Source: an uncultured Myxococcales bacterium
GTDB lineage: Bacteria > Myxococcota_A > UBA9042 > DTJE01
DNA length: 64,000 nt
Assembly: GCA_903936705.1 (NCBI GenBank)
Contig: CAIZWN010000071.1
Span: 51,050-115,049, forward strand
Direction of reading: 5' to 3'
Shown here: piece after piece, positions 1-64,000 of the stretch
How the letters are laid out: each line of letters begins with the position of its first letter
How positions within the stretch are numbered: position 1 is the first letter of the stretch
The notes under the pieces: generated by a model
The model's database searches: none
Seen by the model: only the letters and a program-made list of their open reading frames with translations
Told to the model about the DNA's origin: nothing
Program-made: the position numbers and the translations under genes

Positions 1-2025
1 ATCATCAGTTCGAACACCTCCGGCTTGTCGATTGCCTCGATGACCGATGGTTTCGGCCCGCAGTTCAAGCAGAACTTCCTGGTAACGCACTTCTTCAATC
101 CGGTACGTTTCATGAAGCTTCTGGAGATCGTGTCCGGCCCGGACACCGATCAGGAAGTCATTGATACGTGGGTGTACCTGGGCCAGGAGATCCTGGGCAA
201 GGGCATCGTGTTCGGCAAGGACACGCCGAACTTCGTCGCGAACCGCATCGGCGTCTACGCCATCAACAAGACCATCCAGTTGATGATGGAAGGCGACTAT
301 TCGATCGAGGAAGTGGACGCTGTATTCGGCAAGCCGATGGGTCATCCCGGTTCGGCAGCCTTCAAGACGGCCGATCTGGTCGGCGTCGACACCTACAAGC
401 ACGTCTCGGCTAACTGCTACGACAACCTGCCGAACGACGACGAGCGCCCCGTGTTCCAGCTGCCGGCCTTCATCGGCACGATGGTCGAGAACAAGTGGCT
501 GGGTGGCAAGACCAAGGGCGGATTCTACAAGAAGGAAGTCGGCCCGGACGGCAAGAGGGTCGCTCTGGCCCTGGATTGGAAGACCTGCACGTACCGCGCG
601 GCCGACCGGCCCTCGTTCGACTCGGTCAAGGCCACCAAGGGCGTGTCGGACTGCGGCGAGCGCATCCGCAACCTGCTGAACGGCGATGATCGCGCCCAGC
701 AGCTGGCCTGGAAGTCGCTGGCGGCGACGTTGAACTACACGGCCAAGCGCATCGGCGAGATCGCCGACGACGTGGTCAACATCGACAACGGCATGCGTTG
801 GGGCTTCAACTGGGAGCTCGGGCCGTTCGAGGTTTGGGATGCCATCGGCGTGGCCGACAGCGTGGCGAAGATGGCGGCGATGGGCATCGACGTGCCCGCT
901 ACCATCAAGACGATGCTGGCAAAGAGCGAAGGCACCTTCTACAAGAAGGAAGGCATCCAGCGCTACCATTGGGACTTCAAGGCCGAGGCTTATGCCCCGA
1001 TCAACAAGCCCGAACAGTACATCCTGCTGCCCGACCTGAAGGAGCAGGGCAAGATCATCAAGGAGAACTTCGGCGCGACGCTGTTCGACCTGGGCGACGG
1101 CATTGCCGGCCTGGAGTTCCACACCAAGATGAACGCCATCGACGACGACATCATCGCGATGCTGCACGAGAGCATCGACGAAGTCGAAGCGAACTGGAAC
1201 GGCATGGTCATTGGCGGCCACGCGGAACATTTCAGCGTTGGCGCCAACATCGGCCTGGTGCTGATGGCTGCTCAGATGGGCAACTGGGACATGCTGGCTG
1301 ACATGGTCGTCAAGCTGCAGGGCGCCGGCACCCGCATGAAGTACTGCGCGAAGCCAGTAGTCACGGCCCCCTACGGCATGGCTCTCGGCGGCGGCTGCGA
1401 AGTATCGATCCACGGCACGCGCATTCAGGCGTCGGCCGAACTGTACATGGGCCTCGTCGAGATCGGCGTGGGCGTCCTGCCCGCCGGCGGCGGCTGCAAG
1501 GAACTGGTCTGCCGTCTGCTCCAGAACATGCCTGCTGACATGAAGGGCTGCAGCCGCATGCCCTACCTGCAGAAGGCGTTCGAGAACATCGCCACCGCCA
1601 AGGTGTCCAACTCGGCCGAAATGGCCAGGCAGTTGGGCTATCTGCGGCCGCAGGACGGCGTGTCGCTGTCCCGTGACCGCCTGATCTACGACGCCAAGCA
1701 GGTCGCCCTGGGCTTGTGGCGCGCCGGTTACCGTCCGCCGCCGCCCCCGGACTGGCTGATCATGCCCGGTCCCGACGGCGCAGCCCTGTTCCTGGCCGGA
1801 CTGGAGCAGTTCGGCGCTGGTGGTTTCGCGACGCCGCACGACGTGGTCGCCGGCAAGCAGATCGCCAAGGTCCTGACGGGCGGCAACGTCCGGCCGGGCA
1901 CCGCGGTCACCGAGCAGCATCTGCTGGACCTGGAAAAGGAAGGATTCCTGTACCTGTGCGGCACGAAGGGCACGCAGGACCGCATCGAGGCCATGCTGAA
2001 GACTGGCAAGCCCTTGCGGAACTGA
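1..2025 (+). CDS. 3-hydroxyacyl-CoA dehydrogenase / enoyl-CoA hydratase fusion (FadN-type), 5'-partial
   Basis: Frame 1 is open from nt 1 (IISSNTSGL...), so the start lies outside the window. HADH motifs (FFNPVRFMKLLEIV) are followed by a crotonase-fold half (KPVVTAPYGMALGGGCEV, LVEIGVGVLPAGGG). A thiolase gene follows immediately. Confidence 0.9.
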   Translation: MISSNTSGLSIASMTDGFGPQFKQNFLVTHFFNPVRFMKLLEIVSGPDTDQEVIDTWVYLGQEILGKGIVFGKDTPNFVANRIGVYAINKTIQLMMEGDYSIEEVDAVFGKPMGHPGSAAFKTADLVGVDTYKHVSANCYDNLPNDDERPVFQLPAFIGTMVENKWLGGKTKGGFYKKEVGPDGKRVALALDWKTCTYRAADRPSFDSVKATKGVSDCGERIRNLLNGDDRAQQLAWKSLAATLNYTAKRIGEIADDVVNIDNGMRWGFNWELGPFEVWDAIGVADSVAKMAAMGIDVPATIKTMLAKSEGTFYKKEGIQRYHWDFKAEAYAPINKPEQYILLPDLKEQGKIIKENFGATLFDLGDGIAGLEFHTKMNAIDDDIIAMLHESIDEVEANWNGMVIGGHAEHFSVGANIGLVLMAAQMGNWDMLADMVVKLQGAGTRMKYCAKPVVTAPYGMALGGGCEVSIHGTRIQASAELYMGLVEIGVGVLPAGGGCKELVCRLLQNMPADMKGCSRMPYLQKAFENIATAKVSNSAEMARQLGYLRPQDGVSLSRDRLIYDAKQVALGLWRAGYRPPPPPDWLIMPGPDGAALFLAGLEQFGAGGFATPHDVVAGKQIAKVLTGGNVRPGTAVTEQHLLDLEKEGFLYLCGTKGTQDRIEAMLKTGKPLRN

Positions 2026-2045
2026 TCCGGTACGTCGGTTCACGA

Positions 2046-2074
2046 GGGGTCCCCGGGGTCGTCCCGGGGACCCC
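2046..2074 (+). terminator. Perfect 12-bp GC hairpin (GGGGTCCCCGGG-gtcgt-CCCGGGGACCCC) after the dehydrogenase gene; terminator or attenuator
   Basis: Read directly: the arms are exact reverse complements with a 5-nt loop, followed by an A/T-rich stretch (aactaaaaattt). There is no clean T-tract, so terminator function is uncertain. Confidence 0.4.
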
Positions 2075-2142
2075 GAACTAAAAATTTGCGGCGCGGGGTC
2101 AAGCTAATTGCGGGCCCCGGCCATTGAATGAGGGATTACCAA

Positions 2143-3318
2143 ATGTCGAAGAACGTTTATATCGTTTCGGCGGTCCGTACGGCGGTCGGCAAGGCGATCA
2201 AGGGGACCCTGCGGTCCTACCGGCCCGAGGATCTGGGCGCCAACGCGATCAAGGAAGCGCTGGCCCGCATCAGCGACAAGTTCCCGCAGGCGGACGTCGA
2301 TGACGTCATCATGGGCTGCGCAATGCCCGAAGGTACCCAGGGCATGAACATCTCCCGCATGTGCATGTTCCTGGCGGGGATGCCCTACACGGTCCCGGCC
2401 ATGACGATCAACCGCTTCTGCAGCTCGGGTCTCCAGGCGCTGGCCCTGGGCGCCCAGTCCATTGCGGCCGGTTACAGTGACGTGATCGTGGCGGGCGGCG
2501 TCGAGTCGATGTCGACGGTCCCGATGGGCGGCTACAACCTGCTGCCGCACCCGGGCATGATCGTCGATTACCCTGCCGCCTACACAGGCATGGGCATCAC
2601 GGCCGAGATCGTTGCCGACAAGTACGGCATCACGCGCCTTCGCCAGGATGAGTTCGCGGTTGCGTCGAATCAGAAGGCAGCCGCGGCCATCAAGGCCGGC
2701 AAGTTCAAGGACCAGATCGTCCCCCTGCAGGTCTACGACTATGAGAAGGGCGCGATGGTCACGTTCGACACGGACGAGGGCCCGCGTGGCGACACGACGG
2801 TCGAAGGCCTGTCCAAGCTGAAGCCTGCGTTCAAGACCACCGGTTCCGTCACGGCCGGTACGTCCTCGCAGGTGTCGGACGGCGGCGCTGCCGTCGTTCT
2901 GATGAGCGAAGAAGCGGTCAAGAAGTACGGCCTGACGCCCATGGCGCGGTTCGTGAACTTCCAGTTGGCCGGCGTTCCTCCGGAAATCATGGGCATCGGC
3001 CCGTCCGAAGCCATTCCGAAGCTGTTCAAGAAGGCCGGTATCGGCGACAAGGACGTATCCTTCTACGAATTGAACGAGGCCTTCGCGGCCCAGTCGCTGG
3101 CCTGCGTGGACCTGCTGGTCCAGTCGGTCGGCATGGACCCTTCCAAGGTCAACCCGAACGGCGGCGCGATTGCTCTGGGTCACCCACTGGGTTGCACCGG
3201 CGCCAAGCTGGCCGTCCAGACGGTATACGAACTGCAGCGCACTGGCGGCAAGTACGGCGTTATCTCGATGTGCATCGGCGGCGGCATGGGCGCAGCCGGC
3301 CTGATCGAGCGCGTCTGA
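2143..3318 (+). CDS. fadA: acetyl-CoA C-acyltransferase (3-ketoacyl-CoA thiolase)
   Basis: MSKNVYIVSAVRTAVGKA..., NRFCSSGLQA (active-site Cys), and C-terminal GHPLGCTGA and CIGGGMG thiolase signatures. The ATG at 2143 has a GAGGGA RBS 7 nt upstream. The ORF-track start at 2128 is also possible. Confidence 0.95.
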   Translation: MSKNVYIVSAVRTAVGKAIKGTLRSYRPEDLGANAIKEALARISDKFPQADVDDVIMGCAMPEGTQGMNISRMCMFLAGMPYTVPAMTINRFCSSGLQALALGAQSIAAGYSDVIVAGGVESMSTVPMGGYNLLPHPGMIVDYPAAYTGMGITAEIVADKYGITRLRQDEFAVASNQKAAAAIKAGKFKDQIVPLQVYDYEKGAMVTFDTDEGPRGDTTVEGLSKLKPAFKTTGSVTAGTSSQVSDGGAAVVLMSEEAVKKYGLTPMARFVNFQLAGVPPEIMGIGPSEAIPKLFKKAGIGDKDVSFYELNEAFAAQSLACVDLLVQSVGMDPSKVNPNGGAIALGHPLGCTGAKLAVQTVYELQRTGGKYGVISMCIGGGMGAAGLIERV

Positions 3319-3343
3319 TCCCCACAAGTGCATGATTTGTTTG

Positions 3344-3373
3344 CCGGGGACCCGGGTAACACCGGGTCTCCGG
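3344..3373 (+). terminator. GC-rich hairpin after fadA (CCGGGGACCCGGG-taac-ACCGGGTCTCCGG, one G-U pair)
   Basis: Inverted repeat read from the sequence 26 nt after the fadA stop, in a convergent intergenic region. It is followed by taaaaca. Confidence 0.4.
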
Positions 3374-3466
3374 TAAAACATCCCGCCTTCCAGATCAATT
3401 GCAATCGCCTGATTAAACGCCTGATTGGCCAAGGCCTGGCTTTGATATCGGCTGCGGGAATCCAGT

Positions 3467-6400
3467 CTACGTCAAGGGCAGGAGTTCCTGGGACCCGAAC
3501 AATCGCGTGCTGCCGGCCCATGGACCGGGGCAACGCCAAGCCACTGTGCATTGGCCGCATTCCACAGGCTTGGGTCGGGATTCGGCACGAATTGTCGACG
3601 CTGGACGAAGGCCGTCCAGTTCGGCAACCAGTTGCTGGTTCAGCGGACCTGGGGATTCAGCGGCATCCCACAGATCAGGGTCCAGGTGACACAAAACCAC
3701 GCCTTCGGTTCGCGCCTCAAGGCCAAGGCTGCGCGCAGTTCTCAAGGCGGTTCGCAGGTGGCTGGCTACGCGGCTGATGCGCACTGTCGGGGCCACGTCC
3801 AGCCGCTCCTGGTCCCCAAGCCAGACCGGCCGGGACAACGCAAATTGGACGCGAGACGCGCCTATGTCTGCCAACAGTCGAACCGTGGATTCCAGGTGCT
3901 GGCTGTTTGCGGCAAGTACGGGAATGTTGATCAGGAAAGGCAGATTCTCGGCCTTCAGACTGCGGATTCCAGCGACCGTTTGATCGAAAGCCCCAGGTGC
4001 TTGCGCAATCTTGTCGTGGATGTCGGGTTCGCTTCCGTAAATCGAGACCTCGAAGAAGGAAACTCCCTTGCGGGCCAGCAATCTGGCCAGTCCGGGATAG
4101 GCCAGAACGCGTCCGTTGGTCTGTATTTGGACGTGGTTGTAGCCCAGAACGCGGGCCTCGGTGATCAGGCGCAGTATGTCCTTGCGAATCAACGGTTCGC
4201 CACGCAGGAATACAACCTCGTTGCAGCCGTGGGCGCGTCCTTCGCGCAGTGCATTGATCGCGGCTTCCGTGTCACGTTCCGGCAGATGGGCGATGTCCCT
4301 GATGGTGCAGTGGATACACGCCGAGTTGCACCTGCTGCCCAGGCGCAGCAGCAGGCGGCCAAAACGCTGCTGGTCCGAGGCTGCCAGCACCGGTCCCCGG
4401 GGTGGTGGAGTTTCTTGCGCGGGCCGCCGCCAGCCGGTCCCTTGGACACTTGCGTTGGCGCCTGGACGCTCGACAAGCCATTCGCCGATTGCCAGGCAGT
4501 CGGCCCCGACCTGCAAAAAACTGTTCAACGCGTCCTGAGGCGAAGTTGCGATCGGTTCGTCCGCCGTGTTGAACGACGTGTTCAGGACCAGGGGGATTCC
4601 AGTGCGTCGGTGGAACTCGGAAATCGCCCGGTGGTAAAGGGGTTGCGCGTCGGCATGGACAGACTGAGGGCGCGTAGTCCCGTCGTGGTGAACGATTGCT
4701 GAAACCGCCTCGCGCCGATCCTTGCGCACCCCGGCGACGAACAACATGAATCCGTTGCCATTCGGGTTGTCGAACCAGTCGGCCTCGTGGCCGGCCAGGA
4801 TTGATGGAGCAAAGGGGCGCCAGGCCTCCCGTCCTTTTGCAACGTTCAGTCGGGGATGGAAATCCTGGCGTCCGGGATGGGCCAGAAGGCTTCGCGCCCC
4901 CAGTGCGCGTGGTCCTATCTCCAGACCGGACTGGCACCAGGCCACAACCTGGCCCGCTGCGATCCGTTCGCCTACTTCAACGGCGATGTCGGGCGCGCGT
5001 CGGGCAGGCAGGCCGAACGCATCAAGGGCCGCCTGAATCTCGGTGTCCTCCGGTTCGGGCCCCCAGCAAGCGTGGACCAGCGGCTGGAATGGAGGCTCGG
5101 AAGTAAGTTCCAGGTGTGCTACGAGCGCCGCACCTATTGCCGTGCCCCCATCGTGTGCGGCTGGTTGCACGAACATCGATTGCGGCTGAAAGTGCTGCTG
5201 GATCCGGCTGTTCATCTGGCAGTTCAAAGCCACTCCGCCGGCCAAACCCAGGTTCTGGATCACCTCGCCGCCCCGGCCCTCATCGATCAGCCGAATTATC
5301 GCTTCCTCAAGTGCCAATTGAACGCTTGCAGCCAAGGCCTTGTGGTCCTCGGTCAGCGGGTCGAAGCGTCCTCGGGACAGGTGTCCGAACGTCTTGTTGG
5401 CCTGGTTCTCGTGGATGCGGTGGCGACTGTGGGTTTCGATCGACAGGGCTGATGAAAGGTCGAAGCGTGGATCTCCCATCACGGCCAGGGCCATCGTTGA
5501 CCCCTGTCCATGGGAACCGAAGCCCAGGATTCGGCTGACGGTTTCGTAGACCCCACCGATGGACGAATCGTCCAGGGATAGGACGTCGAAGATGCGTTCC
5601 AGTCGGCCATCCCGGCCTTTGAAGAATGCGGCTGTTTCCCGGTCGCCGCGCCCGTCCACGGTCAGTATATGAGCGTCTGCCCCACCACCGAAATAGTACG
5701 CGCTTGCAGCGTGCGCCTGGTGGTGCGGAACGAATACGAACCGTCCGCTGACCAGGGTTCGAGGTGGTCTGGCTGCGTCCTCAAGGGAGTAGCTGCGGCG
5801 GAAGCGTCCAGGAATGCCGTTGACCCCGATGACGGCTACGTCGTCCAGCGTTATACCCTCGCGTTTCAGCAGCCAGTTCACCGACCGCCAGGCAAACGCC
5901 TCCTCGATCAAAACGGACATGTCATTGCATATCGTGCGGTTCGGGCGACCCGGTATCCTGAAACCGTGGTGCTTGACGCGGGACAAACGCTCCTCTTCGA
6001 CTGCACCGACCAGGCGTCCATCCTTCAGCAGCGCCGCCGAGTTTTCCTGCATCGTGGCAATCGCCAGACCAAGGCTGTAGACGGGGCGGGGGCGAACAGT
6101 ACAACGTTGCCAATCTGGCTGACGCTGCCGGATCTTTGGCGGCGCAAGTTCCGGGGAAGCGGTTCGCAGCAGTCCTGCCGGCCTTGTTCCATCGGGGGCC
6201 ATGACCTGTGCGGCCGAAGCCAGTGCAGGAGCCAAGGCACCGCGCGGGCAGGTTTCCACGCATGCCATGCACGACAGGCAGGATGTTTCATCGATCTTCA
6301 GCATCAGACCGCCGGAATCTGCACCAGTCGTGACCAACGGCGAGGGCGTGGTCGTGGTCGAACGATTCGAACCGTTCACTAGGGCAAGACATCCAGCTGG

Positions 6401-6805
6401 GCAGCTTGGCAGGCACTCGCCGCACGCAGCGCACAATGATGTTTTGTGCAACAAAATCCTGCCGGCGTGATCCCCCGGTGCAGCGCTGGTCTCGATCGCA
6501 GCTCGCCTGGGCGATTCGTGGGCCAGGCCCTCTACTGCAACGCCAAAAGGTCCGCGTCGCCATGCCGAGGCGTCAATCGATCTTTTGAATGGCGGCAATG
6601 GCCAAGGAGTACGCTTGCCAAGCCAATGCGAGGTGACCACAAGCGCGGCCCATGCGTCCTTCGAAGACAAGAACAGGCCTGTCGTTCCTGGAGTTCCGGG
6701 TGTGGGCACCGGGCCCAATATTCGCCGTATGCGCACCCGCCTGGGCGCCGGACGCAGAAGGTCGTACGCCCACAAAGAATGCCGTTCCTCGGGTGGCAGT
6801 GCCAT
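3467..6805 (-). CDS. Three-module fusion: 2x[4Fe-4S] ferredoxin + NodU/CmcH-family carbamoyltransferase + radical SAM domain with C-terminal Cys motif
   Basis: A single uninterrupted 1112-codon ORF. aa 124-186 carry two CxxCxxCxxxCP motifs (CAACGECLPSCP, CLSCMACVETCP). aa ~243-780 look like a carbamoyltransferase (VPHHQAHAASAYYFGG, LAGGVALNC, PAAHDGGTAIGAA, GPRALGARSLL, HDGTTRPQ, LNTSFN). aa ~815-1112 are radical SAM (CNSACIHC = CX3CX2C, RGEPL, QTNG) with terminal CGQCTVAWRCPG. The ATG at 6805 has GGAGG 7 nt upstream. The first ~115 aa are low complexity, so the true start could be internal. Confidence 0.8.
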   Translation of the reverse strand: MALPPEERHSLWAYDLLRPAPRRVRIRRILGPVPTPGTPGTTGLFLSSKDAWAALVVTSHWLGKRTPWPLPPFKRSIDASAWRRGPFGVAVEGLAHESPRRAAIETSAAPGDHAGRILLHKTSLCAACGECLPSCPAGCLALVNGSNRSTTTTPSPLVTTGADSGGLMLKIDETSCLSCMACVETCPRGALAPALASAAQVMAPDGTRPAGLLRTASPELAPPKIRQRQPDWQRCTVRPRPVYSLGLAIATMQENSAALLKDGRLVGAVEEERLSRVKHHGFRIPGRPNRTICNDMSVLIEEAFAWRSVNWLLKREGITLDDVAVIGVNGIPGRFRRSYSLEDAARPPRTLVSGRFVFVPHHQAHAASAYYFGGGADAHILTVDGRGDRETAAFFKGRDGRLERIFDVLSLDDSSIGGVYETVSRILGFGSHGQGSTMALAVMGDPRFDLSSALSIETHSRHRIHENQANKTFGHLSRGRFDPLTEDHKALAASVQLALEEAIIRLIDEGRGGEVIQNLGLAGGVALNCQMNSRIQQHFQPQSMFVQPAAHDGGTAIGAALVAHLELTSEPPFQPLVHACWGPEPEDTEIQAALDAFGLPARRAPDIAVEVGERIAAGQVVAWCQSGLEIGPRALGARSLLAHPGRQDFHPRLNVAKGREAWRPFAPSILAGHEADWFDNPNGNGFMLFVAGVRKDRREAVSAIVHHDGTTRPQSVHADAQPLYHRAISEFHRRTGIPLVLNTSFNTADEPIATSPQDALNSFLQVGADCLAIGEWLVERPGANASVQGTGWRRPAQETPPPRGPVLAASDQQRFGRLLLRLGSRCNSACIHCTIRDIAHLPERDTEAAINALREGRAHGCNEVVFLRGEPLIRKDILRLITEARVLGYNHVQIQTNGRVLAYPGLARLLARKGVSFFEVSIYGSEPDIHDKIAQAPGAFDQTVAGIRSLKAENLPFLINIPVLAANSQHLESTVRLLADIGASRVQFALSRPVWLGDQERLDVAPTVRISRVASHLRTALRTARSLGLEARTEGVVLCHLDPDLWDAAESPGPLNQQLVAELDGLRPASTIRAESRPKPVECGQCTVAWRCPGPWAGSTRLFGSQELLPLT

Positions 6806-6906
6806 TCGCCCCTCCGCGTGGTGGGTATTCTAGCTTGGAATCAGTCCCGGTGCGCGCTGACCTGATCCAGGGCGCCGTGGTGTGATACGCTTCCCGCGGC
6901 GAGGTT

Positions 6907-7998
6907 GTGCCGATGAGGTCCGGGAACGACAACGGAAGACCTGGGGTGCCAACCCAGGAGGCGGACGACGTGGGAGATCGCGTCCACGTCTGCGTCGGCG
7001 CCTGGTGCAACAACAACTGTATTTTCTGCATGGAGATTGATCGCGAGGACAGGGCAGCGCGCGTGGCGTCCCAGACTGCTGACGACGTCAAACGAATGAT
7101 CGATGCAAATCGTGGCGTTCGCGAAATCCTGTTCACCAGCGGCGAGCCCACCATGAACAAGGAGTTGCCCAGATACATCGGTTGGGCCAGGGAGGCCGGC
7201 TACGAAGTCATCGGGGTCATCAGTAACGGCAGGATGTTCAGCTACGAACCCTACGTTCGGCGCCTTCTGGCGGCTGGCATGAACAACGTGATCGTCAGTA
7301 TTCATGGACACGATGCAAGGTTGCACGACGGGCTGACGCGCACCAAGGGCAGCTTTGACCAGACACTTGCCGGCCTGCGCTGCCTTTCCAGGTTGAGGGC
7401 CGAACGCGGGTTTTCAATCCAGACAAGCACTGTAATAAATCGCCGGAACATTCTGTTTCTTGGTGATATTTGCAGGCTTATGCAGACGCTTGATGCCGAT
7501 CGACATGTCTTCAACGTCATGATGCCGGATGGTCGAGGCCTGCAGCTTATCAGCCAGTTGATGCCGCGATATCTGGAAGTGCGCGATGCGTTTCTGGCGC
7601 TGGTTCCATTGCTGGCCCCTGAATTCCTTGCCAGGATTGCAGTGCTGGACGTGCCGTACTGCGCGACCGAGGGGCTCCCTGACAGCATGCGCGGGTACGT
7701 CGAGCGCTATTTCCACTACGAGCCGGCCGGCAGTTTCGAGGAAAGAGTTGCTGCGATGGGTCTGGAACCGCCCGTGGAAGGGGAGGGCGACCTGTTTCAA
7801 ACCAGTGCCATCGGTGGCGATTTGACCGCCTTCTCGCGGGTGACCCGTACCTTCCAGGAGGGTTACGTCAAGGTCAAGCGTGCCGAGTGCGCCGAGTGCC
7901 GGTTTGACGTCCTTTGTCGCGGGGCCTGGCGCGCGTATGTTGAACACTTCGGCTGGGACGAAATGGTTCCGGTGAAAACTGCCCCGTCTGGAAGTTGA
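6907..7998 (+). CDS. radical SAM protein (MoaA/PqqE-like core, C-terminal CxxCx5CxG motif)
   Basis: CNNNCIFC (CX3CX2C), SGEPTMNKE, ISNGRMF, VSIHGHDARLHDGLTRTKGSFDQTLAGL, C-terminal CAECRFDVLCRGAW. Divergent from the 3467-6805 gene across 101 nt. Start is GTG 6907 or ATG 6913. Confidence 0.85.
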   Translation: MPMRSGNDNGRPGVPTQEADDVGDRVHVCVGAWCNNNCIFCMEIDREDRAARVASQTADDVKRMIDANRGVREILFTSGEPTMNKELPRYIGWAREAGYEVIGVISNGRMFSYEPYVRRLLAAGMNNVIVSIHGHDARLHDGLTRTKGSFDQTLAGLRCLSRLRAERGFSIQTSTVINRRNILFLGDICRLMQTLDADRHVFNVMMPDGRGLQLISQLMPRYLEVRDAFLALVPLLAPEFLARIAVLDVPYCATEGLPDSMRGYVERYFHYEPAGSFEERVAAMGLEPPVEGEGDLFQTSAIGGDLTAFSRVTRTFQEGYVKVKRAECAECRFDVLCRGAWRAYVEHFGWDEMVPVKTAPSGS

Positions 7999-8037
7999 GG
8001 GACATCATTCAGCAGCGTTTGCAGTTTGAAACGATCA

Positions 8038-8457
8038 TCAATGCGAAGAAACGGTAGAAGGGGCCTTGGCCACGTCAAGGCGGGTGCGGGCCTTGCGAAC
8101 GGAAGCCATCTTGACGACGTAAGCCTCGCCTTCACCGGGATGGGAAGCTTCGAGTGCGGCCGTTGCAACGTCAAGACTGTGTCGAGCCCGTTCAATATCA
8201 ACTTCGGTGGATCGTTCGCAGGTCTCGGACAGGATGTTTATCTCGTCGCCAAGGACCTCGACAAAGCCGCCCGACAAGGCAAATCGTTCGTCGCCGGCAG
8301 GCCCATGCACGGTCATAGGTCCGATACCCAGGCCCATGATCATCGCCTTGTGGCCCGGCAGGATGCCCATCTCCCCTACGATTCCCGGAAGGGTGATTTC
8401 ATCGACTTCCAGGCCCTTGACCCTGGCGCCTTCCTGGGTGACCACATCGAGTTTCAT
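8038..8457 (-). CDS. atpC: F1 ATP synthase epsilon subunit
   Basis: MKLDVVTQEG...LPGIVGEMGILPGH is typical of epsilon. ATG at 8457 sits 1 nt after the atpD stop. The upstream part of ORF 8038..8592 overlaps atpD and was trimmed. Confidence 0.9.
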   Translation of the reverse strand: MKLDVVTQEGARVKGLEVDEITLPGIVGEMGILPGHKAMIMGLGIGPMTVHGPAGDERFALSGGFVEVLGDEINILSETCERSTEVDIERARHSLDVATAALEASHPGEGEAYVVKMASVRKARTRLDVAKAPSTVSSH

Positions 8458-8458
8458 G

Positions 8459-9892
<1,434 letters not shown>

Positions 9893-10774
9893 TTACTTCA
9901 GCGCTTCCGCGCCGCTGACGATCTCCAGCATTTCCGTGGTAATCGACGCCTGACGGGCCTTGTTGTATTGCAACGTCAGTCGCGCCAGGAGTTCGCCCGC
10001 GTTCTTTGTGGCCGACTCCATTGCCGTCATACGGGCGCCCATCTCGGCCGCCAGCGATTCCAGCACTGCGAAAAACAATCGTACGTTCACGTACATCGGC
10101 AGGATCGACGACAGGATGGCGTCGCGCGACGGTTCATAGCCGAATTCGATCCCTTCCAGCCGTGCACTGGATTCATGTGCGACCTCGTCCCGTTCGGGGA
10201 CGATTGGCAGCAGCCGTTCCACCACGACGTTCTGCGAGATCGCAGATTTGAATTCGTTGTAGACGATGTAGACCGCGTCGTGCCCGCCGTCGATGAACCG
10301 CGCCGTGATCTCGGCGCCGATCTCGCTTACCCGCTCGAAGGTAGGATTGGAGAGGACCTCCATGTACTCCTTGAAGATCGGCGAGTTGCGGCGCCGGAAG
10401 TAGTCGCGGCCCTTGCGCCCCAGCAGGGCCAGTTCCAGTTCCTCCTGGCCTCCCTCGTGGTTGCGCATGTAACGTTCGGCACGGCGGTTGATGTTGCTGT
10501 TGAAGGCGCCGCACATGCCGCGATCACTGGTGATGACCACCAGCAGCGCCTTCTTTTCCTCGCGTTCCTGCAACAGTGGGTGCAGGTCGCGGTCCGTGTG
10601 TTCCGACAGGTCCCAGATCACCTGGCGTATGCGGTTCGAGTAGGGCTTGGCCCGCAGCATGTTGTCCTGGGCGCGGCGCAACTTTGCAGCCGCGACCAGC
10701 TTCATCGCGCGGGTGATCTTCTGGGTGTTCTTGACGCTGATCAGGCGGCGCCGGATCTGCTTGAGCGTCGGCAT
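9893..10774 (-). CDS. atpG: F1 ATP synthase gamma subunit
   Basis: MPTLKQIRRRLISVKNTQKITRAMKLVAAAKLRRAQ... and C-terminal ITTEMLEIVSGAEALK. Confidence 0.97.
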   Translation of the reverse strand: MPTLKQIRRRLISVKNTQKITRAMKLVAAAKLRRAQDNMLRAKPYSNRIRQVIWDLSEHTDRDLHPLLQEREEKKALLVVITSDRGMCGAFNSNINRRAERYMRNHEGGQEELELALLGRKGRDYFRRRNSPIFKEYMEVLSNPTFERVSEIGAEITARFIDGGHDAVYIVYNEFKSAISQNVVVERLLPIVPERDEVAHESSARLEGIEFGYEPSRDAILSSILPMYVNVRLFFAVLESLAAEMGARMTAMESATKNAGELLARLTLQYNKARQASITTEMLEIVSGAEALK

Positions 10775-10859
10775 CTGGCAACCTCGACGGGGTCGTCAAC
10801 CCTCGTCCCACAGGGCATCATCATGACGGGATGGGCCATCGGGGCCCGTCCTCGCAGGC

Positions 10860-12401
10860 TCATTCGGCCTTGAAGAAACCCTTGAACTCGGTAATAGCGT
10901 CAGCCAGCGACTTCCGCAGGTCCGGAGCAATGTCCTTCTTCTCGCGGATACCGGCCAGCACCTCGGGGTGCCGGGACGCCATGAACTCCAGCATCTCGGA
11001 CTCGAACCTGCAAATGGAATCGACAGGGATGTCCATCAGGAACCCCTCGTCGGCAGTCGCGGTGAAAATCACCAGAACCTGCTGTTCGACGGACAGAGGC
11101 CGGTACTGGGCCTGCTTCAACAATTCGATCAGGCGGGCGCCCTTGTCCAACTGGCGCCGGGTGACCTTGTCAAGGTCGGTCGCGAACTGCGCGAACGCGG
11201 CCATCTCGCGGTACTGGGCCAGGTCGATGCGCAGCGTGCCAGCGACCTTCTTCATGGCCTTGATCTGGGCCGAACCGCCGACGCGCGACACCGAGATGCC
11301 GACGTTGATGGCGGGGCGAACGCCCTTATAGAAGAGGTCTGCCTCGAGATAGATCTGTCCGTCAGTAATCGAAATGACGTTGGTCGGAATGTACGCGGAA
11401 ACGTCGCCAGCCTGCGTTTCGATGATCGGCAGGGCCGTAAGCGATCCGCCGCCCAGGGCAGCGCTCATCTTTGCGGCGCGTTCCAGCAAACGCGAGTGTA
11501 GGTAGAAGACGTCGCCTGGGTACGCCTCGCGGCCCGGCGGGCGGCGCAGCAGCAGGGACATCTGGCGGTAGGCAACCGCGTGCTTGGACAGGTCGTCATA
11601 GATGATCAGCGCGTGACCGCCGTTGTCGCGATGGTACTCGCCGATCGCGGCTCCGGTGAACGGCGCCAGGAACTGCATGGGGGCGGTCTCGGATGCACCC
11701 GCGAGGATTACGGTGGTGTATTCCATCGCGCCCTGCTGCCGCAGCTTGTCGACAACCTGAGCGACGGTCGATTGCTTCTGGCCGATTGCGACGTAGATGC
11801 ACCATACCGGCGCGGAAGTCTGGTGAGTGCCCTTCTGGTTGATGATCGTGTCGATCGCGACGGCGGTCTTGCCCGTCTGCCGATCGCCGATGATCAGTTC
11901 GCGCTGGCCACGGCCAATCGGTGTCATCGAATCGATGGCCTTGATGCCCGTCTGCAGCGGTTCTTTGACGGGTTGCCGCGCAACGATGCCGGGTGCCTTC
12001 AATTCGATGCGGCGGGTTTCCTTGGATTCGATGGGGCCAAGACCGTCGATCGGCTGGCCAAGTGCGTTCAGGACGCGCCCTGCAAGGGCCGGCCCGACGG
12101 CAACTTCGGCGATGCGGCCCGACCGCTGGCACTCGTCCCCCTCGCGAATCTTGTTGACCTCGCCCAGAAGGGCGACGCCCACGTTCGTTTCCTCGAGGTT
12201 AAGGACCAGGCCCTTAACCCCGTGGGGGAAATCCAGCAGCTCGCCGGCCATGGCGCCCGACAGGCCGTGGACGCGGGCGATGCCGTCGCCGACCGTGATG
12301 ACGGTCCCCTTTTCGCGGACCTCCACCTTGCGGCCGAACTCGCGGATCTCACGCTTGAGGATCTCGGTGACTTCTTCGACGCGCAGTTCCATGAATGACA
12401 C
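10860..12401 (-). CDS. atpA: F1 ATP synthase alpha subunit
   Basis: GDRQTGKTA Walker A, alpha-subunit sequence throughout. The start may be the internal ATG at 12392 (MELRVEEV...). Confidence 0.97.
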
Positions 12402-12412
12402 CCCGCTTCCGG

Positions 12413-12961
12413 CTATCGGGACTCCAACAAACGCGAACGCAGCGATTCCAGATACGTTCGCGCGGACAGGTCGAACACTCGATCCCCGACGACGATCCGC
12501 ACGCCACCAAGCAGCGTCGGGTCGCGCTTCTCGGTAAGTACAAGCTGTTTCTTGATGCGGGCGCCGATGGCCTCTCGCAGCCTGACCAGCTGTGCGGGAG
12601 ACACTGGACCCGCCGACTCCAGCACGCCAATGGTGCGGCCGGCGCGGTCATCGCGCTCGCTGCGTATCGCGGCAACCAGAACCTCAACCCGACCCAGGCG
12701 GCGACGCGACGCCAGTAGTCCCAGGAAGGCACGGGCAGTTTCGGACAGGCCCATGGCCGTTGTGACGGCCGTCACAGCGCGGGCTGCTGCCTCGCATGGC
12801 ACCGTCGGGTCCGCCAGGATCTCCCTGAGTGCCGGCACCTTGGCCACCTGGGCCGCAAACGACTCGATCTCGGCGAAGGTACGGTCCACGGCGCCCTTTT
12901 CGTTGGCCACGTCCAGTAGTGCCGCTGCGTAACGTCGTGCGGCGATATCGGTCATGAACAC
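12413..12961 (-). CDS. atpH: F1 ATP synthase delta (OSCP) subunit
   Basis: [15 protein letters not shown]-terminus, correct size and position between the b and alpha subunits. Confidence 0.9.
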
Positions 12962-12995
12962 CTCTCGAACGCCCGACCTGGGGCCGGGTCCATCG

Positions 12996-13559
12996 TCAGG
13001 ACGGCCTGACGCCTACCTCTCGAACAACGCGATCGACCACGCCATCGGAAAGGGATGCGCTGCCACGTCCAGACAGCCGGTCCTCGACCTGGGCAAAGGC
13101 CCGGGAAACAACAATGCCGGCCAGCTCGGCCCGGGCCACCTTTACGGCCTGGTCCAGGCGGAATTCCGAGTCGACCCTGATCTTTGCAGCCAAGGACTCG
13201 CCTTCCAGGGCAAGGGCGTCATGTTCGGCCTGGCCCTGACGGCGGAACTCGGCCAGAAGTGCGTCGATCTCGATCTTCAGGTTGGTCAGTCGCAGCTCGG
13301 CCTGCCGCATGCGTTCCTCGGCCTCGGCAAACCGGGCCGAAGCCTCGTCCAGTTCTGCCTTGACGGCGTCGTGGCGCGCTGCCAGTGCCTTGCGTGCCCG
13401 GGGGATCACCAGCCAGGCTACCGGAATCATGAGGACCAGGAAGTCCACAAGGTAGACATAGAAGTTCGTGCCTGGACCCGCATCGCCGCCCGAGGCCGCG
13501 GCAACCGCCGGCAAGGATGCCGCGAACATGCTGGCCAGGGCCATCGTGCCTCGGCTCAT
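12996..13559 (-). CDS. atpF: F0 ATP synthase subunit b
   Basis: N-terminal TM segment followed by a long Ala/Glu/Arg-rich coiled coil. Lies in the atp operon and overlaps the upstream gene by 4 nt. Confidence 0.8.
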   Translation of the reverse strand: MSRGTMALASMFAASLPAVAAASGGDAGPGTNFYVYLVDFLVLMIPVAWLVIPRARKALAARHDAVKAELDEASARFAEAEERMRQAELRLTNLKIEIDALLAEFRRQGQAEHDALALEGESLAAKIRVDSEFRLDQAVKVARAELAGIVVSRAFAQVEDRLSGRGSASLSDGVVDRVVREVGVRPS

Positions 13560-14026
13560 CGTGCCTCCACGGACTGCATCTGTTTCTCGATCAGCAGTGC
13601 CAGTTCGCCGGCCGTCGAATCGACCCCGGTCATGAAGCCGGCTTTTTCTGCCTCGAGTGCTGCAAGGGATACATCCAGGCTGGCCTGGACATGCTGGCGT
13701 TCTTTGGCCACAACGGAATCGCGCAGCGCGACTCCAGCTTCGGCCAGCTTGCGACGTTCCAGAACAGCGTCATGCCGAGCTTCAGACATGCGTCGTTCGG
13801 CATCGGCGTCCATGTCTTTCGCGCTGATCAACGCATCCTTGGCGCGCTGGCGCAAGCCGTGTCCAGCCTCGTCACGTCGGCGCAGGCGGCCAACGTACGT
13901 CTTGAAGAACACCTGTGACAGTAAAATATATAGGACAAGAAACAGCGCCATTTGGATGAAGTAGGTAGCATCCAGATCCACGAGAGCCGCGACCTGGGGG
14001 GACTGAATTCCGACGAAGGCAAGCAT
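13556..14026 (-). CDS. F0 ATP synthase subunit b' (second b-type stalk subunit)
   Basis: TM segment (FIQMALFLVLYILLSQVFF) plus a coiled-coil tail. First gene of the operon, with GGAGG before the ATG at 14026. Confidence 0.75.
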   Translation of the reverse strand: MLAFVGIQSPQVAALVDLDATYFIQMALFLVLYILLSQVFFKTYVGRLRRRDEAGHGLRQRAKDALISAKDMDADAERRMSEARHDAVLERRKLAEAGVALRDSVVAKERQHVQASLDVSLAALEAEKAGFMTGVDSTAGELALLIEKQMQSVEAR

Positions 14027-14060
14027 GCCAGAACACCTCCGGCCCCTTAAAGGGCGAATC

Positions 14061-14090
14061 CCAATACCATCGGCCTCAGAAACGTGTCAA
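14061..14090 (-). promoter_or_regulatory. sigma70-like promoter for the atp operon (TTGACA-18 nt-TATTGG on the minus strand)
   Basis: The reverse complement reads cTTGACAcgtttctgaggccgatggTATTGGg, about 35 nt upstream of the atpF' start. Pattern match only. Confidence 0.35.
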
Positions 14091-14115
14091 GCTGGTTTGC
14101 CAAGTTTCTTTCGCC

Positions 14116-15195
14116 TTATCCTGGTCCCATGTTCAAAACGCTCTGGCGGGCGGCCACAGTTCCTGCCAAACGTGCCAGGGCCAGGGCTGGGAGGCCATCC
14201 GGGTCCGCGATTACGATTGGAATTCCCAGATCCCCGTTCGTTGAAACCCGTGGGTCGAGCGGGATTTCACCAAGCAGGGCAAGACCGATGCCTTCAGCCA
14301 GCTCCCTGACCCGTCCTGCGCCGAACGGGTGGTGAATCGTCCCGCAACCAGGACACGAGAACGACGCCATGTTTTCCACCAGACCCATGACCGGCACCTT
14401 GGTGATCTCGAACATCTTCACGGCACGACGTACGTCGGCAAAGGCGATGTCCTGCGGCGTCGTCACTACGACGGCGGAGGATATTGGCACCAGGCTGGCC
14501 AGCGAGATCTGGACGTCGCCGGTTCCGGGGGGCAGATCGACCACCAGGTAATCGAGATCGCCCCAGTAGACGTCTTCCAGGAACTGGGTAATTGCCTTGT
14601 GAAGCATCGGTCCGCGCCAGACCACCGCGTCTCCCGCGCCAAGAAGCAGACCCATCGAGAAGAACTTCAGCCCGTGTGCTTCGAGTGGTGCCATCAACTC
14701 CTGGTCGCCAACCTGGATCGTTTCTACGCGACCATTCGCAAGACCCAGCATCATCGGCACGCTGGGACCGTGGAGGTCGGCGTCCAGCAGTCCTACCCGC
14801 GCTCCATTCTTGGCCAGGGCTACCGCCAGATTGACGGCGACAGTGGATTTGCCCACGCCTCCTTTTCCGGCGCCAACTGCAATGACGTTGCGCACGGTCG
14901 GCAGGCGCTCGCCCTTCTCCTTGGGTCGAGACGTCACCGAAGCACCCAGTTCTACCGTTACAGAAGCAACGCCCGGGACACTCTTGACGGCAGCCTCGAC
15001 GTCTCGGCGAATCACGTGCTTCAAGGGACACGCGGGCGTCGTCAGTTGGACCTCGACGCGTACCGCATCGCCGTCAACATCGACGCTTTTCACCATGCCA
15101 AGCTTGACGATGTCCTTTCCAAGCTCGGGATCCATGACCTGGGCCAGTGCCTGCATTACTTCTTCGCGGGTTGCCATCTTGGGCTGCTCCATCAA
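14116..15195 (-). CDS. apbC: Mrp/ApbC/NBP35-family Fe-S cluster carrier ATPase
   Basis: N-terminal DUF59-like segment (VMQALAQVMDPELGKDIVKLGMV), deviant Walker A GKGGVGKSTVAVNLA, CPGC near the C-terminus. Confidence 0.92.
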   Translation of the reverse strand: MMEQPKMATREEVMQALAQVMDPELGKDIVKLGMVKSVDVDGDAVRVEVQLTTPACPLKHVIRRDVEAAVKSVPGVASVTVELGASVTSRPKEKGERLPTVRNVIAVGAGKGGVGKSTVAVNLAVALAKNGARVGLLDADLHGPSVPMMLGLANGRVETIQVGDQELMAPLEAHGLKFFSMGLLLGAGDAVVWRGPMLHKAITQFLEDVYWGDLDYLVVDLPPGTGDVQISLASLVPISSAVVVTTPQDIAFADVRRAVKMFEITKVPVMGLVENMASFSCPGCGTIHHPFGAGRVRELAEGIGLALLGEIPLDPRVSTNGDLGIPIVIADPDGLPALALARLAGTVAARQSVLNMGPG

Positions 15196-15315
15196 AGGAC
15201 TCCGGGCAGGTCCCGGCCGCAGGTATCCTGGGGCCGTGAAGGCATCCCGTCAATCTGGATTGAGGTATCGGCCGTCGAATCGACTTCTGGAAGTGCGCGT
15301 GGCAGTATCCGCCGC

Positions 15316-16461
15316 GTGGATGTCTACCTCGACAATCTGGCTACCACGCCGCTGGACCCAAGAGTGCTGGCTGCCATGCTGCCGTGGTTGTCTGGCCGTC
15401 CCGGTAATCCTCATGCGCGGATTCATGCCTTTGGACGTGCGGCTGGCGAGGCTGTGGATGAAGCCCGCGATCGGCTGGCGGCCCTGACGGGGGCTCGCGC
15501 CGGGGAAATCGTCTTTGCGCCGTCTGCCACTGCCGCCAACAACCTAGCCATCCTTGGTGCGGCCGAGGCCCGGATGCGGAAGGGGGACCACGTACTTGTT
15601 TCTGCCATCGAACATCCGTCGGTGCTCGGACCGGCTGACGTCCTTTTGCGCCGTGGTTTCAATGTCGAATTCGTTCCGGTCGACAACGGTGGCGTCCTGG
15701 ACCTGGACGCGCTGAGGGCGCGCCTGAAGCCGACGACCATCCTGGTTTCAGTGATGTGCGTGAACAACGAGGTTGGCACCGTTCAGCCGCTGGAAGGGGT
15801 CCGGGACATCATTTCAGACCGGGGGCCTCTGCTGCACGTTGATGCCAGCCAGGCCCCGGGCAAGGTAGCCTTGAAGCCGGTCGCGCAGTTGGCTGACCTT
15901 CTCACTCTGTCCGGCCACAAGGCTTACGGGCCCAAGGGGGCGGCAGCTCTTGTGGTCAGGACGCGACGCCAGGTCCGCCTGCATCCTTTGCTGACGGGCG
16001 GGGGACAGGAGGACGGGCTGTGGCCTGGCACCGTCAATGTCCCCGCTGTGGTCGGCCTGGCCCAGGCCTTGGATCTGTGCGAGAACGAACTCTCGGATGA
16101 CGTGGAACGGATCGGGAGTCTGTCGGCGGCGTTGCTTGATGCAGCCGTCAATGCGTTTCCAGGGGCGACCCGTAATGGATCTGCTGATTCGATCGTGCCT
16201 CACTGCCTCAGCGTGACATTCGAGGGTGTGGCTGGCGAGACGCTGGTGGCGCATCTTGCCCGCGAGGGGATTGCGGCAGCGCTGGGAAGCGCATGCTCCA
16301 GCGAGGCCGCCTCGCCGTCGCATGTCCTGGCGGCGATGGGCCTTCAGCCGGCTCGTTCACGCAGGACATTGAGGTTCGGTTTGGGGCGCTTCACGACGCC
16401 AGTTGAAATCGACTTCACTGCAGCGGTATTGCAAAAGTTCGCGGCAAAGTTGCGCAGGTGA
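15316..16461 (+). CDS. cysteine desulfurase (NifS/IscS-like, class V aminotransferase)
   Basis: VDVYLDNLATTPLDPRVL..., SAIEHPSV, SGHKAYGPKG (PLP lysine), GSACSS. In-frame GTG at 15316. The upstream part of ORF 14329..16461 is antisense to apbC and was trimmed. Confidence 0.9.
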   Translation: MDVYLDNLATTPLDPRVLAAMLPWLSGRPGNPHARIHAFGRAAGEAVDEARDRLAALTGARAGEIVFAPSATAANNLAILGAAEARMRKGDHVLVSAIEHPSVLGPADVLLRRGFNVEFVPVDNGGVLDLDALRARLKPTTILVSVMCVNNEVGTVQPLEGVRDIISDRGPLLHVDASQAPGKVALKPVAQLADLLTLSGHKAYGPKGAAALVVRTRRQVRLHPLLTGGGQEDGLWPGTVNVPAVVGLAQALDLCENELSDDVERIGSLSAALLDAAVNAFPGATRNGSADSIVPHCLSVTFEGVAGETLVAHLAREGIAAALGSACSSEAASPSHVLAAMGLQPARSRRTLRFGLGRFTTPVEIDFTAAVLQKFAAKLRR

Positions 16462-16462
16462 A

Positions 16463-17194
16463 CTAGACGCCCAGAAACAGCCGTTTCGCGAACTTCTCGT
16501 CCAGACCGGCTGAAACAATCTTGGCGGCCGCCGACTCGATGTCGTACTCGACGCGCACGAATGTCAGCACCTGCTTGTCCGAATCCCAGATCGTGAAACA
16601 GGCTCTGGGATCTCGATCACGCGGCTGCCCCACGCTGCCGACATTGATGATGAAGCGTGAATCAGCCTTCGGCTTGATCTGCTTGGCTTCGACCGACTTC
16701 ACCTTCTTTTCGCCGATCTGGAATGCGACCGTAAGGTGGGCATGGCCGATGAACGACAGAGGTCGCAGCCGGTCCAGAACCTGGGCGTGAGTCTGGGCTT
16801 CGGAGGCCTGCACCACGTAGAAGTACCCAGATGGCAGGATCGGGGCCGAATGGAAGAAGGCCACATCGTCCTCGACGCGCGTGAAGGGCAGGGCGTAAAG
16901 CCATTTGTACGACGCGTCGGACAGGCGGTCTCGCGTCCACTGCAAGGCCCTGCGAGCGCCTTCGTAGTAGTAGGCCTCATCCATGGCGCCGGTCACGGCA
17001 GCGTCGTGGTTGCCCAAAAGACTCATCACCCTGCGATCCATCAGCATCCGGCAGCATTCGTCCGGGCTGGCGCCATAACCGACAACATCACCCAGGCAGA
17101 TCGTGCGGTCCACCTGCTCGCGGTCGATGCGCTGCATGACGGCTTCCAGTGCTTCCTGGTTTGCATGGACATCGGAGATAATGGCGGTTCTCAT
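16463..17194 (-). CDS. metallophosphoesterase (calcineurin-like/YfcE-type)
   Basis: MRTAIISDVHAN, GDVVGYG, GNHD, GHAH motifs. ATG at 17194. Confidence 0.85.
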   Translation of the reverse strand: MRTAIISDVHANQEALEAVMQRIDREQVDRTICLGDVVGYGASPDECCRMLMDRRVMSLLGNHDAAVTGAMDEAYYYEGARRALQWTRDRLSDASYKWLYALPFTRVEDDVAFFHSAPILPSGYFYVVQASEAQTHAQVLDRLRPLSFIGHAHLTVAFQIGEKKVKSVEAKQIKPKADSRFIINVGSVGQPRDRDPRACFTIWDSDKQVLTFVRVEYDIESAAAKIVSAGLDEKFAKRLFLGV

Positions 17195-17361
17195 GGCGAA
17201 CAATGCTAGCAGATCAGGGTGTCAAGCGCGAAATCTGTGTTCAAGAAGTGCCCCTGTCACCCTTGACATCCATGGCAGTCTCCGGTACGAAACAACCGGC
17301 TTTCCCTTGATCGGAAGCGCGTCAAGCGCCTTTGAAACGACCGGAACCCAGGGGGGTTTTC

Positions 17362-17883
17362 ATGGCCCTGGCCTTTTCGCCTGACACGGAACGGGCGTTC
17401 GACAGGATCGTTCGCAGGTATCCGAACCTTCGAGCCGCATTGATCCCTACTCTGTTCCTTGCGGACCGGGAGTTCGGATATTTGTCGCGCGAGGCGATGG
17501 AGTACGTTGCCAGGAGGCTGGAACTGCCTCCCTCCTGGGTGCTGAACACCGCGACGTTCTACACCATGCTGCGCAAGCGTCCCACTGGGCGGAACCACAT
17601 CCAGGTCTGCGTCAACGTTGCCTGTTATCTACGGGGCGCCGACCAGCTTGGTGATCACCTGAAGAAGCAGCTGGGAATCGGGTTCGGCGAGGTTACGGCC
17701 GACGGACTTTTCAGCCTGGAAGGCGTCCAGTGCCTTGCCGCGTGTGGCACGGCGCCGGCAATGCAGGTCAACGACGTGTACCACGAGGACATGACCATCC
17801 AGAAGGTCGATGCCCTGATCGAGTCCCTTCGGTTGGCGCCACAGACCAGCGGCGCGGCCACGGGGCAGGGAGGTGCACGGTGA
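17362..17883 (+). CDS. nuoE: NADH-quinone oxidoreductase subunit E
   Basis: Thioredoxin-like [2Fe-2S] motifs (VCVNVACYLRG...CLAACGTAPAMQVN). ATG at 17362. Confidence 0.93.
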   Translation: MALAFSPDTERAFDRIVRRYPNLRAALIPTLFLADREFGYLSREAMEYVARRLELPPSWVLNTATFYTMLRKRPTGRNHIQVCVNVACYLRGADQLGDHLKKQLGIGFGEVTADGLFSLEGVQCLAACGTAPAMQVNDVYHEDMTIQKVDALIESLRLAPQTSGAATGQGGAR

Positions 17884-19169
17884 TCGCGATCCCCGCCAAT
17901 CCCGGTCGCGGCCACCTACTGCGCTGCGGTCCCGGCGAGTCGATCCTGGACATTTCGAAGCACCAGGCCATCGGGGGCTTTCTGGCCCTGCGCAAGGCGC
18001 TGTCGATGCAGCCTGCAGCCCTGATAGACGAGGTGAAGAAGGCATCCATCCGCGGGCGTGGTGGTGCCGGATTTCCAGCAGGGACAAAGTGGAGCTTCCT
18101 GCCAAAGGACAACCTGAAGCCGCGCTACCTGGTGATCAACGCCGACGAGGGAGAACCGGGTACCTTCAAGGACCGGTATTTTCTGGCCCAGGACCCGTTT
18201 GCCTTGCTGGAGGGCATCGCGATCAGCGCGTTTGCAATAGGCGCGCACACTGCCTTCATCTATGTCCGAGGCGAGTTCGTCAGCGAGATGCGGGTTCTTG
18301 AGGAAGCGATTGAACAGATGAGGCGTGCGGGCGCGCTGGGCCGGTCCGTTCTGGGATCGACGTTCGCCCTGGAGATTTACGTCCATCCAGGCGCCGGCGC
18401 CTATGTCTGCGGCGAGGAATCTGCACTTCTGGAGTCCATTGAGGGCAAGCCCGGGCGTCCGCGCAACCGCCCGCCTTTTCCAGCCGTGGCGGGTTTGTGG
18501 GGCTGTCCAACCATCATCAACAACGTCGAGACGATGGCCTGCGTGCGTTTGGCTTTGCAGCACGGCGCCGAAGCCTTCCTGGCGATGGGGCTTCCCCGCG
18601 ACGGCGGGCCCAAGATTTATGGGTTGTCGGGACACGTGAAGCGCCCCGGATTGTTCGAGGCGCCCCTTGGGCTGACGCTGCGGACGTTGATCTACGATTT
18701 CGGCGGTGGCACGCTGGATGACCGGCCCATCAAGGGCATCATTCCTGGCGGTTCGTCGACGCCCGTTCTGGGGCCAGAGGCCCTGGACACCCCGATGGAT
18801 TTCGACAGCATGAAGGCTGCCGGCAGCATGCTGGGTACGGCCGCCACGACGGTCTTCACCGAGGGCACCTGCCCTGTGGCCGTCCTGGTGCGCATCGCGC
18901 GGTTCTACGCTCACGAGTCTTGCGGGCAGTGCACGCCCTGTCGCGAGGGTACCGGTTGGCTCGAGCGACTGGTTGAATCCATCGAACATGGTACTGGCCG
19001 TCCTGGCGATGCCGACCTGTTGCTGTCGGCGGCGAACCAGATCCTGGGAAACACGATCTGTGCGCTCGGGGACGCGGCGGCGCTTCCCGTGATCTCGTTC
19101 GTGAACAGGTTCAGGGACGATTTCGAGGCGCATATCACCGGGCAGCGCTGTCCCTACGGGGCGGCGTGA
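17880..19169 (+). CDS. nuoF: NADH-quinone oxidoreductase subunit F
   Basis: GRGGAGFPAGTKW, NADEGEPGTFKDR, ESCGQCTPCREG. GTG at 17880 overlaps the nuoE stop (GTGA). Confidence 0.93.
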   Translation: MIAIPANPGRGHLLRCGPGESILDISKHQAIGGFLALRKALSMQPAALIDEVKKASIRGRGGAGFPAGTKWSFLPKDNLKPRYLVINADEGEPGTFKDRYFLAQDPFALLEGIAISAFAIGAHTAFIYVRGEFVSEMRVLEEAIEQMRRAGALGRSVLGSTFALEIYVHPGAGAYVCGEESALLESIEGKPGRPRNRPPFPAVAGLWGCPTIINNVETMACVRLALQHGAEAFLAMGLPRDGGPKIYGLSGHVKRPGLFEAPLGLTLRTLIYDFGGGTLDDRPIKGIIPGGSSTPVLGPEALDTPMDFDSMKAAGSMLGTAATTVFTEGTCPVAVLVRIARFYAHESCGQCTPCREGTGWLERLVESIEHGTGRPGDADLLLSAANQILGNTICALGDAAALPVISFVNRFRDDFEAHITGQRCPYGAA

Positions 19170-19197
19170 TGTCTGGCGGGCTTCCCGTGGAGGTCCC

Positions 19198-19734
19198 ATG
19201 ACCGCGGAATTCGTGGTGTTCTGGATCCTGGCAGTGGCCTCGGTTGCGGGTGCGCTGGCGGTGGTACTGCCGCCGTTCGGGCGAAATCCCCTGCATGCCG
19301 CGATTGCACTGCTGATCACGTTCACGTGTCTGGCCGGCCTCATGGTGCTGCTGTCAGCCCACCTGGTCGCGGTCCTGCAGATCCTGGTTTACGCCGGGGC
19401 AGTGATGGTGCTGTTCACGTTCGTTGTCATGATGCTGAACCTGCGCCGGCAGGACCTGGCGGGATTTCGCATCACAGCCTGGAAGGTCGTGGGCGTAATC
19501 GCGCTTGTTGCGCTGTCGGTAAAGATTGGAATCCTTCTGGTTGCAGGTCTCTCGGGATTTGACAACGTGTCGGCCTCGGCCCCAATAACCAATGACTTCG
19601 GCGGTATTCGCACCGTTGGACGCAGCCTGCTGACGACGTATCTGGTGCCTTTCGAGGCGACGTCGCTGCTGCTGCTGGTGGCCATCGTGGGCGCGCTGAT
19701 CGTGGCCCGTCGCCGTGACGGAGGTGCCTCATGA
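19198..19734 (+). CDS. nuoJ: NADH-quinone oxidoreductase subunit J
   Basis: Polytopic protein with the LQILVYAGAVMVLFTFVVMML motif. GGAGG RBS. Precedes nuoK. Confidence 0.9.
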   Translation: MTAEFVVFWILAVASVAGALAVVLPPFGRNPLHAAIALLITFTCLAGLMVLLSAHLVAVLQILVYAGAVMVLFTFVVMMLNLRRQDLAGFRITAWKVVGVIALVALSVKIGILLVAGLSGFDNVSASAPITNDFGGIRTVGRSLLTTYLVPFEATSLLLLVAIVGALIVARRRDGGAS

Positions 19735-20039
19735 TGGACGTGCCAGTTTCCTGGTACTTGATCCTGGCCGTGACGCTGTTCGGGATCGGGACCGTGGGCG
19801 TGCTGACCCGGCGCAACCTGCTGGTAGTTCTGATGTCCCTGGAGATCATGCTGAACGGCGTGAATCTGGCCATCCTGGCGTTTGCCCGGCACCACGGCGA
19901 CGCCCAGGGGCAGGCTGCCGTGTTCATCGTGATGGCCGTGGCAGCCGCCGAAGTGGCGGTGGGCCTGGCTTTGGCCATCGCGCTGTTCAGGCACGAGGGT
20001 TCCGTTGACCTGGACCGCGCCACGCGGATGAAGGGGTAG
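19731..20039 (+). CDS. nuoK: NADH-quinone oxidoreductase subunit K
   Basis: 102 aa with 3 TM segments, LMSLEIMLNGVNL motif. ATGA overlap with nuoJ. Confidence 0.93.
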   Translation: MMDVPVSWYLILAVTLFGIGTVGVLTRRNLLVVLMSLEIMLNGVNLAILAFARHHGDAQGQAAVFIVMAVAAAEVAVGLALAIALFRHEGSVDLDRATRMKG

Positions 20040-20042
20040 GCG

Positions 20043-22004
20043 ATGTCGATGCCGTCCATCGAGACCCTGCTGGTCGTGGTCGTGCTGGCGCCCCTTGTGG
20101 GTGCTGTGCTGAACGGCCTGTTTTCGCGGTTCCTGAAGCATTCCACGGTCAGCCTGCTTGGAGTTGGCGCACCGGTGGTCGCTTTTGCCGCCGCGCTGCT
20201 GGCCGTAATCCAGTGGCTGCCGCTGCGCGCATCACTGCCCGACGCCTCGGTGACGGTCATGCTGTTCAAATGGATCGAGGCCGGTCCGATAGTGATCGAC
20301 GCCTCCCTGTACCTTGATCCGCTGTCGGCCGTGATGATCCTGGTAGTTACAGGCATAGGCTCGCTGATTCATCTGTACAGTGTCGGGTACATGCACGACG
20401 ACTCGTCGTACGCCCGCTATTTCAGCCATCTGAACCTGTTCACGTTCTCGATGCTGCTGCTGGTACTGGGCCGCAGCCTGCTTCTGCTGTTCGTCGGCTG
20501 GGAAGGCGTGGGTCTGTGCTCGTACCTCCTGATTGGCTTCTGGTTCACGGACATGGACAAGGCCATCGCCGGCAAGAAGGCGTTCATCGTCAACCGGATC
20601 GGCGACTTCGGATTTTTGCTGGCCCTGTTCTTCCTGCTGTTCCATCTGAATGGCACTTTGGATGTTCCGTCGCTGCGACAGGCGGTGGCGGACCCGACGT
20701 CCGTCTTCAACACCGACACGGCGATGGTGACGCTGGTCACTTTGCTGCTGTTCGTTGGCGCCACCGGCAAATCGGCCCAGATTCCACTGTACGTCTGGCT
20801 GCCCGACGCCATGGCTGGTCCCACCCCAGTTTCCGCCCTCATCCATGCGGCTACGATGGTAACGGCTGGCGTTTACATGATCGCCCGCCTGAACTTCCTG
20901 TTCGTGCTTGCGCCGGTTTCGATGGCCGTGATTGCCAGTGTCGGTGCGGTCACCGCGATTTTTGCGGCGTCCATCGGCCTGGTGCAGAACGACATCAAGA
21001 AGGTGCTTGCCTATTCCACGGTCAGCCAGCTTGGCTACATGATACTGGGCGTAGGCGTAGGAGCGTTCGGCGCAGGCGTCTTCCACCTTATGACCCACGC
21101 CTTCTTCAAGGCATGCCTGTTCCTGGGCGCCGGCAGCGTGATTCACGCCATGGCCGGGGAACAGGACATTCGCAAGATGGGCGGTCTGGCGAAAAAGATG
21201 CCGTTCACCCGTTGGACCTTCCTGATCAGCACCATGGCGATTGCCGGCGTGCCGTTCCTGTCTGGCTTCTTCAGCAAGGACGAAATTCTCTTCAAGACGC
21301 TGACGTATCACCATGTTTCGGGAGTCGTTCCCGAGTGGCTCAGCGTTGTCTGGTTCGCCCTGGCTCTGGGGGCGGCCCTGATGACAGCCATGTACATGTT
21401 CCGCCTGTATTTCCTGACGTTCTCGGGCGAGCAGCGCGACCACCATGCACACCCGCACGAGTCTCCGGCGACGATGACGATTCCGCTGGTCGTTTTGGCC
21501 ATCGGCGCTGCGCTGGCCGGGTACCTGGGTCTGCCTGATCCTTCCCTGAACGTATGGGAACACTTGCTGGCCCCCGTGTTCGGCGCCGCCGAGGAATCGA
21601 TTCTTGCCACAGGTTCCCACGCGCTGGAACTTGGCCTGATGGGCGTATCGACGGTCGTGGCTCTGACCGGTATCGGTCTGGCGTGGTGGTTGTATCGGGG
21701 GGCTGGCCAGCAAGTGCCTGCGCGCATTGCCGCCTCAATGTCAGGCCTGCACCGCCTGCTGTCGAACAAGTATTACGTGGACGAGATCTACGACACGCTG
21801 GTCATAAGGCCACTGAAGGCCTACGCCCATTTCTTGTGGAAGTGGATCGATGTCGGCCTGATTGACGGAATCATGGTGAACGGTCCTGCCAGACTGCTTT
21901 CGGCAGTGGGTGGCGCCGGACGCAGGTTGGCGACCGGAGACGTTCAGGGATACGCGGCTGCGCTGGTCGTGGGCCTGGCCGTGATCGTGTTCCTGTTCCT
22001 GTGA
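20043..22004 (+). CDS. nuoL: NADH-quinone oxidoreductase subunit L
   Basis: WEGVGLCSYLLIGFW, KSAQIPLYVWLPDAMAGPTPVSALIHAATMV; size 653 aa. Confidence 0.95.
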   Translation: MSMPSIETLLVVVVLAPLVGAVLNGLFSRFLKHSTVSLLGVGAPVVAFAAALLAVIQWLPLRASLPDASVTVMLFKWIEAGPIVIDASLYLDPLSAVMILVVTGIGSLIHLYSVGYMHDDSSYARYFSHLNLFTFSMLLLVLGRSLLLLFVGWEGVGLCSYLLIGFWFTDMDKAIAGKKAFIVNRIGDFGFLLALFFLLFHLNGTLDVPSLRQAVADPTSVFNTDTAMVTLVTLLLFVGATGKSAQIPLYVWLPDAMAGPTPVSALIHAATMVTAGVYMIARLNFLFVLAPVSMAVIASVGAVTAIFAASIGLVQNDIKKVLAYSTVSQLGYMILGVGVGAFGAGVFHLMTHAFFKACLFLGAGSVIHAMAGEQDIRKMGGLAKKMPFTRWTFLISTMAIAGVPFLSGFFSKDEILFKTLTYHHVSGVVPEWLSVVWFALALGAALMTAMYMFRLYFLTFSGEQRDHHAHPHESPATMTIPLVVLAIGAALAGYLGLPDPSLNVWEHLLAPVFGAAEESILATGSHALELGLMGVSTVVALTGIGLAWWLYRGAGQQVPARIAASMSGLHRLLSNKYYVDEIYDTLVIRPLKAYAHFLWKWIDVGLIDGIMVNGPARLLSAVGGAGRRLATGDVQGYAAALVVGLAVIVFLFL

Positions 22005-22047
22005 CCTTGACCCCCGACGTGGATGACGCGATCGGGGCCCCTGGAGC

Positions 22048-23685
22048 GTGCGAATGGGAATCGATACCCGCGCGGTCACGCCCTTCCTGACGATGACGAT
22101 GCTGCTGCCTCTGGTGGGCGCCTTGCTGCTGGCGATGATCCCGGCCGACCGGGCTCGTGCGCATCGGGGCATCTCGCTGGTGGCGTCAATCGGGGCGTTC
22201 CTGGTCAGTTTGTCGATATGGACCAACTTCAACCCGGCCCTGGCCGGTTTTCAGCTTGTCGAGGACCATGCGTGGCTTGCTTTCGGGGCGCGCTATACGG
22301 TGGGAGTCGACGGGATCAGCCTGCTGTTGGTGATGCTGACTACGCTGTTGACCCCGCTTACGATCCTGTCCACCTTCGGCGCCATCAAGCAGCGCACCCG
22401 CGAATTCCACATCGCGATGCTGGTTCTCGAAACGTGCATGCTGGGCACCCTGTTGGCCATGGACATGCTGTTGTTCTTCGTCTTCTGGGAGATCATGCTG
22501 GTGCCGATGTTCCTGATCATCGGCGTCTGGGGCGGCGAGCGGCGCATCTATGCGGCGGTCAAATTCTTCCTGTACACGACCATCGGTTCCGTCCTGATGT
22601 TCGTCGGGATTTTGTACATGTACCTCCAGGGCGGCGGCACTTCGTTTGCCTATCTCGATGCGCTGAAGACAGGCCTGGACCTTCGCGAGCAACTATGGCT
22701 GTTTGCCGCCTTCGGGCTGGCGTTTGCCATCAAGGTGCCGCTGTTCCCGTTCCATACGTGGCTTCCGGATGCCCACGTTGAGGCACCTACCGCAGGCTCG
22801 GTCATCCTGGCTGGCGTCCTGCTGAAGATGGGCACCTACGGATTCCTGCGTTTCGCGATCCCTCTGTTCCCCGACGCTGCCGGCACGTTCGGTCTGCCGA
22901 TCATGCTGCTGGCGGTAGTGGGGGTCATCTATGGCTCGCTGGTGGCCTGGGCCCAGGACGACGTGAAGAAACTGGTGGCCTATTCGTCCGTGGCGCACCT
23001 GGGTTTTGTGATGCTGGGCATGTTTGCGATGACTGCCGAGGCCGTGCAGGGATCAATTCTTCAGATGGTGAACCACGGAATATCGACTGGCGCGCTGTTC
23101 CTGTTGGTCGGCGTCCTGTACGAGCGTCGCCACACTCGCCTCATCGCCGCCTATGGCGGGATCGCCAAACCGATGAAGGTATTCGCGTTTTTCATGGTCG
23201 TCATTACGCTGTCCTCGATCGGTCTTCCTGGGACCAACGGGTTCATTGGCGAGTTCCTGATACTCGCCGGCACGTTCAGGGAGGCGCTTGCCACGCCTGG
23301 TGACGCAGGCATCGCCATGATGGTGCTGGGCGTGCTTGCCTCGACTGGCATTGTCCTGGGCGCCATCTACATGCTGACGATGGTTCGCAAGGTGCTGTTC
23401 GGCCCGATCACGCATGCCGAAAACGAGCATCTTCAGGATGTTACCTTCCGCGAGGGTTTCGTGCTTGGCACCCTGGTGGTGCTGGTGTTCTGGATCGGCT
23501 TGTTCCCCAACCCCTTCCTGTCCAGGACGTCCGCGTCGGTCAATGCCTTGCTGGAAACCTGCAAGAGCCGGATGGTCCAGCATCGATTGATCAGTCAAGC
23601 GGACGGACAGGCATCGCCGCAGGCCGATGGTCTGGCGTACGAACGGCCATACCGGGTGGCGCTGCACGGAGAGGTGGCGGAATGA
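22048..23685 (+). CDS. nuoM: NADH-quinone oxidoreductase subunit M
   Basis: FAIKVPLFPFHTWLPDAHVEAPTAGSVILAGVLLKMG. Start is GTG 22048 or ATG 22054. Confidence 0.95.
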   Translation: MRMGIDTRAVTPFLTMTMLLPLVGALLLAMIPADRARAHRGISLVASIGAFLVSLSIWTNFNPALAGFQLVEDHAWLAFGARYTVGVDGISLLLVMLTTLLTPLTILSTFGAIKQRTREFHIAMLVLETCMLGTLLAMDMLLFFVFWEIMLVPMFLIIGVWGGERRIYAAVKFFLYTTIGSVLMFVGILYMYLQGGGTSFAYLDALKTGLDLREQLWLFAAFGLAFAIKVPLFPFHTWLPDAHVEAPTAGSVILAGVLLKMGTYGFLRFAIPLFPDAAGTFGLPIMLLAVVGVIYGSLVAWAQDDVKKLVAYSSVAHLGFVMLGMFAMTAEAVQGSILQMVNHGISTGALFLLVGVLYERRHTRLIAAYGGIAKPMKVFAFFMVVITLSSIGLPGTNGFIGEFLILAGTFREALATPGDAGIAMMVLGVLASTGIVLGAIYMLTMVRKVLFGPITHAENEHLQDVTFREGFVLGTLVVLVFWIGLFPNPFLSRTSASVNALLETCKSRMVQHRLISQADGQASPQADGLAYERPYRVALHGEVAE

Positions 23686-25331
23686 GCGACCTGTTGTCGA
23701 TTTCCCCCCTGCTGGTCACAGCGTTTACCGGAATGCTGGTCATGGCGCTGGACCTTCTGGCCGGTCAGGGTCGCAAGGCGTTCCTTTCCTGGGTGACAGT
23801 CGCCGGGTTCGCGGTTGCAGGGATTCTGGCATACGTGCTGTGGAGCGGCGATCCAGTCGTTCTGCAGCGGCCCTTTCTTGCAAACGTGATGCTGCTGGAC
23901 GCGCACGGGTGGTTTTTTTCCGAGGTGGTCCTGCTGGCTGGCGCATTGGCGGCTTTGCTGGCCGCCGACCATATGCCCGAGCAGGGAATCGATGGCGGTG
24001 AGACCTACGCACTCTTGTCGTTCTCGGTCACCGGGGCGATTCTGCTGATGGTCGCGACCGATCTTGTGACCCTGTTCCTGGGCCTGGAGATCATGAGTCT
24101 GGCCCTGTACGTGATGGCCGCCGGCAAGCGCTCGTCACCGTTCTCGGCCGAGGCGGGAATCAAGTACTTTTTGCTGGGCGGCGTCGCATCGGCCTTCCTG
24201 CTGATGGGAATGGCCTTCCTGTACGGGGCAACTGGCAAGCTGAATCTGGTGGATATCGCCCGTTTCCTGGCGAACCACCCGGAAGGCGCCGACCCGCTGC
24301 TGGTTCAGGGCGCGATGATACTTCTGGTCGTCGCGATGGCCTTCAAGGTTGCCGCGGTTCCGTTCCATTTCTGGACTCCCGACGTGTACGAGGGCGCACC
24401 GACGCCGGTGACGGCATTCATGGCCGGCGCCGTGAAGGCTGCTGCGTTCGCGGTGCTGGCACGACTGGTTCTGACGCTCGCCCGGGCACCTGCATTCCAG
24501 GGTACCGCCTTCTCCCCTGCCGACCTGCTGCTGGGACTTGCGGTGGTGTCCATGGTTGTCGGCAATCTGCTGGGTATCGTTCAGACCAATGTGAAGCGAA
24601 TTCTGGCCTACTCGTCGATCGCGCATGCCGGCTACCTGCTGCTGGGTGTATGGGCCACGCAGGCCAGTGTCAGCGAAACGGGCGTCCAGACCCTGAACGA
24701 TTCGGTTCCGTTCTACCTTTTGGCATACGCGGTATCGACGGTTGGCGCGTTCGGCGTTCTGGCGCTGCTGGGCCGCTCGGGCGAGGAGGACATGTCGCTG
24801 TCCAGGATCGCTGGCCTTGGCCGCCGCCACCCTGTCCTGGGTGTGGCATTGCTTGTGGCCGTCCTGTCGCTGGCCGGCCTGCCTCCGCTGGGCGGATTCA
24901 TGGCCAAGTTCAACCTGTTTCGTCAGGTCCTGGCCGCCGATCCGGCCGGCAACCTCCCCTGGGTGATCCTGGCCGTGGTAATGAGTGTCGTCGGCCTGTA
25001 CTACTACCTTAGGATCGTTTTGTACGCATTCTTCCGGGAACCCGAGGGCCAGCCAGTGGTTGCGATTTCCAGCGCGGCTGGTTCGGTTGCCCTGGCTGTC
25101 ACCGTGGCCCTGGCATTGTTCCTGGGAATTGCGCCGGCGAAATTTCTCGACGCCTCTAGAATGGCCTCCCAGGCCACAGTGCTGACCGGATCGATTGCTG
25201 CCAGTCGTGCCGGTGCGGCTCCGGTCCAGACTGCTACCCCGCCTGCTGCTGCTGGCATCCAGTTGAAGCCTGGTGTCCAGATACCGGTTCGCACGTTCAA
25301 TTCGAAGGAAGGTCGCGGCAACCTGCACTGA
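23682..25331 (+). CDS. nuoN: NADH-quinone oxidoreductase subunit N (with hydrophilic C-terminal tail)
   Basis: FKVAAVPFHFWTPDVYEGAPTPVTAFMA. ATGA overlap with nuoM. The last ~60 aa are a non-membrane Ala/Pro-rich tail. Confidence 0.93.
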   Translation: MSDLLSISPLLVTAFTGMLVMALDLLAGQGRKAFLSWVTVAGFAVAGILAYVLWSGDPVVLQRPFLANVMLLDAHGWFFSEVVLLAGALAALLAADHMPEQGIDGGETYALLSFSVTGAILLMVATDLVTLFLGLEIMSLALYVMAAGKRSSPFSAEAGIKYFLLGGVASAFLLMGMAFLYGATGKLNLVDIARFLANHPEGADPLLVQGAMILLVVAMAFKVAAVPFHFWTPDVYEGAPTPVTAFMAGAVKAAAFAVLARLVLTLARAPAFQGTAFSPADLLLGLAVVSMVVGNLLGIVQTNVKRILAYSSIAHAGYLLLGVWATQASVSETGVQTLNDSVPFYLLAYAVSTVGAFGVLALLGRSGEEDMSLSRIAGLGRRHPVLGVALLVAVLSLAGLPPLGGFMAKFNLFRQVLAADPAGNLPWVILAVVMSVVGLYYYLRIVLYAFFREPEGQPVVAISSAAGSVALAVTVALALFLGIAPAKFLDASRMASQATVLTGSIAASRAGAAPVQTATPPAAAGIQLKPGVQIPVRTFNSKEGRGNLH

Positions 25332-25377
25332 CTCCGAAACACCATCAATACCTGGAATATTCGTTGGGCCGGAATTC

Positions 25378-27624
25378 CTACGGGGCGCAGGGGCTGTCAC
25401 GCCCGTCGCAGTTCTCGTCGATGCCGTTGCCGCAGATTTCCGTTGCAAGGTGCGAGATTGACGAGTCGAGTGGCCGGCAATCCACGATGGCCGGTGTGGG
25501 GCAGCCGAAGTTGGGCTGCGGGTCGCCGTCTCCGTCAATGTCGCAGTCGCAGGCGTCACCGATGCCGTCGTCATCCATGTCTGCCTGGCTGCGGTTCGCG
25601 ATCAGCGGGCAATTGTCAGGAATTGCAGGGGTGGGACAGGGCTTGCCAATTCGATTGACACCAGGATTGCCGAAGCCGTCACCGTCGATGTCGCAGTCGC
25701 AGGCATTCCCGTCCTCGTCAAGGTCGCTGTCAGCCTGGTCAACATTCGATGCGTTCGGGCAGTTGTCCTGCGGCTTCAGTATACCGTCCCCATCCAGATC
25801 GTCGTTGCAGGCATCTCCCACAAGTTTTCCTGTGGTGTTTTCCTGGCCCTTGTTTGGCACCAGGGGACAGTTATCACATGGCGAGCAGGCCGCGCATCCA
25901 GGGTTTGCATTCATCACGCCGTCATCGTCGGCATCGCAGTCGCAGGCGTCGCCTTGTCCGTCGCCGTCAGCGTCGGCCTGATTGATGTTTACAACGAAGG
26001 GGCAATTGTCCGGATCTCCGACCACCACGCATCCTGGATTACCGTCACTTACCCCGTCGCTGTCGATGTCGCAGTCGCAGGCATCTCCCTGCCCGTCACC
26101 GTCCGAATCCACCTGGCCCGCGTTGGGAATCGTTGGGCAGTTGTCGGGTTCGGGTACGTGTGGGCATCCCGGGTTGTTGTTCGGGACGCCGTCGTTGTCG
26201 ATTTCGCAGTCACAGGCATCGCCAATCTTGTCCCGGTCGGTGTCCTTCTGGTCTTCGTTCGCGACCAAGGGGCAATTGTCCGCAGCACTTCCGGGATTCG
26301 GGCATTTGCGGCCGGCCATGTCCAGCATTGCCGTGTTGTCCAGACCGTCGCCATCGGCGTCGCAGTCGCACAAGTCGCCCTTCCTGTCGTGATCAGAGTC
26401 CAGTTGATCTGGGTCCGGCACCAGCGGGCAAACGTCAATCAGGTCGGGGATCTTGTCGTTGTCATCGTCGTCGTCGCAGGCATCTCCCATCACAGCAGAC
26501 GATTCTTCCAGTTCGAAGTCGTTGTTATTCTGGTCGTCGTTCGGCACAAGTCGGCAGTTATCCAGTTCATTGGGAACACCGTCGTTGTCGACGTCGGGGT
26601 CGATGCAGTCCGCCAGTAGGTCGCCGTCGGTGTTTGCGAAGCCCTCGTCAGTGCTGCCGTCGCAATTGTCGTCAATGCCGTTGCAAACCTCCAGGACGGC
26701 CTCGGTTCCTTCGCACTTGCCCGCGGTCCCATGGTCGCACGGGGCTGTCCCCGGGCACTTGCCGTACTGGTTCTCGACCAGGCAGGGTACGTGCGAGACG
26801 CCCTCGTCGGTCTCGCCATTGCAGTCGTCATCAAGCAGATTGCATTCCTCTTCCTTGGGCGTCAGTGCGTTGCACTGAACGTTGCAGCCTCGGTTTCCCA
26901 GGCAGACCCCATATTGGTTGCTTACCTGGCAATCGGTCATGAACCCGCCCAGAGCGAACTTGTCTGTGCATGGACATGATCCATTGACCGGCCTGCACTG
27001 CCGGACGCCACCCTCGGCCGATGCGACCTCCTGGCACGAAAATGCCTGAGGTTGATCAGGGCAGTCCGAGTCTTGTTCGCATGGTGCGCCGCAAAAACTC
27101 CCGTCATCGCCATGTTTCAGGCACAGCCACGGACGTACGTCATCACCTTTGCCGACGGCGCACTCATCGTTTGAACGGCAGGGACGGCACAGGTCCGGGG
27201 CCTGCGGGATGCACCCCGAAATGGTCTCGCCCCCGGCGGAGACCGTAGTGCACAGCCAGCCTGGCAGGCAGTCATCCCCGCTGAGGCAAACGGGTGCGCA
27301 TCTGGAACCCTCCATCGAGTTCACGCACAGGCCGGATTCGCAGTCCGAAAACAGGAGGCAAGGGCAGTAGAGACCGCCCGGGCATTCGAAAGCATCAGCC
27401 TCGGTGTTGTCCTGGGATTGGACCTCCCCGGTCGCCGCATCGGGCTGCGCATCTGCGTCAGAAACATCGACAGGTTTCCCGTGGCTGCCGAATTCGGTGC
27501 CGCAACCGGCGATCGGCAATGAAAGAGCCAGGAACATCAATCGCCAAGTCAACGCAGAGGTCTTGCGAGATGGGATTGCGCGCAGCGGGTTTTGCAGTGC
27601 TGGTTTTCGCAGGGACTGCGACAT
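25378..27624 (-). CDS. secreted lipoprotein with Cys-rich N-terminal region and many thrombospondin type-3 (Ca-binding) repeats
   Basis: Lipobox LSLPIAGCG. Repeated DxDxDGxxDxxDNCPxxxNxxQxDxD units (e.g. DNCPTIPNAGQVDSDGDGQGDACDCDIDSDG). Also ECNLLDDDCNGETDEG and VCNGIDDNCDGSTDEG motifs. ATG at 27624 has GGAGG 5 nt upstream. Confidence 0.85.
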   Translation of the reverse strand: MSQSLRKPALQNPLRAIPSRKTSALTWRLMFLALSLPIAGCGTEFGSHGKPVDVSDADAQPDAATGEVQSQDNTEADAFECPGGLYCPCLLFSDCESGLCVNSMEGSRCAPVCLSGDDCLPGWLCTTVSAGGETISGCIPQAPDLCRPCRSNDECAVGKGDDVRPWLCLKHGDDGSFCGAPCEQDSDCPDQPQAFSCQEVASAEGGVRQCRPVNGSCPCTDKFALGGFMTDCQVSNQYGVCLGNRGCNVQCNALTPKEEECNLLDDDCNGETDEGVSHVPCLVENQYGKCPGTAPCDHGTAGKCEGTEAVLEVCNGIDDNCDGSTDEGFANTDGDLLADCIDPDVDNDGVPNELDNCRLVPNDDQNNNDFELEESSAVMGDACDDDDDNDKIPDLIDVCPLVPDPDQLDSDHDRKGDLCDCDADGDGLDNTAMLDMAGRKCPNPGSAADNCPLVANEDQKDTDRDKIGDACDCEIDNDGVPNNNPGCPHVPEPDNCPTIPNAGQVDSDGDGQGDACDCDIDSDGVSDGNPGCVVVGDPDNCPFVVNINQADADGDGQGDACDCDADDDGVMNANPGCAACSPCDNCPLVPNKGQENTTGKLVGDACNDDLDGDGILKPQDNCPNASNVDQADSDLDEDGNACDCDIDGDGFGNPGVNRIGKPCPTPAIPDNCPLIANRSQADMDDDGIGDACDCDIDGDGDPQPNFGCPTPAIVDCRPLDSSISHLATEICGNGIDENCDGRDSPCAP

Positions 27625-27883
27625 CTGAACCTCCGATTCGGGACGGCACTTCATGAACAAGAACTGCCCGCACGACGGGCCGGTACGGGAGATTGTACTC
27701 GGCCGGCACCGGAAATCGCGCATCGATCAGCACGTTTTCTTAAAATCCGAAATCTGCCATACGATACTTGTATTGGCGTAAACTCTGGACTCGCAACCTT
27801 TGCGGCGCTATCTTTCGGCCGCGCATCTCGGTGCCCGCTTCAACGGGAGTGGGCTGCATATTTTGTGATGGAGGATTCAGGCA

Positions 27884-29332
27884 ATGAAGCGAAACTCGTT
27901 TGTCCTGTCGGTTGTTTGTGCCCTATTCCTGGTGTTGACAGCCTGCGCAGGATCGATGCAGGTTGATCCGCAGAAACTGGCGCGGCTGAACCTTCCCAAG
28001 ACCACCAAGGCGATGGATCGGATGCACGACACCATTGCGGCCAAGGCTGATGGCCGGCTCTACGCTGGGGCGGCCATCGTCGATATCTCGACCAGGTTGG
28101 CCAGCGACGGCTCCCTGTACCTTGGCGGTTTCGACATGGGTCGCAAGAGCAAGGGTGTTCGTGACCCGGTTTATGCCCACGCTCTTTATCTGGATGACGG
28201 GAAGACTCCATTCGTTCTGGTGACGCTGGATACGATCGGCTACATGAACGACGACTCCAAGGAGGCACGTGCCCTGATTACCGATCGGTTCGCCAATAAC
28301 ATCGTGATCGCTGCCATCCACAATCACGTTGGTCCCGATACAGTCGGTTACTGGGGGCCTGCCATCGGCGGGTTCCTGCCGATCTCCAGCGGTCGCGTTC
28401 CCGAGTACATGGAAGCCGTCAAGACGCTGATAGCCAGTGCGGTCGACCAGGCCGCTGCTTCGGCCAAGCCAGCTCGGCTGCGTTTCGGTCAGGGGACCGT
28501 GGACCCCGATCTGTCGCTGAACATCCACAAACAGATCCGCAAGCAGAAGGACGACGTCGTACGAGTGCTTACGGTCGAGGGCGAGGACGGTTCGGCCATA
28601 GCCACGGTTGCCAACTGGGGTTGCCACGTCGAGGCCATGTGGAACGACAACAAGCTGTCGGCCGACTGGGCCGGGGTGTTCTACAAGAGGATGCAGAAGG
28701 ACGTTGGCGGTGTTCCCTTGTTCATAGAGGGCGCCCTTGGCGGTCTTGTCACGATCAACCCAGGCGATGCCAAGATGGCCCTGGAACCCGAGATCATGGA
28801 AGTCTTTCTGAAGCACATGAACGAGGCCGAGCGCGTCGCACTGATGAACAAGGTTGGTAACGCTTTTGCCGACGCGGTGCAGTCGGTAGTGAAGAACTCG
28901 AATGCCCCTGTTGGCCCGCAGGGCATCACCTTGTACTCTGCCCACAAGTCGTTTCTGGTCCAGGAGAACAACTGGATCTTCGAGTACATGGGCAACCGTG
29001 GCCTGATCAAGCGGGAGATTCAGACGGTCGGGGGCAAGTCGATGCTGGCGACCGAGATAACAGTGCTGCAGTTGCGCAATGGCACAGAGGTGCTGGCCGA
29101 TTTTGCGTCAGTCCCGGGCGAGCCCGCGCCGCCTGTCGTGGCCGAAATCGATGCCACATCCGATGCCCCGGTGAAATTCACTATTTCGTTGGGTAACGAC
29201 GAGATTGGTTACATCGTGCGTGAGAGTGATTGGGAACTGCCCCAGTACGAGTACGAAAGGACGATGTCGCTGGGCAAACCCACCGGAACACTCATCCTCA
29301 GTGTCATCAAGGAACTGCGCGACAGCCTCTGA
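27884..29332 (+). CDS. lipoprotein, neutral/alkaline ceramidase-like hydrolase family (tentative)
   Basis: Signal plus lipobox (LVLTACAGS). GVRDPVYAHALYLDDG and AAIHNHVGPD resemble the N-terminal metal-site motifs of neutral ceramidases. Family assignment rests on motif memory only. Confidence 0.5.
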   Translation: MKRNSFVLSVVCALFLVLTACAGSMQVDPQKLARLNLPKTTKAMDRMHDTIAAKADGRLYAGAAIVDISTRLASDGSLYLGGFDMGRKSKGVRDPVYAHALYLDDGKTPFVLVTLDTIGYMNDDSKEARALITDRFANNIVIAAIHNHVGPDTVGYWGPAIGGFLPISSGRVPEYMEAVKTLIASAVDQAAASAKPARLRFGQGTVDPDLSLNIHKQIRKQKDDVVRVLTVEGEDGSAIATVANWGCHVEAMWNDNKLSADWAGVFYKRMQKDVGGVPLFIEGALGGLVTINPGDAKMALEPEIMEVFLKHMNEAERVALMNKVGNAFADAVQSVVKNSNAPVGPQGITLYSAHKSFLVQENNWIFEYMGNRGLIKREIQTVGGKSMLATEITVLQLRNGTEVLADFASVPGEPAPPVVAEIDATSDAPVKFTISLGNDEIGYIVRESDWELPQYEYERTMSLGKPTGTLILSVIKELRDSL

Positions 29333-29418
29333 TCCCCTGCGACAGCTTCAGCCCCCTGGCGCCGCCTCGATACCGGCTGCACGGCCTCGTTCAACTTCCC
29401 TCAATTTCCTGAGTGGCG

Positions 29419-31923
29419 TCAAAGCAGGACCTGGCGTTCGCCGCGGCTGTCGGGCGGGCCTACTATTGCCCTTCGCTCGAGTGTTTCCATGATACGGGCA
29501 GACCGGTTGTAGCCGATCTTCAGCTTGCGCTGAAGGAACGAGATGCTCGCGCGGCGGCTTTCCAGCACTATGTCCTGGGCCTCGGACAGCAGCGGGTCGA
29601 GGTCGTCAGGGTCCTCTTCTGCCTCGGAGTCGTTGGACGAAGACAGGATTTCCATCCTGTATTCGGGGGTTCCCTGCGCTTTCAGATGCGCGGTTACGCG
29701 ACCGACTTCCTCGTCAGCCACGAACGGGCCGTGGATGCGCGAAAGCACCGATGATCCGGGGCGCAGGAACAGCATGTCGCCAAAGCCCAGCAGCGCGTCG
29801 GCCCCGGATTGGTCCAGGATAATGCGGCTGTCGATCTTCGAGGACACGCGGAACGCGATACGTGATGGGAAGTTGGCCTTAATCAGACCCGTGATGACCT
29901 CTTTGGAAGGTCTTTGCGTCGCCATCACCAGGTGGATGCCGGCAGCTCGTGCCTTCTGCGCCAGGCGGGCGACCGCCGTCTCTACGTCCTTGGACGCCAC
30001 CATCATCAGGTCTGCGAATTCGTCCAGGACGATGACGATGTAGGGAAGCTTCTTCAGATCTTCATCGTCCGGGTCGATGTCCGTAACATGTGCAAGCGGT
30101 GCGATCTCTGTGTCACCAACATCTGCCCCCAGCGGATATTCGCCTCGTCCAAGCAGTCGATCGATTCGCTGATTGAACGACTGAAGGTTGCGGGTGCCGA
30201 AACGTGCCAGCAGTTCGTACCGACGCTCCATCTCCTCGACGGCCCAGCGCAAAGCGGCTGCCGCGTGCTTTGGATCGTAGACTACCGGCAGCAACAGGTG
30301 TGGAATGCCCTCGTAAACCTGCAACTCGACGACCTTCGGGTCGACGAGGATCATCCTGACCTCTTCGGGAGATGCGTTGTACAGGAGGCTGAGGATGAAG
30401 GCGTTGACGGCAACTGACTTGCCCGAACCGGTCGCGCCAGCAATCAGCAAGTGGGGCATCTTGGCCAGGTCAGTGACCATTGGTGTGCCGAAGATGTCCT
30501 TTCCCAGTGCCAGGGTCAACTTGCTGCGGGAACGGGCAAATGCCTCGGACGCGAGGATCTCGCGCAGGTAGACTGTTTCTCGCAGGGCGTTGGGCACCTC
30601 GATTCCGACGACGCCCTTGCCTGGAATCGGCGCGACGATGCGGATGCTGACTGCCTCCAGCGCCATGGTCAGGTCGTCGGACAGGTTTGCGATCTGGCTG
30701 ATTTTCACGCCGGGTGCAGGCAGGAATTCGTACATGGTGACTACGGGACCCGGGTGGATCTCGACCACCTTTCCTTCAACCTTGTAGTCCAGCAGCTTGC
30801 GCTCGAGGGTTTCGGCGTTGCGTCGCAGAAGGTCCCGATCGATGACGGCGTCCCGCGCCTGGACCGCATCAAGCAGTGACAGTGGCGGCGGATTGTACGG
30901 ATCCGAGGCAACTCGGGGCAGGGGCAGCGACTCCTGGATCTGAGGCTGGCGCTGGTGCGTTACCACGATCCGCGGGCTGCGCGTTGGCTCCATGCGCGGC
31001 GCGTCCGACGACCCGGCTTGGCCTGGAGGGCTATGAGCGATATCCAGGACCAGGGGGGAAGGTCCGGCGGACACGTCCTCGCTTGGCTCTTTCGCGGAAA
31101 AATTCGATGGACGGTTTTTGCCGATCGTCTGCCTAGTGCCAGCCTGGGGATCCTGCTGGTCGGATGGGAACGTGAACTCCCGTCGAACATCGATGCGAGT
31201 GTCCGACAAGCCATTCGAACTGGCCAATTGCAACGGAGCCGTGTTCGCCTCGCGGAAGGCGTCAGCCTCTTTTTCGGCCACACTGCGGCGCCGTATGCGG
31301 GAATACGCTGCACGCATGGTCGAGACGGTTGCAGTTCGAAGACCTGTCCAGGCAGCAGTGGCGACAGCCAACAACATCCGCCCGATCGCACGCAGGAGCG
31401 CGCCAATCGACTGTCCGGCCAGGTAGGACAGTGCTATCAGCAGCGTAGTCGAGGCAACCAGCGCCGCCCCTCCGTACGAAAGCAAGGCAGCCAGCATCTC
31501 GCCAGCATACATGCCCAGGCGCCCGGCCGGCAGGTACCCGAAGGGCCGTGTTTCCGGGATGCCAATCTGCAGCAGAATTGCCATCATGACCATCGCAACA
31601 GCGGTCCATATGACATTGCGTGGCACCAGGAGAGGCGGCCGACGAAATACGGCGCGCAAACCGATGATGCCGAGAACCATCGTGAACGGGAACGATACCG
31701 TTCCCAGGACCCACAAGAACAGATCGGCCATGTGTGCGCCGACCGGACCCAGGAAATTGGCTGTCGTGTCCCCGGCCCCTGCCCGCACGTCCAGTCTGTC
31801 CGACGTTGCCAAGGCCAGCAGCAGCACCAGCGAGAACAGTGCCAGCAGGGCCCCGTACACCTCAAGCCGCAGAAGGCTGGATGCGGAAACTTCGTCCTGG
31901 GATCCGAGGGGCTCGTCCTTCAT
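29419..31923 (-). CDS. ftsK: DNA translocase FtsK/SpoIIIE
   Basis: N-terminal TM segments, Pro-rich linker, motor domain with GATGSGKSV Walker A, and a C-terminal gamma/winged-helix region (ISFLQRKLKIGYNRSARIMETLE). ATG at 31923. Confidence 0.95.
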   Translation of the reverse strand: MKDEPLGSQDEVSASSLLRLEVYGALLALFSLVLLLALATSDRLDVRAGAGDTTANFLGPVGAHMADLFLWVLGTVSFPFTMVLGIIGLRAVFRRPPLLVPRNVIWTAVAMVMMAILLQIGIPETRPFGYLPAGRLGMYAGEMLAALLSYGGAALVASTTLLIALSYLAGQSIGALLRAIGRMLLAVATAAWTGLRTATVSTMRAAYSRIRRRSVAEKEADAFREANTAPLQLASSNGLSDTRIDVRREFTFPSDQQDPQAGTRQTIGKNRPSNFSAKEPSEDVSAGPSPLVLDIAHSPPGQAGSSDAPRMEPTRSPRIVVTHQRQPQIQESLPLPRVASDPYNPPPLSLLDAVQARDAVIDRDLLRRNAETLERKLLDYKVEGKVVEIHPGPVVTMYEFLPAPGVKISQIANLSDDLTMALEAVSIRIVAPIPGKGVVGIEVPNALRETVYLREILASEAFARSRSKLTLALGKDIFGTPMVTDLAKMPHLLIAGATGSGKSVAVNAFILSLLYNASPEEVRMILVDPKVVELQVYEGIPHLLLPVVYDPKHAAAALRWAVEEMERRYELLARFGTRNLQSFNQRIDRLLGRGEYPLGADVGDTEIAPLAHVTDIDPDDEDLKKLPYIVIVLDEFADLMMVASKDVETAVARLAQKARAAGIHLVMATQRPSKEVITGLIKANFPSRIAFRVSSKIDSRIILDQSGADALLGFGDMLFLRPGSSVLSRIHGPFVADEEVGRVTAHLKAQGTPEYRMEILSSSNDSEAEEDPDDLDPLLSEAQDIVLESRRASISFLQRKLKIGYNRSARIMETLERRAIVGPPDSRGERQVLL

Positions 31924-32130
31924 TCCTGCAATTGCTCCCGTAGTGGCCCCCTGCTTGACTGGCAAACAGCTCTACACCTTAACATTGCATATTCAGGCAT
32001 GCCAAAATGGCGGCAGATTTTCGTTGCGGACGCGAGGGTGGATCGCTTTCGACAAAAGATATGGGGTGTGCTTTCTTGATTGGTGGGTGAGCGGATGCTA
32101 CCCTTGGTTCGGTTCAATCAGCGGGCCTGC

Positions 32131-33084
32131 ATGGAGTTGACCTGTCTTAATTGTACTGGAGCCTTCGAGGTTGATGACGCTGCGGCCGATGGGGTCGCGG
32201 GGACGCTGGACTGCCCTCTTTGCGGAAGGGAGCAGCGTTTCGTTGCAAAGGGAGATCATCATATTGCGGAGTTCGAGCCATCCGAGGCCGCCGCTCGTCG
32301 CGAGCCGGTTTCAGACGGTTTTGGTGCAGCATTCCGCAAGCCCATGCAGGCTTTCGGGGGCCGAAGGGGAGCACGGCCCGGTGGTGCACCGGTATCTGGA
32401 TCCGCGGCACCTTCAGGCGAATCGCCGCGGATTTCGTCCACCGAGATGGCTTCCGCCAACCAGGTCTTTCCCCCGGCAGATAACTTCCGATTGAGGCCGG
32501 TTAACCTCCAGGCGGAATCGCCGATCCCGGACGAGCGGCTTGTCGAGTTAAAGCCTAACCCTGAAATACTTGATCCTGTCTCCGGATCCTGGGCTGTGAA
32601 GTCCCCAACCGGCCTGGTACTGGAGTTCCCCGAATCCGCCCTTCTGGTCAACTGGTCGGCAGTGGTCGAGAACCCGGCGCCTTACCAGGTTTCGCGTGGG
32701 GGGGAAACCTGGATGTCCCTGGAGGAATTCCTCCGTGAGACCAAGCGCGGCGTGCGGGCTACCCAGGCCTTCAGACGGACGTTGGACGAGCGGGGTTCGG
32801 GCCTGATACCCGTTCCCTTGGAGTCCGTTGCTGGCAGTTCATTCGCGCAGCCGCAGGATCCTGTTTCAATTGGCTTGCAGGGGGAACAACCTGGAGCCCC
32901 GGGGACTGTGGTTGCGACGCAAGCTTCCCAGCGAAATGCGGTTTCCACGACTGCCCAATTCACATTCAAGATTGCCACCAACAAGAAAACGGGCTTTCCG
33001 CGTTGGGCTGTTGCCCTGATCGTAGGCGGCGTGCTGGTGCTGCTGGGCAGTGGGGCAGCAGTGGCATTCCTGTTTCTGAAATGA
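32131..33084 (+). CDS. membrane-anchored protein with N-terminal MJ0042-type zinc ribbon
   Basis: MELTCLNCTGAFEV...LDCPLCGREQRF (CxxC...CxxC). A single C-terminal TM segment (WAVALIVGGVLVLLGSGAAVAFLFL). Confidence 0.6.
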   Translation: MELTCLNCTGAFEVDDAAADGVAGTLDCPLCGREQRFVAKGDHHIAEFEPSEAAARREPVSDGFGAAFRKPMQAFGGRRGARPGGAPVSGSAAPSGESPRISSTEMASANQVFPPADNFRLRPVNLQAESPIPDERLVELKPNPEILDPVSGSWAVKSPTGLVLEFPESALLVNWSAVVENPAPYQVSRGGETWMSLEEFLRETKRGVRATQAFRRTLDERGSGLIPVPLESVAGSSFAQPQDPVSIGLQGEQPGAPGTVVATQASQRNAVSTTAQFTFKIATNKKTGFPRWAVALIVGGVLVLLGSGAAVAFLFLK

Positions 33085-33099
33085 TTGCCGGCGGTAATT

Positions 33100-34743
33100 A
33101 TGGGAAAGGTCATATACATACGTACCAGTGACGGTGTGCTGCTGCGTTTCGAGGAAGCGGCGAAAGTACAGGCCTGGATTTCCAACGGTCGGCTGGGGCC
33201 GGCCGATTTGTACCTTGGTGGAGATCAGGGGTGGCATCCACTGTCCGAAATGCACGAGCCCGAGGGGGCGATGTTGCAAATGGCGCCGCCGCCTGCGTCT
33301 GGCAGGTCCGGACCGGTGGCCAAGTCGCTGGGTGCCGAAGAGCCTTCGGTCAGCCCATCCAGGAAGAAGAAACCCGAAGGCCCTGTCCGACGCGAGGCAA
33401 AGTCGCACAAGGCAGCTTCGCGACAGGTCGAGACTTCGATTGAAGCAATCCAGGCGCCTAGGGCGGAAGTGGCCGACCCGGTCGGTGTTGAGGCGATTCC
33501 GGCGGCATTGGCGAACGATGTGGTTCCGGTTGCCGAGGTCAAGCCAATTCCGGTTGCTCAGCCTGCCGGCGCCAGCAGCGTGGTAAAGACCGAACCGTCA
33601 CTTCGTCCGTTAGTGGTCGAGGCCAAGACGACTTCTCCGGAGCCGGTTGCGACTGTTCAGATGGTTGCGCAGGTTGATGTGCAGCGCGACGTGCTTGATG
33701 CGCCATCCGCCTTTTCCGTCGGGACCGAACTGGTCGGATCTGCACTGGATTCGGATTTGTGGGCGGCTGACCCCATTGGCGGGGCAGCCAGACGAAAGGC
33801 AACGCTGAAGCGCGCGATACCGTTCGCTATGCTGGTGTCCCTTGGCCTTGGCGGGCTTGTGGCCCTTGTCGTCTTGTCAAAGGAGGCCGAGATACCCGAG
33901 ATGCCCCCGGTTGCTGCGGTTTCTCCCATTCGGGAGGAGGGTGGCGCAGAGCCGGTTGCGGCACCCGTTGTCAAGGCGGCCGAGCCCGTCGAGTCGGAGC
34001 CGGCAGTTGCTCCGGTTGCCGCCAAGGTGCCGTCCCCCGATAAAGTACGGGCGATCGAATACGAACCATTTGCAGATCGAAAGAGCCCAGTGGCAGCACC
34101 TGTAGTGACGGCCCCACCGGTCAAGCCCGTCGTGCCTGACGTTGTCAGCCTTCGTGGCGGCGAAGCTGCACAGCCGGCCGTGCCAGCCGAATCCGCGGCT
34201 TCAGCCAGTCCGGTTCCGGCACGGCAGACCCCCGTACTTCGCACGGCAAGCGCAGATTCAAAGGAGGCTCGCGCCGCCTTGGTGCCACCGGCCGCTGTCC
34301 GCACGGTGCCGCCGGTTGCTGTTCGTGCTGTGCCGCCGGACTCGCGAGCGACCCCTGCTGCCAAGGAGCCTGTCGCCACCGAAGAACCGGATACCTTCGA
34401 CGGCCACATGGCTGCCGGTAATCGCGAGGTAAACCGCAATCCGGCGCTTGCGCAGGAACATTTCCAGTTGGCGGCACAGGCGCGGCCTGGACGTGTAGAG
34501 CCTGTGACTCGTCTGGGTGATTGCGCTGTCAGGATGGGCGACGTCGAGACCGCCGAGAAGCAATATCGGGCCGCCCTCAAGATAGGCGCGTCATTCTCGC
34601 CTGCGCTGCTGGGAATGGCGCGGGTTCAGAAGGCCCTGGGCAGCGCTTCCGACGCGCGGTACTACTACACCAGGTATCTCGATGTGAATCCGAAGGGCAG
34701 CCAGGCCGAAGAGGCCCAGTCCTACCTTGAACGCAACCCCTAG
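33100..34743 (+). CDS. GYF_2-like domain / TM / Pro-Ala-rich linker / C-terminal TPR protein
   Basis: N-terminus IYIRTSDGVLLRFEEAAKVQAWISNGRLGPADLYLGGDQGWHPLSEM (GYF_2/DUF4339-like). TM segment FAMLVSLGLGGLVALVVL. C-terminal TPR-like repeats (AEKQYRAALKIGASFSPALLGMARV..., ARYYYTRYLDVNP). Confidence 0.6.
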   Translation: MGKVIYIRTSDGVLLRFEEAAKVQAWISNGRLGPADLYLGGDQGWHPLSEMHEPEGAMLQMAPPPASGRSGPVAKSLGAEEPSVSPSRKKKPEGPVRREAKSHKAASRQVETSIEAIQAPRAEVADPVGVEAIPAALANDVVPVAEVKPIPVAQPAGASSVVKTEPSLRPLVVEAKTTSPEPVATVQMVAQVDVQRDVLDAPSAFSVGTELVGSALDSDLWAADPIGGAARRKATLKRAIPFAMLVSLGLGGLVALVVLSKEAEIPEMPPVAAVSPIREEGGAEPVAAPVVKAAEPVESEPAVAPVAAKVPSPDKVRAIEYEPFADRKSPVAAPVVTAPPVKPVVPDVVSLRGGEAAQPAVPAESAASASPVPARQTPVLRTASADSKEARAALVPPAAVRTVPPVAVRAVPPDSRATPAAKEPVATEEPDTFDGHMAAGNREVNRNPALAQEHFQLAAQARPGRVEPVTRLGDCAVRMGDVETAEKQYRAALKIGASFSPALLGMARVQKALGSASDARYYYTRYLDVNPKGSQAEEAQSYLERNP

Positions 34744-34749
34744 TCCAGG

Positions 34750-37062
34750 GTGCCGCTTGCCGATGCCGGGTCGCGTCGCTACCATACCGTCGTGAGTCAT
34801 CCCATTCGACGCGCACTGTTCCTGAACCCGACGCTGCACCTCCCTGCCGATTTCGTGGACTACCCCTGGTTTGCGCACCACGGCCTTTTGTTCGCCGCGG
34901 CTCGTGTTGCCAGGGCCGGATGGCAGGTCAAGCTGACCGACACCTTTGCGCTGCCGACCTCCGATCGTGTCGCGGATGGTTCTGGTTGGCGGTTGGGCGC
35001 TCCCGAGTCGGACCTGCTGGATGCAATTCCTGAAGGCCCTTTCGGTTTGGTTGTCATTGGATCGTCGTCCTTTTTAAGGCCATATCTGCCTGATCCACGC
35101 ACCGCCGCTTTCGTGGCTGCGGTCGGCAGGCGCTTTCCCGAGGCTGCCATCGTTCTTGCAGACGCCGATGTTGGAGGCATGCACGCGGTGGACTACGTGG
35201 GGACTTCGGTCATTGAAAAAATGGGTGCCCTGGACGTCGTGCTACGTCATTCTGGTGAAGATTTCTTTGGCGACCCGGATCGGCTGGTAGCATTGAAGGG
35301 TTCCCGTTCCGAGGTGCTTGATCCGCCCGGTCAGTGGGATGCACTTCCTCCATTTCCGTTGCTGGATGACCTGGACGCCGGTATGTACGGGGCTTTCCTT
35401 TGGCGCTGTTTTCGCGATGGCACGTGGTCGAACCCGTTCGGGATCGACGCATTCACCCGCCCGTTCATGACCTCCAGCGGATGTCCGCATCGCTGTGTCT
35501 TCTGCAGCAGCAACGCGGGCTGGCGGCAGACCGGTTGCAAGGTCCAGCGCGTGGTGCCACTTCATGTCCTGAAGGATTGGGCTTTCCTGGCTTCCCGCGT
35601 ACACGGCGCGCGCAAGCTGTTCATCCTTGACGAGATGGCCAACCTGCGCCACGACTTTGTAGAAATGTTGGAAATATTCGCGCAGCTCGACTTGCGCTAT
35701 GAGTTTCCGAACGGCCTGCGTGCTGACCGTTTGACCTCCGAAGCCATCGCGATGATGAAGGAGCGCATTTCACTGCTGTCGGTGTCAGCCGAGAGCGCCA
35801 GTGCCGCTGATCTGGCCGGCCCAATAGGCAAGCGCCAGGATCCGGCCCAGGTCGAACGCGTTGTTGCGGAAGCTGCCGGAATCGGTCTGCCAACGCTGGT
35901 CCATTTCGTGGTCGGGTTTCCCTGGGAGACGCCGAAATCGGTGCTGGCGACCCTTGATTTCGCCTGGCGCCTGTTCGACACCTATGGTGCGGCGCCCTCG
36001 GTCCAGTTTGCCACTCCACTGCGCGGCACGCCTCTCTTCGACATTTGCGTGCAGTCGGGCTTGATGTCTCCCGACGCCGGTACCTCGGCCGACGGCACGC
36101 TGTTTCAGCATCGTCCGGCGTTTCGGCCGCCGGCGATTCCCGAAGGCTGGTTGCAGACCGCTCACGCCATGTTTCGTCGCAAGGTTGAATCGGCATCGTC
36201 ACGCAAGGTCATCATCAACCTGACCTACGAGTGCATCAATGCGTGCGAGTTCTGCGCCGTTTCGAACCGCGAGAAACGTGACATCCCGTGGCCCCGGCTT
36301 CAGCAGTTCATCCGAGAATACAGGGCGCAAGGTCTGGATCAGATTGACCTTGACGGAGGCGAGCCAACTCTTCATCCCAACCTTGTCGACTCGATCAGAC
36401 TGGCCCGCGAGATAGGCTATAGGGAGATCAACGTCACCACCAACGGAAGGCGCCTGGCAGATTCAGTCTGGGCAAGGGAATTCCTATCCAGCGGGGTCAC
36501 CAGCGTTCTTGTTTCACTGCACGGTGAATCGTCAGGGATCCATGATGCGATAGTAGGTGTCCCTGGGGCCTTCGACGAGACCCTGGCTGGCATCAGAAAC
36601 CTGGTGACACTGCGAAAACATGGTCAGGACCTTGGGGTCAACATCACGGTATGCCGTCGCAACGTGGAACATCTTGATGCGCTTTTTGAATTGCTGGACC
36701 GCGAGCGCATAGACAAGGTGAACCTGCAATTGGTCACGCCGTTCGGATCGGCACGGCAGGATGTCGTTCCACCGGAGAGCCAGGCGACCGCAGCGGTGTG
36801 CCGGGTACTGGACCGCTTCGGAAAGTCGATGCGTTTGCACGTTGTAAACGCGCAGTTCTGCCTGTTTCCGGGTTACGAATCCTATCTTGGCGGAGACGTC
36901 GGCAAGGTGGGTCGTACGATGATCTTCGTGTCCGAAGAGAAGGTGAACCTGTTTGAATACCTGGCGGCCCGCCGCGTCCGTCGCCCGCCGTGCCTCGTCT
37001 GTCCCTGGGCTCCGGTGTGCGACGGCTTTTTCAAATTCGAGGAGGATGCCTCCGATGTCTGA
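34750..37062 (+). CDS. double radical SAM protein: B12-binding-like/class-B-type rSAM half fused to a MoaA/PqqE-like rSAM half with a C-terminal Cys motif
   Basis: Two CX3CX2C motifs: CPHRCVFC (aa 245-252, nt ~35482) and CINACEFC (aa 495-502, nt ~36232). The second half has GGEPTLHPN, TTNGRRL, VSLHGESSGIHDAIVGVPGAFDETLAGIRNL and terminal CLVCPWAPVCDG. Start is GTG 34750 (7 nt after the upstream stop) or GTG 34792. Confidence 0.8.
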   Translation: MPLADAGSRRYHTVVSHPIRRALFLNPTLHLPADFVDYPWFAHHGLLFAAARVARAGWQVKLTDTFALPTSDRVADGSGWRLGAPESDLLDAIPEGPFGLVVIGSSSFLRPYLPDPRTAAFVAAVGRRFPEAAIVLADADVGGMHAVDYVGTSVIEKMGALDVVLRHSGEDFFGDPDRLVALKGSRSEVLDPPGQWDALPPFPLLDDLDAGMYGAFLWRCFRDGTWSNPFGIDAFTRPFMTSSGCPHRCVFCSSNAGWRQTGCKVQRVVPLHVLKDWAFLASRVHGARKLFILDEMANLRHDFVEMLEIFAQLDLRYEFPNGLRADRLTSEAIAMMKERISLLSVSAESASAADLAGPIGKRQDPAQVERVVAEAAGIGLPTLVHFVVGFPWETPKSVLATLDFAWRLFDTYGAAPSVQFATPLRGTPLFDICVQSGLMSPDAGTSADGTLFQHRPAFRPPAIPEGWLQTAHAMFRRKVESASSRKVIINLTYECINACEFCAVSNREKRDIPWPRLQQFIREYRAQGLDQIDLDGGEPTLHPNLVDSIRLAREIGYREINVTTNGRRLADSVWAREFLSSGVTSVLVSLHGESSGIHDAIVGVPGAFDETLAGIRNLVTLRKHGQDLGVNITVCRRNVEHLDALFELLDRERIDKVNLQLVTPFGSARQDVVPPESQATAAVCRVLDRFGKSMRLHVVNAQFCLFPGYESYLGGDVGKVGRTMIFVSEEKVNLFEYLAARRVRRPPCLVCPWAPVCDGFFKFEEDASDV

Positions 37063-37993
37063 TCGTGCAGCCTTCGGTGTTGTTGATGACATGTCGGACG
37101 TCCTGGTGGACGTAATCCTCGGCTACGAGTGCAATGTCCAATGCGACTACTGCTCGATCACGCCGGGGATGCGACTCAGCAACATGTCGACCAAGGTGGT
37201 GATCGAGGAACTGGCCCGCGCCCGGGCGCTGGGAATGTCGCGAGTGGCGTTTGGCGGCGGCGAGCCTACCATCCGCCGGGACCTGTTCCCGCTGGTCAGA
37301 TACGCCCGGGATCGCGGCTTTGCGTCGGTCAAGGTGTCGTCGAACGGACTGATGTACTCGTACGAGGACTACGTGCGCCAGGCGATCGAGGCCGGGATCA
37401 CCGATTTTCATGTTTCGGTGATGGCGCATACGCCGGAACTCTACAGGAAGATTCTGGGGCATAAGGAAGGCCTCGAACTGGTCACTCGTGGGGTCGGCAA
37501 CCTTGTTGCGGCGGGACATGTGCCGGTCCTGGATCTGATCGTGAAGGACGACACCTACATGCACCTGTCGGATATCATCGCGTACTGGGCGGCCCTGGGC
37601 GCGCGAATGTTCCCGCTGTGGCTGGTGTCCTTGTCGGACCGGAACCGCGACAACGTGGACTCTCTTCCCCCGGTCTCGCTGATGCGGGCGTCCCTGGTTG
37701 CGGCCTTCGAGCGCGGGCGCGAACTGGGCGTCACCGTCTATTCAAGGCATATTCCTCGATGCATGTTGCGGGGGTACGAGGCTTTCTGTCGGGACCTCCG
37801 TGATGATCGCGTGCTGGTTGTCACTCCAGGATCCAGGTTCTTCCTTTGGGAGTCGGCCATCAGTCCGAACACTTACAGCCCCAGGTGCGAGTCGTGTCTG
37901 TACGTTCGACGGGAGTGCCAGGGGATCCGTCGGGACTATTTGGAACGCCACGGGGATGCCGAGGTCGTGCCCTACGAGGGTCGGGATGGATGA
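37055..37993 (+). CDS. radical SAM protein (paralog of 6907..7998)
   Basis: CNVQCDYC, GGGEPTIRRD, SSNGLMY, VSVMAH..., C-terminal CESCLYVRRECQG. ATG at 37055 overlaps the upstream stop (ATGTCTGA), with GAGGAGGA as RBS. Confidence 0.85.
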   Translation: MSDRAAFGVVDDMSDVLVDVILGYECNVQCDYCSITPGMRLSNMSTKVVIEELARARALGMSRVAFGGGEPTIRRDLFPLVRYARDRGFASVKVSSNGLMYSYEDYVRQAIEAGITDFHVSVMAHTPELYRKILGHKEGLELVTRGVGNLVAAGHVPVLDLIVKDDTYMHLSDIIAYWAALGARMFPLWLVSLSDRNRDNVDSLPPVSLMRASLVAAFERGRELGVTVYSRHIPRCMLRGYEAFCRDLRDDRVLVVTPGSRFFLWESAISPNTYSPRCESCLYVRRECQGIRRDYLERHGDAEVVPYEGRDG

Positions 37994-38918
37994 TCGAGAC
38001 GCGCTGCCTGGCAGCAATTCGTTCGACTACATACCGGTTCGGGAACTTCAAGGCTTCATGCTGGACGTTTCATGCTGCACCGCGCGTGAACTGGGTCTTT
38101 CCCGCGCAGCTACCAGCCGCGCCGTTATCGTGGCTGTGGATGCGAGGTTCGTGCTTTGCAGGACGGACACTGGGGACTTCTCGGATGCCCAGGTCAGGCT
38201 CGTTGTTCATCAGCGGGGCCAGCTGTATCTGGATGTCTCGGGAAAGCCGGCGATAACGGATTTCGGGCGCGACGTCCGTCAGGTCGTGGTTTCGCCGACG
38301 TGCCGGTCCTGCCCGGACCTGGCAACATGCTGTGCCTGCTATGTTCCGACGTTCGCCTGGTTCTTCGAGGATGACGAGAAGGTCCTGGAGGACTGGCTGC
38401 GGGCCAGGCGAGGCCGCCTGCTTGACGTGGGAATGGGTTTTGCCCCATACCGCGAGGCAATGTCCGACGCGATTCTAGGCGGTCGGCTGGAGTACCACGG
38501 CCTTGACCCCGATCCTGCGGTCATTGCGGCGGCCGGGGCCTCGGGACTTCCGATGAGCCTGCACGAGGTTGCCATCGAGGCGTTTGTGGGCTGCGAAGGA
38601 TTCTTCGATGCGGCAGTGGCATTGCGTAGCTTGAACCATTTTCAAGATGTTGATTGCGCGCTTGACGTCATTGCCAGGTGTCTTCGCCCCGGGGCCGAGG
38701 TTCTGATGATCGAATCGTTGCCATTGCCGCTGGTTCGTTCGCGCAGGCATGCTTCGCTATGCCATGTCGAGGCGGCCGGAGGACACGCTCATCTCAGGAA
38801 CTGGGACTCGTCGCAGGTCGTTGCGCGCCTGCCGGGTCGTCCATTCTCGGTAGTCCAGGAACGGCCGGTCGGTCGCGACACGTGCGACCAGTGGATTCTT
38901 CGATTGCGCCGGGATTGA
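37986..38918 (+). CDS. class I SAM-dependent methyltransferase with Cys-rich N-terminal domain
   Basis: LLDVGMGFAPY (motif I-like), LRPGAEVLMIE (post-II/III-like). N-terminal CRSCPDLATCCACY. ATG at 37986 overlaps the upstream stop (ATGGATGA). Confidence 0.65.
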   Translation: MDDRDALPGSNSFDYIPVRELQGFMLDVSCCTARELGLSRAATSRAVIVAVDARFVLCRTDTGDFSDAQVRLVVHQRGQLYLDVSGKPAITDFGRDVRQVVVSPTCRSCPDLATCCACYVPTFAWFFEDDEKVLEDWLRARRGRLLDVGMGFAPYREAMSDAILGGRLEYHGLDPDPAVIAAAGASGLPMSLHEVAIEAFVGCEGFFDAAVALRSLNHFQDVDCALDVIARCLRPGAEVLMIESLPLPLVRSRRHASLCHVEAAGGHAHLRNWDSSQVVARLPGRPFSVVQERPVGRDTCDQWILRLRRD

Positions 38919-38928
38919 AAACCCGAGA

Positions 38929-40917
38929 TCAGTCAGTCACGAACAGGACCCTGGCGATCTCCTCTGGGGTCGTTATGCCGTTGACCAGCAGGTGGCGGCA
39001 ATGCTCGCGCAGCGGCTGGAACAGGCCGGTTTCCATGGCCATCTTCTCGATTACCGGCATGGACTCGCCTGCGGCTATCAGCGGACGAAGGCGGTCGTCA
39101 ACCCGCAGGACTTCGAAGACGCCGACGCGGCCGCGGAAGCCCTGGTAGTTGCAGTTCAAACACCCGCTGCCCTTCATGAACGAGAAGCCGCCAGCCCCCT
39201 CGTCCTTTCCGAACAGCCCCAGCGGCATGATCAGGTCCGGGTGATATGTTGTAGGCTGGCGACAGTGCGGGCAAACCCTGCGCAACAGGCGCTGGCTGAC
39301 GACGCCTACCAGAGTGTGGGCCAGAAGGAACGATTCGACCCCCATCTCGCGCATGCGCACCACCGAACCCAGCGCGTCGTTCGCGTGCAGCGACGTGAAC
39401 ACCAGGTGACCCGTCAGCGCGGCTTCGACCGTCGTTGCGGCCGTCTGCGGGTCGCGGGTCTCGCCGACGACGATTACGTCCGGATCCTGACGCAGGAAGT
39501 GGCGAACACTGTTCGCGAATGAGACGCCGGCCGCATCGTTCACCTGCACCTGAGTGATCCCTTCGATGGTGTACTCGATGGGGTCCTCGATCGTGACGAT
39601 ATTGATTTCATCCTCGCGCAACCGAAGCATCGCGCTGTAGATGGTCGTCGTCTTGCCGCTGCCGGTCGGGCCGGCAATTATGACCAGGCCTTGCGGTTGT
39701 TCGATCATCCAGCGCATTGCACGATAGGTCGGGTCATGAAGGATCAGGCGTTCCAGATCGATAAGGACCGTCTGGGGATCCAGGATTCGCAGGACCAACT
39801 TCTCGCCGAATCGCGTTGGGACCGTCGACAGGCGAAAGTCGATCTGGCGGCGTCCGTGCTCGACAGACAAGCGGCCATCCTGGGCGCGGCGCTTTTCGGC
39901 GATGTCCATCCTGCCCAGCGCCTTCAGTCGCGATACCAGAGGCGGGTGGAACCTCATATCCAGGGGTTCAGGGCGACGCTTCAGTCTGCCGTCCACCCGG
40001 TAACGGACGACCATTTCGGTCTCGGACGGTTCCAGGTGGATGTCGCTGGCAGCCAGTTCGAGTGCCTCGCCGATCAGCCGGTTGACAAGGGCGACAACCA
40101 TCTCTCCCGAAATCTGCTTGCCTCGTTCATCCGGTGTCACGGAGGGCGTGGAATCGATCAAGCGGACTTCGTGGGCCTTCTGGCTGACCATCTGAAACCA
40201 GCGATCTCGTGGATTTTCGTCCGGGCGCAGCTTTTCCAGGGCCGGAATGACGTTAGTCCGAAAGAACCGGTCGAACTCGCTGCCATCCAGGGCGACCGGG
40301 CGCACCCGATAGCTGGTCAGCACGCGCGACACGTCGTCAACAATGTTCAGGTCACCAGGGTCCACGAAGCCGACTACCAGCACGCGGCCATTACGGGCCA
40401 GTGGGAGGGCGCGGTACTTGCGCATCTGGGTCTGAGGCAGCAGTCCCCACAAGGATTCGTCCAGCTTCAGGCGGGCCAGGTCAACGACGCGGGCGCCGGT
40501 TGGAACCGAGGCTGCCTGAAGCCGCTCGGCCACGGTTCGCAGAAGGGCCGCGTGAAGGACCGGATCGTCGGCACACGCCTCCAGCAAAGCAGCTCGGGGC
40601 AGCATGGCGAGGGTTGTTGGTTCCTGGACCCAGGCCGAAACGCCATGGGGCGCGCCAAGGAGAATCTCGGCAAGACCAAGGAAATCGCCAGGACCAAGGC
40701 GGCCTCCCAGGTATTCCAGACCGTCGGCGATGTCGCGCCATCCGGTCTGCAAACGGCCTTCGACGATGATCGCTACAACGTTCGGCTGCGAGTCCTGGCG
40801 GCAAACCTCCTGGTCAGGCAGCAGGGTGACGGTTTCCATCGCTGCCGAAAAAGAGGCCACGCGGGCGGGGGCGAACGACGCGAAAAGCGGCATTGCAAGT
40901 ACGGCGTCCAGGTCCAT
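38929..40917 (-). CDS. GspE/PilB-family secretion ATPase with N-terminal cyclic-nucleotide-binding-like domain and T2SSE_N domain
   Basis: N-terminus LAMPLFASF...VCRQDSQPNVVAIIVEGRL (cNMP-binding fold-like). T2SSE_N-like segment (RALPLARNGRVLVVGFVDPGDLNIVDDV). Walker A GPTGSGKTTT, Asp/His boxes, and tetra-Cys CPHC...CLNC. ATG at 40917; the ORF extends to 40998. Confidence 0.85.
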   Translation of the reverse strand: MDLDAVLAMPLFASFAPARVASFSAAMETVTLLPDQEVCRQDSQPNVVAIIVEGRLQTGWRDIADGLEYLGGRLGPGDFLGLAEILLGAPHGVSAWVQEPTTLAMLPRAALLEACADDPVLHAALLRTVAERLQAASVPTGARVVDLARLKLDESLWGLLPQTQMRKYRALPLARNGRVLVVGFVDPGDLNIVDDVSRVLTSYRVRPVALDGSEFDRFFRTNVIPALEKLRPDENPRDRWFQMVSQKAHEVRLIDSTPSVTPDERGKQISGEMVVALVNRLIGEALELAASDIHLEPSETEMVVRYRVDGRLKRRPEPLDMRFHPPLVSRLKALGRMDIAEKRRAQDGRLSVEHGRRQIDFRLSTVPTRFGEKLVLRILDPQTVLIDLERLILHDPTYRAMRWMIEQPQGLVIIAGPTGSGKTTTIYSAMLRLREDEINIVTIEDPIEYTIEGITQVQVNDAAGVSFANSVRHFLRQDPDVIVVGETRDPQTAATTVEAALTGHLVFTSLHANDALGSVVRMREMGVESFLLAHTLVGVVSQRLLRRVCPHCRQPTTYHPDLIMPLGLFGKDEGAGGFSFMKGSGCLNCNYQGFRGRVGVFEVLRVDDRLRPLIAAGESMPVIEKMAMETGLFQPLREHCRHLLVNGITTPEEIARVLFVTD

Positions 40918-41136
40918 GGCAGACTCCGGGGTGAACGGCCTAGGATTGCAGTAAGCGCGTCGCGTGGCAATACCGAGCGACCGATTTGAATGCGGCATTC
41001 CGGCTTTGTGATGAGCAATGGTTTCGACATGATGATTGGTCTTCGGGCGCGGGCGAAACCATGGCGAGAATGCCCGTATGGCGTTGCCAACAACTGGCTG
41101 AAATTGTAGACTCCCGCCGGTCTTCAGGAGCTCTCA

Positions 41137-43341
41137 GTGGAGTCTGCCCGTACAGTGGCGTCGTCGGTTTGTTCTCCTCCTGATCGGTGTGTTGATCCGC
41201 GGCGCGGCCTGGTGTGCGGGATCCTTGGGTGGCTGGGGCTGTCGGCGCTGCTGGCGTTGGTTTCGGCCCCTGTTGTGGCCCTTGTTGATCTGCTGGTCAT
41301 CACAGTGAACCCCAACTCGGTGACGCCGTCCGATGCCGGTGCGCCGGTGCTTTCCGTTCTGCTGATCTTTCTTGCTGCTTCCGTACTTGCGATGGTTCAG
41401 GCGCCTGTTCTGGCGTTCGGTATTCGGGCGATCAGGCTGCTGGGGCCAGCCCGCGCGTTCAGGACTCTGGTTACCGGCCTTGTCGCACTGCCGCTTCTTG
41501 GAATTGTCTGGTGGATTCAGGCTCCAGGCCTGGATCGTGTGACCGATCCCGACCTTCGTGTGATGTTGCAGGTCGTCTTCGTGCTGGCGTCTGCCGCTGG
41601 TTCAATAGTGGCCGGCGTGGTTGTCGCGTCCTTGATCGAATCCCGTCAGGATGGTGCCAGTCGTTTGCGCGATGCTGGATTGGCTGCCGGCGGTCTTGGT
41701 GTCGCCTTTGCCGCGATCTTCGTGGCAGCCCTTTGGTCAAGGTTCTATCGCGAGCTGATTGACGCTGTGCCTCTTGCGGCGTTGACGCTTTTCGGGTTGT
41801 GCGAGGCTGGTGTGGTGCTGGCCGTTACCGCCCTTCCGGCGGTGTCGTCGTGGGCCAGGAGGTTGCTGGCCGTAAATTCCTTCAGGATTGTGCTGCTGCT
41901 GGCTCCAGTCGCCTTCTTCATGCTGGCCGAAGGTGTCTCGAGGATTGATCCCGACGCAGCCCCATGGGTCGGGTCCAGTAACGGTGCCGCGGGCCGTGTG
42001 CAGTCCATTCTGCGCGGCATCTGGGACTTCGACGGCGACGGCAGCAGCCCGATCCTCGGGGGCGGTGATTGCGACGATGACGATCCACAGGTCTCGCCCC
42101 TTGCGGTCGATGAACCTGGCAACGGGATCGACGAGGACTGCAGCGGTGATGACGCCGAGGTCGCCAGTGCCGCGGCCATGAAAACGTACTTCAAGGAACC
42201 CCAGGATGGCAAACGCTACAACGTGTTGCTGGTCTGCATAGATGCCATGAGGGCGGATCGGGTCTCATTCCTGGGTTATCCGCGGCGGACAACTCCCCGG
42301 CTGGAGGTGTTGTCGCGCGATTCGTGGCTGTTCGACAACGTCATCGCCCCATCGTCGACCACGCGTGAGTCCATCCCGCCGCTGTTTACCGGTCGCTATC
42401 CATCCGGGGTCCAGTGGGAAAGGGAAGCCAAGGTGCGTCCCCTGGCCGCTTCCCAGCGACTGCTGGCCGAGGTGCTGAAGGGGCGCGGCTGGCAGACCCT
42501 TGGGGTGATCGACGAGTGGCTGAAGAAGTTTCTTCCAAGCTCGTTGCGCGGGTTCGACATCGCTGAGGTAGCCTACGGCAATGGTCGTTGGAACGAGGTC
42601 GGCCAGCAGGCGGCGCCATTTACGCTGTTCAGGGCCGTCGAGTTGCTGGGGGCGCGGGATAAAAGCAAGCCGTTCTTCATGTACGTGCACATGGAGGCGC
42701 CTCACTTTCCCTACGTCCGCCACGAGGACATTCCCAGTTTCGGCAGCCTGCCGTCCGACCTGTATGACCACGAGATTGCGTACGCGGATCACTACGTCGG
42801 GCTGCTGATCGAGTACCTGGAAACCGAGCGCCTGAAGGACGACACGATCATCATCGTCTTCGGGGACCACGGCGAGGAGTTTGGCGAACGCGGCGGAAAG
42901 CAGCATTCGAGAACCCTTTATGCCGAGAGCATCCGCGTGCCGTTGCTGGTCCGGATTCCCGGCCGGCGCCATATGCGCATCAAGACCCGGGTCTCGCTGA
43001 TCGACGTCTTCCCGACATTGATGGACGTGCTGGGGCTGCGGCCCGATGAACCCCAGCCGCAGGGCTTCAGCCTGTTCCAGTACACGCGTGGCTCGGACCC
43101 GTGGCCCGATCGTCCGATATTCTCGGAACTCATGATCAACAACGAGGGCGCGCTGAGATACCGCAAGGCCGTCTACCGCGGCAATTTCAAGCTGCTGTGG
43201 GACATGTCGTCAGGGTTGACCGAACTATACGATGTGGTTCAGGACCCCAAGGAAATGTCCCCGATCGATGATCCCGAGGTCCAGGATTCCCTGCTGGAGC
43301 TGCTGAAAGACTTCGTCGCCCGCGGGGATCATCACGGGTAG
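41137..43341 (+). CDS. polytopic membrane protein with periplasmic sulfatase/alkaline-phosphatase-superfamily domain
   Basis: About 7 N-terminal TM segments, then LLVCIDAMRADR, PSSTTRESIPPLFTGRYP, HMEAPHFPY, GDHGEEFGERG (sulfatase family). The linker carries GGGDCDDDDPQVSPLAVDEPGNGIDEDCSGDD. GTG start with CAGGAG upstream. Confidence 0.75.
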   Translation: MESARTVASSVCSPPDRCVDPRRGLVCGILGWLGLSALLALVSAPVVALVDLLVITVNPNSVTPSDAGAPVLSVLLIFLAASVLAMVQAPVLAFGIRAIRLLGPARAFRTLVTGLVALPLLGIVWWIQAPGLDRVTDPDLRVMLQVVFVLASAAGSIVAGVVVASLIESRQDGASRLRDAGLAAGGLGVAFAAIFVAALWSRFYRELIDAVPLAALTLFGLCEAGVVLAVTALPAVSSWARRLLAVNSFRIVLLLAPVAFFMLAEGVSRIDPDAAPWVGSSNGAAGRVQSILRGIWDFDGDGSSPILGGGDCDDDDPQVSPLAVDEPGNGIDEDCSGDDAEVASAAAMKTYFKEPQDGKRYNVLLVCIDAMRADRVSFLGYPRRTTPRLEVLSRDSWLFDNVIAPSSTTRESIPPLFTGRYPSGVQWEREAKVRPLAASQRLLAEVLKGRGWQTLGVIDEWLKKFLPSSLRGFDIAEVAYGNGRWNEVGQQAAPFTLFRAVELLGARDKSKPFFMYVHMEAPHFPYVRHEDIPSFGSLPSDLYDHEIAYADHYVGLLIEYLETERLKDDTIIIVFGDHGEEFGERGGKQHSRTLYAESIRVPLLVRIPGRRHMRIKTRVSLIDVFPTLMDVLGLRPDEPQPQGFSLFQYTRGSDPWPDRPIFSELMINNEGALRYRKAVYRGNFKLLWDMSSGLTELYDVVQDPKEMSPIDDPEVQDSLLELLKDFVARGDHHG

Positions 43342-43502
43342 CGTACGTCGTGACCGCAATGCGACGCAAGCCATCGACGGCTACAACCACGTGCAACTGT
43401 CTGCCGCTGAAGTTGCCTTCCAGCAGTTGGATGGGTTCGCAATGGAATCTTAGCGTTGAACGTGCTACATATATTCCGACTTTTTCGGAAAGGTAGGACA
43501 AG

Positions 43503-43745
43503 ATGTCGATTTCCACCATCTCTGCCAAGGGTCAAATCACGCTTCCGGCAGCACTCAGGAAGAAATTCGGTTTGATGCCTAGGTCCCGCGTTGTTGTGGA
43601 ATCGACTGCTGACGGCATTCTGATCCGCAATGCCGGTGACTTCTTCGAATTGTATGGATTCCTGGGCAAAGGCCTTGGGCGTGAGGCCGAGCGGGCGCAG
43701 ATGATGAAGGGCATCGTGGCGCATGTCGATCGGAGGGACGAATGA
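43503..43745 (+). CDS. vapB: AbrB/SpoVT-fold antitoxin (VapB-type)
   Basis: MSISTISAKGQITLPAALRKKFGL is a SpoVT/AbrB swapped-hairpin motif. 80 aa, with a 4-nt overlap onto the PIN gene. Confidence 0.85.
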   Translation: MSISTISAKGQITLPAALRKKFGLMPRSRVVVESTADGILIRNAGDFFELYGFLGKGLGREAERAQMMKGIVAHVDRRDE

Positions 43746-44149
43746 CCAGCGTTTTCGTCGATGCCAACGTTTTTCTGCGGTTCTTTACCGCAGATGATTC
43801 TTGCCAGCACGAGTCAGCCGAGAAGCTTTTTCGGGAGGCTGCCGCCGGTCGTGTGTCCTTGGTTACGGGCCCACCTGTCCTGTTCGAGATTGCGTGGACG
43901 CTGCGCTCGGCCTACGGACTTAAAGCGGACAGGATCCTGGATGTCCTGTCGAGAATTGTCTCGTTGTCGGGACTTGATCTAGCTGACGGACCTGTCGTCG
44001 AGGAGGCAATCTCGATCGCGACGAAGTCCGGGACCGAGTTCGCTGATTCCTACATACTGGCGTCGTCCCGCCGGCTGGGCGCCGGCTGTGTCGCGACCTT
44101 CAATAAAAAGGACTTCCGAAAGATGGGTGCGACTCTTCAGCATCTTTGA
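43742..44149 (+). CDS. vapC: PIN-domain ribonuclease toxin (VapC-type)
   Basis: VFVDANVFLRF (first acidic residue) and FADSYILASS are typical PIN motifs. 135 aa. Confidence 0.85.
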   Translation: MTSVFVDANVFLRFFTADDSCQHESAEKLFREAAAGRVSLVTGPPVLFEIAWTLRSAYGLKADRILDVLSRIVSLSGLDLADGPVVEEAISIATKSGTEFADSYILASSRRLGAGCVATFNKKDFRKMGATLQHL

Positions 44150-44304
44150 TGGTGAGGACCTGTCAATGGTTTTTTCATGCGTGTGATCGCCTGCCAGTTG
44201 ATTTGGCCGCGTGTGTTGATTGCGTTGCCGCCTTACCCCGGCCACCACGTCGATGCTTCGTTACGGCAGGATGATTCGTATCCTTGTGAATGTGAGATAG
44301 GTAC

Positions 44305-47300
44305 CTACCCGCGCTTGCGACTGGGGCGGCAGAATCGCAGGAGGACCAGGCCGAGGAACCAGAGCATTGCAGCGCCCTTGGACCCGGGGCCACTTCCGAC
44401 CGAGCATCCGCTGCCGCTGCCGCTGTTGTTTGTCGCGGCTGGTGTGCATACGAACGACGTGCGGTCGACTTCGCCGTCTTCCAGTTCGCCGTTGCGCGCA
44501 ATGCCGTCGGGAACTCCGTCGTCGAGTCCAGTGTCAATTCGCTGTCCACCGTTTTGACAGTTGTCGCCTGCGGATTCCTCTACAATTCTGACGAGGGCCA
44601 AGAACCCGTCGGTCCCGTTCGTCCCGTTGTTGCCTTCCAGTCCCGAACCGCCGTTTTCTCCGTTGCACACGAAGAAGGAATCGTCGATCTCTTCGGCCTC
44701 GAGTACGCCGTTTCCCGCAGTACCACCAGGAAGGCCGTCGTCAAGGCCGGTGTCAATTCTCTTGCCGCCCGTGGGGCAGTTTGATCCCGGTGCCTCGTCG
44801 ATGACGTTGACCAGGGATTTGGATCCGTTGGTCCCGTCGACGCCGTTGGTTCCGTCGATACCGTTGGTTCCGTCGATACCGTTGGTCCCGTCGATGCCGT
44901 TGGTTCCGGCTTCGCCATCTGTACCGTTGCACACAAACACCGAACTATCGACCTCCGCATCTTCCAGGATACCGTTGCCAGCCGTGCCGGTGGGGAGGCC
45001 GTCATCAAGGCCGGTGTCGATGCGCTTGCCTCCTGTCGGGCAGTTTTCGCCGGCGATTTCGGTCGTGATCTTGACCAGCGAGTTGAGGCCGTTAGCGCCG
45101 GCGGTTCCATTGGTCCCGTTGGTCCCGTTAGTGCCGTCGGTGCCATTGGTGCCGTCGGTGCCGTCGGTGCCATTGGTGCCGTTAGTGCCATTGGTGCCGT
45201 CAGCCCCGTTCGAACCGTTGCAGACGTACGACGTGGAGTCGATCTCGCCCACTTCCAGCAGGCTGTTGCCAGTCGTGCCGCTTGGTAGGCCGTCATCAAG
45301 GCCGGTGTCGATGCGCTTGCCCCCTGTCGGGCAGTTCTCGCCGGCGATTTCGGTCGTGACCTTGACCAGCGAGTTGAGGCCGCTAGTGCCGTCGGTTCCG
45401 TTGGTGCCGTCGGTTCCGTTGGTGCCGTCGGTTCCGTTGGTGCCGTCGGTTCCGTTGGTGCCGTCGGTACCGTTAGTGCCGTCGGTTCCATTGGTGCCGT
45501 TGGTCCCATTCGAACCGTTGCAGACGTAGGACGTGGAGTCGATCTCGCCCACCTCCAGCAGGCTGTTGCCAGTTGTGCCGCTCGGGAGGCCGTCATCAAT
45601 GCCGGTGTCGATACGTTTGCCCCCGGTCGGGCAGTTTTCGCCGGCGACCTCGGTCGTGACCTTGACCAGCGAGTTGAGCCCGTTAGCGCCGTTGGTTCCA
45701 TTTGTACCGTCAGTTCCGTTAGTGCCGTCGGTTCCGTTAGTGCCGTTGGTTCCGTTAGTGCCGTTGGTTCCGTTAGTGCCGTTGGTTCCGTTAGTGCCGT
45801 CGGCCCCGTTAATGCCGTCGGTCCCGTTCGAACCGTTGCAGACGTACGACGTGGAGTTGATCTCGCCCACTTCCAGCACGCCGTTGCCAGCCGTGCCGCT
45901 GGGGAGGCCGTCATCAAGGCCGGTGTCGATGCGCTTGCCTCCAGTCGGGCAGCTTTCGCCGGCGATCTCGGTCGTGACCTTGACCAGCGAATTTAAGCCG
46001 TTAGTGCCGTTAGTTCCATTTGTGCCGTCGGTCCCGTTGGTGCCGTCGGTCCCATTGGTGCCGTCGGTCCCATTGGTGCCGTCAGTCCCGTTCGAACCAT
46101 TGCAGACGTACACCGTAGAGTTGATCTCGCCCACCTCCAGCAGGCCGTTGTTTGCCGTGCCGCTGGGGAGGCCGTCGTCAAGGCCGGTGTCGATGCGCTT
46201 GCCCCCGGTCGGGCAACTTTCGCCGGCGATCTCGGTCGTGACCTTGACAAGCGAGTTGATGCCGTTGGTGCCGTTGGTTCCGTTGGTTCCGTTGGTGCCG
46301 TTCGAACCGTTCGAACCGTTGCAGACGTACGATGTGGAATCGAACTCGCCTACCTCCAGTACGCCGTTGCCAGCCGTGCCGCTTGGTAGGCCGTCATCAA
46401 GGCCGGCGTCGATGCGCTTGCCACCTGTCGTACAGTTTTCACCCGCGCTTTCGGTAGTGATCTTCAACAGCGATTTCACCCCTGAACTGCCGGTGGCGCC
46501 ATTGCAAATGTATCGTGTCGCCACGCCCACATCTGGGACTCCGTCCATGTCATAGTCAGTGCCGCTGCGCAGTCGCGTCCCACCGTACGTGCAGTTGGCG
46601 CCCGACGCCTCGGCTATCACCTCGATGGCAGCCAATCCGGTCGCTTCGACCGCACCCACGTCGCAGGCCACATTGGCTGGACGGGCGATTCCGCGCTGGT
46701 CGGTGGTCACTGTGTTTCCCGCGAAGTCCGTGCAGATGCCAGTATCGACCGCCGGGCTGCCGTATTGCAGCGGATAGCATCTGCCGGTCCCGCCATGTGC
46801 CCCGATGGAACCAAGCATCGGGCCGACGTTCTGGCGGTCAGATGACAGCGTCAGGCTGGACATCGTGGTGTCGCACAGATTGTAGCCAAGGCTGGTGAAG
46901 TTAGGGCCATCACGGTAGACGGTGGTATTGCCGGTTATGATGTTGTTCTTCAATTGGATGGTGCCCGTGCCCGCGAACGCCGCCGCGTTGCCGGTGATCG
47001 TCGAGTGGCTGACCCGGACCGTGCCGATGCCTGGGTTCCAGATCGCTCCATATGAAGAGTAGGTGTGGCCGTGGAGCGTTGAGTTGATGATGTCGACGGT
47101 CGGACTGTAGTCTGATGCAACGATGCAAGTGTACGGTCCCTCGACCTCGCAGGAATCGAAGCGCCCGCTGCCCTTGCTGATAGCAACAGCGTAGTACGCC
47201 GATTTTAGGCGGCAATCGGTTGCGGTCAAGGACGTTCCTGTAGAGCTGCCGCCTTGGTAAACTGCGTACATGCCGCTGGTCACGATATCCAGGCTGCGCA

Positions 47301-47649
47301 GGGACACGGTCAGGCTGGCAGTATCGATGGCGAACACATTGCCGGTGTGGGCGATGTGCGTCTGGCCAGTGGTTCCAACAATGGAAACGCTCGCCGTGAT
47401 CTGGAACATCGTGCCACTGTTGTAGGTGCCAGCAGGCAAAAGGATGGTGTCCGCTCCGCTGCCGGCCGGGCAGGCGTCCGAGGCAGTGTCCCCGTTGGCT
47501 GCGGCGAGCGCCTCTCGAAGCGAGCAGTCTCCATCGCTGTTGAGCTCATCGCCGGTAGTCGTGACCCTGATCGTGGTCGCAAAAGCCACGCTTGGGATCA
47601 GCAGCAGTGCGGTCAACGCCAGGAACCGGTCAAGCCTTGGTGATCGCAT
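44305..47649 (-). CDS. large surface protein: signal peptide, parallel beta-helix domain, 8-9 Cys-pair modules alternating with collagen-like G-T-[ND] triplet runs, MYXO-CTERM-like tail
   Basis: Signal LALTALLLIPSVAFA. DGDCSLREALAAANGD plus Gly/Thr/Asn-rich beta-helix-like repeats. Repeated LNSLVKVTTEIAGENCPTGGKRIDTGLDDGLPSGT.GN..LEVGEIDSTSYVCNG modules are each followed by 6-17 GXY triplets (GTNGTDGTN...). C-terminus is GSGSGCSVGSG...AAMLWFLGLVLLRFCRPSRKRG. ATG at 47649 with a GGAGGAG RBS. Confidence 0.85.
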   Translation of the reverse strand: MRSPRLDRFLALTALLLIPSVAFATTIRVTTTGDELNSDGDCSLREALAAANGDTASDACPAGSGADTILLPAGTYNSGTMFQITASVSIVGTTGQTHIAHTGNVFAIDTASLTVSLRSLDIVTSGMYAVYQGGSSTGTSLTATDCRLKSAYYAVAISKGSGRFDSCEVEGPYTCIVASDYSPTVDIINSTLHGHTYSSYGAIWNPGIGTVRVSHSTITGNAAAFAGTGTIQLKNNIITGNTTVYRDGPNFTSLGYNLCDTTMSSLTLSSDRQNVGPMLGSIGAHGGTGRCYPLQYGSPAVDTGICTDFAGNTVTTDQRGIARPANVACDVGAVEATGLAAIEVIAEASGANCTYGGTRLRSGTDYDMDGVPDVGVATRYICNGATGSSGVKSLLKITTESAGENCTTGGKRIDAGLDDGLPSGTAGNGVLEVGEFDSTSYVCNGSNGSNGTNGTNGTNGTNGINSLVKVTTEIAGESCPTGGKRIDTGLDDGLPSGTANNGLLEVGEINSTVYVCNGSNGTDGTNGTDGTNGTDGTNGTDGTNGTNGTNGLNSLVKVTTEIAGESCPTGGKRIDTGLDDGLPSGTAGNGVLEVGEINSTSYVCNGSNGTDGINGADGTNGTNGTNGTNGTNGTNGTNGTDGTNGTDGTNGTNGANGLNSLVKVTTEVAGENCPTGGKRIDTGIDDGLPSGTTGNSLLEVGEIDSTSYVCNGSNGTNGTNGTDGTNGTDGTNGTDGTNGTDGTNGTDGTNGTDGTSGLNSLVKVTTEIAGENCPTGGKRIDTGLDDGLPSGTTGNSLLEVGEIDSTSYVCNGSNGADGTNGTNGTNGTDGTDGTNGTDGTNGTNGTNGTAGANGLNSLVKITTEIAGENCPTGGKRIDTGLDDGLPTGTAGNGILEDAEVDSSVFVCNGTDGEAGTNGIDGTNGIDGTNGIDGTNGVDGTNGSKSLVNVIDEAPGSNCPTGGKRIDTGLDDGLPGGTAGNGVLEAEEIDDSFFVCNGENGGSGLEGNNGTNGTDGFLALVRIVEESAGDNCQNGGQRIDTGLDDGVPDGIARNGELEDGEVDRTSFVCTPAATNNSGSGSGCSVGSGPGSKGAAMLWFLGLVLLRFCRPSRKRG
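44608..46482. repeat. nested coding tandem repeats: ~230-310-nt macro-repeats (x7-8) each containing 9/18-nt GTN/GTD-encoding micro-repeats
   Basis: Near-identical DNA blocks are visible (e.g. ggccgtcatcaaggccggtgtcgatgcgcttgcc recurring), along with runs of gccgtcggt/gccgttggt units. Coordinates are derived from aa 411-1035 of the protein. Confidence 0.9.
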
Positions 47650-47718
47650 GGGATATTCTCCTCCTTTTGCTTTCCCTGGCAATGCAACCTTCATGCGGGA
47701 CCAATCTCGCAATCCGGC

Positions 47719-47740
47719 CTTCGAAGCAGGCTTCGAAGCA
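47719..47740. promoter_or_regulatory. tandem palindromic motif CTTCGAAGCA-gg-CTTCGAAGCA upstream of the large surface-protein gene; possible operator
   Basis: Read directly. The second copy is embedded in the perfect 10-nt palindrome GCTTCGAAGC. It lies 70-90 nt upstream of the ATG at 47649. Confidence 0.3.
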
Positions 47741-48102
47741 TAGTTAGACCTGGGTCGGCCAATAGACGTTCGGGCGGTGTGCTTTGCGCTTTCCTGCCCT
47801 ACTCAAGATTCAACCCGGGTCGCTAGTGTTCGTCGGGACCTTGACGAACCCCTTGCAAGAGGCGAACCGCGTCGAGTCGTATTGCTAATGCCTTGGTATA
47901 TTGGATAGGTACTGGTTGCATGAAGGCTTGATTCAGTACGATATCGGGCGTCGATTCCCGTAGGCAACTCCGGGTTCAGGGAACTGGCCCCCTGGTCGAT
48001 TGAACGCGAGTCACTCGCCTGCTGGCGGGGGCATGTCGGAGCCGCCCGGGCCTTCGGAGTCGGGGCCAGGCCCGGCAACAGTATTTCTGTCCTCAACCTG
48101 GG

Positions 48103-48366
48103 TTGTCGATTCATCGATTCTCTGGTGTTGTCGTTGTGGGCGCAGTCGTTCTTGCTGCTTGCTCGCCAGATTCGAAGCAGGATTGCCGAGACGCAGGCGA
48201 GAACGGCGTTTGTGGCCTAAACGCTGCCGACGGCGTCCAGGGGGTGGACCTCGATGCGGCGATTGGACCCGCACAGCAGGACTGCTTGTGGCTGATGACG
48301 TGCGCGACGAACTGCGTTCAGTATGATCCAAACGCGTGTCACGTAGTCTTTATGAACAAGCGTTGA
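48103..48366 (+). CDS. possible small Cys-rich lipoprotein (87 aa)
   Basis: TTG start, signal plus lipobox (VVVVGAVVLAACS), 7 further Cys. It lies just upstream of the FG-GAP lipoprotein. No recognisable family, and third-position GC is lower than in neighbouring genes. Confidence 0.35.
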   Translation: MSIHRFSGVVVVGAVVLAACSPDSKQDCRDAGENGVCGLNAADGVQGVDLDAAIGPAQQDCLWLMTCATNCVQYDPNACHVVFMNKR

Positions 48367-48442
48367 CATGCACTCGCGGCCCCGGTATACCCCCGCGCGG
48401 CGGCGCTGATCGGCGGTGTCGCGTCAGACCGGGAGGTCCTGG

Positions 48443-49885
48443 ATGCGTCGATTGCCTTACGTGTTCCTTGTTGTATTCGCGTTGGTACTGGTGACTGTCG
48501 CCTGCGCTTCGTCCTCCTCGACCTCCGATGTGATGGCCGATGCGATCGATGTCGTGCACGTTGATGCGCCGCTGGATGATGCGCCGTCGGGTGACGAGCT
48601 GCCAGGGGATGCGTTGCCGGTCGACACGCAGGGGTCGGATGTTCCCGTGGCCGACCTGTCGTTGCCGGACGTACCACCCGGACAGATAACCTTCACACGC
48701 CACACCGTGGACTCTGACGCCGCCGGGGCCGCTTCCGCGGCGGTGGCGGACATTGACGGCGACGGCGAGCTTGAGATCCTCGTGACCACATTCGGTTTGA
48801 TTGAGGGCCTGGACGGATTCCCGGACGGCGAACTTCTGCTGTACAAGCGTGGCGGCGACCTGGACTCGTGGACGCGTACTGTTCTGATAGCTGCGGGCGA
48901 CGGCATCAAGTTCCCTGGGTTGCCGGTCGTGGTTGACGTCGATGGCGACAGCAAGCTGGACATCGTCCTGGGCGCGGGTTTTCTTCTGTGCACGCAGTTC
49001 TCCATGGACCCTTGTGGTGCGCTGCTGTGGCTGCAGCAGACGGCCGACGGCTGGCTGAAGCACGTGCTGGTCAGCGGGACGATCCCGTTCTATACGGGCG
49101 TGGTCGTGGTCGATATGGACGGCGACGGCGTGAAGGACCTGGTGACCGTGGCCGAGCAGCACGTGGGTTTTACAACGGATCAGGACCGTGCGGTCGCGCA
49201 GGTGTTCAAGGGCAACTTGACGGCCGCCCGCTTCGATTCGACACCCGTCGATTTGGCCGACGGGATGGGTAGCTTCCCCACTGTTCGAGACGTGGACGGC
49301 GATGGGGATTTGGACGTCGTCAGTGCGCAGTTCTTCATTCCAGGCGAGACCGCGGCGTGGCTTGAGAATCGCGGTAATGAGGGATGGGTCCGCCATGTCA
49401 TCGACGCCGACGACGGTCCCGCCATCCAGCTTTCGATGATCCCGAACCTGTTTGGCGACGGGCGCACGCTGGCTGTCATATCGAACCACACCAACGCAGT
49501 CGATGATCCTGAAGGGCCGGAATCGGCGGTGCGTGCCTACGAGGTTCCCGCGGACCCGACCAAGGTCTGGTCCCAGGTTGCGAAACTGTCGGACGGCATT
49601 GTTTCACGCCAGTCGCAAATGGCCCCGCAGCAGGCGCCTGGCGTGTTCGGCTGGGGCGACATCGACGGCGATGGGCGCATTGATCTGGCGGTGTCGGGCG
49701 ACGGAGACGTACGGACGTTCTGGCTGCAGCAGACGGCACCAGGGACGTTCGTGACGCACGTCCTGGACGAAAGCCTGGGCCAGGCCGGCGGAATGCTGAT
49801 CGTGGACCTCGAAGGCGACGGCCGAAACGAGATCGTGTCCACGGGGTACGAGGATGACAAGGTCTACGTGTACCACCGGGACTGA
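48443..49885 (+). CDS. FG-GAP/VCBS-repeat (integrin-alpha-like beta-propeller) lipoprotein
   Basis: Lipobox LVTVACASS. Six D-x-D-G-D-G-x-x-[DE]-[IL]-[VL] repeats (DIDGDGELEILV, DVDGDSKLDIVL, DMDGDGVKDLV, DVDGDGDLDVVS, DIDGDGRIDLAV, DLEGDGRNEIVS). ATG at 48443 with a GGGAGG RBS. Confidence 0.85.
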   Translation: MRRLPYVFLVVFALVLVTVACASSSSTSDVMADAIDVVHVDAPLDDAPSGDELPGDALPVDTQGSDVPVADLSLPDVPPGQITFTRHTVDSDAAGAASAAVADIDGDGELEILVTTFGLIEGLDGFPDGELLLYKRGGDLDSWTRTVLIAAGDGIKFPGLPVVVDVDGDSKLDIVLGAGFLLCTQFSMDPCGALLWLQQTADGWLKHVLVSGTIPFYTGVVVVDMDGDGVKDLVTVAEQHVGFTTDQDRAVAQVFKGNLTAARFDSTPVDLADGMGSFPTVRDVDGDGDLDVVSAQFFIPGETAAWLENRGNEGWVRHVIDADDGPAIQLSMIPNLFGDGRTLAVISNHTNAVDDPEGPESAVRAYEVPADPTKVWSQVAKLSDGIVSRQSQMAPQQAPGVFGWGDIDGDGRIDLAVSGDGDVRTFWLQQTAPGTFVTHVLDESLGQAGGMLIVDLEGDGRNEIVSTGYEDDKVYVYHRD

Positions 49886-50067
49886 CCTGTCATCCGGAAT
49901 CACTTCCCACGCTGCAGCCACCATGGATTTCAGGTCGTCAGGGTCTGCGACGGACGGCTTGAACCGACCACTGGAACCTGCCCAAGCCACTGAACCCCGC
50001 ACCATCCGCATTGTTTCGCGGTTCGAGTCGGTGGTAGGATCCCTTCCGCAGGATGCCGGAGGTTGAC

Positions 50068-50223
50068 GTGGGTTGCGGGCGTACGTTGCTGTGCATCATT
50101 CTTCCGCCGCTGGCCGTCATGGACAAGGGCTGCGGTTCCATCGTGCTGATCTCCCTGCTGACCCTGGCGGGATGGGTCCCGGGCGTGATCGGCGCCCTGG
50201 TGATCAACAATCGCGCTAAATAG
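50068..50223 (+). CDS. Pmp3/YqaE (UPF0057) family small membrane proteolipid, 51 aa (absent from the supplied ORF track)
   Basis: Manual translation: VGCGRTLLCIILPPLAVMDKGCGSIVLISLLTLAGWVPGVIGALVINNRAK*. The ILPPLAV...LLTLLGW[IV]PG[VI]I..L pattern is the family signature. GTG start with GGAGG 5 nt upstream. Confidence 0.75.
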   Translation: MGCGRTLLCIILPPLAVMDKGCGSIVLISLLTLAGWVPGVIGALVINNRAK

Positions 50224-50261
50224 CTTCAACATGACCGCGGGTGGTGCGGCATCGGTGGCCT

Positions 50262-50326
50262 GACGCGCGGACCGGTTCCAGGGGCGCTCCGGAGGGAGCC
50301 GTCGGAGGCGCGGTCCACCTTCTACC
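50262..50326. repeat. copy of a ~60-nt GC-rich intergenic repeat (partner at 55182-55245, inverted orientation)
   Basis: cgcggaccggttccaggggcgctccggagggagccgtcggaggcgcggtccacctt matches the reverse complement of 55185-55245 with only a few mismatches by eye. Confidence 0.75.
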
Positions 50327-50504
50327 CGACGTTCAAGAATTTTCCGATTCGCGCGGCGGCGTTTACCAGCAGACTGAAGTAGCGTGCTTGTCGCACACCC
50401 AAGCCGGGAACGCGGCTTGCCACAAGGCCTTGACGGTGCTAGGATATGGCCCCTCCGGACCCCCTGCGGCCCGGTCTCGATTTTCAATGGAAGGCGAGGG
50501 TGCG

Positions 50505-52445
50505 ATGGCGGAAGTATCGATAGGCGTGATGGTCGATGGACTGGGTGGCGGACCGGTAAAGGTCGATGTGCCCCCACAGTCGAATTTTTTCGAGGTGCTG
50601 AAGGCATTGAAGGCGGCCGGGCATGCTAAGGGCCTGAACGCGCTGGCGGTGCTGGTCGATGGCGTCGCTGTGGATCTGGTGGCGACTGTTCCAGGCAGTT
50701 CAGCTGTTCCCGTCAGATTCCTGACGTTCGACGATGCGGCCGGTCAGGAGGTTTTCAGGCATTCCACAGCCCACCTGCTGGCTCACGCGGTTTCGCGCCT
50801 TTTCCCGGATGTGCTGCCGACCATCGGCCCGGTTGTCGAGGAAGGCTTCTACTACGACTTTGCTGCGACGCCTTTCACCCCCGAGGATCTCGAGCGCCTC
50901 GAGGTCGAGATGCGGAAGATCGTCGCCGAGGATCTGCCCGTCCAGCGCCTGGAAATGACTCGTGACGAGGCCCTCGTTGCATTCGCGTCCAATCGCTTCA
51001 AGGTTCAGATGATCCGGGAATTCGAGGACGGCAGCATCACCGCATATCGACAGGGCGATTTCATCGACCTGTGCCGAGGGCCGCACGTCCCGCGCACCAG
51101 GATGCTGAAGTCATTCAAGCTGACCAAGGTTGCAGGTGCCTACTGGCGGGGCGACCAGAAGAACGAACAGTTGCAGCGCATCTACGGGATTTCATTCCCC
51201 GACGCCGCGCGACTTGAGGCACACCTGAAGGCGCTGGACGAGGCTCGCGAGCGCGACCACCGCAAGATCGGCCAGGAGATGGACCTGTTTTCGTTCCACG
51301 ACGAGGGCACCGGCTTCCCGTTCTGGCACGCCCGAGGCATGGTGCTGCGAAACACCGTAGTCGAGTACTGGCGCGAGGTGCATCGCAAGTATCTGTACAA
51401 CGAGATCCTCACCCCCGCGATCCTGAACATGTCGCTGTGGCAGACATCAGGTCACTACGACCACTACCGCAAGAACATGTACGTCACTCAGATCGACGAG
51501 GTGGATCACGCGGTCAAGCCAATGAACTGCCCGGGCGGATTGCTGGTCTACAAGAGCCGCCTGCACTCGTACCGGGAATTCCCGTTGCGCGTGGCCGAAC
51601 TGGGCGCCGTTCACCGCCACGAGCTTTCGGGCGTTTTGCACGGCTTGTTCCGGGTGCGCTCGTTCACCCAGGACGACGCTCACATCTTCTGCACGCCCGA
51701 GCAGGTCGAGGCTTCCGTCGTCGAGACGATTCGGCTGGTATTCGAGATATACCGGACCTTCGGCTTTACCGACGTTCACGTTGAACTTTCGACGCGGCCC
51801 CTGCAGGGCAGCATCGGGTCGGACGAGGTCTGGCGCGTTGCCGAGGCCGGGCTTGAAGCTGCGCTGAAGTCGCAGGATATCGACTACAAGTTGAACCCGG
51901 GTGACGGCGCGTTCTATGGGCCGAAAATCGACTTCCACGTGAAGGACTGCATGGGGCGGTCGTGGCAGTGCGGCACCATCCAGGTTGACTTCTCGATGCC
52001 GGACCGGTTCCACGCAACCTACGAGGCCGAGGATGGCACTCGCAAGATCCCCGTGATGATCCACCGCGCAATTCTTGGGTCGCTGGAGCGTTTTATTGGC
52101 ATCCTGATCGAGAATTTCGCGGGCAAGTTCCCGCTGTGGCTGAATCCGACGCAGGTGAAGGTCCTGCCTATCGGGGACAAGTTCTCGGATTACGCCAAAC
52201 AGGTTGGCGATGAACTGGTAAGGGCCGGTCTGCGGGCGGAAGTGGACCTGCGCAACGAGAAGCTGGGCAAGAAGATTCGCGATGCCCAGATGCAGCACGT
52301 GAACTACCAGCTCGTTTGCGGCGCGCGTGAAGCCGAGACAGGTACCGTTGCGGTGCGCATGCGTTCGGGCGAAGACCTGGGTGCGCTGCCGCTGGCGGAA
52401 GTCATTGCCCGTCTGAAGGACGAGAACGATCGCCGCGTCCTGTAG
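50505..52445 (+). CDS. thrS: threonine--tRNA ligase
   Basis: TGS-like N-terminus, HSTAHLLAHAV (second additional domain), class II motifs (FRVRSFTQDDAHIF, GTIQVDF), C-terminal anticodon-binding domain. Start is ATG 50505 or 50487. Confidence 0.95.
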   Translation: MAEVSIGVMVDGLGGGPVKVDVPPQSNFFEVLKALKAAGHAKGLNALAVLVDGVAVDLVATVPGSSAVPVRFLTFDDAAGQEVFRHSTAHLLAHAVSRLFPDVLPTIGPVVEEGFYYDFAATPFTPEDLERLEVEMRKIVAEDLPVQRLEMTRDEALVAFASNRFKVQMIREFEDGSITAYRQGDFIDLCRGPHVPRTRMLKSFKLTKVAGAYWRGDQKNEQLQRIYGISFPDAARLEAHLKALDEARERDHRKIGQEMDLFSFHDEGTGFPFWHARGMVLRNTVVEYWREVHRKYLYNEILTPAILNMSLWQTSGHYDHYRKNMYVTQIDEVDHAVKPMNCPGGLLVYKSRLHSYREFPLRVAELGAVHRHELSGVLHGLFRVRSFTQDDAHIFCTPEQVEASVVETIRLVFEIYRTFGFTDVHVELSTRPLQGSIGSDEVWRVAEAGLEAALKSQDIDYKLNPGDGAFYGPKIDFHVKDCMGRSWQCGTIQVDFSMPDRFHATYEAEDGTRKIPVMIHRAILGSLERFIGILIENFAGKFPLWLNPTQVKVLPIGDKFSDYAKQVGDELVRAGLRAEVDLRNEKLGKKIRDAQMQHVNYQLVCGAREAETGTVAVRMRSGEDLGALPLAEVIARLKDENDRRVL

Positions 52446-52476
52446 ATATTTCCCCTAGGTTCCACCGGAGGTCCCA

Positions 52477-53331
52477 ATGGTCCGTACGATGCGATCCATC
52501 GAGGAGGAGGCCCGGGTTCATCGCGTGACCGGCCCGGGTCTGGACGCGTTCCTGGACGACGCGGCCGTGACCGAAGCCCTGGAAGGCCCACTGCTGGCCG
52601 AACTGCTGACGTGGGCAAAGGACGGCACGCGCCGCGCTCTGGTCGTGGGCCTGGAGGACCACGGGCGCATCGCCCTGGAACTTCTGAAGGCCAAGGTCTT
52701 CGTCACTGTCGTCGAGCCCGATGCCCGGCGGATAGCGCTGCTGCAGGCCGCAGCCGACCAGGCAAAGTGCGGGATCGCGCTGAATGCCTACGCGTCGGAT
52801 TACATGAAACGCGAGTTTGCTTCGGGCGGCTTTGATCTGGCCATTTTCTTTTCGGCGATGGGCCGGTACAGCGAGCCGGTCGTCATCCTGAAGAAGGCGG
52901 CTCGCGAGCTGCGTGCCGGCGGGCGCATCTTCGTGCGCATGCGTGTCAGGCCCCCGACTGGCGCAATGTCCCGGGCCCTGTTGCGCATTCCCGGAGTGGC
53001 GAAGGTCTATCCCAAGGCATCGGAACTGGCGGTGCGCCTGCCTGGCGTCGCGACGTTGCTGGCCTTGCCAGATGCGGACGTGCTGATCGAGGAGGCCGGC
53101 GAGGTCTTCAAGGTTGAGCGGACCGAACGCTACCACGTGCTGGCACCGATTGTTGCCTGGCTGGCGGCCGTGAAGGGCGGCGCCTTGGGGCGGGCCGCGG
53201 CTAGGGCCTTGCCGCTGGCGCTGAAGGCCGATGCCGCGATACTGCGTTCCGGTGCGATGCGGCCACTTGCGTCCTATCTCGTCTTCTATGGCGCGAAGGA
53301 ACTGCAACTGGGCAAGACATTCAGGCTGTAG
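52477..53331 (+). CDS. hypothetical protein, possibly a degenerate class I methyltransferase fold
   Basis: GGAGG RBS and ATG at 52477. ALVVGLEDHGRIALELL...VVEPD and LRAGGRIFV loosely resemble MTase motifs I and post-III. Weak assignment. Confidence 0.35.
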   Translation: MVRTMRSIEEEARVHRVTGPGLDAFLDDAAVTEALEGPLLAELLTWAKDGTRRALVVGLEDHGRIALELLKAKVFVTVVEPDARRIALLQAAADQAKCGIALNAYASDYMKREFASGGFDLAIFFSAMGRYSEPVVILKKAARELRAGGRIFVRMRVRPPTGAMSRALLRIPGVAKVYPKASELAVRLPGVATLLALPDADVLIEEAGEVFKVERTERYHVLAPIVAWLAAVKGGALGRAAARALPLALKADAAILRSGAMRPLASYLVFYGAKELQLGKTFRL

Positions 53332-53349
53332 GCGTCCTGCGGAGGCGTC

Positions 53350-53760
53350 ATGCCCGTTGATCGCAAGGGCTATTGGACATACCAGTCCAGCGACGGCTTC
53401 CAGATCCTTGTGGGACGTACCGCCGCGGAAAACGACGACCTTACTTTCCACGTGGCGCTGCAGGACGATTTCTGGCTTCACGTCGCGCCGACTCCGGGAT
53501 CCCATGTCGTCGTCAGCAACCCCGATCATGTTCAGCGCCTGCCGCGCAGCACCCTTGACGAGGCCGCGTCGCTGGCGGCGTGGTATTCGAAGTGCCGCAC
53601 TGCAGGGCGCGTTTCGGTGCATTGGTGTCGTCGCCGCGACGTCCACAAGCAACGAGGCGCACCTGCCGGCCAGGTGACCCTGGATCACTTCGAGCAGGTC
53701 AAGGTGCGGCCCGGTATTCCCCCCGGTGTGGTTGCCGTGGACGTTCCCGCACCAGAATGA
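53350..53760 (+). CDS. NFACT-R_1 (DUF814) domain protein
   Basis: YQSSDGFQILVGRTAAENDDLTF...DFWLHVAPTPGSHVVV is the characteristic DUF814 core. Confidence 0.8.
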   Translation: MPVDRKGYWTYQSSDGFQILVGRTAAENDDLTFHVALQDDFWLHVAPTPGSHVVVSNPDHVQRLPRSTLDEAASLAAWYSKCRTAGRVSVHWCRRRDVHKQRGAPAGQVTLDHFEQVKVRPGIPPGVVAVDVPAPE

Positions 53761-53849
53761 ATTCCTGGCGGATCCGCCTGCGATTCGACGTGCTATCATC
53801 CGCTCGGCAACGCGTGAAAAAGGGCCTGCGAGGCCCGCTGGAGGTACGT

Positions 53850-55046
53850 ATGGACAAGGTTGTCGTACTGGGTGCAGTGCGCACCCCGATCGGGGCGATG
53901 GGGGGCGGTCTGTCGTCCCTGCTGGCCAGGGATTTGGCCACGTTCGCGATAGGTAAGGCCATCGAGGCGGCAGGGATCTCCCCCGAGCAGGTGCAGTACA
54001 CGTGCATCGGTTGGGTGATGCAGGATTCCAGGTTCGCGAACATCGCCAAGCAGGCGGCCGAGTTCGCGGGCGTCCCGAATACCGTTCCGGGAACCACCTA
54101 CCACGAGAACTGCGCGTCAGGCGCCGCCGCGGTGCAGGCGCTTGCCCGCCGTATCCTGCTGGGCGAGATCGAGGTCGGCGTTGCTGGTGGTGTAGAGGCG
54201 ATGTCCAATGTGCCTCGCTATCTGTACTCGGGGCGCCTAAAGGGTCAGACATATGGCGACATGGTCCTCGAGGATGGCATCCAGGGTGCCCTGGTGGACC
54301 GCAACGTTCCGCCGAAGGGCGAGGTAATGGGCCTGATGACCGAGCGGTTGGTCGCGAAATATGGCCTGACAAGGCTCGAGCAGGACGAGGTCGCTTTCCG
54401 CAGTCACGCGAACGCGCTGGCGGCGTGGGAATCCGGGGCCTTTGCTGACTACGTGGTGCCGGTGCCGATCGCTCAGCGCAAGGGGCCGCCTGTGATGTTC
54501 GCGAAGGACGAGGGGCCGAAGCCCGTGACTATGGACGTGCTGTCGGCCCAGCGGCCGTTCTTCAAGCCGGACGGTGGCACCATAACCACGATGAATTCGT
54601 CGTCGATCAACGACGGTGCCGCGGCGCTGGTGCTGTGCAGCGAGGAGTACGCAACCCGCATGGGCAAGAAGCCCCTGGCCCGTCTGTTGGCATGGCACAA
54701 TGTGGGCGTCCCTCGCGAACTGATGGGCGAGGGCGCGTTCAAGGTCATCCCGCCGCTGCTGCAGAAGGCTGGCCTGCCCATCGAAAGCATCGACTGGTTC
54801 GAGTTGAACGAGGCGTTTGCCGCGGTTGTCGCTGCGGCGTTCCATGATGTGCCGGGCCTGTCTGTCGACCGCGTCAACCAGTGGGGCAGCGGCATTTCGC
54901 TGGGGCATCCCGTTGGCTGTACCGGCGCCCGTCAGATCGTCGACATGATCCACCAGTTGGCTCGTCGGGGCGGCAGGATTGGCCTCACCACACGCTGCGT
55001 CGGCGGCGGCATCGGCAACGGCGAGATCGTCGAGTCGCTGGCCTAA
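53850..55046 (+). CDS. acetyl-CoA acetyltransferase (thiolase II-like)
   Basis: MDKVVVLGAVRTPIGAMGG, NCASGAAAV (Cys), GHPVGCTGA, CVGGGIG. ATG at 53850 with a GGAGG RBS. The upstream part of ORF 53580..55046 was trimmed. Confidence 0.93.
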   Translation: MDKVVVLGAVRTPIGAMGGGLSSLLARDLATFAIGKAIEAAGISPEQVQYTCIGWVMQDSRFANIAKQAAEFAGVPNTVPGTTYHENCASGAAAVQALARRILLGEIEVGVAGGVEAMSNVPRYLYSGRLKGQTYGDMVLEDGIQGALVDRNVPPKGEVMGLMTERLVAKYGLTRLEQDEVAFRSHANALAAWESGAFADYVVPVPIAQRKGPPVMFAKDEGPKPVTMDVLSAQRPFFKPDGGTITTMNSSSINDGAAALVLCSEEYATRMGKKPLARLLAWHNVGVPRELMGEGAFKVIPPLLQKAGLPIESIDWFELNEAFAAVVAAAFHDVPGLSVDRVNQWGSGISLGHPVGCTGARQIVDMIHQLARRGGRIGLTTRCVGGGIGNGEIVESLA

Positions 55047-55075
55047 GAGCCTGTTGTTGATAGCGTTACGCTGTG

Positions 55076-55245
55076 GAGGGCCGGTTCCGGGGGTGCCCCT
55101 CCGGGATCGGAGTTCCGGCGGGGGCTCTGCCCCCACCGGCCTCCTGCAGTCTCGGCGCGGCCCGATCGTCGATTGCCCCTGTAAGGTGGGCCGCGCCTCC
55201 GACGGCTCCCTCCGGAGCACCCCCGGAACCGGCCCGCGGACGTTT
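55076..55245. repeat. ~170-nt structured GC-rich palindromic element (REP/MITE-like) between the thiolase and thrA
   Basis: The outer arm GGGCCGGTTCCGGGGGTGC (55078-) pairs with GCACCCCCGGAACCGGCCC (-55236). There is an inner hairpin CGGCGGGGGC-tct-GCCCCCACCG. The right half is repeated, inverted, at 50262-50326. Confidence 0.7.
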
Positions 55246-55491
55246 GTTAAACATATTGTCAGGCAGGCTCACTCGGCAAAGAGCAGCAGGGCCTCAGCCC
55301 CGCTGCGAAATCGCAGTTTCACTTGCAGCGGAAATCCATGCAGCCTGATTGCTTTGCTGGTCAATGGTGCTGCTGTGGACCGCACACCAATTCCCTGATC
55401 ACAGGCCACGGCAACGTTCCTTGACTTGATTCCGCGCCGGATGGGCACGATCATGGCGCGTCGTGGGGAGTTCACGAATGGGGGGGGGGCA

Positions 55492-58017
55492 ATGCCCGTG
55501 GATCGTGTCGAGGTTCACAAGTTCGGCGGAACCAGTGTCGCAGGTGCCGACCGGATGGTTTCGGTGGCCAAGCTGGTGGTTGCGGCCATGGGAGAGGCTC
55601 GCGTCGTGGTCGTGACCTCGGCGATGGCCGGCGTTACTGACGCGCTGATGGCGATTGCGACAGTTGCCGGGACGGGAGATCGGGACGATGGCTTGCGTCG
55701 CGTTGATGCGATGTTGGCACGCCACCTGGAAGTTCTCTCGGCGCTGGATTCGTCCGATGCGGCCACTGATTTGGACCTGCGGCGGATTGCGTCCGAACTG
55801 TCGGACCTTGTGCGCGGGGCGTCGCTTCTTTGCGAGATGACTGCGCGGACGCGCGACCGGATGCTGGCCGCGGGCGAGAAGCTTGCCGTCCGGCTGCTGG
55901 CGGTTGCCTTGCGTTGTCAGGGCGTGCCAGCCCGAGCCCTGGATGCTGACGATTTCCTGGAGACCGACGACCGCTTTGGCGCGGCCAGTCCGCTGGCCGG
56001 GGTTGCAGATCGCAGCATGGCTAACGCTATTCGTCCGGTTCTGGCTGCCGGCGAAGTGCCCGTCGTCACGGGTTTTTGCGGGCGAGCCCCGGACGGTGCC
56101 ACCACTACCCTCGGGCGCGGTGGTTCGGACCTGTCGGCAACGCTTGTAGCCGCGGCCCTGGGCGCTGACGAGGTCACCATCTGGACCGACGTGGACGGCG
56201 TCTATGGTGCTGATCCGCGCATCGTGCCCGAGACGCGGACCATCCCCCAGTTGAACTATCGCGAAGCCGCCGAAATGTCATACTACGGCGCCAAGGTCCT
56301 GCATCAGCGCACGATGATTCCTGTCGCGTCTCGGGGCATTCCGGTGCGCGTTCGCAACTCTCTGTTGCCGTTTTCGGTTGGCACCATCGTGGACGGTCGG
56401 TTTACGCGCTTGTCGCATCCTGTGAAGGCAATTACTGCGGTTCGAGATCACTGCCTGGTGTCGGTCGAGGGCAAGGGCATGTCCGGTGTTCCTGGCGTGT
56501 CGGCGCGAGTGTTCCGTTCGCTGGCTGACAGGCAGATCAGCGTTACCATGATCAGCCAGTCGTCCTCCGAATCGTCCATCTGTCTGGCGGTACCGGCTGC
56601 CGATGCCGCCCTGGCCGAGGCGGCCTTGAAGCGCGAGTTTCGTGCCGACCTGTCGGCCGGGGACATCGAGGATGTCGTCGTTCGCCAGGGGGTCGGCCTT
56701 GTTGCTGCGGTAGGCATCGGGATGTCGCATACGCCGGGTGTGGCGGCCCGCCTGTTCGGCGCTCTTGGCGTGCGGGACGTCAATATCCTTGCGATGGCGC
56801 AGGGATCGTCTGAATTGAACATCTCGCTGGCCGTGACCGACGAAGACGTGGATGAAGCCGTTCGCGCAGTGCACCTGGAATTCGGCCTGCATCGGATCGA
56901 CGTCGGGGTGGATTCGCCCGCGGCGCTGGATCTTGTTGTGTTGGGCTGCGGAAAGGTCGGCAGGGCCCTCGTTCGGCTGGTCCTGGATCGCCAGGCTCAC
57001 GTGTTCGAGCGGTTCGGGCGAGAGGTGCGCATCGTTGCCATCGCCGATCGTTCGGGGTACATGCTCCGGCCGGCCGGGATTTCGCGCGAAGGACTCGAGG
57101 CTTTGATGTCAGCGAAAGCCGCAGGGCGGCACCTGGCGGATCTCGATGGCGCCGTTGCCACGTCCGAGCCCTTGGGTGTTGTTGCCGCTGCGCTGGCCTA
57201 CCGGCTGTCTCGACCGATCCTGATCGACGTGACTGATTGCGAGGGCAATGGCCCGGTCTTCCTGTCGGCATTCGCCTCGGGTTGCGATGTCGTGACCGCG
57301 AACAAGAAAGTCCTGGCCGGGACGCCGGATTCCTTCAAGAAATTGACCGCAGCCGCGGTGTCCGCAGGTCGGCTGGTCAAGGCTGAAGCTACGGTCGGGG
57401 CCGGCCTGCCGATTGTCGATACGCTTGAGATGCTGTTGGCTTCGGGCGACCGCCTGGTTCGTGCGGAAGGTGCGCTGTCCGGAACGCTGGGCTTCGTCAC
57501 GACGCGACTGGAGGAGGGCGTGCCGCTGTCCGAGGCAGTGGCCGAGGCGGCCGCTCTTGGATATACGGAACCGGACCCGGCCGAGGACTTGTCGGGTGCC
57601 GATGTTGCCAGGAAGGCTCTGATCCTTGGACGCCTGTCCGGCCTGGCGACAGATGTGCCTGTCAAACTGATCGGCCTGGTGGAGGATCTGCCGCTGGGTC
57701 TGGCTGCAGACGCCCTGTATGCCGCCCTGCGCAACAAGGATGCTGCAATGGCCGAACGTGTTGCCACTGCGCGCGACCAGGGGCGTCGGCTGCGTTTCCT
57801 GGCCAGCGTGCAGGCAGATTTGATCGAGGTGGGTCCGGTCGAGGTCCCGGTAGGTTCCCCGTTCGCCGGGCTGCGCGGCACCGACAACCAGATCGTGTTC
57901 GTTTCGGACCGATACCGAGACAGGCCGCTGGTGATTTCGGGTCCTGGCGCGGGCGTGGATGTGACGGCTATGGCGGTCCTGTGCGACGTGTTCCGTATTG
58001 CCGCGGAGAGACGCTGA
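55492..58017 (+). CDS. thrA: bifunctional aspartokinase / homoserine dehydrogenase
   Basis: VHKFGGTSV aspartokinase N-terminus, ACT region, then a homoserine dehydrogenase half (VVLGCGKVGRAL, ANKK, GAGLPIVDT). ATG at 55492. Confidence 0.93.
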   Translation: MPVDRVEVHKFGGTSVAGADRMVSVAKLVVAAMGEARVVVVTSAMAGVTDALMAIATVAGTGDRDDGLRRVDAMLARHLEVLSALDSSDAATDLDLRRIASELSDLVRGASLLCEMTARTRDRMLAAGEKLAVRLLAVALRCQGVPARALDADDFLETDDRFGAASPLAGVADRSMANAIRPVLAAGEVPVVTGFCGRAPDGATTTLGRGGSDLSATLVAAALGADEVTIWTDVDGVYGADPRIVPETRTIPQLNYREAAEMSYYGAKVLHQRTMIPVASRGIPVRVRNSLLPFSVGTIVDGRFTRLSHPVKAITAVRDHCLVSVEGKGMSGVPGVSARVFRSLADRQISVTMISQSSSESSICLAVPAADAALAEAALKREFRADLSAGDIEDVVVRQGVGLVAAVGIGMSHTPGVAARLFGALGVRDVNILAMAQGSSELNISLAVTDEDVDEAVRAVHLEFGLHRIDVGVDSPAALDLVVLGCGKVGRALVRLVLDRQAHVFERFGREVRIVAIADRSGYMLRPAGISREGLEALMSAKAAGRHLADLDGAVATSEPLGVVAAALAYRLSRPILIDVTDCEGNGPVFLSAFASGCDVVTANKKVLAGTPDSFKKLTAAAVSAGRLVKAEATVGAGLPIVDTLEMLLASGDRLVRAEGALSGTLGFVTTRLEEGVPLSEAVAEAAALGYTEPDPAEDLSGADVARKALILGRLSGLATDVPVKLIGLVEDLPLGLAADALYAALRNKDAAMAERVATARDQGRRLRFLASVQADLIEVGPVEVPVGSPFAGLRGTDNQIVFVSDRYRDRPLVISGPGAGVDVTAMAVLCDVFRIAAERR

Positions 58018-58970
58018 TGGAAGGGCAGGGGAGGGCGCGGCGCGATGCCGCCGAAGTGACGGCGTTCGCGCCGGCGACAGTGGCGAACCTGGGACTGGGG
58101 TTCGACGTCCTTGGTCTGGCACTTGCCGGACTGGGCGATCGCGTGACGGCGCGGCTGGTGCCTGGTACAGGCGTGCGGATGGGAAGCATTACCGGGGACG
58201 GCGGCGCCCTGCCGACCGAAGCCGCGCGTAATACCGCTGGAATCGCCGCGATAGCGACGTTGCGCAGGGCCGGCGTGCAGATTGGTGTCGAACTTGATCT
58301 GGCCAAGGGACTTCCTCTGGGCTCGGGGTTGGGCAGTTCGGCTTCCAGCGCTGCGGCTGCGGCTTTTGCCGTGAACCTGCTGGTCGGGTCGCCGTTGCGG
58401 AAGGCCGACCTGATCCTGCCTTGCGTTGAAGCCGAGGAAGCGGTGTCGGGGCGTCATGCCGACAACGTGGCGCCGGCGCTGCTGGGCGGGCTGGTCCTGG
58501 TGCGATCGGTGGACCCTCTGGACGTGGTGCGCCTGCCGGTGCCAGAAGGTCTGACCCTTGCCGTAGTCACGCCTGTCTTCGAACTTGCGACCCGCAAGGC
58601 GCGCGCAGTGTTGCCGAAGGAAGTGCCGCTGTCGTCGCATGTCAGCAATACGGCGAACCTGGCGGCCCTGGTCGCTGCCTTCTATGCCGAGGATCTGGCC
58701 CTGCTGGCCCGCTGCCTGCCGGACGCCATCGTCACTCCGGCCCGTGCCAGCCTGATCCCAGGCTGCATGGACGTGATTGATTCGGCACTGGAAGCCGGCG
58801 CCCTGGCCTCGTCAATCAGCGGGTCGGGACCGTCGATGTTCGCATTCTGTCGTTCCCAGCGCAGCGCCCGCGAAGTGGCTGCCGCAATGGGGGGGGCATT
58901 CACGCGCGCCGGCCTCGAGTGGTCCTCGGTGGTGTCTTCTGCCGACTGTCCTGGAGTGCGACGGGTTTGA
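58017..58970 (+). CDS. thrB: homoserine kinase
   Basis: APATVANLGLGFDVLG and GLPLGSGLGSSASSAAAAA (GHMP kinase motif). The ATG overlaps the thrA stop (TGATG). Confidence 0.92.
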   Translation: MEGQGRARRDAAEVTAFAPATVANLGLGFDVLGLALAGLGDRVTARLVPGTGVRMGSITGDGGALPTEAARNTAGIAAIATLRRAGVQIGVELDLAKGLPLGSGLGSSASSAAAAAFAVNLLVGSPLRKADLILPCVEAEEAVSGRHADNVAPALLGGLVLVRSVDPLDVVRLPVPEGLTLAVVTPVFELATRKARAVLPKEVPLSSHVSNTANLAALVAAFYAEDLALLARCLPDAIVTPARASLIPGCMDVIDSALEAGALASSISGSGPSMFAFCRSQRSAREVAAAMGGAFTRAGLEWSSVVSSADCPGVRRV

Positions 58971-59021
58971 TCGCTGACATCAGGGTCGCAAAAGGCCCGC
59001 AGACATTTTTTGAGGTGGACG

Positions 59022-60305
59022 ATGGTCGATGTGTCCTGGTCGTTGCGATGTGTTGATTGCGGCGCTGCGTGGGGAGGACTGGACGTGCGGTACCGCTGCG
59101 ATTGCGGTGGCACGCTGGATGTCATCCATGATCTCGAAGCGCTGAAGGGCCTACCGCTGATGCAGACCTTTGATGAGCGGCGTGCCTCCCGGGACAGGCT
59201 GGATCGGTCGGGGGTCTGGCGTTTCCGCGAACTGGTGCTGCCCCTGGACCAGGCCTTCGTGACGACTCGGCCCGAGGGCAACACCGGGCTGTACGACTCG
59301 CCGCGCGTCGCGTCATTCGCTGGTCTGGCCAGCTTTCCACTGAAGCACGAAGGCGAGAATCCAACAGGATCGTTCAAGGACCGTGGAATGACGGTCGGCA
59401 TCAGCATAGCCCGGCGGCTGGGCATGACCCGGGTCGCCTGCGCATCCACCGGGAACACCTCGGCGTCGATGGCCGCTTATGCGGCGATGGCCGGCATGGA
59501 GGCATTCGTCTTCATTCCCGACGGAGCCGTGGCTGCCGGCAAGCTGTCCCAGGCCCTCGCATACGGCGCCCGCACCCTGATGATTGCCGGTGATTTTGAT
59601 GTCGCCATGGATCGCGTGCAGGAGGTCTGCCGGCTGGAGGGGATCTACCTTCTGAACTCGATCAACCCCTACAGGATCGAGGGTCAGAAGGCGATTGCCT
59701 TCGAATTGCTGCAGGACCTTGGCTGGCAGGTGCCCGACTGGATTGTCCTGCCGGGTGGAAACCTTGGCAACAGCAGCGCGATCGCGAAGGGCCTGGGCGA
59801 GCTGCGTCAGATGGGCCTCATCCCCAGGATGCCGCGCCTGGCCGTGATCCAGGCCGAGGGTGCCAGTCCGTTGTACGAGGCGGTGCGCGACGGGTGCGAC
59901 CTTGTGCCGTTTCCGAAGGCATCGACCATCGCCACCGCGATTCGCATCGGCAACCCAGTGTCGTGGCGCAAGTGCCTGCGCGGACTGGTGGCCAGTGGTG
60001 GCGTCGTCGAACGCGTTACTGACGCCGAGATCCTGGACGCAAAGGCTGTCGTGGACGCCTCTGGAATCGGCGCCGAACCGGCTTCATGCGCAACCGTCGC
60101 CGGCGCACGCAAACTGGTCAAGGCCGGCGTCATCGGCCATGACGAAACCGTGTGCGGCATCCTGACCGGTCACGTACTGAAGGATGCCGATACCGCTGCC
60201 GGCTACCACATGGGAACCCTGTCCGGCATCGACGCCCAACGCGCCAACCCCCCGGTCAGGGTCTCGGCCGACATTGACGCGCTGCGCGCCGCGTTGAGCC
60301 GGTAG
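59022..60305 (+). CDS. thrC: threonine synthase
   Basis: N-terminal Cys cluster (CVDCGAAW...CDCGG), PTGSFKDRG (PLP lysine), GNLGN. ATG at 59022 with a GAGGTGG RBS. Confidence 0.93.
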   Translation: MVDVSWSLRCVDCGAAWGGLDVRYRCDCGGTLDVIHDLEALKGLPLMQTFDERRASRDRLDRSGVWRFRELVLPLDQAFVTTRPEGNTGLYDSPRVASFAGLASFPLKHEGENPTGSFKDRGMTVGISIARRLGMTRVACASTGNTSASMAAYAAMAGMEAFVFIPDGAVAAGKLSQALAYGARTLMIAGDFDVAMDRVQEVCRLEGIYLLNSINPYRIEGQKAIAFELLQDLGWQVPDWIVLPGGNLGNSSAIAKGLGELRQMGLIPRMPRLAVIQAEGASPLYEAVRDGCDLVPFPKASTIATAIRIGNPVSWRKCLRGLVASGGVVERVTDAEILDAKAVVDASGIGAEPASCATVAGARKLVKAGVIGHDETVCGILTGHVLKDADTAAGYHMGTLSGIDAQRANPPVRVSADIDALRAALSR

Positions 60306-60449
60306 GTCTAATAAGACGCAAGGTTGGCAAGGATAGTAAGGGCGGACGTATGCTTGTCCTTTCTCGCGCTGCTGTGGCAGCATGGGTGATGTGTCCATTT
60401 TTGGAATGTAAGGCCAGTTGGGTCGCTATCTGAACGGCTTTGAGCGTAA

Positions 60450-60665
60450 CACACTGTCCGAAAAGCCGGGTCCACTTCACCATCCACAGTCACTGTTTCT
60501 AACCCTGACCACAGTCGAGGAGAGGTTCGCCTCGTTACCATTGGCAGGACGCCGACAGGCGTTACTCTGGTTGTGGTCCACACGGAAAGAGGCGACACTA
60601 TTCGAGTCATCAGCGCTCGTCGGGCAACCAGACGAGAGGTGAGAACGTATGGCGAAGAACAATAG
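60450..60665 (+). pseudogene. BrnT-like (DUF497) toxin remnant: only the C-terminal ~70 codons are intact
   Basis: Manual translation: ...VSNPDHSRGEVRLVTIGRTPTGVTLVVVHTERGDTIRVISARRATRREVRTYGEEQ*. In-frame stop at 60447-60449 and no start codon before the conserved core. N-terminal-like fragments lie in other frames. The 3' end overlaps the next gene by 17 nt. Confidence 0.6.
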
Positions 60666-60885
60666 CACCGTCGAATCCGACATGAGGCCCGAGTACGATT
60701 TCTCGGGCGGTATTCGAGGAAAGTACGCTGGTCATTATTCCCATGGCACCAACCTTGTCGTCATCGAGCCCGACCTAGTGAAGGTCTTTCCCGACTCCAA
60801 GTCGGTCAATGAGGCTCTTCGTCTTTTGGCCGACCTCGCCAAGAAGCAGACTCGCAGGTCTTCGAGGCAGGCTTCCTCGAAGTAG
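60649..60885 (+). CDS. putative antitoxin (small protein with EYDFSGGIRGKY motif)
   Basis: The RPEYDFSGGIRGKY... pattern followed by ...IEPDLVKVFPDSKSVNEALRLL recurs in small antitoxin-like proteins. Its position, overlapping the BrnT remnant, fits a toxin-first TA pair. Confidence 0.55.
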   Translation: MAKNNSTVESDMRPEYDFSGGIRGKYAGHYSHGTNLVVIEPDLVKVFPDSKSVNEALRLLADLAKKQTRRSSRQASSK

Positions 60886-60966
60886 GTCATGGCTGTCCCT
60901 CCTCAATAGTCCGTCCGCGTTGAATTGCTTGTATTTTACGACCCTCGCCAAGTAGCCTGCCCAACC

Positions 60967-61260
60967 ATGAATCGACTTATCCAGGCACTGTTCAGTTTGG
61001 CCATAGCGACGTTCAAGACCCGGGAGGACCTGGTCCTCGAAAACCTCGCGCTCCACCAGCAGATCGAGATCCTCCAGAGGACCGGCCGACGGCCAAGGGC
61101 GACGAGGGCCGACCGGGTGTTCTGGGTCGCACTTTCGAAGGTCTGGTCAGGCTGGCGGGATGCGCTCGTAGTCTTCACGCCCGCGACAGTCGTCGGCTGG
61201 CATCGAAAGGGCTTCAATTTGTTCTGGAGCTGGAAGATGCCGTTCGCCATGGGCAGGTAG
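60967..61260 (+). mobile_element. 5' fragment of an integrase-core (rve-type) IS transposase gene, truncated
   Basis: LVLENLALHQQIEILQRTGRRPRATRADRVFWVALSKVWSGWRDALVVFTPATVVGWHRKGFNLFWSWK is the typical N-terminal region of this transposase family. The ORF stops after ~98 aa, with no catalytic domain and no inverted repeats identified. Confidence 0.6.
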
Positions 61261-61388
61261 GTCTCATGAAGGAATTCGTCTTCGAGTCGATATCCTGGTA
61301 GCAGCTGGTCTGACACGTCTCGCGAACATACCCTCATCAGTTGACAGCAGTTGTTGAGGTATTGTTCTTCGTGCGGTAGGATTGCCTC

Positions 61389-61991
61389 ATGTCTGCCGAC
61401 TCGGCAACCAAGACCCTGCAGCTGCTCTCGAAGCGTGGTGTCCTTCGCCCGTGCGAACTGGCCGAGCTTGGCATCCCCCGTGCGGTGGTGTGGCGGCTGT
61501 GGCGCCAGGGACGAGTCGAGCGGTCCGGACGCGGGCTATACCGGGCGTCGGGCGCGTCCGTGACGGAGCACCGTTCGCTGGCCGAGGTCGGAAAGCGCGC
61601 GCCACAGGGCGTGCTCTGCCTGCTGTCCGCCCTCCAGTTCCACGGAATCGGAACGCAGGCACCCGGGGAAGTCTGGCTGGCGCTAGCGCGAGGCGCATGG
61701 AAACCCCGGATCGAGTGGCCCCCGCTGCGAGTGGTCCGCCTGACCGGGACCGCTTTCACTGCCCTGGCCGAGCGGCACGTCGTCGAGGGCGTGACCGTCC
61801 AAGTGTATTCCCCTGCAAAGACCGTTGCCGACTGCTTCAGGTTTAGGAACAGGATCGGGCTCGACGTGGCCATGGAGGCCCTGCGAGACGTGTGGCACAG
61901 CCATCGTTGCACGATGGATCAACTTTGGGAGGCTGCGCGGGTGTGCCGCGTGGCCACAGTGATGCGCCCCTACCTGGAGTCGCTGACGTGA
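61389..61991 (+). CDS. AbiEi-family antitoxin / transcriptional regulator (type IV TA)
   Basis: LLSKRGVLRPCELAELGIPRAVVWRLWRQGRVERSGRGLYR (wHTH) plus the AbiEi C-terminal part (VLCLLSALQFHGIGTQ..., VQVYSPAKTVADCFRFRN). 200 aa. Confidence 0.75.
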   Translation: MSADSATKTLQLLSKRGVLRPCELAELGIPRAVVWRLWRQGRVERSGRGLYRASGASVTEHRSLAEVGKRAPQGVLCLLSALQFHGIGTQAPGEVWLALARGAWKPRIEWPPLRVVRLTGTAFTALAERHVVEGVTVQVYSPAKTVADCFRFRNRIGLDVAMEALRDVWHSHRCTMDQLWEAARVCRVATVMRPYLESLT

Positions 61992-62191
61992 CCACGGACG
62001 GTCCTCGCAACATAGCGGCGTCGATCCACGATCGCCTGCTGGCGGTCGCGAAGGCGCAGGCCGAAGATTTCCAAAGACTGCTGGGCCGGTACGGCATGGA
62101 GCGCTTCCTGTACCGCCTCGGTGCTTCAGGCGAGCAGGATCGGTTCGTCCTGAAAGGCGCCAACGACGCGCCCTACCCCACAAAAGTTTGA
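61988..62191 (+). pseudogene. AbiEii/AbiGii nucleotidyltransferase toxin, truncated to its first ~67 codons
   Basis: GTG overlaps the AbiEi stop (GTGA). ASIHDRLLAVAKAQAEDFQRLLGRYGMERFLYRLGASGEQDRFVLKGA matches the toxin N-terminus. The frame then ends, where full-length toxins are several-fold longer. Confidence 0.65.
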
Positions 62192-62241
62192 CCAATCCCC
62201 GACCACAGGGTGACCGGAATGGGCAAAATGGGCAAAAGAAG

Positions 62242-63774
62242 TCACCCGTTGGGGCCGGCCAGGGGATCCTCGTCGACAATGCCGGCTTGGCGGCGCTTGG
62301 CCATCACGCTGTGGCGTCGGCCGTATACGAAGTAGATCAGCAGTCCGATTGTCAGCCAGACCCCCAGGCGCAGCCAGTTCTCGACTGGAAGCGAGAACAT
62401 CAGCACCAGGCACATCAAGATTCCCATGATGGGGACCAGGGGCGAGAAGGGAACCCGGAACGGGCGTCGTGCGTTCGGGTGCGTCTTGCGCATGATAAGG
62501 ACCGCTACGCACACAAGAACGAAGGCCAGCAGGGTACCGATGTTGACCAGTTCGGCCAGCACGCGCAACGGGATGAAGCCGCCGGTTGCGGCGACGAAGA
62601 ACCCGACCAGGATGGTGGACTTCCAGGGTGTTCGGAAGCGCTCGTGGATTGCGCCGAAGAAACTGGGTGGTACCAGGCCGTCGCGTGCCATTGCCAGGAA
62701 CACCCGGGGCTGACTCAGCATCATCACCAGCAGCACCGAGGTGATTCCGGTCAGGGCTCCGATGGCCACCAGCAACTGTGCCCAGGGCAGCCCAACACTG
62801 GCGAACGCCGCCGAAACCGGGGCGTCGATGTCGATCTGGTCGTACGGGACCATGCCTGTCAGTACCGCTGCCACGGCGATGTAGAGGACGGTGCTGATCA
62901 ACAGCGATGCGATGATGCCGATTGGCACGTCGCGAGAAGGGTTTTTTGCCTCCTCGGAGTGCGTCGAAACCGAGTCGAACCCGATGTATGCAAAGAAGAT
63001 CATCGCAGCGCCAGCCAGCATTCCCAGCGGCTCGCCACCGTTGCCGGTCTGGCCCGCGATTGTGTGTCCGAACAGGCTCAATCCACCCAAGCCGAAGGGC
63101 GCAAAGGGCTCCCAATTGGCCGGGTCGACGTAGAACGCTCCAACGACGATGACGAACAACACGATGAACAGCTTGACGATGACCATGCCAGCGTTGAAGT
63201 TGGCGCTCTCCTTGATGCCCTTGACCAGGACTGCGGTCACCACCAGCGCGATGATGACGGCTGGCAGGTCAACGATTGACCCGGTGGCAACCAGTTGTCC
63301 GGCAACCGGGTCGTAGTCGAACGGGGCCAGCGCAATTGCCTTTGGCAGGTGGATGTTCGCCATGCCCAGCAGGTTCTGGAAGTAGTGCGACCAGCCATGC
63401 GCCACCGTGCCCGATGCGACGGCGTATTCGAGGATCAGGTCCCAACCGATTATCCAGGCGAACAGTTCGCCCAGTGTGGCGTAGGCGTAGGTGTACGCTG
63501 ATCCTGCGATGGGCACCATCGATGCGAATTCCGCGTAGCACAATGCCGCGAAAATACAGGTGACACCCGACGTTGCCAGCGACAGCATCAGCGACGGCCC
63601 GGCCTTGTCATGGGCTGCGATGCCGGTCAGCACGAAGATGCCGGTCCCGATAATCGCCCCGATGCCCAGGCTGGACAGGGCTACCGGGCCCAGCACGCGC
63701 CGCAGCCGGTTCTCGCCCTTCATCTCCTCCATCAGCAGCGACAATGGTTTACGGGTGAACAGTGGATGCGCCAC
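62242..63774 (-). CDS. APC-superfamily amino acid permease (cationic amino acid transporter-like)
   Basis: RVLGPVALSSLGIGAIIGTGIFVLTG N-terminal signature and ~13-14 TM segments. 510 aa. Confidence 0.9.
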   Translation of the reverse strand: MAHPLFTRKPLSLLMEEMKGENRLRRVLGPVALSSLGIGAIIGTGIFVLTGIAAHDKAGPSLMLSLATSGVTCIFAALCYAEFASMVPIAGSAYTYAYATLGELFAWIIGWDLILEYAVASGTVAHGWSHYFQNLLGMANIHLPKAIALAPFDYDPVAGQLVATGSIVDLPAVIIALVVTAVLVKGIKESANFNAGMVIVKLFIVLFVIVVGAFYVDPANWEPFAPFGLGGLSLFGHTIAGQTGNGGEPLGMLAGAAMIFFAYIGFDSVSTHSEEAKNPSRDVPIGIIASLLISTVLYIAVAAVLTGMVPYDQIDIDAPVSAAFASVGLPWAQLLVAIGALTGITSVLLVMMLSQPRVFLAMARDGLVPPSFFGAIHERFRTPWKSTILVGFFVAATGGFIPLRVLAELVNIGTLLAFVLVCVAVLIMRKTHPNARRPFRVPFSPLVPIMGILMCLVLMFSLPVENWLRLGVWLTIGLLIYFVYGRRHSVMAKRRQAGIVDEDPLAGPNG

Positions 63775-64000
63775 GCTGACCCCCGGTCAAGTTGAAGAAA
63801 ATCACCGGCGAATTCGAACCTGATCACGTTCTTCTGTCAACCGTGTGTCTCACCCCCAGGCCCATCCATCCCCATCGTGCCCGAGGCGTCCCACGCTCGT
63901 TTGCCCTTCACCGTCGTAACTACCATGTCCACGTTGACGCATGGCCGGCTTGTCGCGTATTATTCCGCCCCGCGTTTCCCGGTGAGACGCGGCCTGGCAT

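What the first reader, a model, noticed from the sequence alone, without database searches (positions are those of the whole stretch)
3467..6805. Single-polypeptide fusion of dicluster ferredoxin, NodU/CmcH-type carbamoyltransferase and a radical SAM domain
One uninterrupted 1112-codon frame joins three modules. (i) Two CxxCxxCxxxCP motifs at nt ~6448-6220. (ii) A complete carbamoyltransferase-like region at nt ~6079-4466, including HHQAHAASAYYFGG, AAHDGGTAIGAA and HDGTTRPQ. (iii) A CX3CX2C radical SAM core with a terminal CxxCx5CxG motif at nt ~4363-3467. Carbamoyltransferases of this family normally act alone as ATP/carbamoyl-phosphate tailoring enzymes. I do not know of a characterised enzyme that couples one covalently to a radical SAM domain and a built-in electron-transfer module. 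The architecture implies a coupled radical plus carbamoylation reaction on an unknown substrate. No transporter, precursor peptide or sugar-pathway genes lie nearby.
Basis: partly seen in the sequence, partly recalled or inferred. Interest (0 to 1): 0.8.

Follow-up and report, generated by a model that had tools for sequence, protein, structure and literature searches.

The report
Ferredoxin–carbamoyltransferase–radical SAM fusion enzyme
A real, conserved but uncharacterised 1112-residue enzyme joins an iron-sulfur electron-carrier module, an intact carbamoyl-transferring enzyme and a radical SAM domain, sits next to a related radical SAM gene, and belongs to a family linked in other genomes to His-Xaa-Ser repeat peptide maturation systems.

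Summary
Window 3467-6805(-) is one uninterrupted 1112-codon frame. It encodes a 2x[4Fe-4S] ferredoxin module, a complete NodU/CmcH (TobZ-like) carbamoyltransferase with all four metal ligands conserved, and a radical SAM domain with CX3CX2C plus a 4-Cys auxiliary site.

It is not an assembly artefact. The DNA is identical in independent assemblies, and 84 of the 120 listed 90%-identity clusters carry the carbamoyltransferase-radical SAM fusion. All named sources are uncultured Myxococcota or Elusimicrobiota. I found no characterised member and no paper on it.

New points:
- The divergent gene 6907-7998 is a paralogous, HxsC4-like radical SAM partner. A radical SAM domain of this kind is fused to, or within 3 kb of, the carbamoyltransferase in 37 of 43 loci.
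- In relatives the fused radical SAM is a separate, overlapping downstream gene (fusion/fission).
- 21 of 84 fused homologues have lost CX3CX2C.
- In nine related loci HxsA4 (His-Gly-Ser)n repeat genes, in most with HxsB (and HxsD where checked), lie near this carbamoyltransferase.

Best reading (0.45): a maturase pair that carbamoylates and radically modifies a peptide or protein encoded elsewhere. The window itself has no HxsA, HxsB or HxsD, so the substrate is unknown. It is a new variant of known kinds.

The parts
3467..6805 (-). Whole gene: Fer4 - carbamoyltransferase - radical SAM fusion, 1112 aa
   Evidence: ORF listing and translation. Pfam domains. Full-length homologues at 40-58% identity. 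Identical DNA in L071 and L072.
6446..6805 (-). N-terminal region, aa 1-120. No family match. Conserved within the subclade (LWAYDLL..RRV motif).
   Evidence: Alignments. pLDDT below 50. Flat codon-position GC. GGAGG 5 nt before ATG 6805.
6233..6445 (-). 2x[4Fe-4S] ferredoxin module, aa 121-191, with a roughly 21-aa Ser/Thr-rich insertion between the two CxxCxxCxxxCP motifs
   Evidence: Fer4_7 and Fer4_9 above cut-off. Seven of the eight cluster cysteines are invariant in A1 and C128 is nearly so. The insertion is absent from orthologues.
5006..6088 (-). Kae1-like half of the carbamoyltransferase (Carbam_trans_N), about aa 240-600. Metal ligands H361, H365, D384, D552.
   Evidence: Pfam. Alignment to TobZ 3VEN, whose ligands H114/H118/D137/D338 (residue numbers from my own recall of the TobZ literature, offset 6 from the chain numbering) correspond to these residues. 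They are invariant in A1. Foldseek match to TobZ, E 2e-32.
4466..4969 (-). YrdC-like half of the carbamoyltransferase (Carbam_trans_C), aa 613-780. This is the carbamoyl-adenylate-forming site.
   Evidence: Pfam E 3.6e-57, full profile 2-170/170. Invariant GPRALGxRS, KxRexWRPFAPS, HxDxTxRPQ and TSFN motifs.
3470..4372 (-). Radical SAM domain, aa 812-1112, with a twitch-like C-terminal auxiliary cluster site. CX3CX2C lies at 4307-4330. C1039 lies at 3689-3691. CX2CX5C lies at 3530-3559.
   Evidence: Pfam Radical_SAM. Best NCBIfam hit is HxsC4, 90 bits, below cut-off. pLDDT about 90. Foldseek matches BlsE and SkfB. The four auxiliary cysteines are invariant.
6806..6906 (.). 101-bp divergent intergenic region between the fusion gene and its partner. 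Presumably a shared regulatory region.
   Evidence: Sequence. No sigma-70-like consensus and no Rfam match.
6907..7998 (+). Partner gene: stand-alone HxsC4-like radical SAM protein (363 aa; 361 aa if the ATG at 6913 is the start) with its own CX3CX2C and terminal CX2CX5C
   Evidence: NF038332 HxsC4, E 6e-102, 341 bits over the full length, cut-off 500. 26% identical to the fused radical SAM domain from end to end. 45% identical to Sandaracinus HxsC4. Orthologues lie next to a carbamoyltransferase gene in L001, L084/L085 and L005.
32080..38918 (+). Possibly linked second operon: Zn-ribbon/TM protein, TPR protein, 770-aa radical SAM protein with an HxsC4-like domain, a radical SAM gene of about 303 aa (37070-37993), and a methyltransferase
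   Evidence: Pfam and NCBIfam. tblastn. The same operon occurs in L082. In L001 and L084/L085 the orthologous Zn-ribbon/TPR/methyltransferase genes directly adjoin the fusion gene.

Best explanation
The gene encodes a genuine multidomain iron-sulfur enzyme that works with the divergently encoded HxsC4-like radical SAM protein (6907-7998) as a two-gene maturase module. The target is a peptide or protein encoded elsewhere in the genome.

Proposed mechanism:
- The YrdC-like subdomain makes carbamoyl-adenylate from ATP and carbamoyl phosphate.
- The Kae1-like subdomain, with its His/His/Asp/Asp metal site, transfers the carbamoyl group to a side-chain O or N nucleophile such as Ser or Lys.
- The fused radical SAM domain and/or the partner cleave SAM at their CX3CX2C clusters and abstract a hydrogen atom from the same substrate. 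Their 4-Cys auxiliary clusters handle the electron.
- The N-terminal dicluster ferredoxin module feeds electrons to the radical SAM clusters.

Shown:
- domain identities
- intact catalytic and cluster-binding motifs
- conservation of the architecture
- the partnership with HxsC4-like radical SAM proteins
- fusion and fission of the radical SAM component
- the association of this carbamoyltransferase clade with HxsA4 repeat-peptide systems in other genomes

Inferred:
- that both activities act on one substrate
- that the substrate is a peptide or protein
- the electron-relay role of the ferredoxin module
- any chemistry
For: Domains and motifs are intact.

Partnership with HxsC4-like radical SAM proteins:
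- 37 of 43 carbamoyltransferase loci with at least 3 kb of flank on both sides have an HxsC4-like radical SAM domain fused or within 3 kb. In 16 of them it is both fused and separate, as in the window.
- The pair stays together in four lineages with different surroundings: the window, L001, L084/L085 and L005.

Fusion and fission:
- Where the carbamoyltransferase lacks the domain, a fused-type radical SAM gene of about 300 aa follows immediately on the same strand in L023, L032, L033 and L044, overlapping the carbamoyltransferase gene by 1-11 nt. In L061 a 717-aa one follows 4 nt downstream.
- L068 carries a further N-terminal radical SAM domain.

Link to peptide systems:
- The partner matches HxsC4 over its full length at 341 bits and is 45% identical to a true HxsC4 (631 bits) that follows an HxsA4 repeat-peptide gene in Sandaracinus.
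- HxsA4 (NF038313, above cut-off) lies directly upstream of carbamoyltransferase-only family members in L054 and L057.
- (His-Gly-Ser)n repeat ORFs lie beside the Fer4-CT-rSAM gene in six Elusimicrobiota loci, together with HxsB. I confirmed the repeat ORF as HxsA4 above cut-off in two of the six, HxsB in one, and HxsD in one (L017).

Precedents from papers:
- HxsB and HxsC are required for maturation of the HxsA protein (PMC13128918).
- A NodU-like carbamoyltransferase fused to a peptidase carbamoylates Lys in a RiPP (PMC13174530).
Against: - The window's 64 kb hold no HxsA4-like repeat gene, no HxsB and no HxsD. There is no small ORF beside the module.
- No Myxococcota locus with the full fusion has an HxsA4 gene within 10 kb.
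- The partner (341 bits) and the fused domain (90 bits) are below the HxsC4 cut-off of 500.
- The closest solved relatives of the carbamoyltransferase (TobZ, NovN, GdmN, VtdB) and of the radical SAM domain (BlsE) act on small molecules.
- 21 of 84 fused homologues lack CX3CX2C, so the fused domain need not be catalytic across the family.
- Contexts other than the radical SAM partner vary widely.
- The interdomain geometry is not modelled: pTM is 0.56 and the ferredoxin region has pLDDT below 50.
Confidence: 0.45

Rival explanations
1. It is a tailoring enzyme for a small molecule, glycan or lipid. The radical SAM domain would carry out, for example, a decarboxylation, dehydration or dehydrogenation on a sugar, nucleoside or lipid head group. 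The carbamoyltransferase would then O-carbamoylate the product, as TobZ, NovN and GdmN do.
For: - The nearest solved structures are TobZ, GdmN, NovN and VtdB for the carbamoyltransferase, and BlsE (cytosylglucuronate decarboxylase) for the radical SAM domain.
- Some relatives sit among B12-radical SAM, LPG_synthase_TM, asparagine synthase, UDP-GlcNAc 2-epimerase, glycosyltransferase, GDPD/PAP2 and GMC oxidoreductase genes (L003, L004, L086).
Against: - No biosynthetic cluster is conserved around the gene, and the window pair sits between a thiolase gene and the ATP synthase operon.
- The BlsE similarity is weak (E 1e-9 to 5e-11) and no better than that to the peptide maturase SkfB.
- The only near-universal neighbour belongs to a radical SAM group whose named members, HxsC and HxsC4, go with repeat-peptide genes.
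Confidence: 0.25
2. It is part of a protein-maturation system for a sulfatase-family enzyme or other specific protein. The partner would act like an anaerobic sulfatase maturase on an active-site Ser or Cys, and the carbamoyltransferase fusion would add a second modification.
For: - Orthologues of the partner (55-63% identity) lie directly beside a 600-780-aa sulfatase gene in L005, L089 and L090. In L005 it is also divergent from a carbamoyltransferase gene.
- FGE-sulfatase-domain genes lie near the carbamoyltransferase in L006, L012, L026, L086 and L067.
- The window has a sulfatase gene at 41137-43341.
Against: - The window's sulfatase is 33 kb away and only about 30% identical to those neighbours.
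- Among the 65 loci from the genome scan, a sulfatase neighbours the carbamoyltransferase only in L005.
- The partner's best 25 NCBIfam matches do not include the anaerobic sulfatase maturase model.
- Sulfatase and FGE genes are, from general knowledge, abundant in these phyla, so chance or inherited synteny is plausible.
Confidence: 0.08
3. It is a metallocofactor-assembly enzyme. The carbamoyltransferase would act like HypF, supplying a carbamoyl-derived (cyanide-type) ligand. The radical SAM and ferredoxin modules would build or insert an iron-sulfur-based cofactor on a nitrogenase-like scaffold or a His-rich carrier.
For: - NifE-like and NifK/BchB-like gene pairs and B12-radical SAM genes flank the fusion in several Elusimicrobiota loci: L015, L016, L062, L058 and L061.
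- There are weak HypF_C_2 hits.
- The auxiliary cluster site is kept in all 84 fused homologues even where the SAM cluster site is lost.
- (His-Gly-Ser)n peptides could bind metals (my inference).
Against: - The HypF-specific domains (acylphosphatase, zinc fingers) are absent, and HypF_C_2 scores 17.6 bits against a cut-off of 27.
- There are no hydrogenase, nitrogenase-like or HypE-like genes in the stretches of the window I annotated; 47.7-64 kb was not annotated.
- The NifEN-like neighbours are limited to one phylum.
Confidence: 0.07
4. It is not a functional single enzyme. Either the long frame is over-called, with a separate or untranslated N-terminal part, or it is a decaying gene.
For: - Gene callers give 861-1112 aa on identical DNA.
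- The first 240 codons lack codon-position GC bias.
- That region is modelled with pLDDT below 50.
Against: - The frame is open and conserved at the amino-acid level through both ferredoxin motifs in the divergent orthologues L001, L002, L084 and L086.
- There is a Shine-Dalgarno-like GGAGG before ATG 6805.
- All catalytic motifs are intact.
- 84 of the 120 listed clusters share the carbamoyltransferase-radical SAM fusion.
Confidence: 0.03

Closest known systems
NodU/CmcH-type O-carbamoyltransferases with solved structures (TobZ 3VEN, NovN 9S2T, GdmN 7VYJ, VtdB 7XB6)
   Same: Same two-subdomain fold, Kae1-like plus YrdC-like. Sequence E-values run from 1e-72 to 1e-57 and Foldseek E-values from 2e-32 to 1e-25. 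The metal ligands and the adenylate-site motifs are conserved.
   Different: Those enzymes stand alone at 570-700 aa and act on aminoglycoside, aminocoumarin or ansamycin small molecules. Here the enzyme carries an N-terminal ferredoxin module and a C-terminal radical SAM domain, is only about 27-32% identical to them, and forms its own Myxococcota/Elusimicrobiota clade.
His-Xaa-Ser (HXS) systems: HxsA/B/C/D, and the type-4 variant HxsA4/HxsC4 of NCBIfam
   Same: - The partner and the fused radical SAM domain both have HxsC4 as best model.
- The partner is 45% identical to a true HxsC4.
- Relatives of the carbamoyltransferase sit next to HxsA4, HxsB and HxsD genes.
- HxsB and HxsC mature the HxsA protein in the characterised antiphage system (PMC13128918).
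   Different: - The window has no HxsA, HxsB or HxsD.
- Both radical SAM sequences score below the HxsC4 (500) and HxsC (268) cut-offs.
- The described HXS system contains no carbamoyltransferase; the paper has no occurrence of 'carbamoyl'.
- The Sandaracinus HxsA4/HxsC4 locus has no carbamoyltransferase either.
[quoted passage not shown]
   Same: It is a NodU-like carbamoyltransferase covalently fused to a second catalytic domain. It acts on a ribosomal peptide (Lys to homocitrulline) using ATP and carbamoyl phosphate.
   Different: The fusion partner is a protease, not a radical SAM domain or ferredoxin module. StdF sits in a Streptomyces cluster with a precursor gene alongside. I did not test homology to the window protein beyond the shared family.
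Twitch/SPASM-type radical SAM enzymes (BlsE 7VOB, SkfB 6EFN, PqqE, MoaA, SuiB, viperin)
   Same: A partial TIM-barrel radical SAM core with a C-terminal cysteine-rich auxiliary cluster region. These are the best structural matches, with Foldseek E from 5e-11 to 1e-7.
   Different: Identity is only 15-21%. The Pfam SPASM model is not matched. The C-terminal site has 4 Cys (C1039, C1083, C1086, C1092). No substrate-binding features can be transferred.
HypF carbamoyltransferase of [NiFe]-hydrogenase maturation
   Same: The same Kae1-like/YrdC-like catalytic pair. From general knowledge, HypF carbamoylates a protein thiol on HypE, which shows that this fold can act on proteins.
   Different: There are no acylphosphatase or zinc-finger domains. 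HypF_C_2 scores 17.6 bits, below the cut-off of 27. I found no hydrogenase maturation genes in the stretches of the window I annotated.

Membership tests
NodU/CmcH carbamoyltransferase family (Pfam PF02543 + PF16861) | Both Carbam_trans_N and Carbam_trans_C profiles matched above gathering score | tested here: met
   113.1 bits (cut-off 24) and 193.1 bits (cut-off 27).
NodU/CmcH carbamoyltransferase family (Pfam PF02543 + PF16861) | Kae1-like metal site: TobZ His114, His118, Asp137, Asp338 | tested here: met
   The equivalents H361, H365, D384 and D552 align to the TobZ residues (the TobZ residue numbers are recalled from the literature, with an offset of 6 in the PDB chain). They are invariant in 14 homologues.
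NodU/CmcH carbamoyltransferase family (Pfam PF02543 + PF16861) | ATP- and carbamoyl-phosphate-dependent carbamoyl transfer activity | not testable with these tools
   Needs an enzyme assay.
NodU equivalog (NCBIfam NF041651) | Score above the curated cut-off of 1000 bits | tested here: not met
   114.4 bits over a partial stretch.
Radical SAM superfamily (PF04055) | Profile match above gathering score and a CX3CX2C cluster motif | tested here: met
   71.9 bits (cut-off 29.5). C826-x3-C830-x2-C833 is present. 63 of 84 fused homologues keep the motif.
Radical SAM superfamily (PF04055) | Reductive cleavage of SAM to the 5'-deoxyadenosyl radical | not testable with these tools
   Needs anaerobic biochemistry.
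SPASM/twitch subgroup of radical SAM enzymes | C-terminal cysteine-rich auxiliary [4Fe-4S] domain (Pfam SPASM PF13186, or a twitch half-domain) | tested here: inconclusive
   There is no SPASM Pfam hit at E below 0.1. However, four invariant cysteines are present (C1039, C1083, C1086, C1092), and the best structural matches are the twitch enzymes BlsE and SkfB.
HxsC4 radical SAM protein (NCBIfam NF038332) | Score above the curated cut-off of 500 bits | tested here: not met
   The fused domain scores 90.4 bits and the partner 6907-7998 scores 341.2 bits over the full length. The positive control, Sandaracinus HxsC4, scores 631 bits.
His-Xaa-Ser system (HxsA/B/C/D or HxsA4/HxsC4) | A His-Xaa-Ser repeat protein gene together with HxsB and HxsD genes in the locus | tested here: not met
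   A six-frame repeat scan, tblastn with HxsB, HxsD and HxsA4 queries, and TRF find none in the 64-kb window. They are present in related loci: L003, L013, L017, L019, L021, L022, L046, L054 and L057.
2x[4Fe-4S] bacterial-type ferredoxin domain | Two CxxCxxCxxxCP motifs and a dicluster Fer4 profile match above cut-off | tested here: met
   Fer4_7 scores 31.5 and Fer4_9 scores 31.0 (cut-off 27). Both motifs are present and conserved. The spacer is lengthened by an insertion specific to the window.
HypF | Acylphosphatase and zinc-finger domains in addition to the YrdC and Kae1 domains | tested here: not met
   Neither domain is detected. HypF_C_2 scores 17.6 bits, below the cut-off of 27.
Known antiphage defence systems (PADLOC-DB 2.0) | A significant match to a defence-system protein model | tested here: not met
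   There are only weak, generic radical SAM hits to pVip models (27-44 bits). The HXS system was published later than this library.

The most novel reading that the evidence does not exclude
The fusion and its partner represent an undescribed carbamoyl-dependent branch of the His-Xaa-Ser/HxsC4 radical SAM maturation systems. An ATP-driven carbamoyltransferase would install O- or N-carbamoyl groups on Ser/His-rich repeat proteins, or on another protein target, together with radical SAM chemistry. A built-in ferredoxin would supply the electrons. That would be a new enzymatic protein modification, possibly maturing a defence-type effector like HxsA.
Probability: 0.2. Interest if true: 0.8.

Novelty: new variant of a known kind. 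Interest (0 to 1): 0.6.

Why it matters
Characterised NodU/CmcH carbamoyltransferases are mostly stand-alone tailoring enzymes for small molecules. Radical SAM enzymes normally receive electrons from separate carriers.

A conserved enzyme that wires a ferredoxin module, a carbamoyltransferase and a radical SAM domain together, and that always travels with a second paralogous radical SAM protein, points to a two-step chemistry that has not been described.

The link found here to HxsA4 (His-Gly-Ser)n repeat genes gives a concrete, testable substrate candidate for the family. It also connects the family to the HXS systems, which were shown only in 2026 to be antiphage systems and whose modification chemistry is still unresolved.

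If the peptide hypothesis fails, the family is still a clean target for discovering a new radical SAM/carbamoylation reaction in Myxococcota and Elusimicrobiota. I found it only in metagenome-assembled genomes, apart from a ferredoxin-carbamoyltransferase relative in cultured Enhygromyxa salina.

Tried and rejected
- **Frameshift or assembly artefact: rejected.** The DNA is identical in other assemblies and the architecture recurs.
- **Over-called N-terminus: rejected as the main reading.** The frame is open and conserved in orthologues, although gene callers disagree on the start.
- **Precursor peptide in cis: none.** There is no small ORF beside the pair; 8038 to about 8455(-) is atpC. A search for small conserved ORFs across all loci found the HxsA4 genes only elsewhere.
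- **Riboswitch or other RNA element: none**. The promoter/terminator scan was uninformative.
- **Known defence system: no.** Only generic pVip-level hits.
- **Phage origin: no.** Viral contigs hold only distant carbamoyltransferase-only relatives at 27-31% identity.
- **NodU, HypF, HxsC and HxsC4 membership: each fails its cut-off**.
- **Metagenome scan for close relatives: nothing useful**.
- **Full-length AlphaFold2 model: no reliable interdomain geometry.** pTM is 0.56 and the N-terminus and ferredoxin region are below pLDDT 50. I make no claim about an electron path or a shared active-site channel.
- **Literature: four searches for the architecture found no description**.
- **Neighbours such as RecA and SSB (L033, L044), a Ser/Thr kinase and a PPDK_N protein: judged to be inherited synteny rather than function**.

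Full report
**1. The observation**

Window 3467-6805 on the minus strand is a single open frame of 1112 codons.
- two CxxCxxCxxxCP motifs (C125-P136, C176-P187)
- HHQAHAASAYYFGG, AAHDGGTAIGAA and HDGTTRPQ
- CNSACIHC (C826/C830/C833)
- the terminal CGQCTVAWRCPG

Pfam matches, all above gathering score:

| Domain | Residues (best stretch) | Score |
|---|---|---|
| Dicluster Fer4 | 125-190 | Fer4_7 31.5, Fer4_9 31.0 bits (cut-off 27) |
| Carbam_trans_N | 356-561 (second stretch not listed) | 113 bits |
| Carbam_trans_C | 613-780 | 193 bits, full-length profile |
| Radical_SAM | 823-978 | 71.9 bits |

No NCBIfam equivalog passes its cut-off. NodU scores 114 bits against 1000. The best radical SAM hit is HxsC4, at 90 bits against 500.

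**2. Is it one real gene?**

The 4.8 kb around the gene is 100% identical in two other assemblies from different samples, L071 and L072. An assembly-specific frameshift is therefore excluded.

A search of 5.8 billion proteins returned 163 relatives. Of the 120 listed, 84 carry the carbamoyltransferase followed by the same radical SAM domain. Most of them also carry ferredoxin motifs. Identity to the query is 37-62%.

One caveat is new. On the identical DNA, gene callers report 861, 945, 970 or 1112 aa. The reason is compositional:
- The first 240 codons have GC of 0.62/0.64/0.62 at the three codon positions.
- The rest of the gene has 0.66-0.72/0.46-0.51/0.69-0.71.

The long form is nevertheless the best-supported one:
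- ATG 6805 has GGAGG 5 nt upstream.
- In four divergent orthologues (L001, L002, L084, L086) the frame stays open upstream of the called starts.
- In those orthologues it encodes the same N-terminal motif (LWAYDLL..RRV..) and both ferredoxin motifs.

The window's ferredoxin module has a Ser/Thr-rich insertion of about 21 residues between its two cluster motifs that the orthologues lack.

**3. Are the modules intact?**

*Carbamoyltransferase.* This region matches TobZ (3VEN, E 2.7e-72), NovN, GdmN and VtdB by sequence and by fold (Foldseek E 2e-32 to 1e-25). The TobZ metal ligands His114/His118/Asp137/Asp338 (residue numbers from my own recall of the TobZ literature) correspond to H361/H365/D384/D552. 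These residues are invariant in an alignment of 14 family members, as are the YrdC-like motifs.

*Radical SAM domain.* It has the canonical CX3CX2C and four invariant C-terminal cysteines: C1039, C1083, C1086 and C1092. It is modelled with pLDDT of about 90. It resembles BlsE, SkfB, GDGT-MAS, DesII, SuiB, viperin, PqqE and MoaA only distantly: 12-21% identity, Foldseek E 5e-11 to 2e-7, sequence E 9e-10 at best. The Pfam SPASM model is not matched, so I describe it as twitch-like.

*N-terminus.* Residues 1-237, including the ferredoxin module, were not modelled with confidence, and pTM is 0.56. Nothing can be said about how the domains pack.

**4. Distribution**

A scan of one genome per GTDB species gave 65 loci. 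Nearly all come from Myxococcota (Polyangiales, Nannocystaceae/Enhygromyxa, Bradymonadia and unclassified lineages, some labelled 'Deltaproteobacteria') or from Elusimicrobiota; a few records carry only broader proteobacterial labels. All but one are metagenome-assembled genomes. The exception is Enhygromyxa salina SWB007, which has the ferredoxin-carbamoyltransferase without the fused radical SAM.

Architectures vary:
- Fer4-CT-rSAM
- Fer4-CT or CT with long unknown N-terminal extensions
- CT alone
- one rSAM-X-Fer4-CT-rSAM (L068)

Several genomes carry up to four or five paralogues. Viral contigs hold only distant carbamoyltransferase-only relatives.

The window itself is probably from an uncultured member of Myxococcota, judging by the organisms that hold its closest relatives.

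**5. The partner**

The divergent gene 6907-7998(+) is a radical SAM protein. It matches NCBIfam HxsC4 over its whole length (E 6e-102, 341 bits, cut-off 500). It is a 26%-identical, end-to-end paralogue of the fused radical SAM domain, including the terminal CX2CX5C.

I called ORFs in all loci and clustered the proteins. The HxsC4-like radical SAM cluster is by far the most frequent neighbour. Among 43 carbamoyltransferase genes with at least 3 kb of flank on both sides:

| Radical SAM domain of this kind | Loci |
|---|---|
| Fused and also separate, as in the window | 16 |
| Fused only | 9 |
| Separate only | 12 |
| None within 3 kb | 6 |

Where the carbamoyltransferase lacks the fused domain, a gene of about 300 aa follows immediately on the same strand in L023, L032, L033 and L044. 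It is much closer to the fused domain (218-246 bits) than to the partner (83-100 bits), and the two genes overlap by 1-11 nt. In L061 a 717-aa gene of the same type follows 4 nt downstream. In L053 the equivalent gene lies 51 nt away on the opposite strand.

A search of 1.84 billion cluster representatives with the fused domain likewise returns a mix of stand-alone proteins of about 300 aa and fused proteins of more than 1000 aa, at similar identity of about 40-45%. This fusion and fission is good evidence that the carbamoyltransferase and this radical SAM act together.

The true orthologues of the window's partner (55-69% identity) lie beside a carbamoyltransferase gene in the window, L001, L084/L085 and L005. 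The surroundings differ in each case: thiolase and ATP synthase; PALP/amidohydrolase with a methyltransferase/TPR/FtsK block; and a sulfatase. That argues for selection on the pairing itself.

In 21 of 84 fused homologues, mostly one Elusimicrobiota clade, the CX3CX2C cysteines are lost (for example RDDCDPAHAP). All 84 keep the terminal CX2CX5C. In those the fused domain is probably a non-catalytic Fe-S domain and the stand-alone radical SAM would supply the radical chemistry. The window's copy is canonical.

**6. The link to His-Xaa-Ser systems**

*Sandaracinus.* A true HxsC4 (631 bits; 45% identical to the window's partner) directly follows an 86-aa gene ending in QHCSHGSHGS...HGSW. That gene passes the HxsA4 model (102 bits, cut-off 55). 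HxsD and an HxsB-like radical SAM lie upstream.

*Six-frame scan of all fetched loci.* (His-Gly-Ser)n ORFs turned up in nine carbamoyltransferase loci.
- In Myxococcota L054 and L057, HxsA4 (122 and 117 bits) ends 36-160 nt upstream of a carbamoyltransferase-only family member. In L057 an HxsC4-like radical SAM follows.
- Six Elusimicrobiota loci (L003, L013, L017, L019, L021, L022) share one arrangement, with small differences between loci: an HxsC4-like radical SAM, then the Fer4-CT-rSAM gene, a Cys-rich protein, an HTH protein, HxsD, HxsB, a (His-Gly-Ser)n repeat ORF and further radical SAM genes.
- For those six, the model scores I ran are HxsD 63.7 bits in L017 (cut-off 50), HxsB 510 bits in L013 (cut-off 370), and HxsA4 107 bits in L003 and 139 bits in L022.
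- L046 also has a borderline HxsA4 (55 bits).

*What is known.* The canonical HxsABCD system was reported in 2026 as an antiphage system. HxsB and HxsC (with HxsD) are required to mature the HxsA repeat protein, and the chemistry is unresolved (PMC13128918). That paper does not mention a carbamoyltransferase. A NodU-like carbamoyltransferase fused to a peptidase carbamoylates Lys in a RiPP (PMC13174530). Fusions of RiPP recognition elements with PF02543 have also been noted (PMC12710340).

**7. What the window lacks**

The 64 kb contain no His-Xaa-Ser repeat ORF, no HxsB and no HxsD. There is no small ORF beside the pair, no Rfam element and no PADLOC system.

The pair lies between a thiolase gene (2128-3318) and atpC/atpD/atpG/atpA. 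Its third-position GC (0.68-0.71) is lower than that of these flanks (0.82-0.88).

None of the Myxococcota loci with the full fusion has an HxsA4 gene within 10 kb. The substrate of the window's enzyme is therefore not identified. The peptide hypothesis rests on paralogy and on the family's context elsewhere.

**8. A second radical SAM operon**

Window 32080-38918(+) encodes, in order:
- a Zn-ribbon/TM protein
- a TPR protein
- a 770-aa protein with an HxsC4/HxsC-like radical SAM domain
- a radical SAM gene of about 303 aa (37070-37993; my first gene picking missed it)
- a methyltransferase

The same operon lies next to FtsK in another Myxococcota genome, L082. In L083 the 770-aa and 310-aa radical SAM genes sit inside a large HxsD/HxsB/HxsA4 cluster.

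In L001 and L084/L085 the orthologous Zn-ribbon, TPR and methyltransferase genes are contiguous with the fusion gene and its partner, and the two radical SAM genes are missing from that position. This hints at a functional link or an in-place replacement, but it rests on two lineages.

**9. Other contexts**

- Partner orthologues lie beside a sulfatase gene in L005, L089 and L090.
- FGE-sulfatase-domain genes lie near the carbamoyltransferase in five loci.
- NifE-like and NifK/BchB-like pairs and B12-radical SAM genes flank it in several Elusimicrobiota loci.
- LPG_synthase_TM, B12-radical SAM and SPASM genes flank it in L004 and L086.

None of these is general across the family. They feed the rival explanations.

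**10. Verdict**

The finding is real and the architecture is uncharacterised. The most likely function is a two-gene maturase module (confidence 0.45):
- ATP- and carbamoyl-phosphate-dependent carbamoylation, combined with radical SAM chemistry
- electrons fed through the built-in ferredoxin module
- a peptide or protein substrate encoded elsewhere
- an evolutionary relationship to the HxsC4/HxsA4 branch of the His-Xaa-Ser systems

A small-molecule, glycan or lipid tailoring role is the main rival (0.25).

It is a new variant of known kinds rather than a new kind of system. Interest is moderate to high (0.6), because it offers a defined route to a possibly new protein modification and to the unresolved chemistry of HXS-type systems.

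Noticed in passing
window 6086-6805 (codons 1-240 of the fusion gene): Automated gene callers on identical DNA give four different starts (861, 945, 970 and 1112 aa). This stretch has no codon-position GC bias, yet it is conserved at the protein level in orthologues. Database entries for this family are therefore often N-terminally truncated and lose the ferredoxin module.
   Followed up: yes
window about 6300-6370 (aa 146-167): A Ser/Thr-rich insertion of about 21 residues (NGSNRSTTTTPSPLVTTGADS) lies between the two cluster motifs of the ferredoxin module. It is absent from the four orthologues aligned with it.
   Followed up: partly
window 32080-38918 (+): A conserved Myxococcota operon next to FtsK: a Zn-ribbon/TM protein, a TPR protein, a 770-aa radical SAM protein, a radical SAM protein of about 303 aa (37070-37993) and a methyltransferase. 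All its radical SAM domains are HxsC4-like. In two related lineages the non-radical-SAM genes of this operon directly adjoin the fusion gene.
   Followed up: partly
L054 9813-9956, L057 9656-9835; L003, L013, L017, L019, L021, L022, L046: (His-Gly-Ser)n repeat genes lie directly upstream of, or near, carbamoyltransferases of this clade. Those I scanned pass the HxsA4 model NF038313. I did not find this association of a carbamoyltransferase with His-Xaa-Ser systems described anywhere.
   Followed up: yes
homologues P0014-P0084 (21 of 84), e.g. P0077 = L003 8001-11441: The fused radical SAM domain has lost its CX3CX2C cysteines, mostly in one Elusimicrobiota clade, but keeps the terminal CX2CX5C site. 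It is probably a pseudo-radical-SAM Fe-S domain.
   Followed up: partly
L005 150-2895; L089 382-3667; L090 7674-11074; window 41137-43341: Orthologues of the partner radical SAM lie directly beside a large sulfatase-family gene in three lineages, with RlmN next to it in two of them. The window has a paralogous sulfatase 33 kb from the partner. FGE-sulfatase-domain genes occur near the carbamoyltransferase in five loci.
   Followed up: partly
L015, L016, L058, L061, L062 (also L020, L036, L047, L064): Nitrogenase-like NifE-type and NifK/BchB-type gene pairs, or single genes of either type, lie next to the carbamoyltransferase gene, often with B12-binding radical SAM genes. Most are Elusimicrobiota loci; L061 is Bradymonadales. 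Their function is unknown.
   Followed up: no
window 44305-47712 (-): A 1135-aa protein with nine DUF7151 repeats and collagen-like Gly-X-Y tracts, built from DNA repeats of about 300 bp and of 9 and 18 bp.
   Followed up: no
window 3467-7998 versus flanks: Third-position GC of the fusion gene (0.68) and its partner (0.71) is clearly lower than that of the flanking thiolase and ATP synthase genes (0.82-0.88). It is similar to that of the second radical SAM operon (0.64-0.68). The cause could be horizontal acquisition or low expression; I did not resolve it.
   Followed up: partly
L003 15270-17681: In one Elusimicrobiota genome the HxsA4 repeat region is the N-terminus of an 803-aa protein that also has a B12-binding domain. 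The repeat peptide is thus fused to a putative maturase.
   Followed up: no

Follow-up and report, generated by a model that had tools for sequence, protein, structure and literature searches.

Four HxsC4-like radical SAM domains at two loci of an uncultured Myxococcales bacterium, probably the separated halves of one maturation system

Results

The window analysed here, a 64,000-nt stretch of DNA from an uncultured Myxococcales bacterium, encodes five radical SAM (rSAM) domains in total, namely one HxsC4-like domain in each of the proteins A, B, C and D, and a class-B-like domain in the N-terminal half of C. Locus 1 consists of A and B, and locus 2 of C, D and a methyltransferase (MT), with ZnR and TPR upstream; the ~27 kb between them hold housekeeping genes (ATP synthase, complex I, FtsK). 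The other enzyme modules encoded are a ferredoxin-carbamoyltransferase, contained in A, and the SAM methyltransferase MT. An earlier sequence-only reading had placed four rSAM domains in two loci, accompanied by a carbamoyltransferase and a methyltransferase; all four reading frames were found where it had located them, and both accompanying enzymes have matching Pfam domains. The features are:

3467-6805, minus strand: A, 1112 aa; 2x[4Fe-4S] ferredoxin, NodU/CmcH-type carbamoyltransferase and HxsC4-like rSAM domains, in this order
6233-6445, minus strand: A, residues ~121-191; ferredoxin-type dicluster domain (Pfam matches)
4466-6088, minus strand: A, residues ~240-780; carbamoyltransferase domain (Pfam PF02543 and PF16861 above cut-off)
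3470-4408, minus strand: A, residues ~800-1112; HxsC4-like rSAM domain with CNSACIHC, RGEP, and C1039 plus CGQCTVAWRC
6907-7998, plus strand: B, 363 aa; stand-alone HxsC4-like rSAM enzyme, divergent from A
32095-33084, plus strand: ZnR, 329 aa; zinc-ribbon protein with C-terminal membrane anchor (weak Pfam Zn_ribbon_4 match), first in the locus 2 gene string
33100-34743, plus strand: TPR, 547 aa; membrane protein with TPR repeats at the C-terminus (Pfam TPR_19)
34750-37062, plus strand: C, two rSAM halves of different type
34750-36159, plus strand: C, N-half (C_N), residues 1-470; class-B-like rSAM, a Rossmann-like domain followed by CPHRCVFC
36163-37062, plus strand: C, C-half (C_C), residues 472-770; HxsC4-like rSAM with CINACEFC, GGEP, and C704 plus CLVCPWAPVC
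37055-37993, plus strand: D, 312 aa; HxsC4-like rSAM enzyme whose start overlaps the C stop by 8 nt
37986-38918, plus strand: MT, 310 aa; class I SAM-dependent methyltransferase with Cys-rich N-terminal domain, overlapping D by 8 nt

The intergenic distances of locus 2 (16, 6, -8 and -8 nt) are those of an operon. Orthologues of D (60-79% identity) always come after C, and those of MT (Pfam Methyltransf_11/25/12/23) come after D in type I loci. ZnR orthologues keep their position in loci L011, L013, L014, L019, L048-50 and L054, and synteny of TPR with ZnR and MT was seen in L011; both proteins are possible accessory candidates.

Protein A matched Pfam Fer4_7/9, Carbam_trans_N (113 bits), Carbam_trans_C (193 bits) and Radical_SAM (72 bits), and its full-length architecture, 1100-1250 aa in size, is conserved in >100 homologues. 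Public gene callers give it 861-1112 aa; in favour of the 1112-aa start, homologues at 55-57% identity reach 99-100% query coverage. The family alignment shows the ferredoxin cysteines C125, C131, C135, C176, C179, C182 and C186 as invariant, with C128 conserved in at least 90% of the sequences. The rSAM CX3CX2C is lost in ~38% of long A-family members. On the NCBIfam NodU model A scored 114 bits, far under the equivalog cut-off of 1000. For B, public gene callers start at ATG 6913 (361 aa). This protein spans the full length of the HxsC4 model (NF038332; 341 bits, cut-off 500), is 45% identical to HxsC4 of Sandaracinus amylolyticus, and groups with the HxsC4 clade, to which it is sister, in 98/100 bootstraps. 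The solved structures closest to its AlphaFold model (pLDDT 87) are BlsE, the GDGT-MAS tetraether synthase, viperin, DesII and MoaA, with SkfB matching equally well; these alignments cover ~220-246 columns at TM ~0.5, the C-terminal region lying outside them.

The N-half of C, unrelated to the four HxsC4-like domains at the pairwise BLASTP level, matched Pfam Radical_SAM at residues 241-405, with C245, C249 and C252 invariant in the family alignment. AprD4 was its sequence match in the PDB (E 1.8e-5), and its best fold matches there were MgmA, AprD4, TokK, CysS and TsrM. It shares the Rossmann-like-plus-rSAM fold of class B enzymes and AprD4 but, unlike these, is fused to a second rSAM domain, of different type. 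The earlier description of a 'B12-like half' holds for the fold but not for the Pfam B12-binding match, which was looked for and is absent; by analogy with AprD4, this half may bind no cobalamin.

Among themselves, the four HxsC4-like domains share 24-33% identity over 140-337 residues (pairwise BLASTP, E 1e-15 to 2e-25). Pfam Radical_SAM matched all four proteins, twice in C, and when the window was searched in six-frame translation with a profile built from the family, these four domains alone were recovered. The five shared motifs reported earlier are all present, but four of them are generic to MoaA/SPASM-type rSAM enzymes, since E. coli MoaA and AslB, as well as Aeromonas HxsC, can be aligned at the cluster, GGEP, xTNG and VSxHG..HD..G.F..T..GI motifs too. 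Specific to the family are the C-terminal CxxCx5-6C, a single Cys upstream of it that is invariant, and the tail FGW-E-x-x-P, which in the alignment A, B and D possess and C lacks. The corresponding cysteines are invariant in the alignments of the A (C1039/C1083/C1086/C1092), B (C250/C326/C329/C335) and C (C704/C748/C751/C757) families. That the terminal motif resembles a partial SPASM/twitch motif, as first proposed, was borne out by its alignment with the first three cysteines of CX2CX5CX3C in AslB and HxsB. The generic nature of most motifs, the fifth rSAM domain in C and the His-Xaa-Ser link had escaped the sequence-only reading.

In the phylogenetic tree the four domains form four sister clades, together one HxsC4-like group, although the monophyly of the four-domain set against MoaA is statistically not supported (3/100 bootstraps). 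Identity is 22-26% across clades versus 40-50% inside a clade; judged by these sequence comparisons, the domains are ancient paralogues, each with its own orthologue clade, and not recent duplicates. None of the four proteins reached the cut-off of an NCBIfam model. A, B and C scored highest on HxsC4, which for D tied with MoaA; across the window proteins HxsC4 gave 68-341 bits versus 38-47 for Tes and 45-86 for HxsC. With no cut-off reached and four sister clades, the domains do not distribute over different, well-characterised subfamilies, and the earlier claim of a common subfamily stands in this respect.

Contiguity of the two loci in related genomes, which the sequence-only reading had suggested looking for, was found in four loci, and their components are fused in others. 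In L008, L015 and L039, C (54-57%), D (63-65%) and MT (50-52%) are directly followed by TM430-r310-r447-r318 and B (47-49%). In L011, whose backbone between NuoN and ThrRS is collinear with that of the window, B (64%) and A (55%) directly adjoin MT (50%)-TPR-ZnR-FtsK-ceramidase. An Archangium locus (L076) brings together, within at most 20 kb, MT, HxsD, HxsB, HxsA4, HxsC4, r310, r318, D, r626, C and a stand-alone carbamoyltransferase. Fusions comprise (i) C_N+C_C+D, C_C+D and D+MT+C_C, (ii) HxsC4-like rSAM::MT, in Sandaracinus, L016, L046, L072, L082 and L084, and (iii) C_N::MT, in L048/L049; two to four HxsC4-like domains occur in 86 of the 150 best relatives of D. Each of the rSAM, ferredoxin-carbamoyltransferase and MT modules has orthologues elsewhere that adjoin, or are fused to, orthologues of the others.

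The neighbourhoods also pointed to His-Xaa-Ser (Hxs) systems. Of the C-family loci, 38 extend for 6 kb or more to either side; in these, HxsB and HxsD were each present in 16 and an HxS-repeat ORF in 17, the latter encoding an HxsA4-type precursor that ends in AQH[C/M]SH[G/A]S(HGS)nW; a B/HxsC4 gene lay within 10 kb in only three. The Sandaracinus locus carries HxsD, an HxsD relative, HxsB (542 bits), HxsA4 (115 bits) and HxsC4, and in an Elusimicrobia locus (L010) A (42%) adjoins HxsD, HxsB and an HGS-repeat::B12-rSAM fusion. HxsA, HxsB, HxsD and an HxS-repeat ORF were found nowhere in the 64-kb window; in its closest relatives, the type I loci L012-L016, L019, L044, L047, L050 and L054, HxsB, HxsD and an HxS-repeat ORF are absent within 10 kb, and some A-family clusters (L175-L177) have no Hxs gene at all.

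Discussion

The recurrence of these adjacencies and fusions agrees with the original inference of a multi-step pathway or multi-subunit assembly, as opposed to unrelated housekeeping rSAM enzymes, and the two loci probably represent a single conserved, uncharacterised multi-radical-SAM maturation system that is here split into halves. Its nearest known counterparts are alike only in part. The HXS system (models TIGR03979/03978/03977/03976 for HxsA/B/C/D) also encodes several rSAM enzymes together, orthologues of C, D, A and B/HxsC4 cluster with HxsB, HxsD and an HxS-repeat precursor, and HxsC shares CX3CX2C, GGEP, the upstream Cys and a C-terminal CX2CX5C(C)G. However, the window proteins stay at 45-86 bits on the HxsC model (cut-off 268), Aeromonas HxsC falls outside the four-clade group, and there are 4 to at least 8 rSAM domains instead of two, with a carbamoyltransferase and a methyltransferase in addition; the precursor found alongside such enzymes is a short leader-(HGS)n-W peptide, whereas HxsA is a ~200-aa, peptidoglycan-binding protein with five repeats. 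We do not count the window as a member of the characterised HXS defence system; HxsA, HxsB and HxsD are absent from it. NCBIfam HxsC4 and HxsA4 (NF038313) describe a 'rare' Hxs variant of Myxococcota, which B resembles in model coverage, identity and tree position; yet B remains under the 500-bit cut-off, adjoins no HxsA4, HxsB or HxsD and has the Fer4-carbamoyltransferase-rSAM protein A as partner, and A, C and D form separate paralogue clades that lack a curated model.

With SPASM/twitch enzymes (anSME/AslB, PqqE, SkfB, BlsE, MoaA) the domains share the rSAM core, BlsE, SkfB and MoaA being among the best folds, and their C-terminal CX2CX5C can be aligned with CX2CX5CX3C, the SPASM motif of AslB/HxsB. 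They differ in having four conserved cysteines instead of seven, in the family-specific FGW-E-x-x-P tail and in that Pfam SPASM was undetected. Protein A has both Pfam domains of the NodU/CmcH/TobZ O-carbamoyltransferases and HypF; here, unlike in these, the carbamoyltransferase sits between 2x[4Fe-4S] ferredoxin and rSAM domains.

It is conceivable, though unlikely, that A-B and C-D-MT are two independent pathways in which related enzymes act on different substrates, their proximity elsewhere reflecting shared ancestry or a shared regulon neighbourhood. The 27 kb of housekeeping operons between the loci would fit this, as would the lack of B from 35 of the 38 well-flanked C loci (most also without a carbamoyltransferase), the presence in L011 of A-B and MT without C or D, that of C_N::MT without C_C or D in L048/L049, and the other rSAM types in A-family clusters L175-L177. 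Against it stand three kinds of adjacency (L008-type, L011, and the Archangium/Myxococcales superclusters L068/L070/L076), the numerous fusions between paralogues, and the fact that MT accompanies A-B in L011 but C-D in the window.

We consider it rather improbable that the substrate is a small molecule or membrane lipid (cofactor, glycolipid, membrane-spanning lipid) and no ribosomal peptide. The usual substrates of NodU/CmcH/TobZ-type carbamoyltransferases are sugars and antibiotics, those of BlsE, GDGT-MAS, viperin, DesII and MoaA are not peptides, and the window lacks a precursor gene, all of which favour such a substrate; for a lipid speak GDPD, PAP2 and an FAD oxidase flanking L010, LPG_synthase_TM and GT2 flanking L176, and CDP-OH_P_transf flanking L177. 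These lipid genes, however, differ from locus to locus and belong to another strand or another operon, SkfB, the equally good match to B, is a RiPP maturase, and the Tes scores fall below those of HxsC4. Moreover, recurrent neighbours of C-D, and of A in L010, are HxsB (a SPASM peptide maturase), HxsD and HGS-repeat precursors.

HxsABCD has been shown to act against phage, with HxsB and HxsC maturing its effector (Nat Commun 2026, PMC13128918). With this precedent, and with relatives of the window proteins in HxsA4-type clusters, a similar role, in which an rSAM-matured HxsA blocks phage DNA entry, may be envisaged, but we regard it as very unlikely. Besides the missing HxsA, HxsB and HxsD, PADLOC returned on the window only generic viperin-level rSAM matches, the genes lie in conserved housekeeping synteny (FtsK, ATP synthase, ThrRS), vertically shared with relatives, and in no variable island, the short HxsA4 lacks the peptidoglycan-binding domain of HxsA, and Pseudomonadota hold 99.7% of HXS systems. 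Hardly any credence is left for unrelated housekeeping enzymes alike through superfamily-wide motifs, for which the four generic motifs and the 3/100 bootstraps against MoaA would speak, given the lack of a characterised family at cut-off, the common Cys pattern and tail, and the adjacency and fusion repeated across genomes.

Under the preferred reading of one system in two halves, each HxsC4-like domain would hold the SAM-cleaving [4Fe-4S] cluster on CX3CX2C and probably one auxiliary [4Fe-4S] cluster on four conserved cysteines, namely the upstream Cys and CX2CX5C, a truncated SPASM motif. With its 5'-deoxyadenosyl radical each would catalyse its own step on one protein or peptide substrate common to all. 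Tailoring, such as methylation at C or O and O-carbamoylation of Ser, would fall to the class-B-like domain, MT and the ATP-dependent carbamoyltransferase, and the N-terminal dicluster ferredoxin domain of A would supply electrons. The precursor, HxsB and HxsD being absent from the window, the substrate would therefore be encoded elsewhere in the genome or have changed. Because the genes are elsewhere adjacent, fused, or beside a His-Gly-Ser repeat peptide, they point to one uncharacterised, HXS-related multi-enzyme maturation pathway, and we interpret the window as carrying, in a dispersed variant, a "type 4" Hxs-like system of multi-rSAM maturation that is so far undescribed.

Organization of the two loci

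The two loci holding the radical SAM (rSAM) genes, A and B (locus 1) and the run from ZnR to MT (locus 2), lie in a stretch with a G+C content of 62%, whose proteins have MAGs of Myxococcota/"Deltaproteobacteria" as their closest named relatives.

Genes of the two loci and of a toxin-antitoxin pair (coordinates, strand, product)
3467-6805, minus: A, 1112 aa, 2x[4Fe-4S] ferredoxin, NodU/CmcH-type carbamoyltransferase and C-terminal radical SAM domain (Pfam)
6907-7998, divergent from A: B, 363 aa, stand-alone radical SAM protein
32095-33084, plus: ZnR, zinc-ribbon membrane protein
33100-34743, plus: TPR, TPR membrane protein
34750-37062, plus: C, 770 aa
37055-37993, plus: D, 312 aa
37986-38918, plus: MT, class I methyltransferase
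43503-43745, plus: MazE/AbrB-type antitoxin, 80 aa
43742-44149, plus: PIN-domain toxin, 135 aa, 4-nt overlap with the antitoxin gene

The divergent A/B pair is flanked by a thiolase gene and the F1Fo ATP synthase operon, the neighbours of B being A and the ATP synthase epsilon gene. An exact public-database match for B was found for its ATG-start form and none for the GTG-start form. Locus 2 is a compact string of five genes (spacings, from ZnR to MT, of 16, 6, -8 and -8 nt) bordered by FtsK and, on the opposite strand, by a cNMP-binding T2SSE ATPase. The latter (38929-40998, minus strand), a type II/IV secretion ATPase whose N-terminal part has cyclic-nucleotide-binding and MshEN domains, is convergent with MT and sits where the related locus L011 has A-B. 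Genes for ATP synthase, a Mrp/ParA protein, a NifS-like protein, complex I subunits, a TSP3-repeat protein and a ceramidase-like product occupy the interval between the loci.

Two mechanical ORFs proved to be overcalled: the NifS-like aminotransferase (14329-16461, plus strand) has 381 aa in public gene calls versus 710 aa in the ORF, and the ORF at 25-2025 (plus strand) is a FadB-like 3-hydroxyacyl-CoA dehydrogenase/enoyl-CoA hydratase truncated by the window start, with 799 aa on the full contig. Beyond locus 2, the typical VapBC-like toxin-antitoxin pair (43503-44149, plus strand) lies between a sulfatase gene and a collagen-like gene. The 1135-aa product of the latter (44305-47712, minus strand) combines nine repeats of DUF7151 with five regions of collagen triple-helix repeats (Pfam scores of 364 and 110 bits), and the codon-position composition of the gene is unusual (first-position GC 0.55 versus 0.6-0.7 in neighbours). 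The sulfatase (41137-43341, plus strand) carries an N-terminal MopE-like metal-binding motif; as anSME models are outside the best 25 NCBIfam matches of each of A, B, C and D, none of the four was retained as its anaerobic maturase, which is thus not obvious in the window.

Four ancient paralogues with a family-specific cysteine motif

The motif strings by which the sequence-only reading had assigned one signature to four rSAM domains (those of A, B and D, and C_C, the C-terminal half of C) were all found in the translations. Pairwise BLASTP related these domains at 24-33% identity (E 1e-15 to 2e-25), and a family profile search of the window recovered exactly four. All four proteins show CX3CX2C and score above 29.5 bits with PF04055, C doing so twice; since C thus carries a second, N-terminal rSAM domain (C_N), the window holds five in total.

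Alignment with E. coli MoaA and AslB and with Aeromonas HxsB and HxsC, by which motif specificity was judged, divided the five motifs quoted as a family signature: the terminal CxxCx5-6C, matching the first three Cys of the AslB SPASM motif CX2CX5CX3C, stood as specific, whereas the cluster, GGEP, xTNG and "VSxHG..HD..G.F..T..GI" motifs are generic to the superfamily branch. Two further features are family-specific, namely a single conserved upstream Cys and a tail, FGW-E-x-x-P, present in A, B, D, HxsC4 and other paralogues and absent from MoaA, AslB, HxsB and HxsC in this alignment. Four C-terminal Cys are invariant in the family alignments of A (C1039, C1083, C1086, C1092), B (C250, C326, C329, C335) and C (C704, C748, C751, C757), and would fit one auxiliary [4Fe-4S] cluster. 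Pfam SPASM was undetected in A, B, C and D. The AlphaFold model of B (pLDDT 87) matched BlsE, GDGT-MAS, SkfB, viperin, DesII and MoaA over the core only, with a TM of about 0.5.

None of A, B, C and D reached an NCBIfam cut-off, and the four domains are not spread over different well-characterised subfamilies. HxsC4 (NF038332; cut-off 500 bits) was the top NCBIfam model for A (90 bits), B (341 bits, full length) and C (106 bits), while D gave a tie between HxsC4 (68 bits) and archaeal MoaA (69 bits); a literature search on HxsC4 gave nothing. In a neighbour-joining (NJ) tree, computed with four outgroups for 95 non-redundant domains that came from fetched loci and search hits, the window's domains were each placed in a clade of their own, and every one of these four clades also contains orthologues from other taxa (bootstraps: A 76, B with HxsC4 98, C_C 64, D 80), and additional paralogue types (r310/r345, r318, r447/r626 and r617) were recognized. 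Mean identity was 40-50% within clades, 22-26% between clades, and 14-22% to MoaA, AslB, HxsB and canonical HxsC. On these sequence grounds, the separate clades and low between-clade identity indicate that the four copies are ancient paralogues within a single, loosely defined HxsC4-like group, and speak against recent duplication. Monophyly of the HxsC4-like set relative to MoaA was unsupported in this simple NJ tree (3/100 bootstraps; 22/100 with MoaA included).

Partner domains

C_N (cluster motif CPHRCVFC) has no BLAST-level relation to the four HxsC4-like domains. The N-half of the AlphaFold model of C (pLDDT 86.7) matches the class-B rSAM enzymes MgmA, AprD4, TokK, CysS and TsrM, and Pfam gave no match in C_N to the B12-binding domain PF02310, even at E 0.05.

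In A, both Carbam_trans_N (113 bits) and Carbam_trans_C (193 bits) exceed the Pfam cut-offs, and the score with the NodU equivalog (114 bits) is below its cut-off of 1000. A metagenome scan with the A-family alignment, whose patterns were drawn from the carbamoyltransferase core, found nothing beyond generic NodU-like genes (30-36% identity, residues 240-800) and is uninformative on the fusion; a literature search for carbamoyltransferase-rSAM fusions gave nothing relevant. Among the A-family homologues (P0241-P0360), 38 of the 99 long Fer4-carbamoyltransferase-rSAM proteins (about 38%; for example P0256, P0263 and P0317) are devoid of the CX3CX2C SAM-cluster motif and retain the C-terminal Cys (C861, C1039, CX2CX5C). 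Their radical SAM domains are apparently of a "pseudo-rSAM" kind, in which the putative auxiliary-cluster site survives; the window's A retains CX3CX2C.

The N-terminal 130 residues of MT (window 37986-38400) contain a Cys-rich segment, CRSCPDLATCCACY, similar to the CxxCx5-6C of the rSAM domains and also kept in a Sandaracinus rSAM::MT fusion, whose role could lie in binding a metal or cluster, or in docking.

Relation to the His-Xaa-Ser systems

The B homologue of Sandaracinus amylolyticus is a bona fide HxsC4, encoded, in a cluster around 7.44-7.46 Mb of CP070225, directly after HxsD, an HxsD-related protein, HxsB (542 bits) and the short leader-(HGS)n precursor HxsA4 (115 bits); in contrast, B of the window is without an HxsA4 neighbour. 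In the His-Xaa-Ser (HXS) antiphage system, HxsA is matured by HxsB and HxsC, together with HxsD: it is processed at its N-terminus and acquires an as yet undefined +8 Da modification on SHRSS. The system is confined at 99.7% to Pseudomonadota (PMC13128918).

A six-frame scan of the window for HxsA showed tracts of three or more HxS repeats nowhere, the single double H.SH.S being in a non-coding frame. With three HxsB proteins, tblastn gave only a weak generic rSAM match on D, and with HxsD and HxsD-related proteins from three loci it gave no match. Against HxsC (TIGR03977, equivalog cut-off 267.9 bits), A, B, C and D scored 72, 70, 86 and 45 bits, respectively. The window thus fails on HxsA, HxsB, the HxsC cut-off and HxsD, as it does on both the 500-bit cut-off and the HxsA4 adjacency of NF038332, and is therefore not to be filed as an HXS system, from which it also differs in having many more rSAM domains, plus putative methyl and carbamoyl tailoring.

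A scan of GTDB species genomes for the C family yielded 151 relatives, of which 80 loci were fetched for neighbourhood analysis; the family is widespread, with no fewer than 151 carrier genomes at species level across Myxococcota, Binatia, Thermodesulfobacteriota, Acidobacteriota and other groups. Three neighbourhoods could be distinguished: (i) type I, that of the window, with C-D-MT, often after FtsK-ZnR-TPR; (ii) type II, in Binatia, Thermodesulfobacteriota and Polyangiaceae MAGs, with r617-r626-r345-C-D-HxsD-HxsDrel-HxsB and an HxS-repeat ORF a few kb off; and (iii) type III, where C is solitary, accompanied by r626, or within the superclusters L068, L070 and L076. For the 38 C loci flanked by 6 kb or more to the left and right, D was present in 24, MT in 10, HxsB in 16, HxsD in 16 and an HxS-repeat ORF in 17. 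The precursors in C-family loci are leader peptides ending …AQH[C/M]SH[G/A]S(HGS)nW. Type I loci other than the window showed no HxS repeat, HxsB or HxsD within 10 kb, with the exception of L017.

In L010, an Elusimicrobia locus, an A orthologue (42%) precedes HxsD, HxsB and an (HGS)n::B12-binding rSAM fusion. This 803-aa protein (17270-19681 of L010, MAG JACPFR010000005) has about 30 His-Gly-Ser repeats N-terminal to a B12-binding radical SAM domain, placing substrate-like repeats and a maturase-like enzyme on a single polypeptide. Homology of C_N to its B12-rSAM part was considered and rejected, the similarity being at the level of the cluster motif only (E 0.012).

Joining of the two loci in other genomes

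The two loci, about which the sequence-only reading had asked whether they are contiguous in relatives, are so in two arrangements, C-D-MT with B and A-B with ZnR-TPR-MT. The first occurs in the Myxococcota MAG loci L015 and L039 and in L008, from a JGI metagenome, where C-D-MT is directly followed by five opposite-strand genes encoding a membrane protein, then r310, r447, r318 and an orthologue of B (47-49% identity). The membrane protein at this junction (L008 14134-15426, minus strand; orthologues in L015 and L039) is polytopic and of 430 aa, and, given its GDAKLFG motif and a faint match to type IV leader peptidases (A24; E 0.028), could be a leader peptidase or exporter of the pathway. 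The second arrangement is that of L011 (identity to the window 55% for A, 64% for B and 61% for FtsK), with the gene order NuoN-…-ceramidase-FtsK-ZnR-TPR-MT-A-B-…-ThrRS-MT280. Its backbone is collinear with the window, A-B standing in place of T2SSE-sulfatase-… and C-D being missing, so that a rearrangement separates the two.

The superclusters L068, L070 and L076, from Archangium and Myxococcales MAGs, combine HxsC4, r310, r318, D and C. HxsB and HxsD are both present in L068 and L076, whereas L070 has HxsB without HxsD; r626 is found in L070 and L076, r447 in L068, and L076 additionally carries MT and a stand-alone carbamoyltransferase. Among the best 150 50%-identity representatives found with D, 86 contain 2-4 HxsC4-like domains, and the fusions include at least eight of C_N+C_C+D, at least eight of C_C+D and one of D+MT+C_C. 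rSAM::MT fusions occur in Sandaracinus, L016, L046, L072, L082 and L084. In L048 and L049 (Myxococcales MAGs, about 10001-12470), C_N is joined directly to MT, C_C and D being absent; the C_N-MT pair is thus able to persist without HxsC4-like domains.

From contiguity, L011, the superclusters and the fusions in other genomes, we conclude that the window's two loci are linked. Together with the placement of the four domains in four clades of the HxsC4-like group, this upholds the earlier interpretation of a multi-step pathway or multi-subunit assembly on both of its own tests.

Interpretation and significance

We read the window system as a new, dispersed variant of Hxs-type multi-rSAM maturation. 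Since the substrate is missing from the window, what we say of mechanism is inferential; most likely, several rSAM enzymes would act on a repeat-containing protein or peptide, in an HXS-like manner. More tentatively, the HxsC4-like paralogues (A-D, r310, r318, r345, r447, r617 and r626), the carbamoyltransferase and MT may constitute an undescribed "type 4" Hxs super-system that would turn a leader-(His-Gly-Ser)n peptide, by means of up to eight or more radical SAM domains, into a RiPP or cofactor of a new class, bearing extensive cross-linking, methylation and carbamoylation. In the window lineage, either the precursor would have moved in trans or the enzymes would have been redirected to a new substrate such as the co-transcribed, membrane-anchored ZnR/TPR proteins.

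Weighed beside the joined loci of other genomes, the assignment of the window's genes to two separate pathways seems rather doubtful. A lipid or small-molecule substrate, to which the structural neighbours and the lipid genes next to the A-family clusters of L010, L176 and L177 would point, we regard as unlikely. A role in defence is improbable in view of the conserved housekeeping synteny and of PADLOC v2, which gave only weak generic pVip (viperin-level) rSAM-core matches (22-57 bits) with a library that lacks HXS and left Aeromonas HxsC unmatched too.

Radical SAM maturases perform some of the most unusual chemistry carried out on peptides. For the dispersed Hxs-type system, the only characterised relative is HXS, recently shown to mature an antiphage effector (PMC13128918). 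The family is modular, with 2-4 domains per protein, up to about eight rSAM domains per cluster, and a recruited carbamoyltransferase and methyltransferase; its curated models are limited to HxsC4. With orthologue groups, invariant Cys, a precursor (…AQHCSHGS(HGS)nW) and culturable carriers (Sandaracinus amylolyticus, Chondromyces apiculatus DSM 436 and Nannocystis punicea FL3, Archangium being represented so far by MAGs only) now defined, this chemistry becomes directly testable.

Follow-up and report, generated by a model that had tools for sequence, protein, structure and literature searches.

The canonical HXS system (HxsA/HxsB/HxsC/HxsD; TIGR03976-03979) is an antiphage system in which HxsB and HxsC mature HxsA, a protein made of five HxS repeats and a peptidoglycan-binding domain, leaving +8 Da on SHRSS, and in which HxsC and HxsD form a complex (Nat Commun 2026, PMC13128918). 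Among the relatives of the genes described here, this four-gene system, published in 2026, is the only one studied; we found no published work on the P1-P2-P3 family itself, nor any publication on the type 4 Hxs families of NCBIfam (HxsA4, NF038313; HxsC4, NF038332). Here we analyzed a stretch of 64 kb (the window) containing three coupled genes, P1, P2 and P3, whose relatives recur inside type 4 His-Xaa-Ser clusters. This genomic context is the new result, and with moderate confidence we consider that the three proteins probably form an Fe-S-rich multi-enzyme tailoring complex, a detached accessory module of an HxsA4 system.

Layout and coupling of the three genes

The cassette spans positions 34750-38918 of the window, on the + strand, and consists of three translationally coupled genes behind two others of the same orientation.

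32080..34743, + strand: two co-oriented, abutting genes 5' of the cassette, for proteins of 334 aa and 552 aa, the latter with a TPR region at its C-terminus
34750..37062, + strand: P1, double radical SAM (rSAM) protein, open reading frame of 770 aa from GTG 34750
37055..37993, + strand: P2, 312-aa rSAM protein (Pfam, 67.3 bits)
37986..38918, + strand: P3, 310 aa, N-terminal Cys domain and class I SAM methyltransferase (MT)

The P1 stop overlaps the P2 ATG (37055) by 8 nt (ATGTCTGA, 37055-37062), with AGGAGG 9 nt 5' of this ATG, and the P2 stop overlaps the P3 ATG (37986) by 8 nt (ATGGATGA, 37986-37993), with GAGGG 5 nt 5' of it. The coordinates and overlaps of a preliminary description of this DNA all agreed with the ORF list and the two junctions. 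The P1/P2 overlap is retained in 11 of 15 sister loci, which, like the invariant cysteines described below, speaks against a chance arrangement. For P1, starting at an alternative in-frame GTG (34792) would shorten the protein to 756 aa and agree better with the N-termini of homologues. Neither the P1/P2 nor the P2/P3 junction has a promoter-like or terminator-like site; the single terminator-like match (38417-38431) lies inside P3 and is below shuffle expectation, and the sole promoter-like site within 31800-39200 is at 31979-32008. As the gaps around the two upstream genes are 0 and 6 nt, these may be co-transcribed with the cassette. They are not conserved partners of it, considering that in sister loci the 334-aa gene keeps with ftsK while its distance from the cassette varies.

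Domains and conserved cysteines

The proteins divide into the following parts.

34807..35349, + strand: P1 N-terminal domain (aa ~20-200), Rossmann-like and B12-binding-like, with an alternating strand-helix pattern in the AlphaFold model
35452..36159, + strand: P1 first rSAM core (aa ~235-470), CX3CX2C at C245/C249/C252, nt 35482-35505
36202..36849, + strand: P1 second rSAM core (aa ~485-700), HxsC/MoaA/PqqE/BlsE-like, CX3CX2C at C495/C499/C502, nt 36232-36255, and GGEP 536-539
36859..37020, + strand: P1 auxiliary 4-Cys motif, twitch-like, C704 ... C748-x2-C751-x5-C757, invariant in all full-length family members
38007..38384, + strand: P3 N-terminal domain (aa 8-133), with SNSFDY and RTDTGDF motifs, C31 and C106-x2-C109-x5-C115 (nt 38301-38330)
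38400..38786, + strand: P3 class I SAM-dependent MT domain (aa 139-267), from Pfam and structure comparison

P1 therefore follows the order B12-binding-like Rossmann domain, first rSAM core, second HxsC/MoaA-like rSAM core and 4-Cys tail. Its two complete rSAM cores, already noticed in the preliminary description, were confirmed by both CX3CX2C motifs and by Pfam Radical_SAM, which matched two stretches (105.6 bits, the best being aa 489-648). Moreover, the AlphaFold model (pLDDT 88.9, pTM 0.84) shows a confident rSAM fold in the first half. About 180 homologues are 736-780 aa long, and all 10 cluster cysteines as well as the GGE-type motifs are invariant (74/74 family sequences).

The proposal that P1 begins with a B12-binding-like region held at the level of the fold, as the top Foldseek matches of the N-terminal domain and first core were MgmA, AprD4, TokK, CysS and TsrM, but not at the level of Pfam, whose B12-binding family had no match in the P1 of the window; a sub-threshold match (E 4e-4) appeared in a distant P1 homologue (L067). 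The N-terminal domain contains an invariant D37-Y38-P39 motif, and the first core carries SAM-binding-type motifs (S346/E348, H385..G389..E393) and matches the AprD4 structure (6fd2) by PDB profile with E 5.5e-17 over profile positions 223-456. AprD4 itself is not known to bind cobalamin.

The second core matched BlsE, SkfB, PqqE, GDGT-MAS and MoaA in the PDB, in agreement with its earlier reading as MoaA/PqqE-like. The top NCBIfam families for this half were HxsC4 (106 bits) and HxsC (86 bits), both far below the curated cut-offs of 500 and 268 bits. P2 is a paralogue of the P1 C-half (24% identity, E 2e-17), with a CX3CX2C motif (C26/C30/C33, nt 37130-37153) and auxiliary cysteines C236 and C278-x2-C281-x6-C288 (nt 37760-37918); its cluster cysteines are conserved in at least 95% of 44 sequences. 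HxsC4 was its second NCBIfam match (68 bits), just behind archaeal MoaA. With these scores against a cut-off of 500, the identification of P1 or P2 as HxsC4 was rejected, and they represent separate unnamed accessory families. The P1 C-half and P2 each have one auxiliary 4-Cys set (C...CX2CX5-6C), and neither showed a SPASM Pfam match or an N-terminal RRE.

The description of the last gene as a class I SAM MT behind a Cys cluster was also correct: Methyltransf_11/25/12/23 all scored above their Pfam cut-offs and the cluster CRSCPDLATCCACY is found at aa 106-119 (structure model, pLDDT 92.4). C31, C106, C109 and C115, invariant in an alignment of 28 sequences, are a candidate Fe-S or Zn site. 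The N-terminal domain, which showed no relation to HxsD, is present in 106 representative clusters and is frequently fused to rSAM enzymes; an MT domain follows it in all 10 matches that we submitted to a Pfam scan and in the stand-alone P3 relatives of the alignment.

Cysteine conservation and confident models suggest that the catalytic apparatus of the three proteins is intact and under selection. These data bear on the idea that the cassette is a decaying, functionless remnant of a larger Hxs4 cluster, as might be proposed considering that the other Hxs genes are missing, that in a deletion variant (L042/L043) the P1 N-half is fused to P3 with loss of the C-half and P2, and that one P1 copy (L039) appears interrupted. 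However, no reading frame is disrupted, the catalytic cysteines are without exception conserved in the clade, and the start/stop overlap architecture is conserved in a cassette kept in at least 15 divergent MAGs, making decay very improbable.

Type 4 Hxs context and the probable substrate

Tandem rSAM domains, which had been called uncommon, are so in general, but double-rSAM proteins recur within Hxs-type clusters. The type 4 clusters in which P1, P2 and P3 relatives are found (for example L001, L011, L062 and L092) carry HxsB, HxsD and HxsA4, the latter consisting of a leader of roughly 100 aa and an (HGS)15-25-W core. In orthologous loci these families exceeded their curated cut-offs (HxsB 506 bits against 370, HxsD 55 against 50, HxsA4 79-143 against 55). 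At least one of HxsA4, HxsB and HxsD lies within 10 kb of P1 in 30 of 73 P1-family loci, in several gene orders and lineages, among them deep P1 branches and the clade that is sister to the one containing the window. Within the window's own clade, locus L011 (53% identity to the window in P1, 62% in P2) has HxsA4 within the same co-oriented gene string as P1-P2. In L092, a single operon encodes an HxsD-like protein, HxsB (497 bits), HxsA4 (108 bits), a P2 orthologue (45%) and an rSAM::P3 fusion, the P3 part of which shares 50% identity with window P3 over 306 aa, while L062 unites HxsD, HxsB, HxsA4, two rSAM genes, a P3-like MT, P1, P2 and four further rSAM genes in one cluster. In L091, a P3::P1 fusion gene is followed by a subtilase with prodomain, which is what leader-peptide removal would predict.

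In addition, P1, P2 and P3 are fused elsewhere in almost every pairing: P1 N-half::P3 (L042, L043, P0299), P3::P1 (P0368), P1::P3 (P0335), rSAM::P3 (P0296, P0301, P0304, P0306, P0358) and rSAM::P3::rSAM (P0373). These fusions, together with the recurrence in type 4 clusters, are the reason to read the cassette as a detached HxsA4-type maturation module. The tailoring-cassette interpretation made before is supported, as are the domain calls, coordinates and overlaps that came with it, and no orthologous cluster linked to a known product was found. As to the substrate, left earlier as lipid, cofactor or peptide, comparative data favour a peptide, considering that HxsA4-type precursors adjoin orthologues elsewhere.

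The window itself contains no precursor ORF, as had been remarked: regex, tblastn and HMM searches found no HxsA4, HxsB or HxsD in its 64 kb, and none was found in 364 kb of sister-clade loci except HxsA4 in L011. Because of this absence from the window and most sister loci, the HxsA4 substrate is here one that we infer, and another substrate is possible. Indeed, this absence speaks against a detached HxsA4 module, as do the absence of a recognizable RRE or HxsD-like peptide-binding element in the cassette, the low HxsC and HxsC4 scores, and nearest solved structures that include the small-molecule enzymes AprD4, BlsE, MoaA and viperin. Moreover, the cassette is vertically conserved in Myxococcota MAGs in a housekeeping-like position between ftsK and a gspE-like ATPase, which suits a core metabolic role no less well than one in RiPP synthesis or defence.

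Several of these observations would suit a module that this Myxococcota clade has recruited for another task, either the tailoring of a small molecule, cofactor or lipid or the maturation of a metalloenzyme, and that shares only ancestry with Hxs. Synteny with core genes (ftsK, shikimate genes, thrS, secretion ATPase) and an unremarkable GC content agree with this, as does the resemblance of the P3 MT domain to small-molecule and natural-product MTs (NmbA, Ecm18, NodS, RebM, UbiG) and of the P1 halves to AprD4 (aminoglycoside), BlsE (nucleoside), MoaA and GDGT-MAS (lipid); in L011 a UbiA-type prenyltransferase domain adjoins P1. Such a module may have partners in locus A, namely its rSAM and carbamoyltransferase genes.

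6907..7998, + strand: locus A 363-aa HxsC-like rSAM, possibly linked, CX3CX2C plus CX2CX6C
3467-6805, - strand: adjoining gene, Fer4-carbamoyltransferase-rSAM fusion

The link to locus A, suggested before, gains support from orthologues of the 363-aa protein (48-49% identity) that L009 and L033 carry some 5 kb away from P1-P2-MT. Nonetheless, P1/P2/P3 orthologues about 45-62% identical sit in HxsA4 operons (L011, L092), and between proteins this similar a switch to another class of substrate is not the most economical explanation; the structural neighbours also include the peptide and protein modifiers MgmA, SuiB, SkfB and PqqE, and no glycosyltransferase, PKS/NRPS or lipid genes are conserved beside the cassette. 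We regard a non-peptide substrate as unlikely, at roughly one chance in four.

Another possibility is a role in defence, in which the module would assist the maturation of an effector protein that stops phages from infecting the cell. In favour of this, HxsABCD from E. coli and Klebsiella, the one relative to have been studied, protects broadly against phages and has rSAM enzymes that mature HxsA (PMC13128918); in addition, there is a MazE/PIN toxin-antitoxin pair 4.6 kb downstream. However, synteny and vertical inheritance of the cassette in MAGs with 50-75% P1 identity are not what a mobile defence island would show; PADLOC returned only generic viperin-like rSAM matches, HxsA4 (leader + (HGS)n-W) is built differently from HxsA, and the effector gene is not in the window. 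Antiphage defence is a doubtful explanation.

Returning to HxsA4-type maturation, the catalytic inventory comprises three complete rSAM motifs and three further conserved Cys sets (a 4-Cys set in P1, another in P2, and C31 + CxxCx5C in P3). As no enzyme of the family has been studied, we infer the chemistry entirely. Reductive cleavage of SAM by each rSAM domain would yield a 5'-deoxyadenosyl radical that abstracts hydrogen from the His, Gly or Ser residues of a ribosomal repeat peptide resembling HxsA4, with a leader of about 55 aa and then MSHAS(HGS)n-W. By analogy with HxsC on SHRSS of HxsA, oxidative cross-links or desaturations would be the work of the two HxsC-like domains, P2 and the C-half of P1, and the P1 N-half, an rSAM enzyme with a B12-like domain, would pair with the P3 MT in adding or processing a one-carbon unit. 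The peptide of this genome, like any HxsB or HxsD, would be encoded outside the 64-kb window.

Comparison with described systems

FbiC (F0 synthase, a CofG+CofH fusion) uses two rSAM domains in one polypeptide and two 5'-deoxyadenosyl radicals on one pathway (PMC11917521). P1 also carries two rSAM domains in one polypeptide, but the two proteins are unrelated in sequence beyond the superfamily, their domain types differ and FbiC has neither a partner MT nor a second rSAM protein. With rSAM enzymes of the B12-domain type (AprD4 6fd2, MgmA 9ccb, TokK, CysS, TsrM), the P1 N-half shares a Rossmann-like domain followed by the rSAM barrel; it differs in its low identity (15-18%), in the missing Pfam B12-binding match and in its fusion to a second rSAM domain. 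In their core fold and C-terminal Cys-rich auxiliary-cluster region, the P1 C-half and P2 agree with twitch/SPASM enzymes (BlsE 7vob, SkfB, PqqE, SuiB, MoaA, GDGT-MAS), but they have only the single 4-Cys set and lack a SPASM match and an RRE, as described above.

Compared with canonical HXS, the window lacks HxsA, HxsB and HxsD, and its rSAM proteins score far below the HxsC cut-off; the cassette adds an in-cis rSAM with B12-like domain and a Cys-domain MT, neither of which the four-gene system has, and the peptides associated with it are HxsA4 (leader, 15-25 HGS repeats, W) instead of HxsA. On the side of likeness, both the P1 C-half and P2 are twitch-type rSAM domains that resemble HxsC, with HxsC4 or HxsC among their best NCBIfam matches, and next to their orthologues there are genes for bona fide HxsB, HxsD and proteins with His-Xaa-Ser repeats. 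The likeness extends to type 4 Hxs systems, as cassette-orthologous loci carry HxsA4 above its cut-off and HxsC4 is the top family for the P1 C-half.

Structure of the P1-P2-P3 cassette and its products

The cassette consists of three co-oriented ORFs, and the preliminary description of the region is confirmed:

34750-37062, + strand: P1, 770-aa ORF with a GTG start, double radical SAM (rSAM) protein
37055-37993, + strand: P2, 312-aa ORF, single rSAM protein
37986-38918, + strand: P3, 310-aa ORF, Cys domain followed by a class I methyltransferase (MT)

The start/stop sequences reported for the two junctions matched exactly, namely ATGTCTGA at 37055-37062, with AGGAGG 9 nt upstream, and ATGGATGA at 37986-37993, with GAGGG 5 nt upstream. 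Of the 15 loci of the window's type (class 1, see below), 11 retain the P1/P2 overlap (ATGnnTGA), and the GC content of the cassette is that of the remaining window. An alternative in-frame GTG at 34792 would shorten P1 to 756 aa and fits the N-termini of its homologues better. The gene of a TPR protein lies 6 nt upstream and a convergent secretion-ATPase gene 10 nt downstream, so that no short ORF can hide at the edges of the cassette. Immediately before the cassette stand two genes (32080-34743) that, in other genomes, track ftsK and not the cassette. As the sole promoter-like site, at 31979, lies before both of them, a five-gene transcript including P1-P2-P3 is possible on sequence grounds. 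No SAM or cobalamin riboswitch matched Rfam in 31000-39500 at E up to 0.1. The convergent gene (38929-40998, - strand), which is syntenic with the cassette in several MAGs, encodes a secretion ATPase of type II/IV (T2SSE) that carries cyclic-nucleotide-binding and MshEN domains at its N-terminus.

P1 and P2 belong to the Pfam family Radical_SAM (PF04055, cut-off 29.5 bits), with 105.6 bits over two stretches and 67.3 bits, respectively, and their three CX3CX2C motifs are invariant in homologues. The two cores previously noticed in P1 were located at C245/249/252 (nt 35482) and C495/499/502 (nt 36232), and that of P2 is C26/30/33. The AlphaFold model of P1, built with 29 homologues, is confident (pLDDT 88.9, pTM 0.84) and comprises a Rossmann-like domain (aa ~20-200), a first and a second rSAM barrel (aa ~235-470 and ~485-700) and a short C-terminal region with C704, C748, C751 and C757. 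Structural comparison (Foldseek) and a PDB profile search placed the N-half next to MgmA, AprD4, TokK, CysS and TsrM, which share a B12-binding-type domain followed by an rSAM barrel, and the C-half next to the twitch/SPASM-type enzymes BlsE, SkfB, SuiB, PqqE, MoaA and GDGT-MAS. P1 has the class B rSAM fold, a Rossmann-like domain and then an rSAM barrel, with Foldseek E values of 1e-14 to 1e-8 against MgmA, TokK, CysS, TsrM and OxsB, but also against the cobalamin-free AprD4. B12-binding (PF02310) was not detected in the window's P1 by Pfam search, and a homologue in locus L067 gave a sub-threshold match (20.6 bits versus a cut-off of 32.1). The earlier wording "B12-binding-like" for the P1 N-terminus is thus upheld by the fold and not by Pfam, and is valid at fold level only.

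P2 and the P1 C-half are paralogues (24% identity, E 2e-17), and the alignment extends into the C-terminal Cys region. Both proteins conserve a set of four cysteines there (P1 C704/748/751/757, P2 C236/278/281/288), and their structural neighbours are twitch or SPASM enzymes; SPASM itself (PF13186) had no Pfam match in either. The model of P3 is also confident (pLDDT 92.4), showing an N-terminal domain of about 125 aa made of strands and helices, which is followed by a Rossmann MT fold nearest to small-molecule and natural-product MTs. P3 scores above the Pfam cut-offs for Methyltransf_11/25/12/23, so that its initial assignment as a class I SAM methyltransferase is borne out by Pfam and model fold alike. 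Its N-domain contains C106-x2-C109-x5-C115 inside CRSCPDLATCCACY. All ten cysteines of P1 and its GGEP, NGR and SxHG motifs are invariant among 74 family members; C26/30/33 and C236/278/281/288 of P2 are conserved in 44 sequences, and C31/106/109/115 of P3 are invariant in 28. A decaying cassette is therefore unlikely, considering how strict this conservation is. Counted by motif, the cassette could carry about six metal clusters. We also considered two readings of the P3 N-domain and rejected both: a peptide binder resembling HxsD or an RRE (hhalign probability 0.1%) and a duplicate of the Cys domain at the rSAM C-terminus, with which the CxxC motif alone aligns.

HxsA4 peptides beside orthologues of the cassette genes

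The P1 family comprises about 180 protein clusters of 736-780 aa, annotated merely as "radical SAM protein". Scanning one genome per species yielded 138 P1 loci; the best 80 of these all come from MAGs, chiefly of Myxococcota, Binatia and Thermodesulfobacteriota. Three context classes were defined by tblastn mapping of the neighbours. Class 1 (Myxococcota, P1 44-75% identical to that of the window) has P1-P2-P3 as in the window, often in a shared location (ftsK - 334-aa gene ... cassette - secretion ATPase). Class 2 (P1 44-50% identical) has rSAM genes of 617, 626 and 345 aa, then P1, followed by a 310-aa rSAM (the P2 orthologue) and by HxsD, an HxsD-like protein and HxsB of the His-Xaa-Ser (Hxs) systems, all passing their curated cut-offs (HxsD 55 versus 50 bits, HxsD-like 59.6 versus 41, HxsB 506.5 versus 370). 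Class 3 (P1 35-40% identical) has P1 alone among uninformative neighbours, with HxsB about 9 kb off in two loci. The 617- and 626-aa proteins of class 2 were rejected as rSAM::P3 fusions, given that the alignment was confined to the CxxC motif. The neighbour-joining tree of P1 has Hxs-linked loci on the deep branches and in the clade that is sister to class 1, and one such locus, L011, lies inside the class-1 clade.

A regex scan of all loci revealed ORFs of ~100-280 aa with 15-25 tandem His-Gly-Ser repeats adjoining P1 homologues, in many class-2 loci as well as in L011, L050, L051, L052, L062 and L075. These ORFs are HxsA4, the repeat peptide of "type 4" Hxs clusters (NCBIfam NF038313, 79-143 bits versus a cut-off of 55), and they adjoin orthologues of the cassette genes in L001, L011, L062, L092 and others. 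HxsA4 has a conserved leader of ~55 aa, MS.KKNGLPSLRKKPLDFLS...LLAQH, and then a core MSHAS(HGS)n that ends in HGSW without exception; judged from sequence, this layout is that of a RiPP precursor. The peptide spans 232 clusters, and its loci are dense in rSAM genes and HxsD. The HxsA4 clusters of class-2 loci, such as L001 (5222-15627), contain a run of six rSAM genes that encode as many as about nine rSAM domains, and a conserved 138-225-aa protein is paired with HxsA4 in every case.

Three loci link this peptide to all three genes of the cassette. In L011, whose P1 and P2 are 53% and 62% identical to those of the window, a co-oriented string encodes a 636-aa double rSAM protein, HxsA4, a 624-aa double rSAM protein, a 476-aa protein, a 728-aa UbiA-domain protein, P1 and P2; neither HxsB nor HxsD was found in the 13 kb of this locus. 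In this string (2589-13199), the 636- and 624-aa proteins each carry two CX3CX2C and two CX2CX6C motifs, the 476-aa protein has no domain match, and the UbiA (prenyltransferase) domain protein lies just upstream of P1-P2. The L062 cluster holds HxsD, HxsB, HxsA4, two rSAM genes, a P3-like MT, P1, P2 and four further rSAM genes, and the MT retains the P3 motifs (SNSFNY, TDTGDF-type, CxxCx5C). L092 was located via the closest fused relative of P3; its operon has HxsD-like (48 versus 41 bits), HxsB (497 versus 370) and HxsA4 (108 versus 55), and behind them an rSAM::P3 fusion, which over 306 aa of its P3 part shares 50% identity with the window's P3, and a P2 orthologue (45% identity). Therefore, orthologues of P1, P2 and P3 at 45-53% identity are all encoded together with HxsA4.

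Gene fusions and the possible substrate of the cassette

An exhaustive search with the P3 N-domain gave 106 representative clusters. The N-domain precedes an MT domain in all ten matches examined by Pfam and in those stand-alone P3 relatives that were aligned, and it is often fused to rSAM enzymes, most commonly as an HxsC/P2-like rSAM::P3 protein of about 570-650 aa. Other arrangements are P1 N-half::P3 (P0299, and likewise at the syntenic locus of the Myxococcales MAGs L042 and L043), P3::P1 (P0368, 1055 aa), P1::P3 (P0335) and rSAM::P3::rSAM (P0373). At L042 10001-12466 and L043 9224-12445, P1 residues 1-486 are joined in frame to P3 by a linker of ~30 aa, the P1 C-half and P2 being deleted from this locus; L039, binned in the same MAG as L043, has a P1-P2 pair in which P1 is seemingly interrupted. 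Together with the conserved P1/P2 overlap, the fusions are Rosetta-stone evidence for P1, P2 and P3 as one complex, within which the P1 N-half and the MT appear to be the tightest pair. In L091 (71-5125), the gene directly behind that of a 1055-aa P3::P1 fusion encodes a subtilase (Peptidase_S8) whose prodomain is of fervidolysin type. This protease is possibly a leader peptidase, as would be expected if a leader peptide is removed.

We also looked for Hxs genes around the cassette itself. In the 64-kb window, tblastn, regex and HMM searches gave no HxsA4, HxsA, HxsB or HxsD, and 364 kb of class-1 loci gave no HxsA4, HxsB or HxsD, the HxsA4 of L011 excepted. Beyond the window, the right-end permease was traced on contigs of at most 7.4 kb. 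The preliminary description had seen no precursor ORF, and indeed neither the cassette nor the window holds one, nor any His-rich or HxS-repeat ORF; the intergenic spaces of 6 nt and 10 nt rule out a precursor in or beside the cassette. His-rich or HxS-repeat matches in the window and the other sister loci checked (L011 apart) were spurious out-of-frame ORFs, and a 40-aa ORF behind the P2 homologue of L001 is without repeats and not conserved (the gap there is 42 nt in L004). The (N/D)GT-repeat surface protein at 44305-47712 matched the HxsA4 HMM at E 1.6e-17, but this match is compositional only; as a DUF7151/collagen-repeat protein absent from every other locus, it was rejected as a substrate.

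This predicted surface protein (- strand, 1135 aa) has nine DUF7151 modules with collagen-like (N/D)GT repeats between them, and a C-terminal hydrophobic tail ending in RKRG that looks MYXO-CTERM-like. Nearby are a 734-aa protein (41137-43341, +) with an N-terminal multi-pass membrane region, a sulfatase domain and a sub-threshold match to a MopE-like Cu-binding motif, and a MazE/AbrB-type antitoxin and PIN-domain toxin pair (43503-43745, + and 43742-44149, +) overlapping by 4 nt.

The evidence best supports a reading of the cassette as a detached module of HxsA4-type peptide-maturation machinery, whose substrate in this genome is presumed to be such a peptide. If so, Hxs-type modules can lie well away from the genes of their substrates. 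The main rival is a vertically inherited Myxococcota version acting on another substrate, perhaps with locus A, which comprises a 1112-aa protein (3467-6805, -) that joins a 2x[4Fe-4S] ferredoxin domain to a carbamoyltransferase (Carbam_trans_N/C) and an rSAM domain, an architecture unusual by itself, and a divergent 363-aa HxsC-like rSAM (6907-7998, +). The link to locus A is favored by orthologues of the 363-aa rSAM (48-49%) that in L009 and L033 lie ~5 kb away from P1-P2-MT. We consider it rather doubtful that P1-P2-P3, perhaps with the rSAM genes of locus A, form a stand-alone, vertically inherited Myxococcota pathway in which about six Fe-S clusters and three rSAM active sites would turn a repetitive His-Gly-Ser peptide or another substrate into a new cross-linked, methylated product. 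Were this the case, the product could be a new class of RiPP or peptide-cofactor with a tripeptide-repeat core, the chemistry would differ from that of every characterized rSAM system, and phage defence would not be required as its role.

Under the detached-module reading, the cassette sets apart a small, conserved group of enzymes that evidently function together, namely a B12-like rSAM, two rSAM domains of HxsC type and an MT with a Cys domain. Which of these parts dock together is indicated by the numerous natural fusions. With all these features, the cassette is a tractable entry point to HxsC-type action on His/Ser residues. Three proteins that so far bore just the label "radical SAM protein" or "methyltransferase" can now be assigned to a defined system. 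The interest of the cassette lies chiefly in its chemistry and in the handle it offers on an unstudied, very rSAM-dense peptide-maturation system of Hxs type.

Comparison with known systems

Literature searches on HxsA4, HxsC4 and tandem rSAM proteins turned up the canonical HXS paper and FbiC only, and no publication was found on the P1 double-rSAM family or the P3 family. FbiC has two rSAM domains in one chain, like P1, but is unrelated in sequence, and the likeness is architectural only; no CofG, CofH or FbiC model was among the best 25 of 61 NCBIfam matches.

His-Xaa-Ser systems were reportedly predicted in silico in 2011 and first tied to function in 2026. A defence role similar to that of HXS is possible for the cassette; PADLOC, searched for known defence systems, yielded merely a generic pVip-like (viperin-like) rSAM similarity, and the core-genome synteny of the cassette does not suggest such a role. 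In canonical HXS, HxsC with HxsD and HxsB matures HxsA, producing a +8 Da ("+C/-4H-type") change on the SHRSS motif (PMC13128918). The two domains of the cassette that resemble HxsC (the P1 C-half and P2) would, by analogy with that enzyme, abstract hydrogen from His, Gly or Ser units by radical chemistry. The B12-like rSAM of the P1 N-half and the MT are predicted to handle a one-carbon step, considering the fusions and the net +C change observed in the canonical system.

Canonical HXS has HxsA, HxsB and HxsD in the same locus, and the type 4 system has the HxsA4 precursor in cis, whereas regex, tblastn and HMM found none of them in the window. The type-4 branch, whose core is (HGS)n-W and whose clusters have up to nine rSAM domains each, is itself very rSAM-dense and unstudied. 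Against the HxsC equivalog (TIGR03977, cut-off 267.9 bits), the P1 C-half scored 86.2 and P2 45.3 bits; against HxsC4 (NF038332, cut-off 500 bits), P1 scored 106.4 and P2 68.4 bits, yet this was their best or near-best match. As both curated cut-offs are failed, the cassette is a member of neither family and, by these scores, represents an unnamed accessory set outside HxsC and HxsC4.
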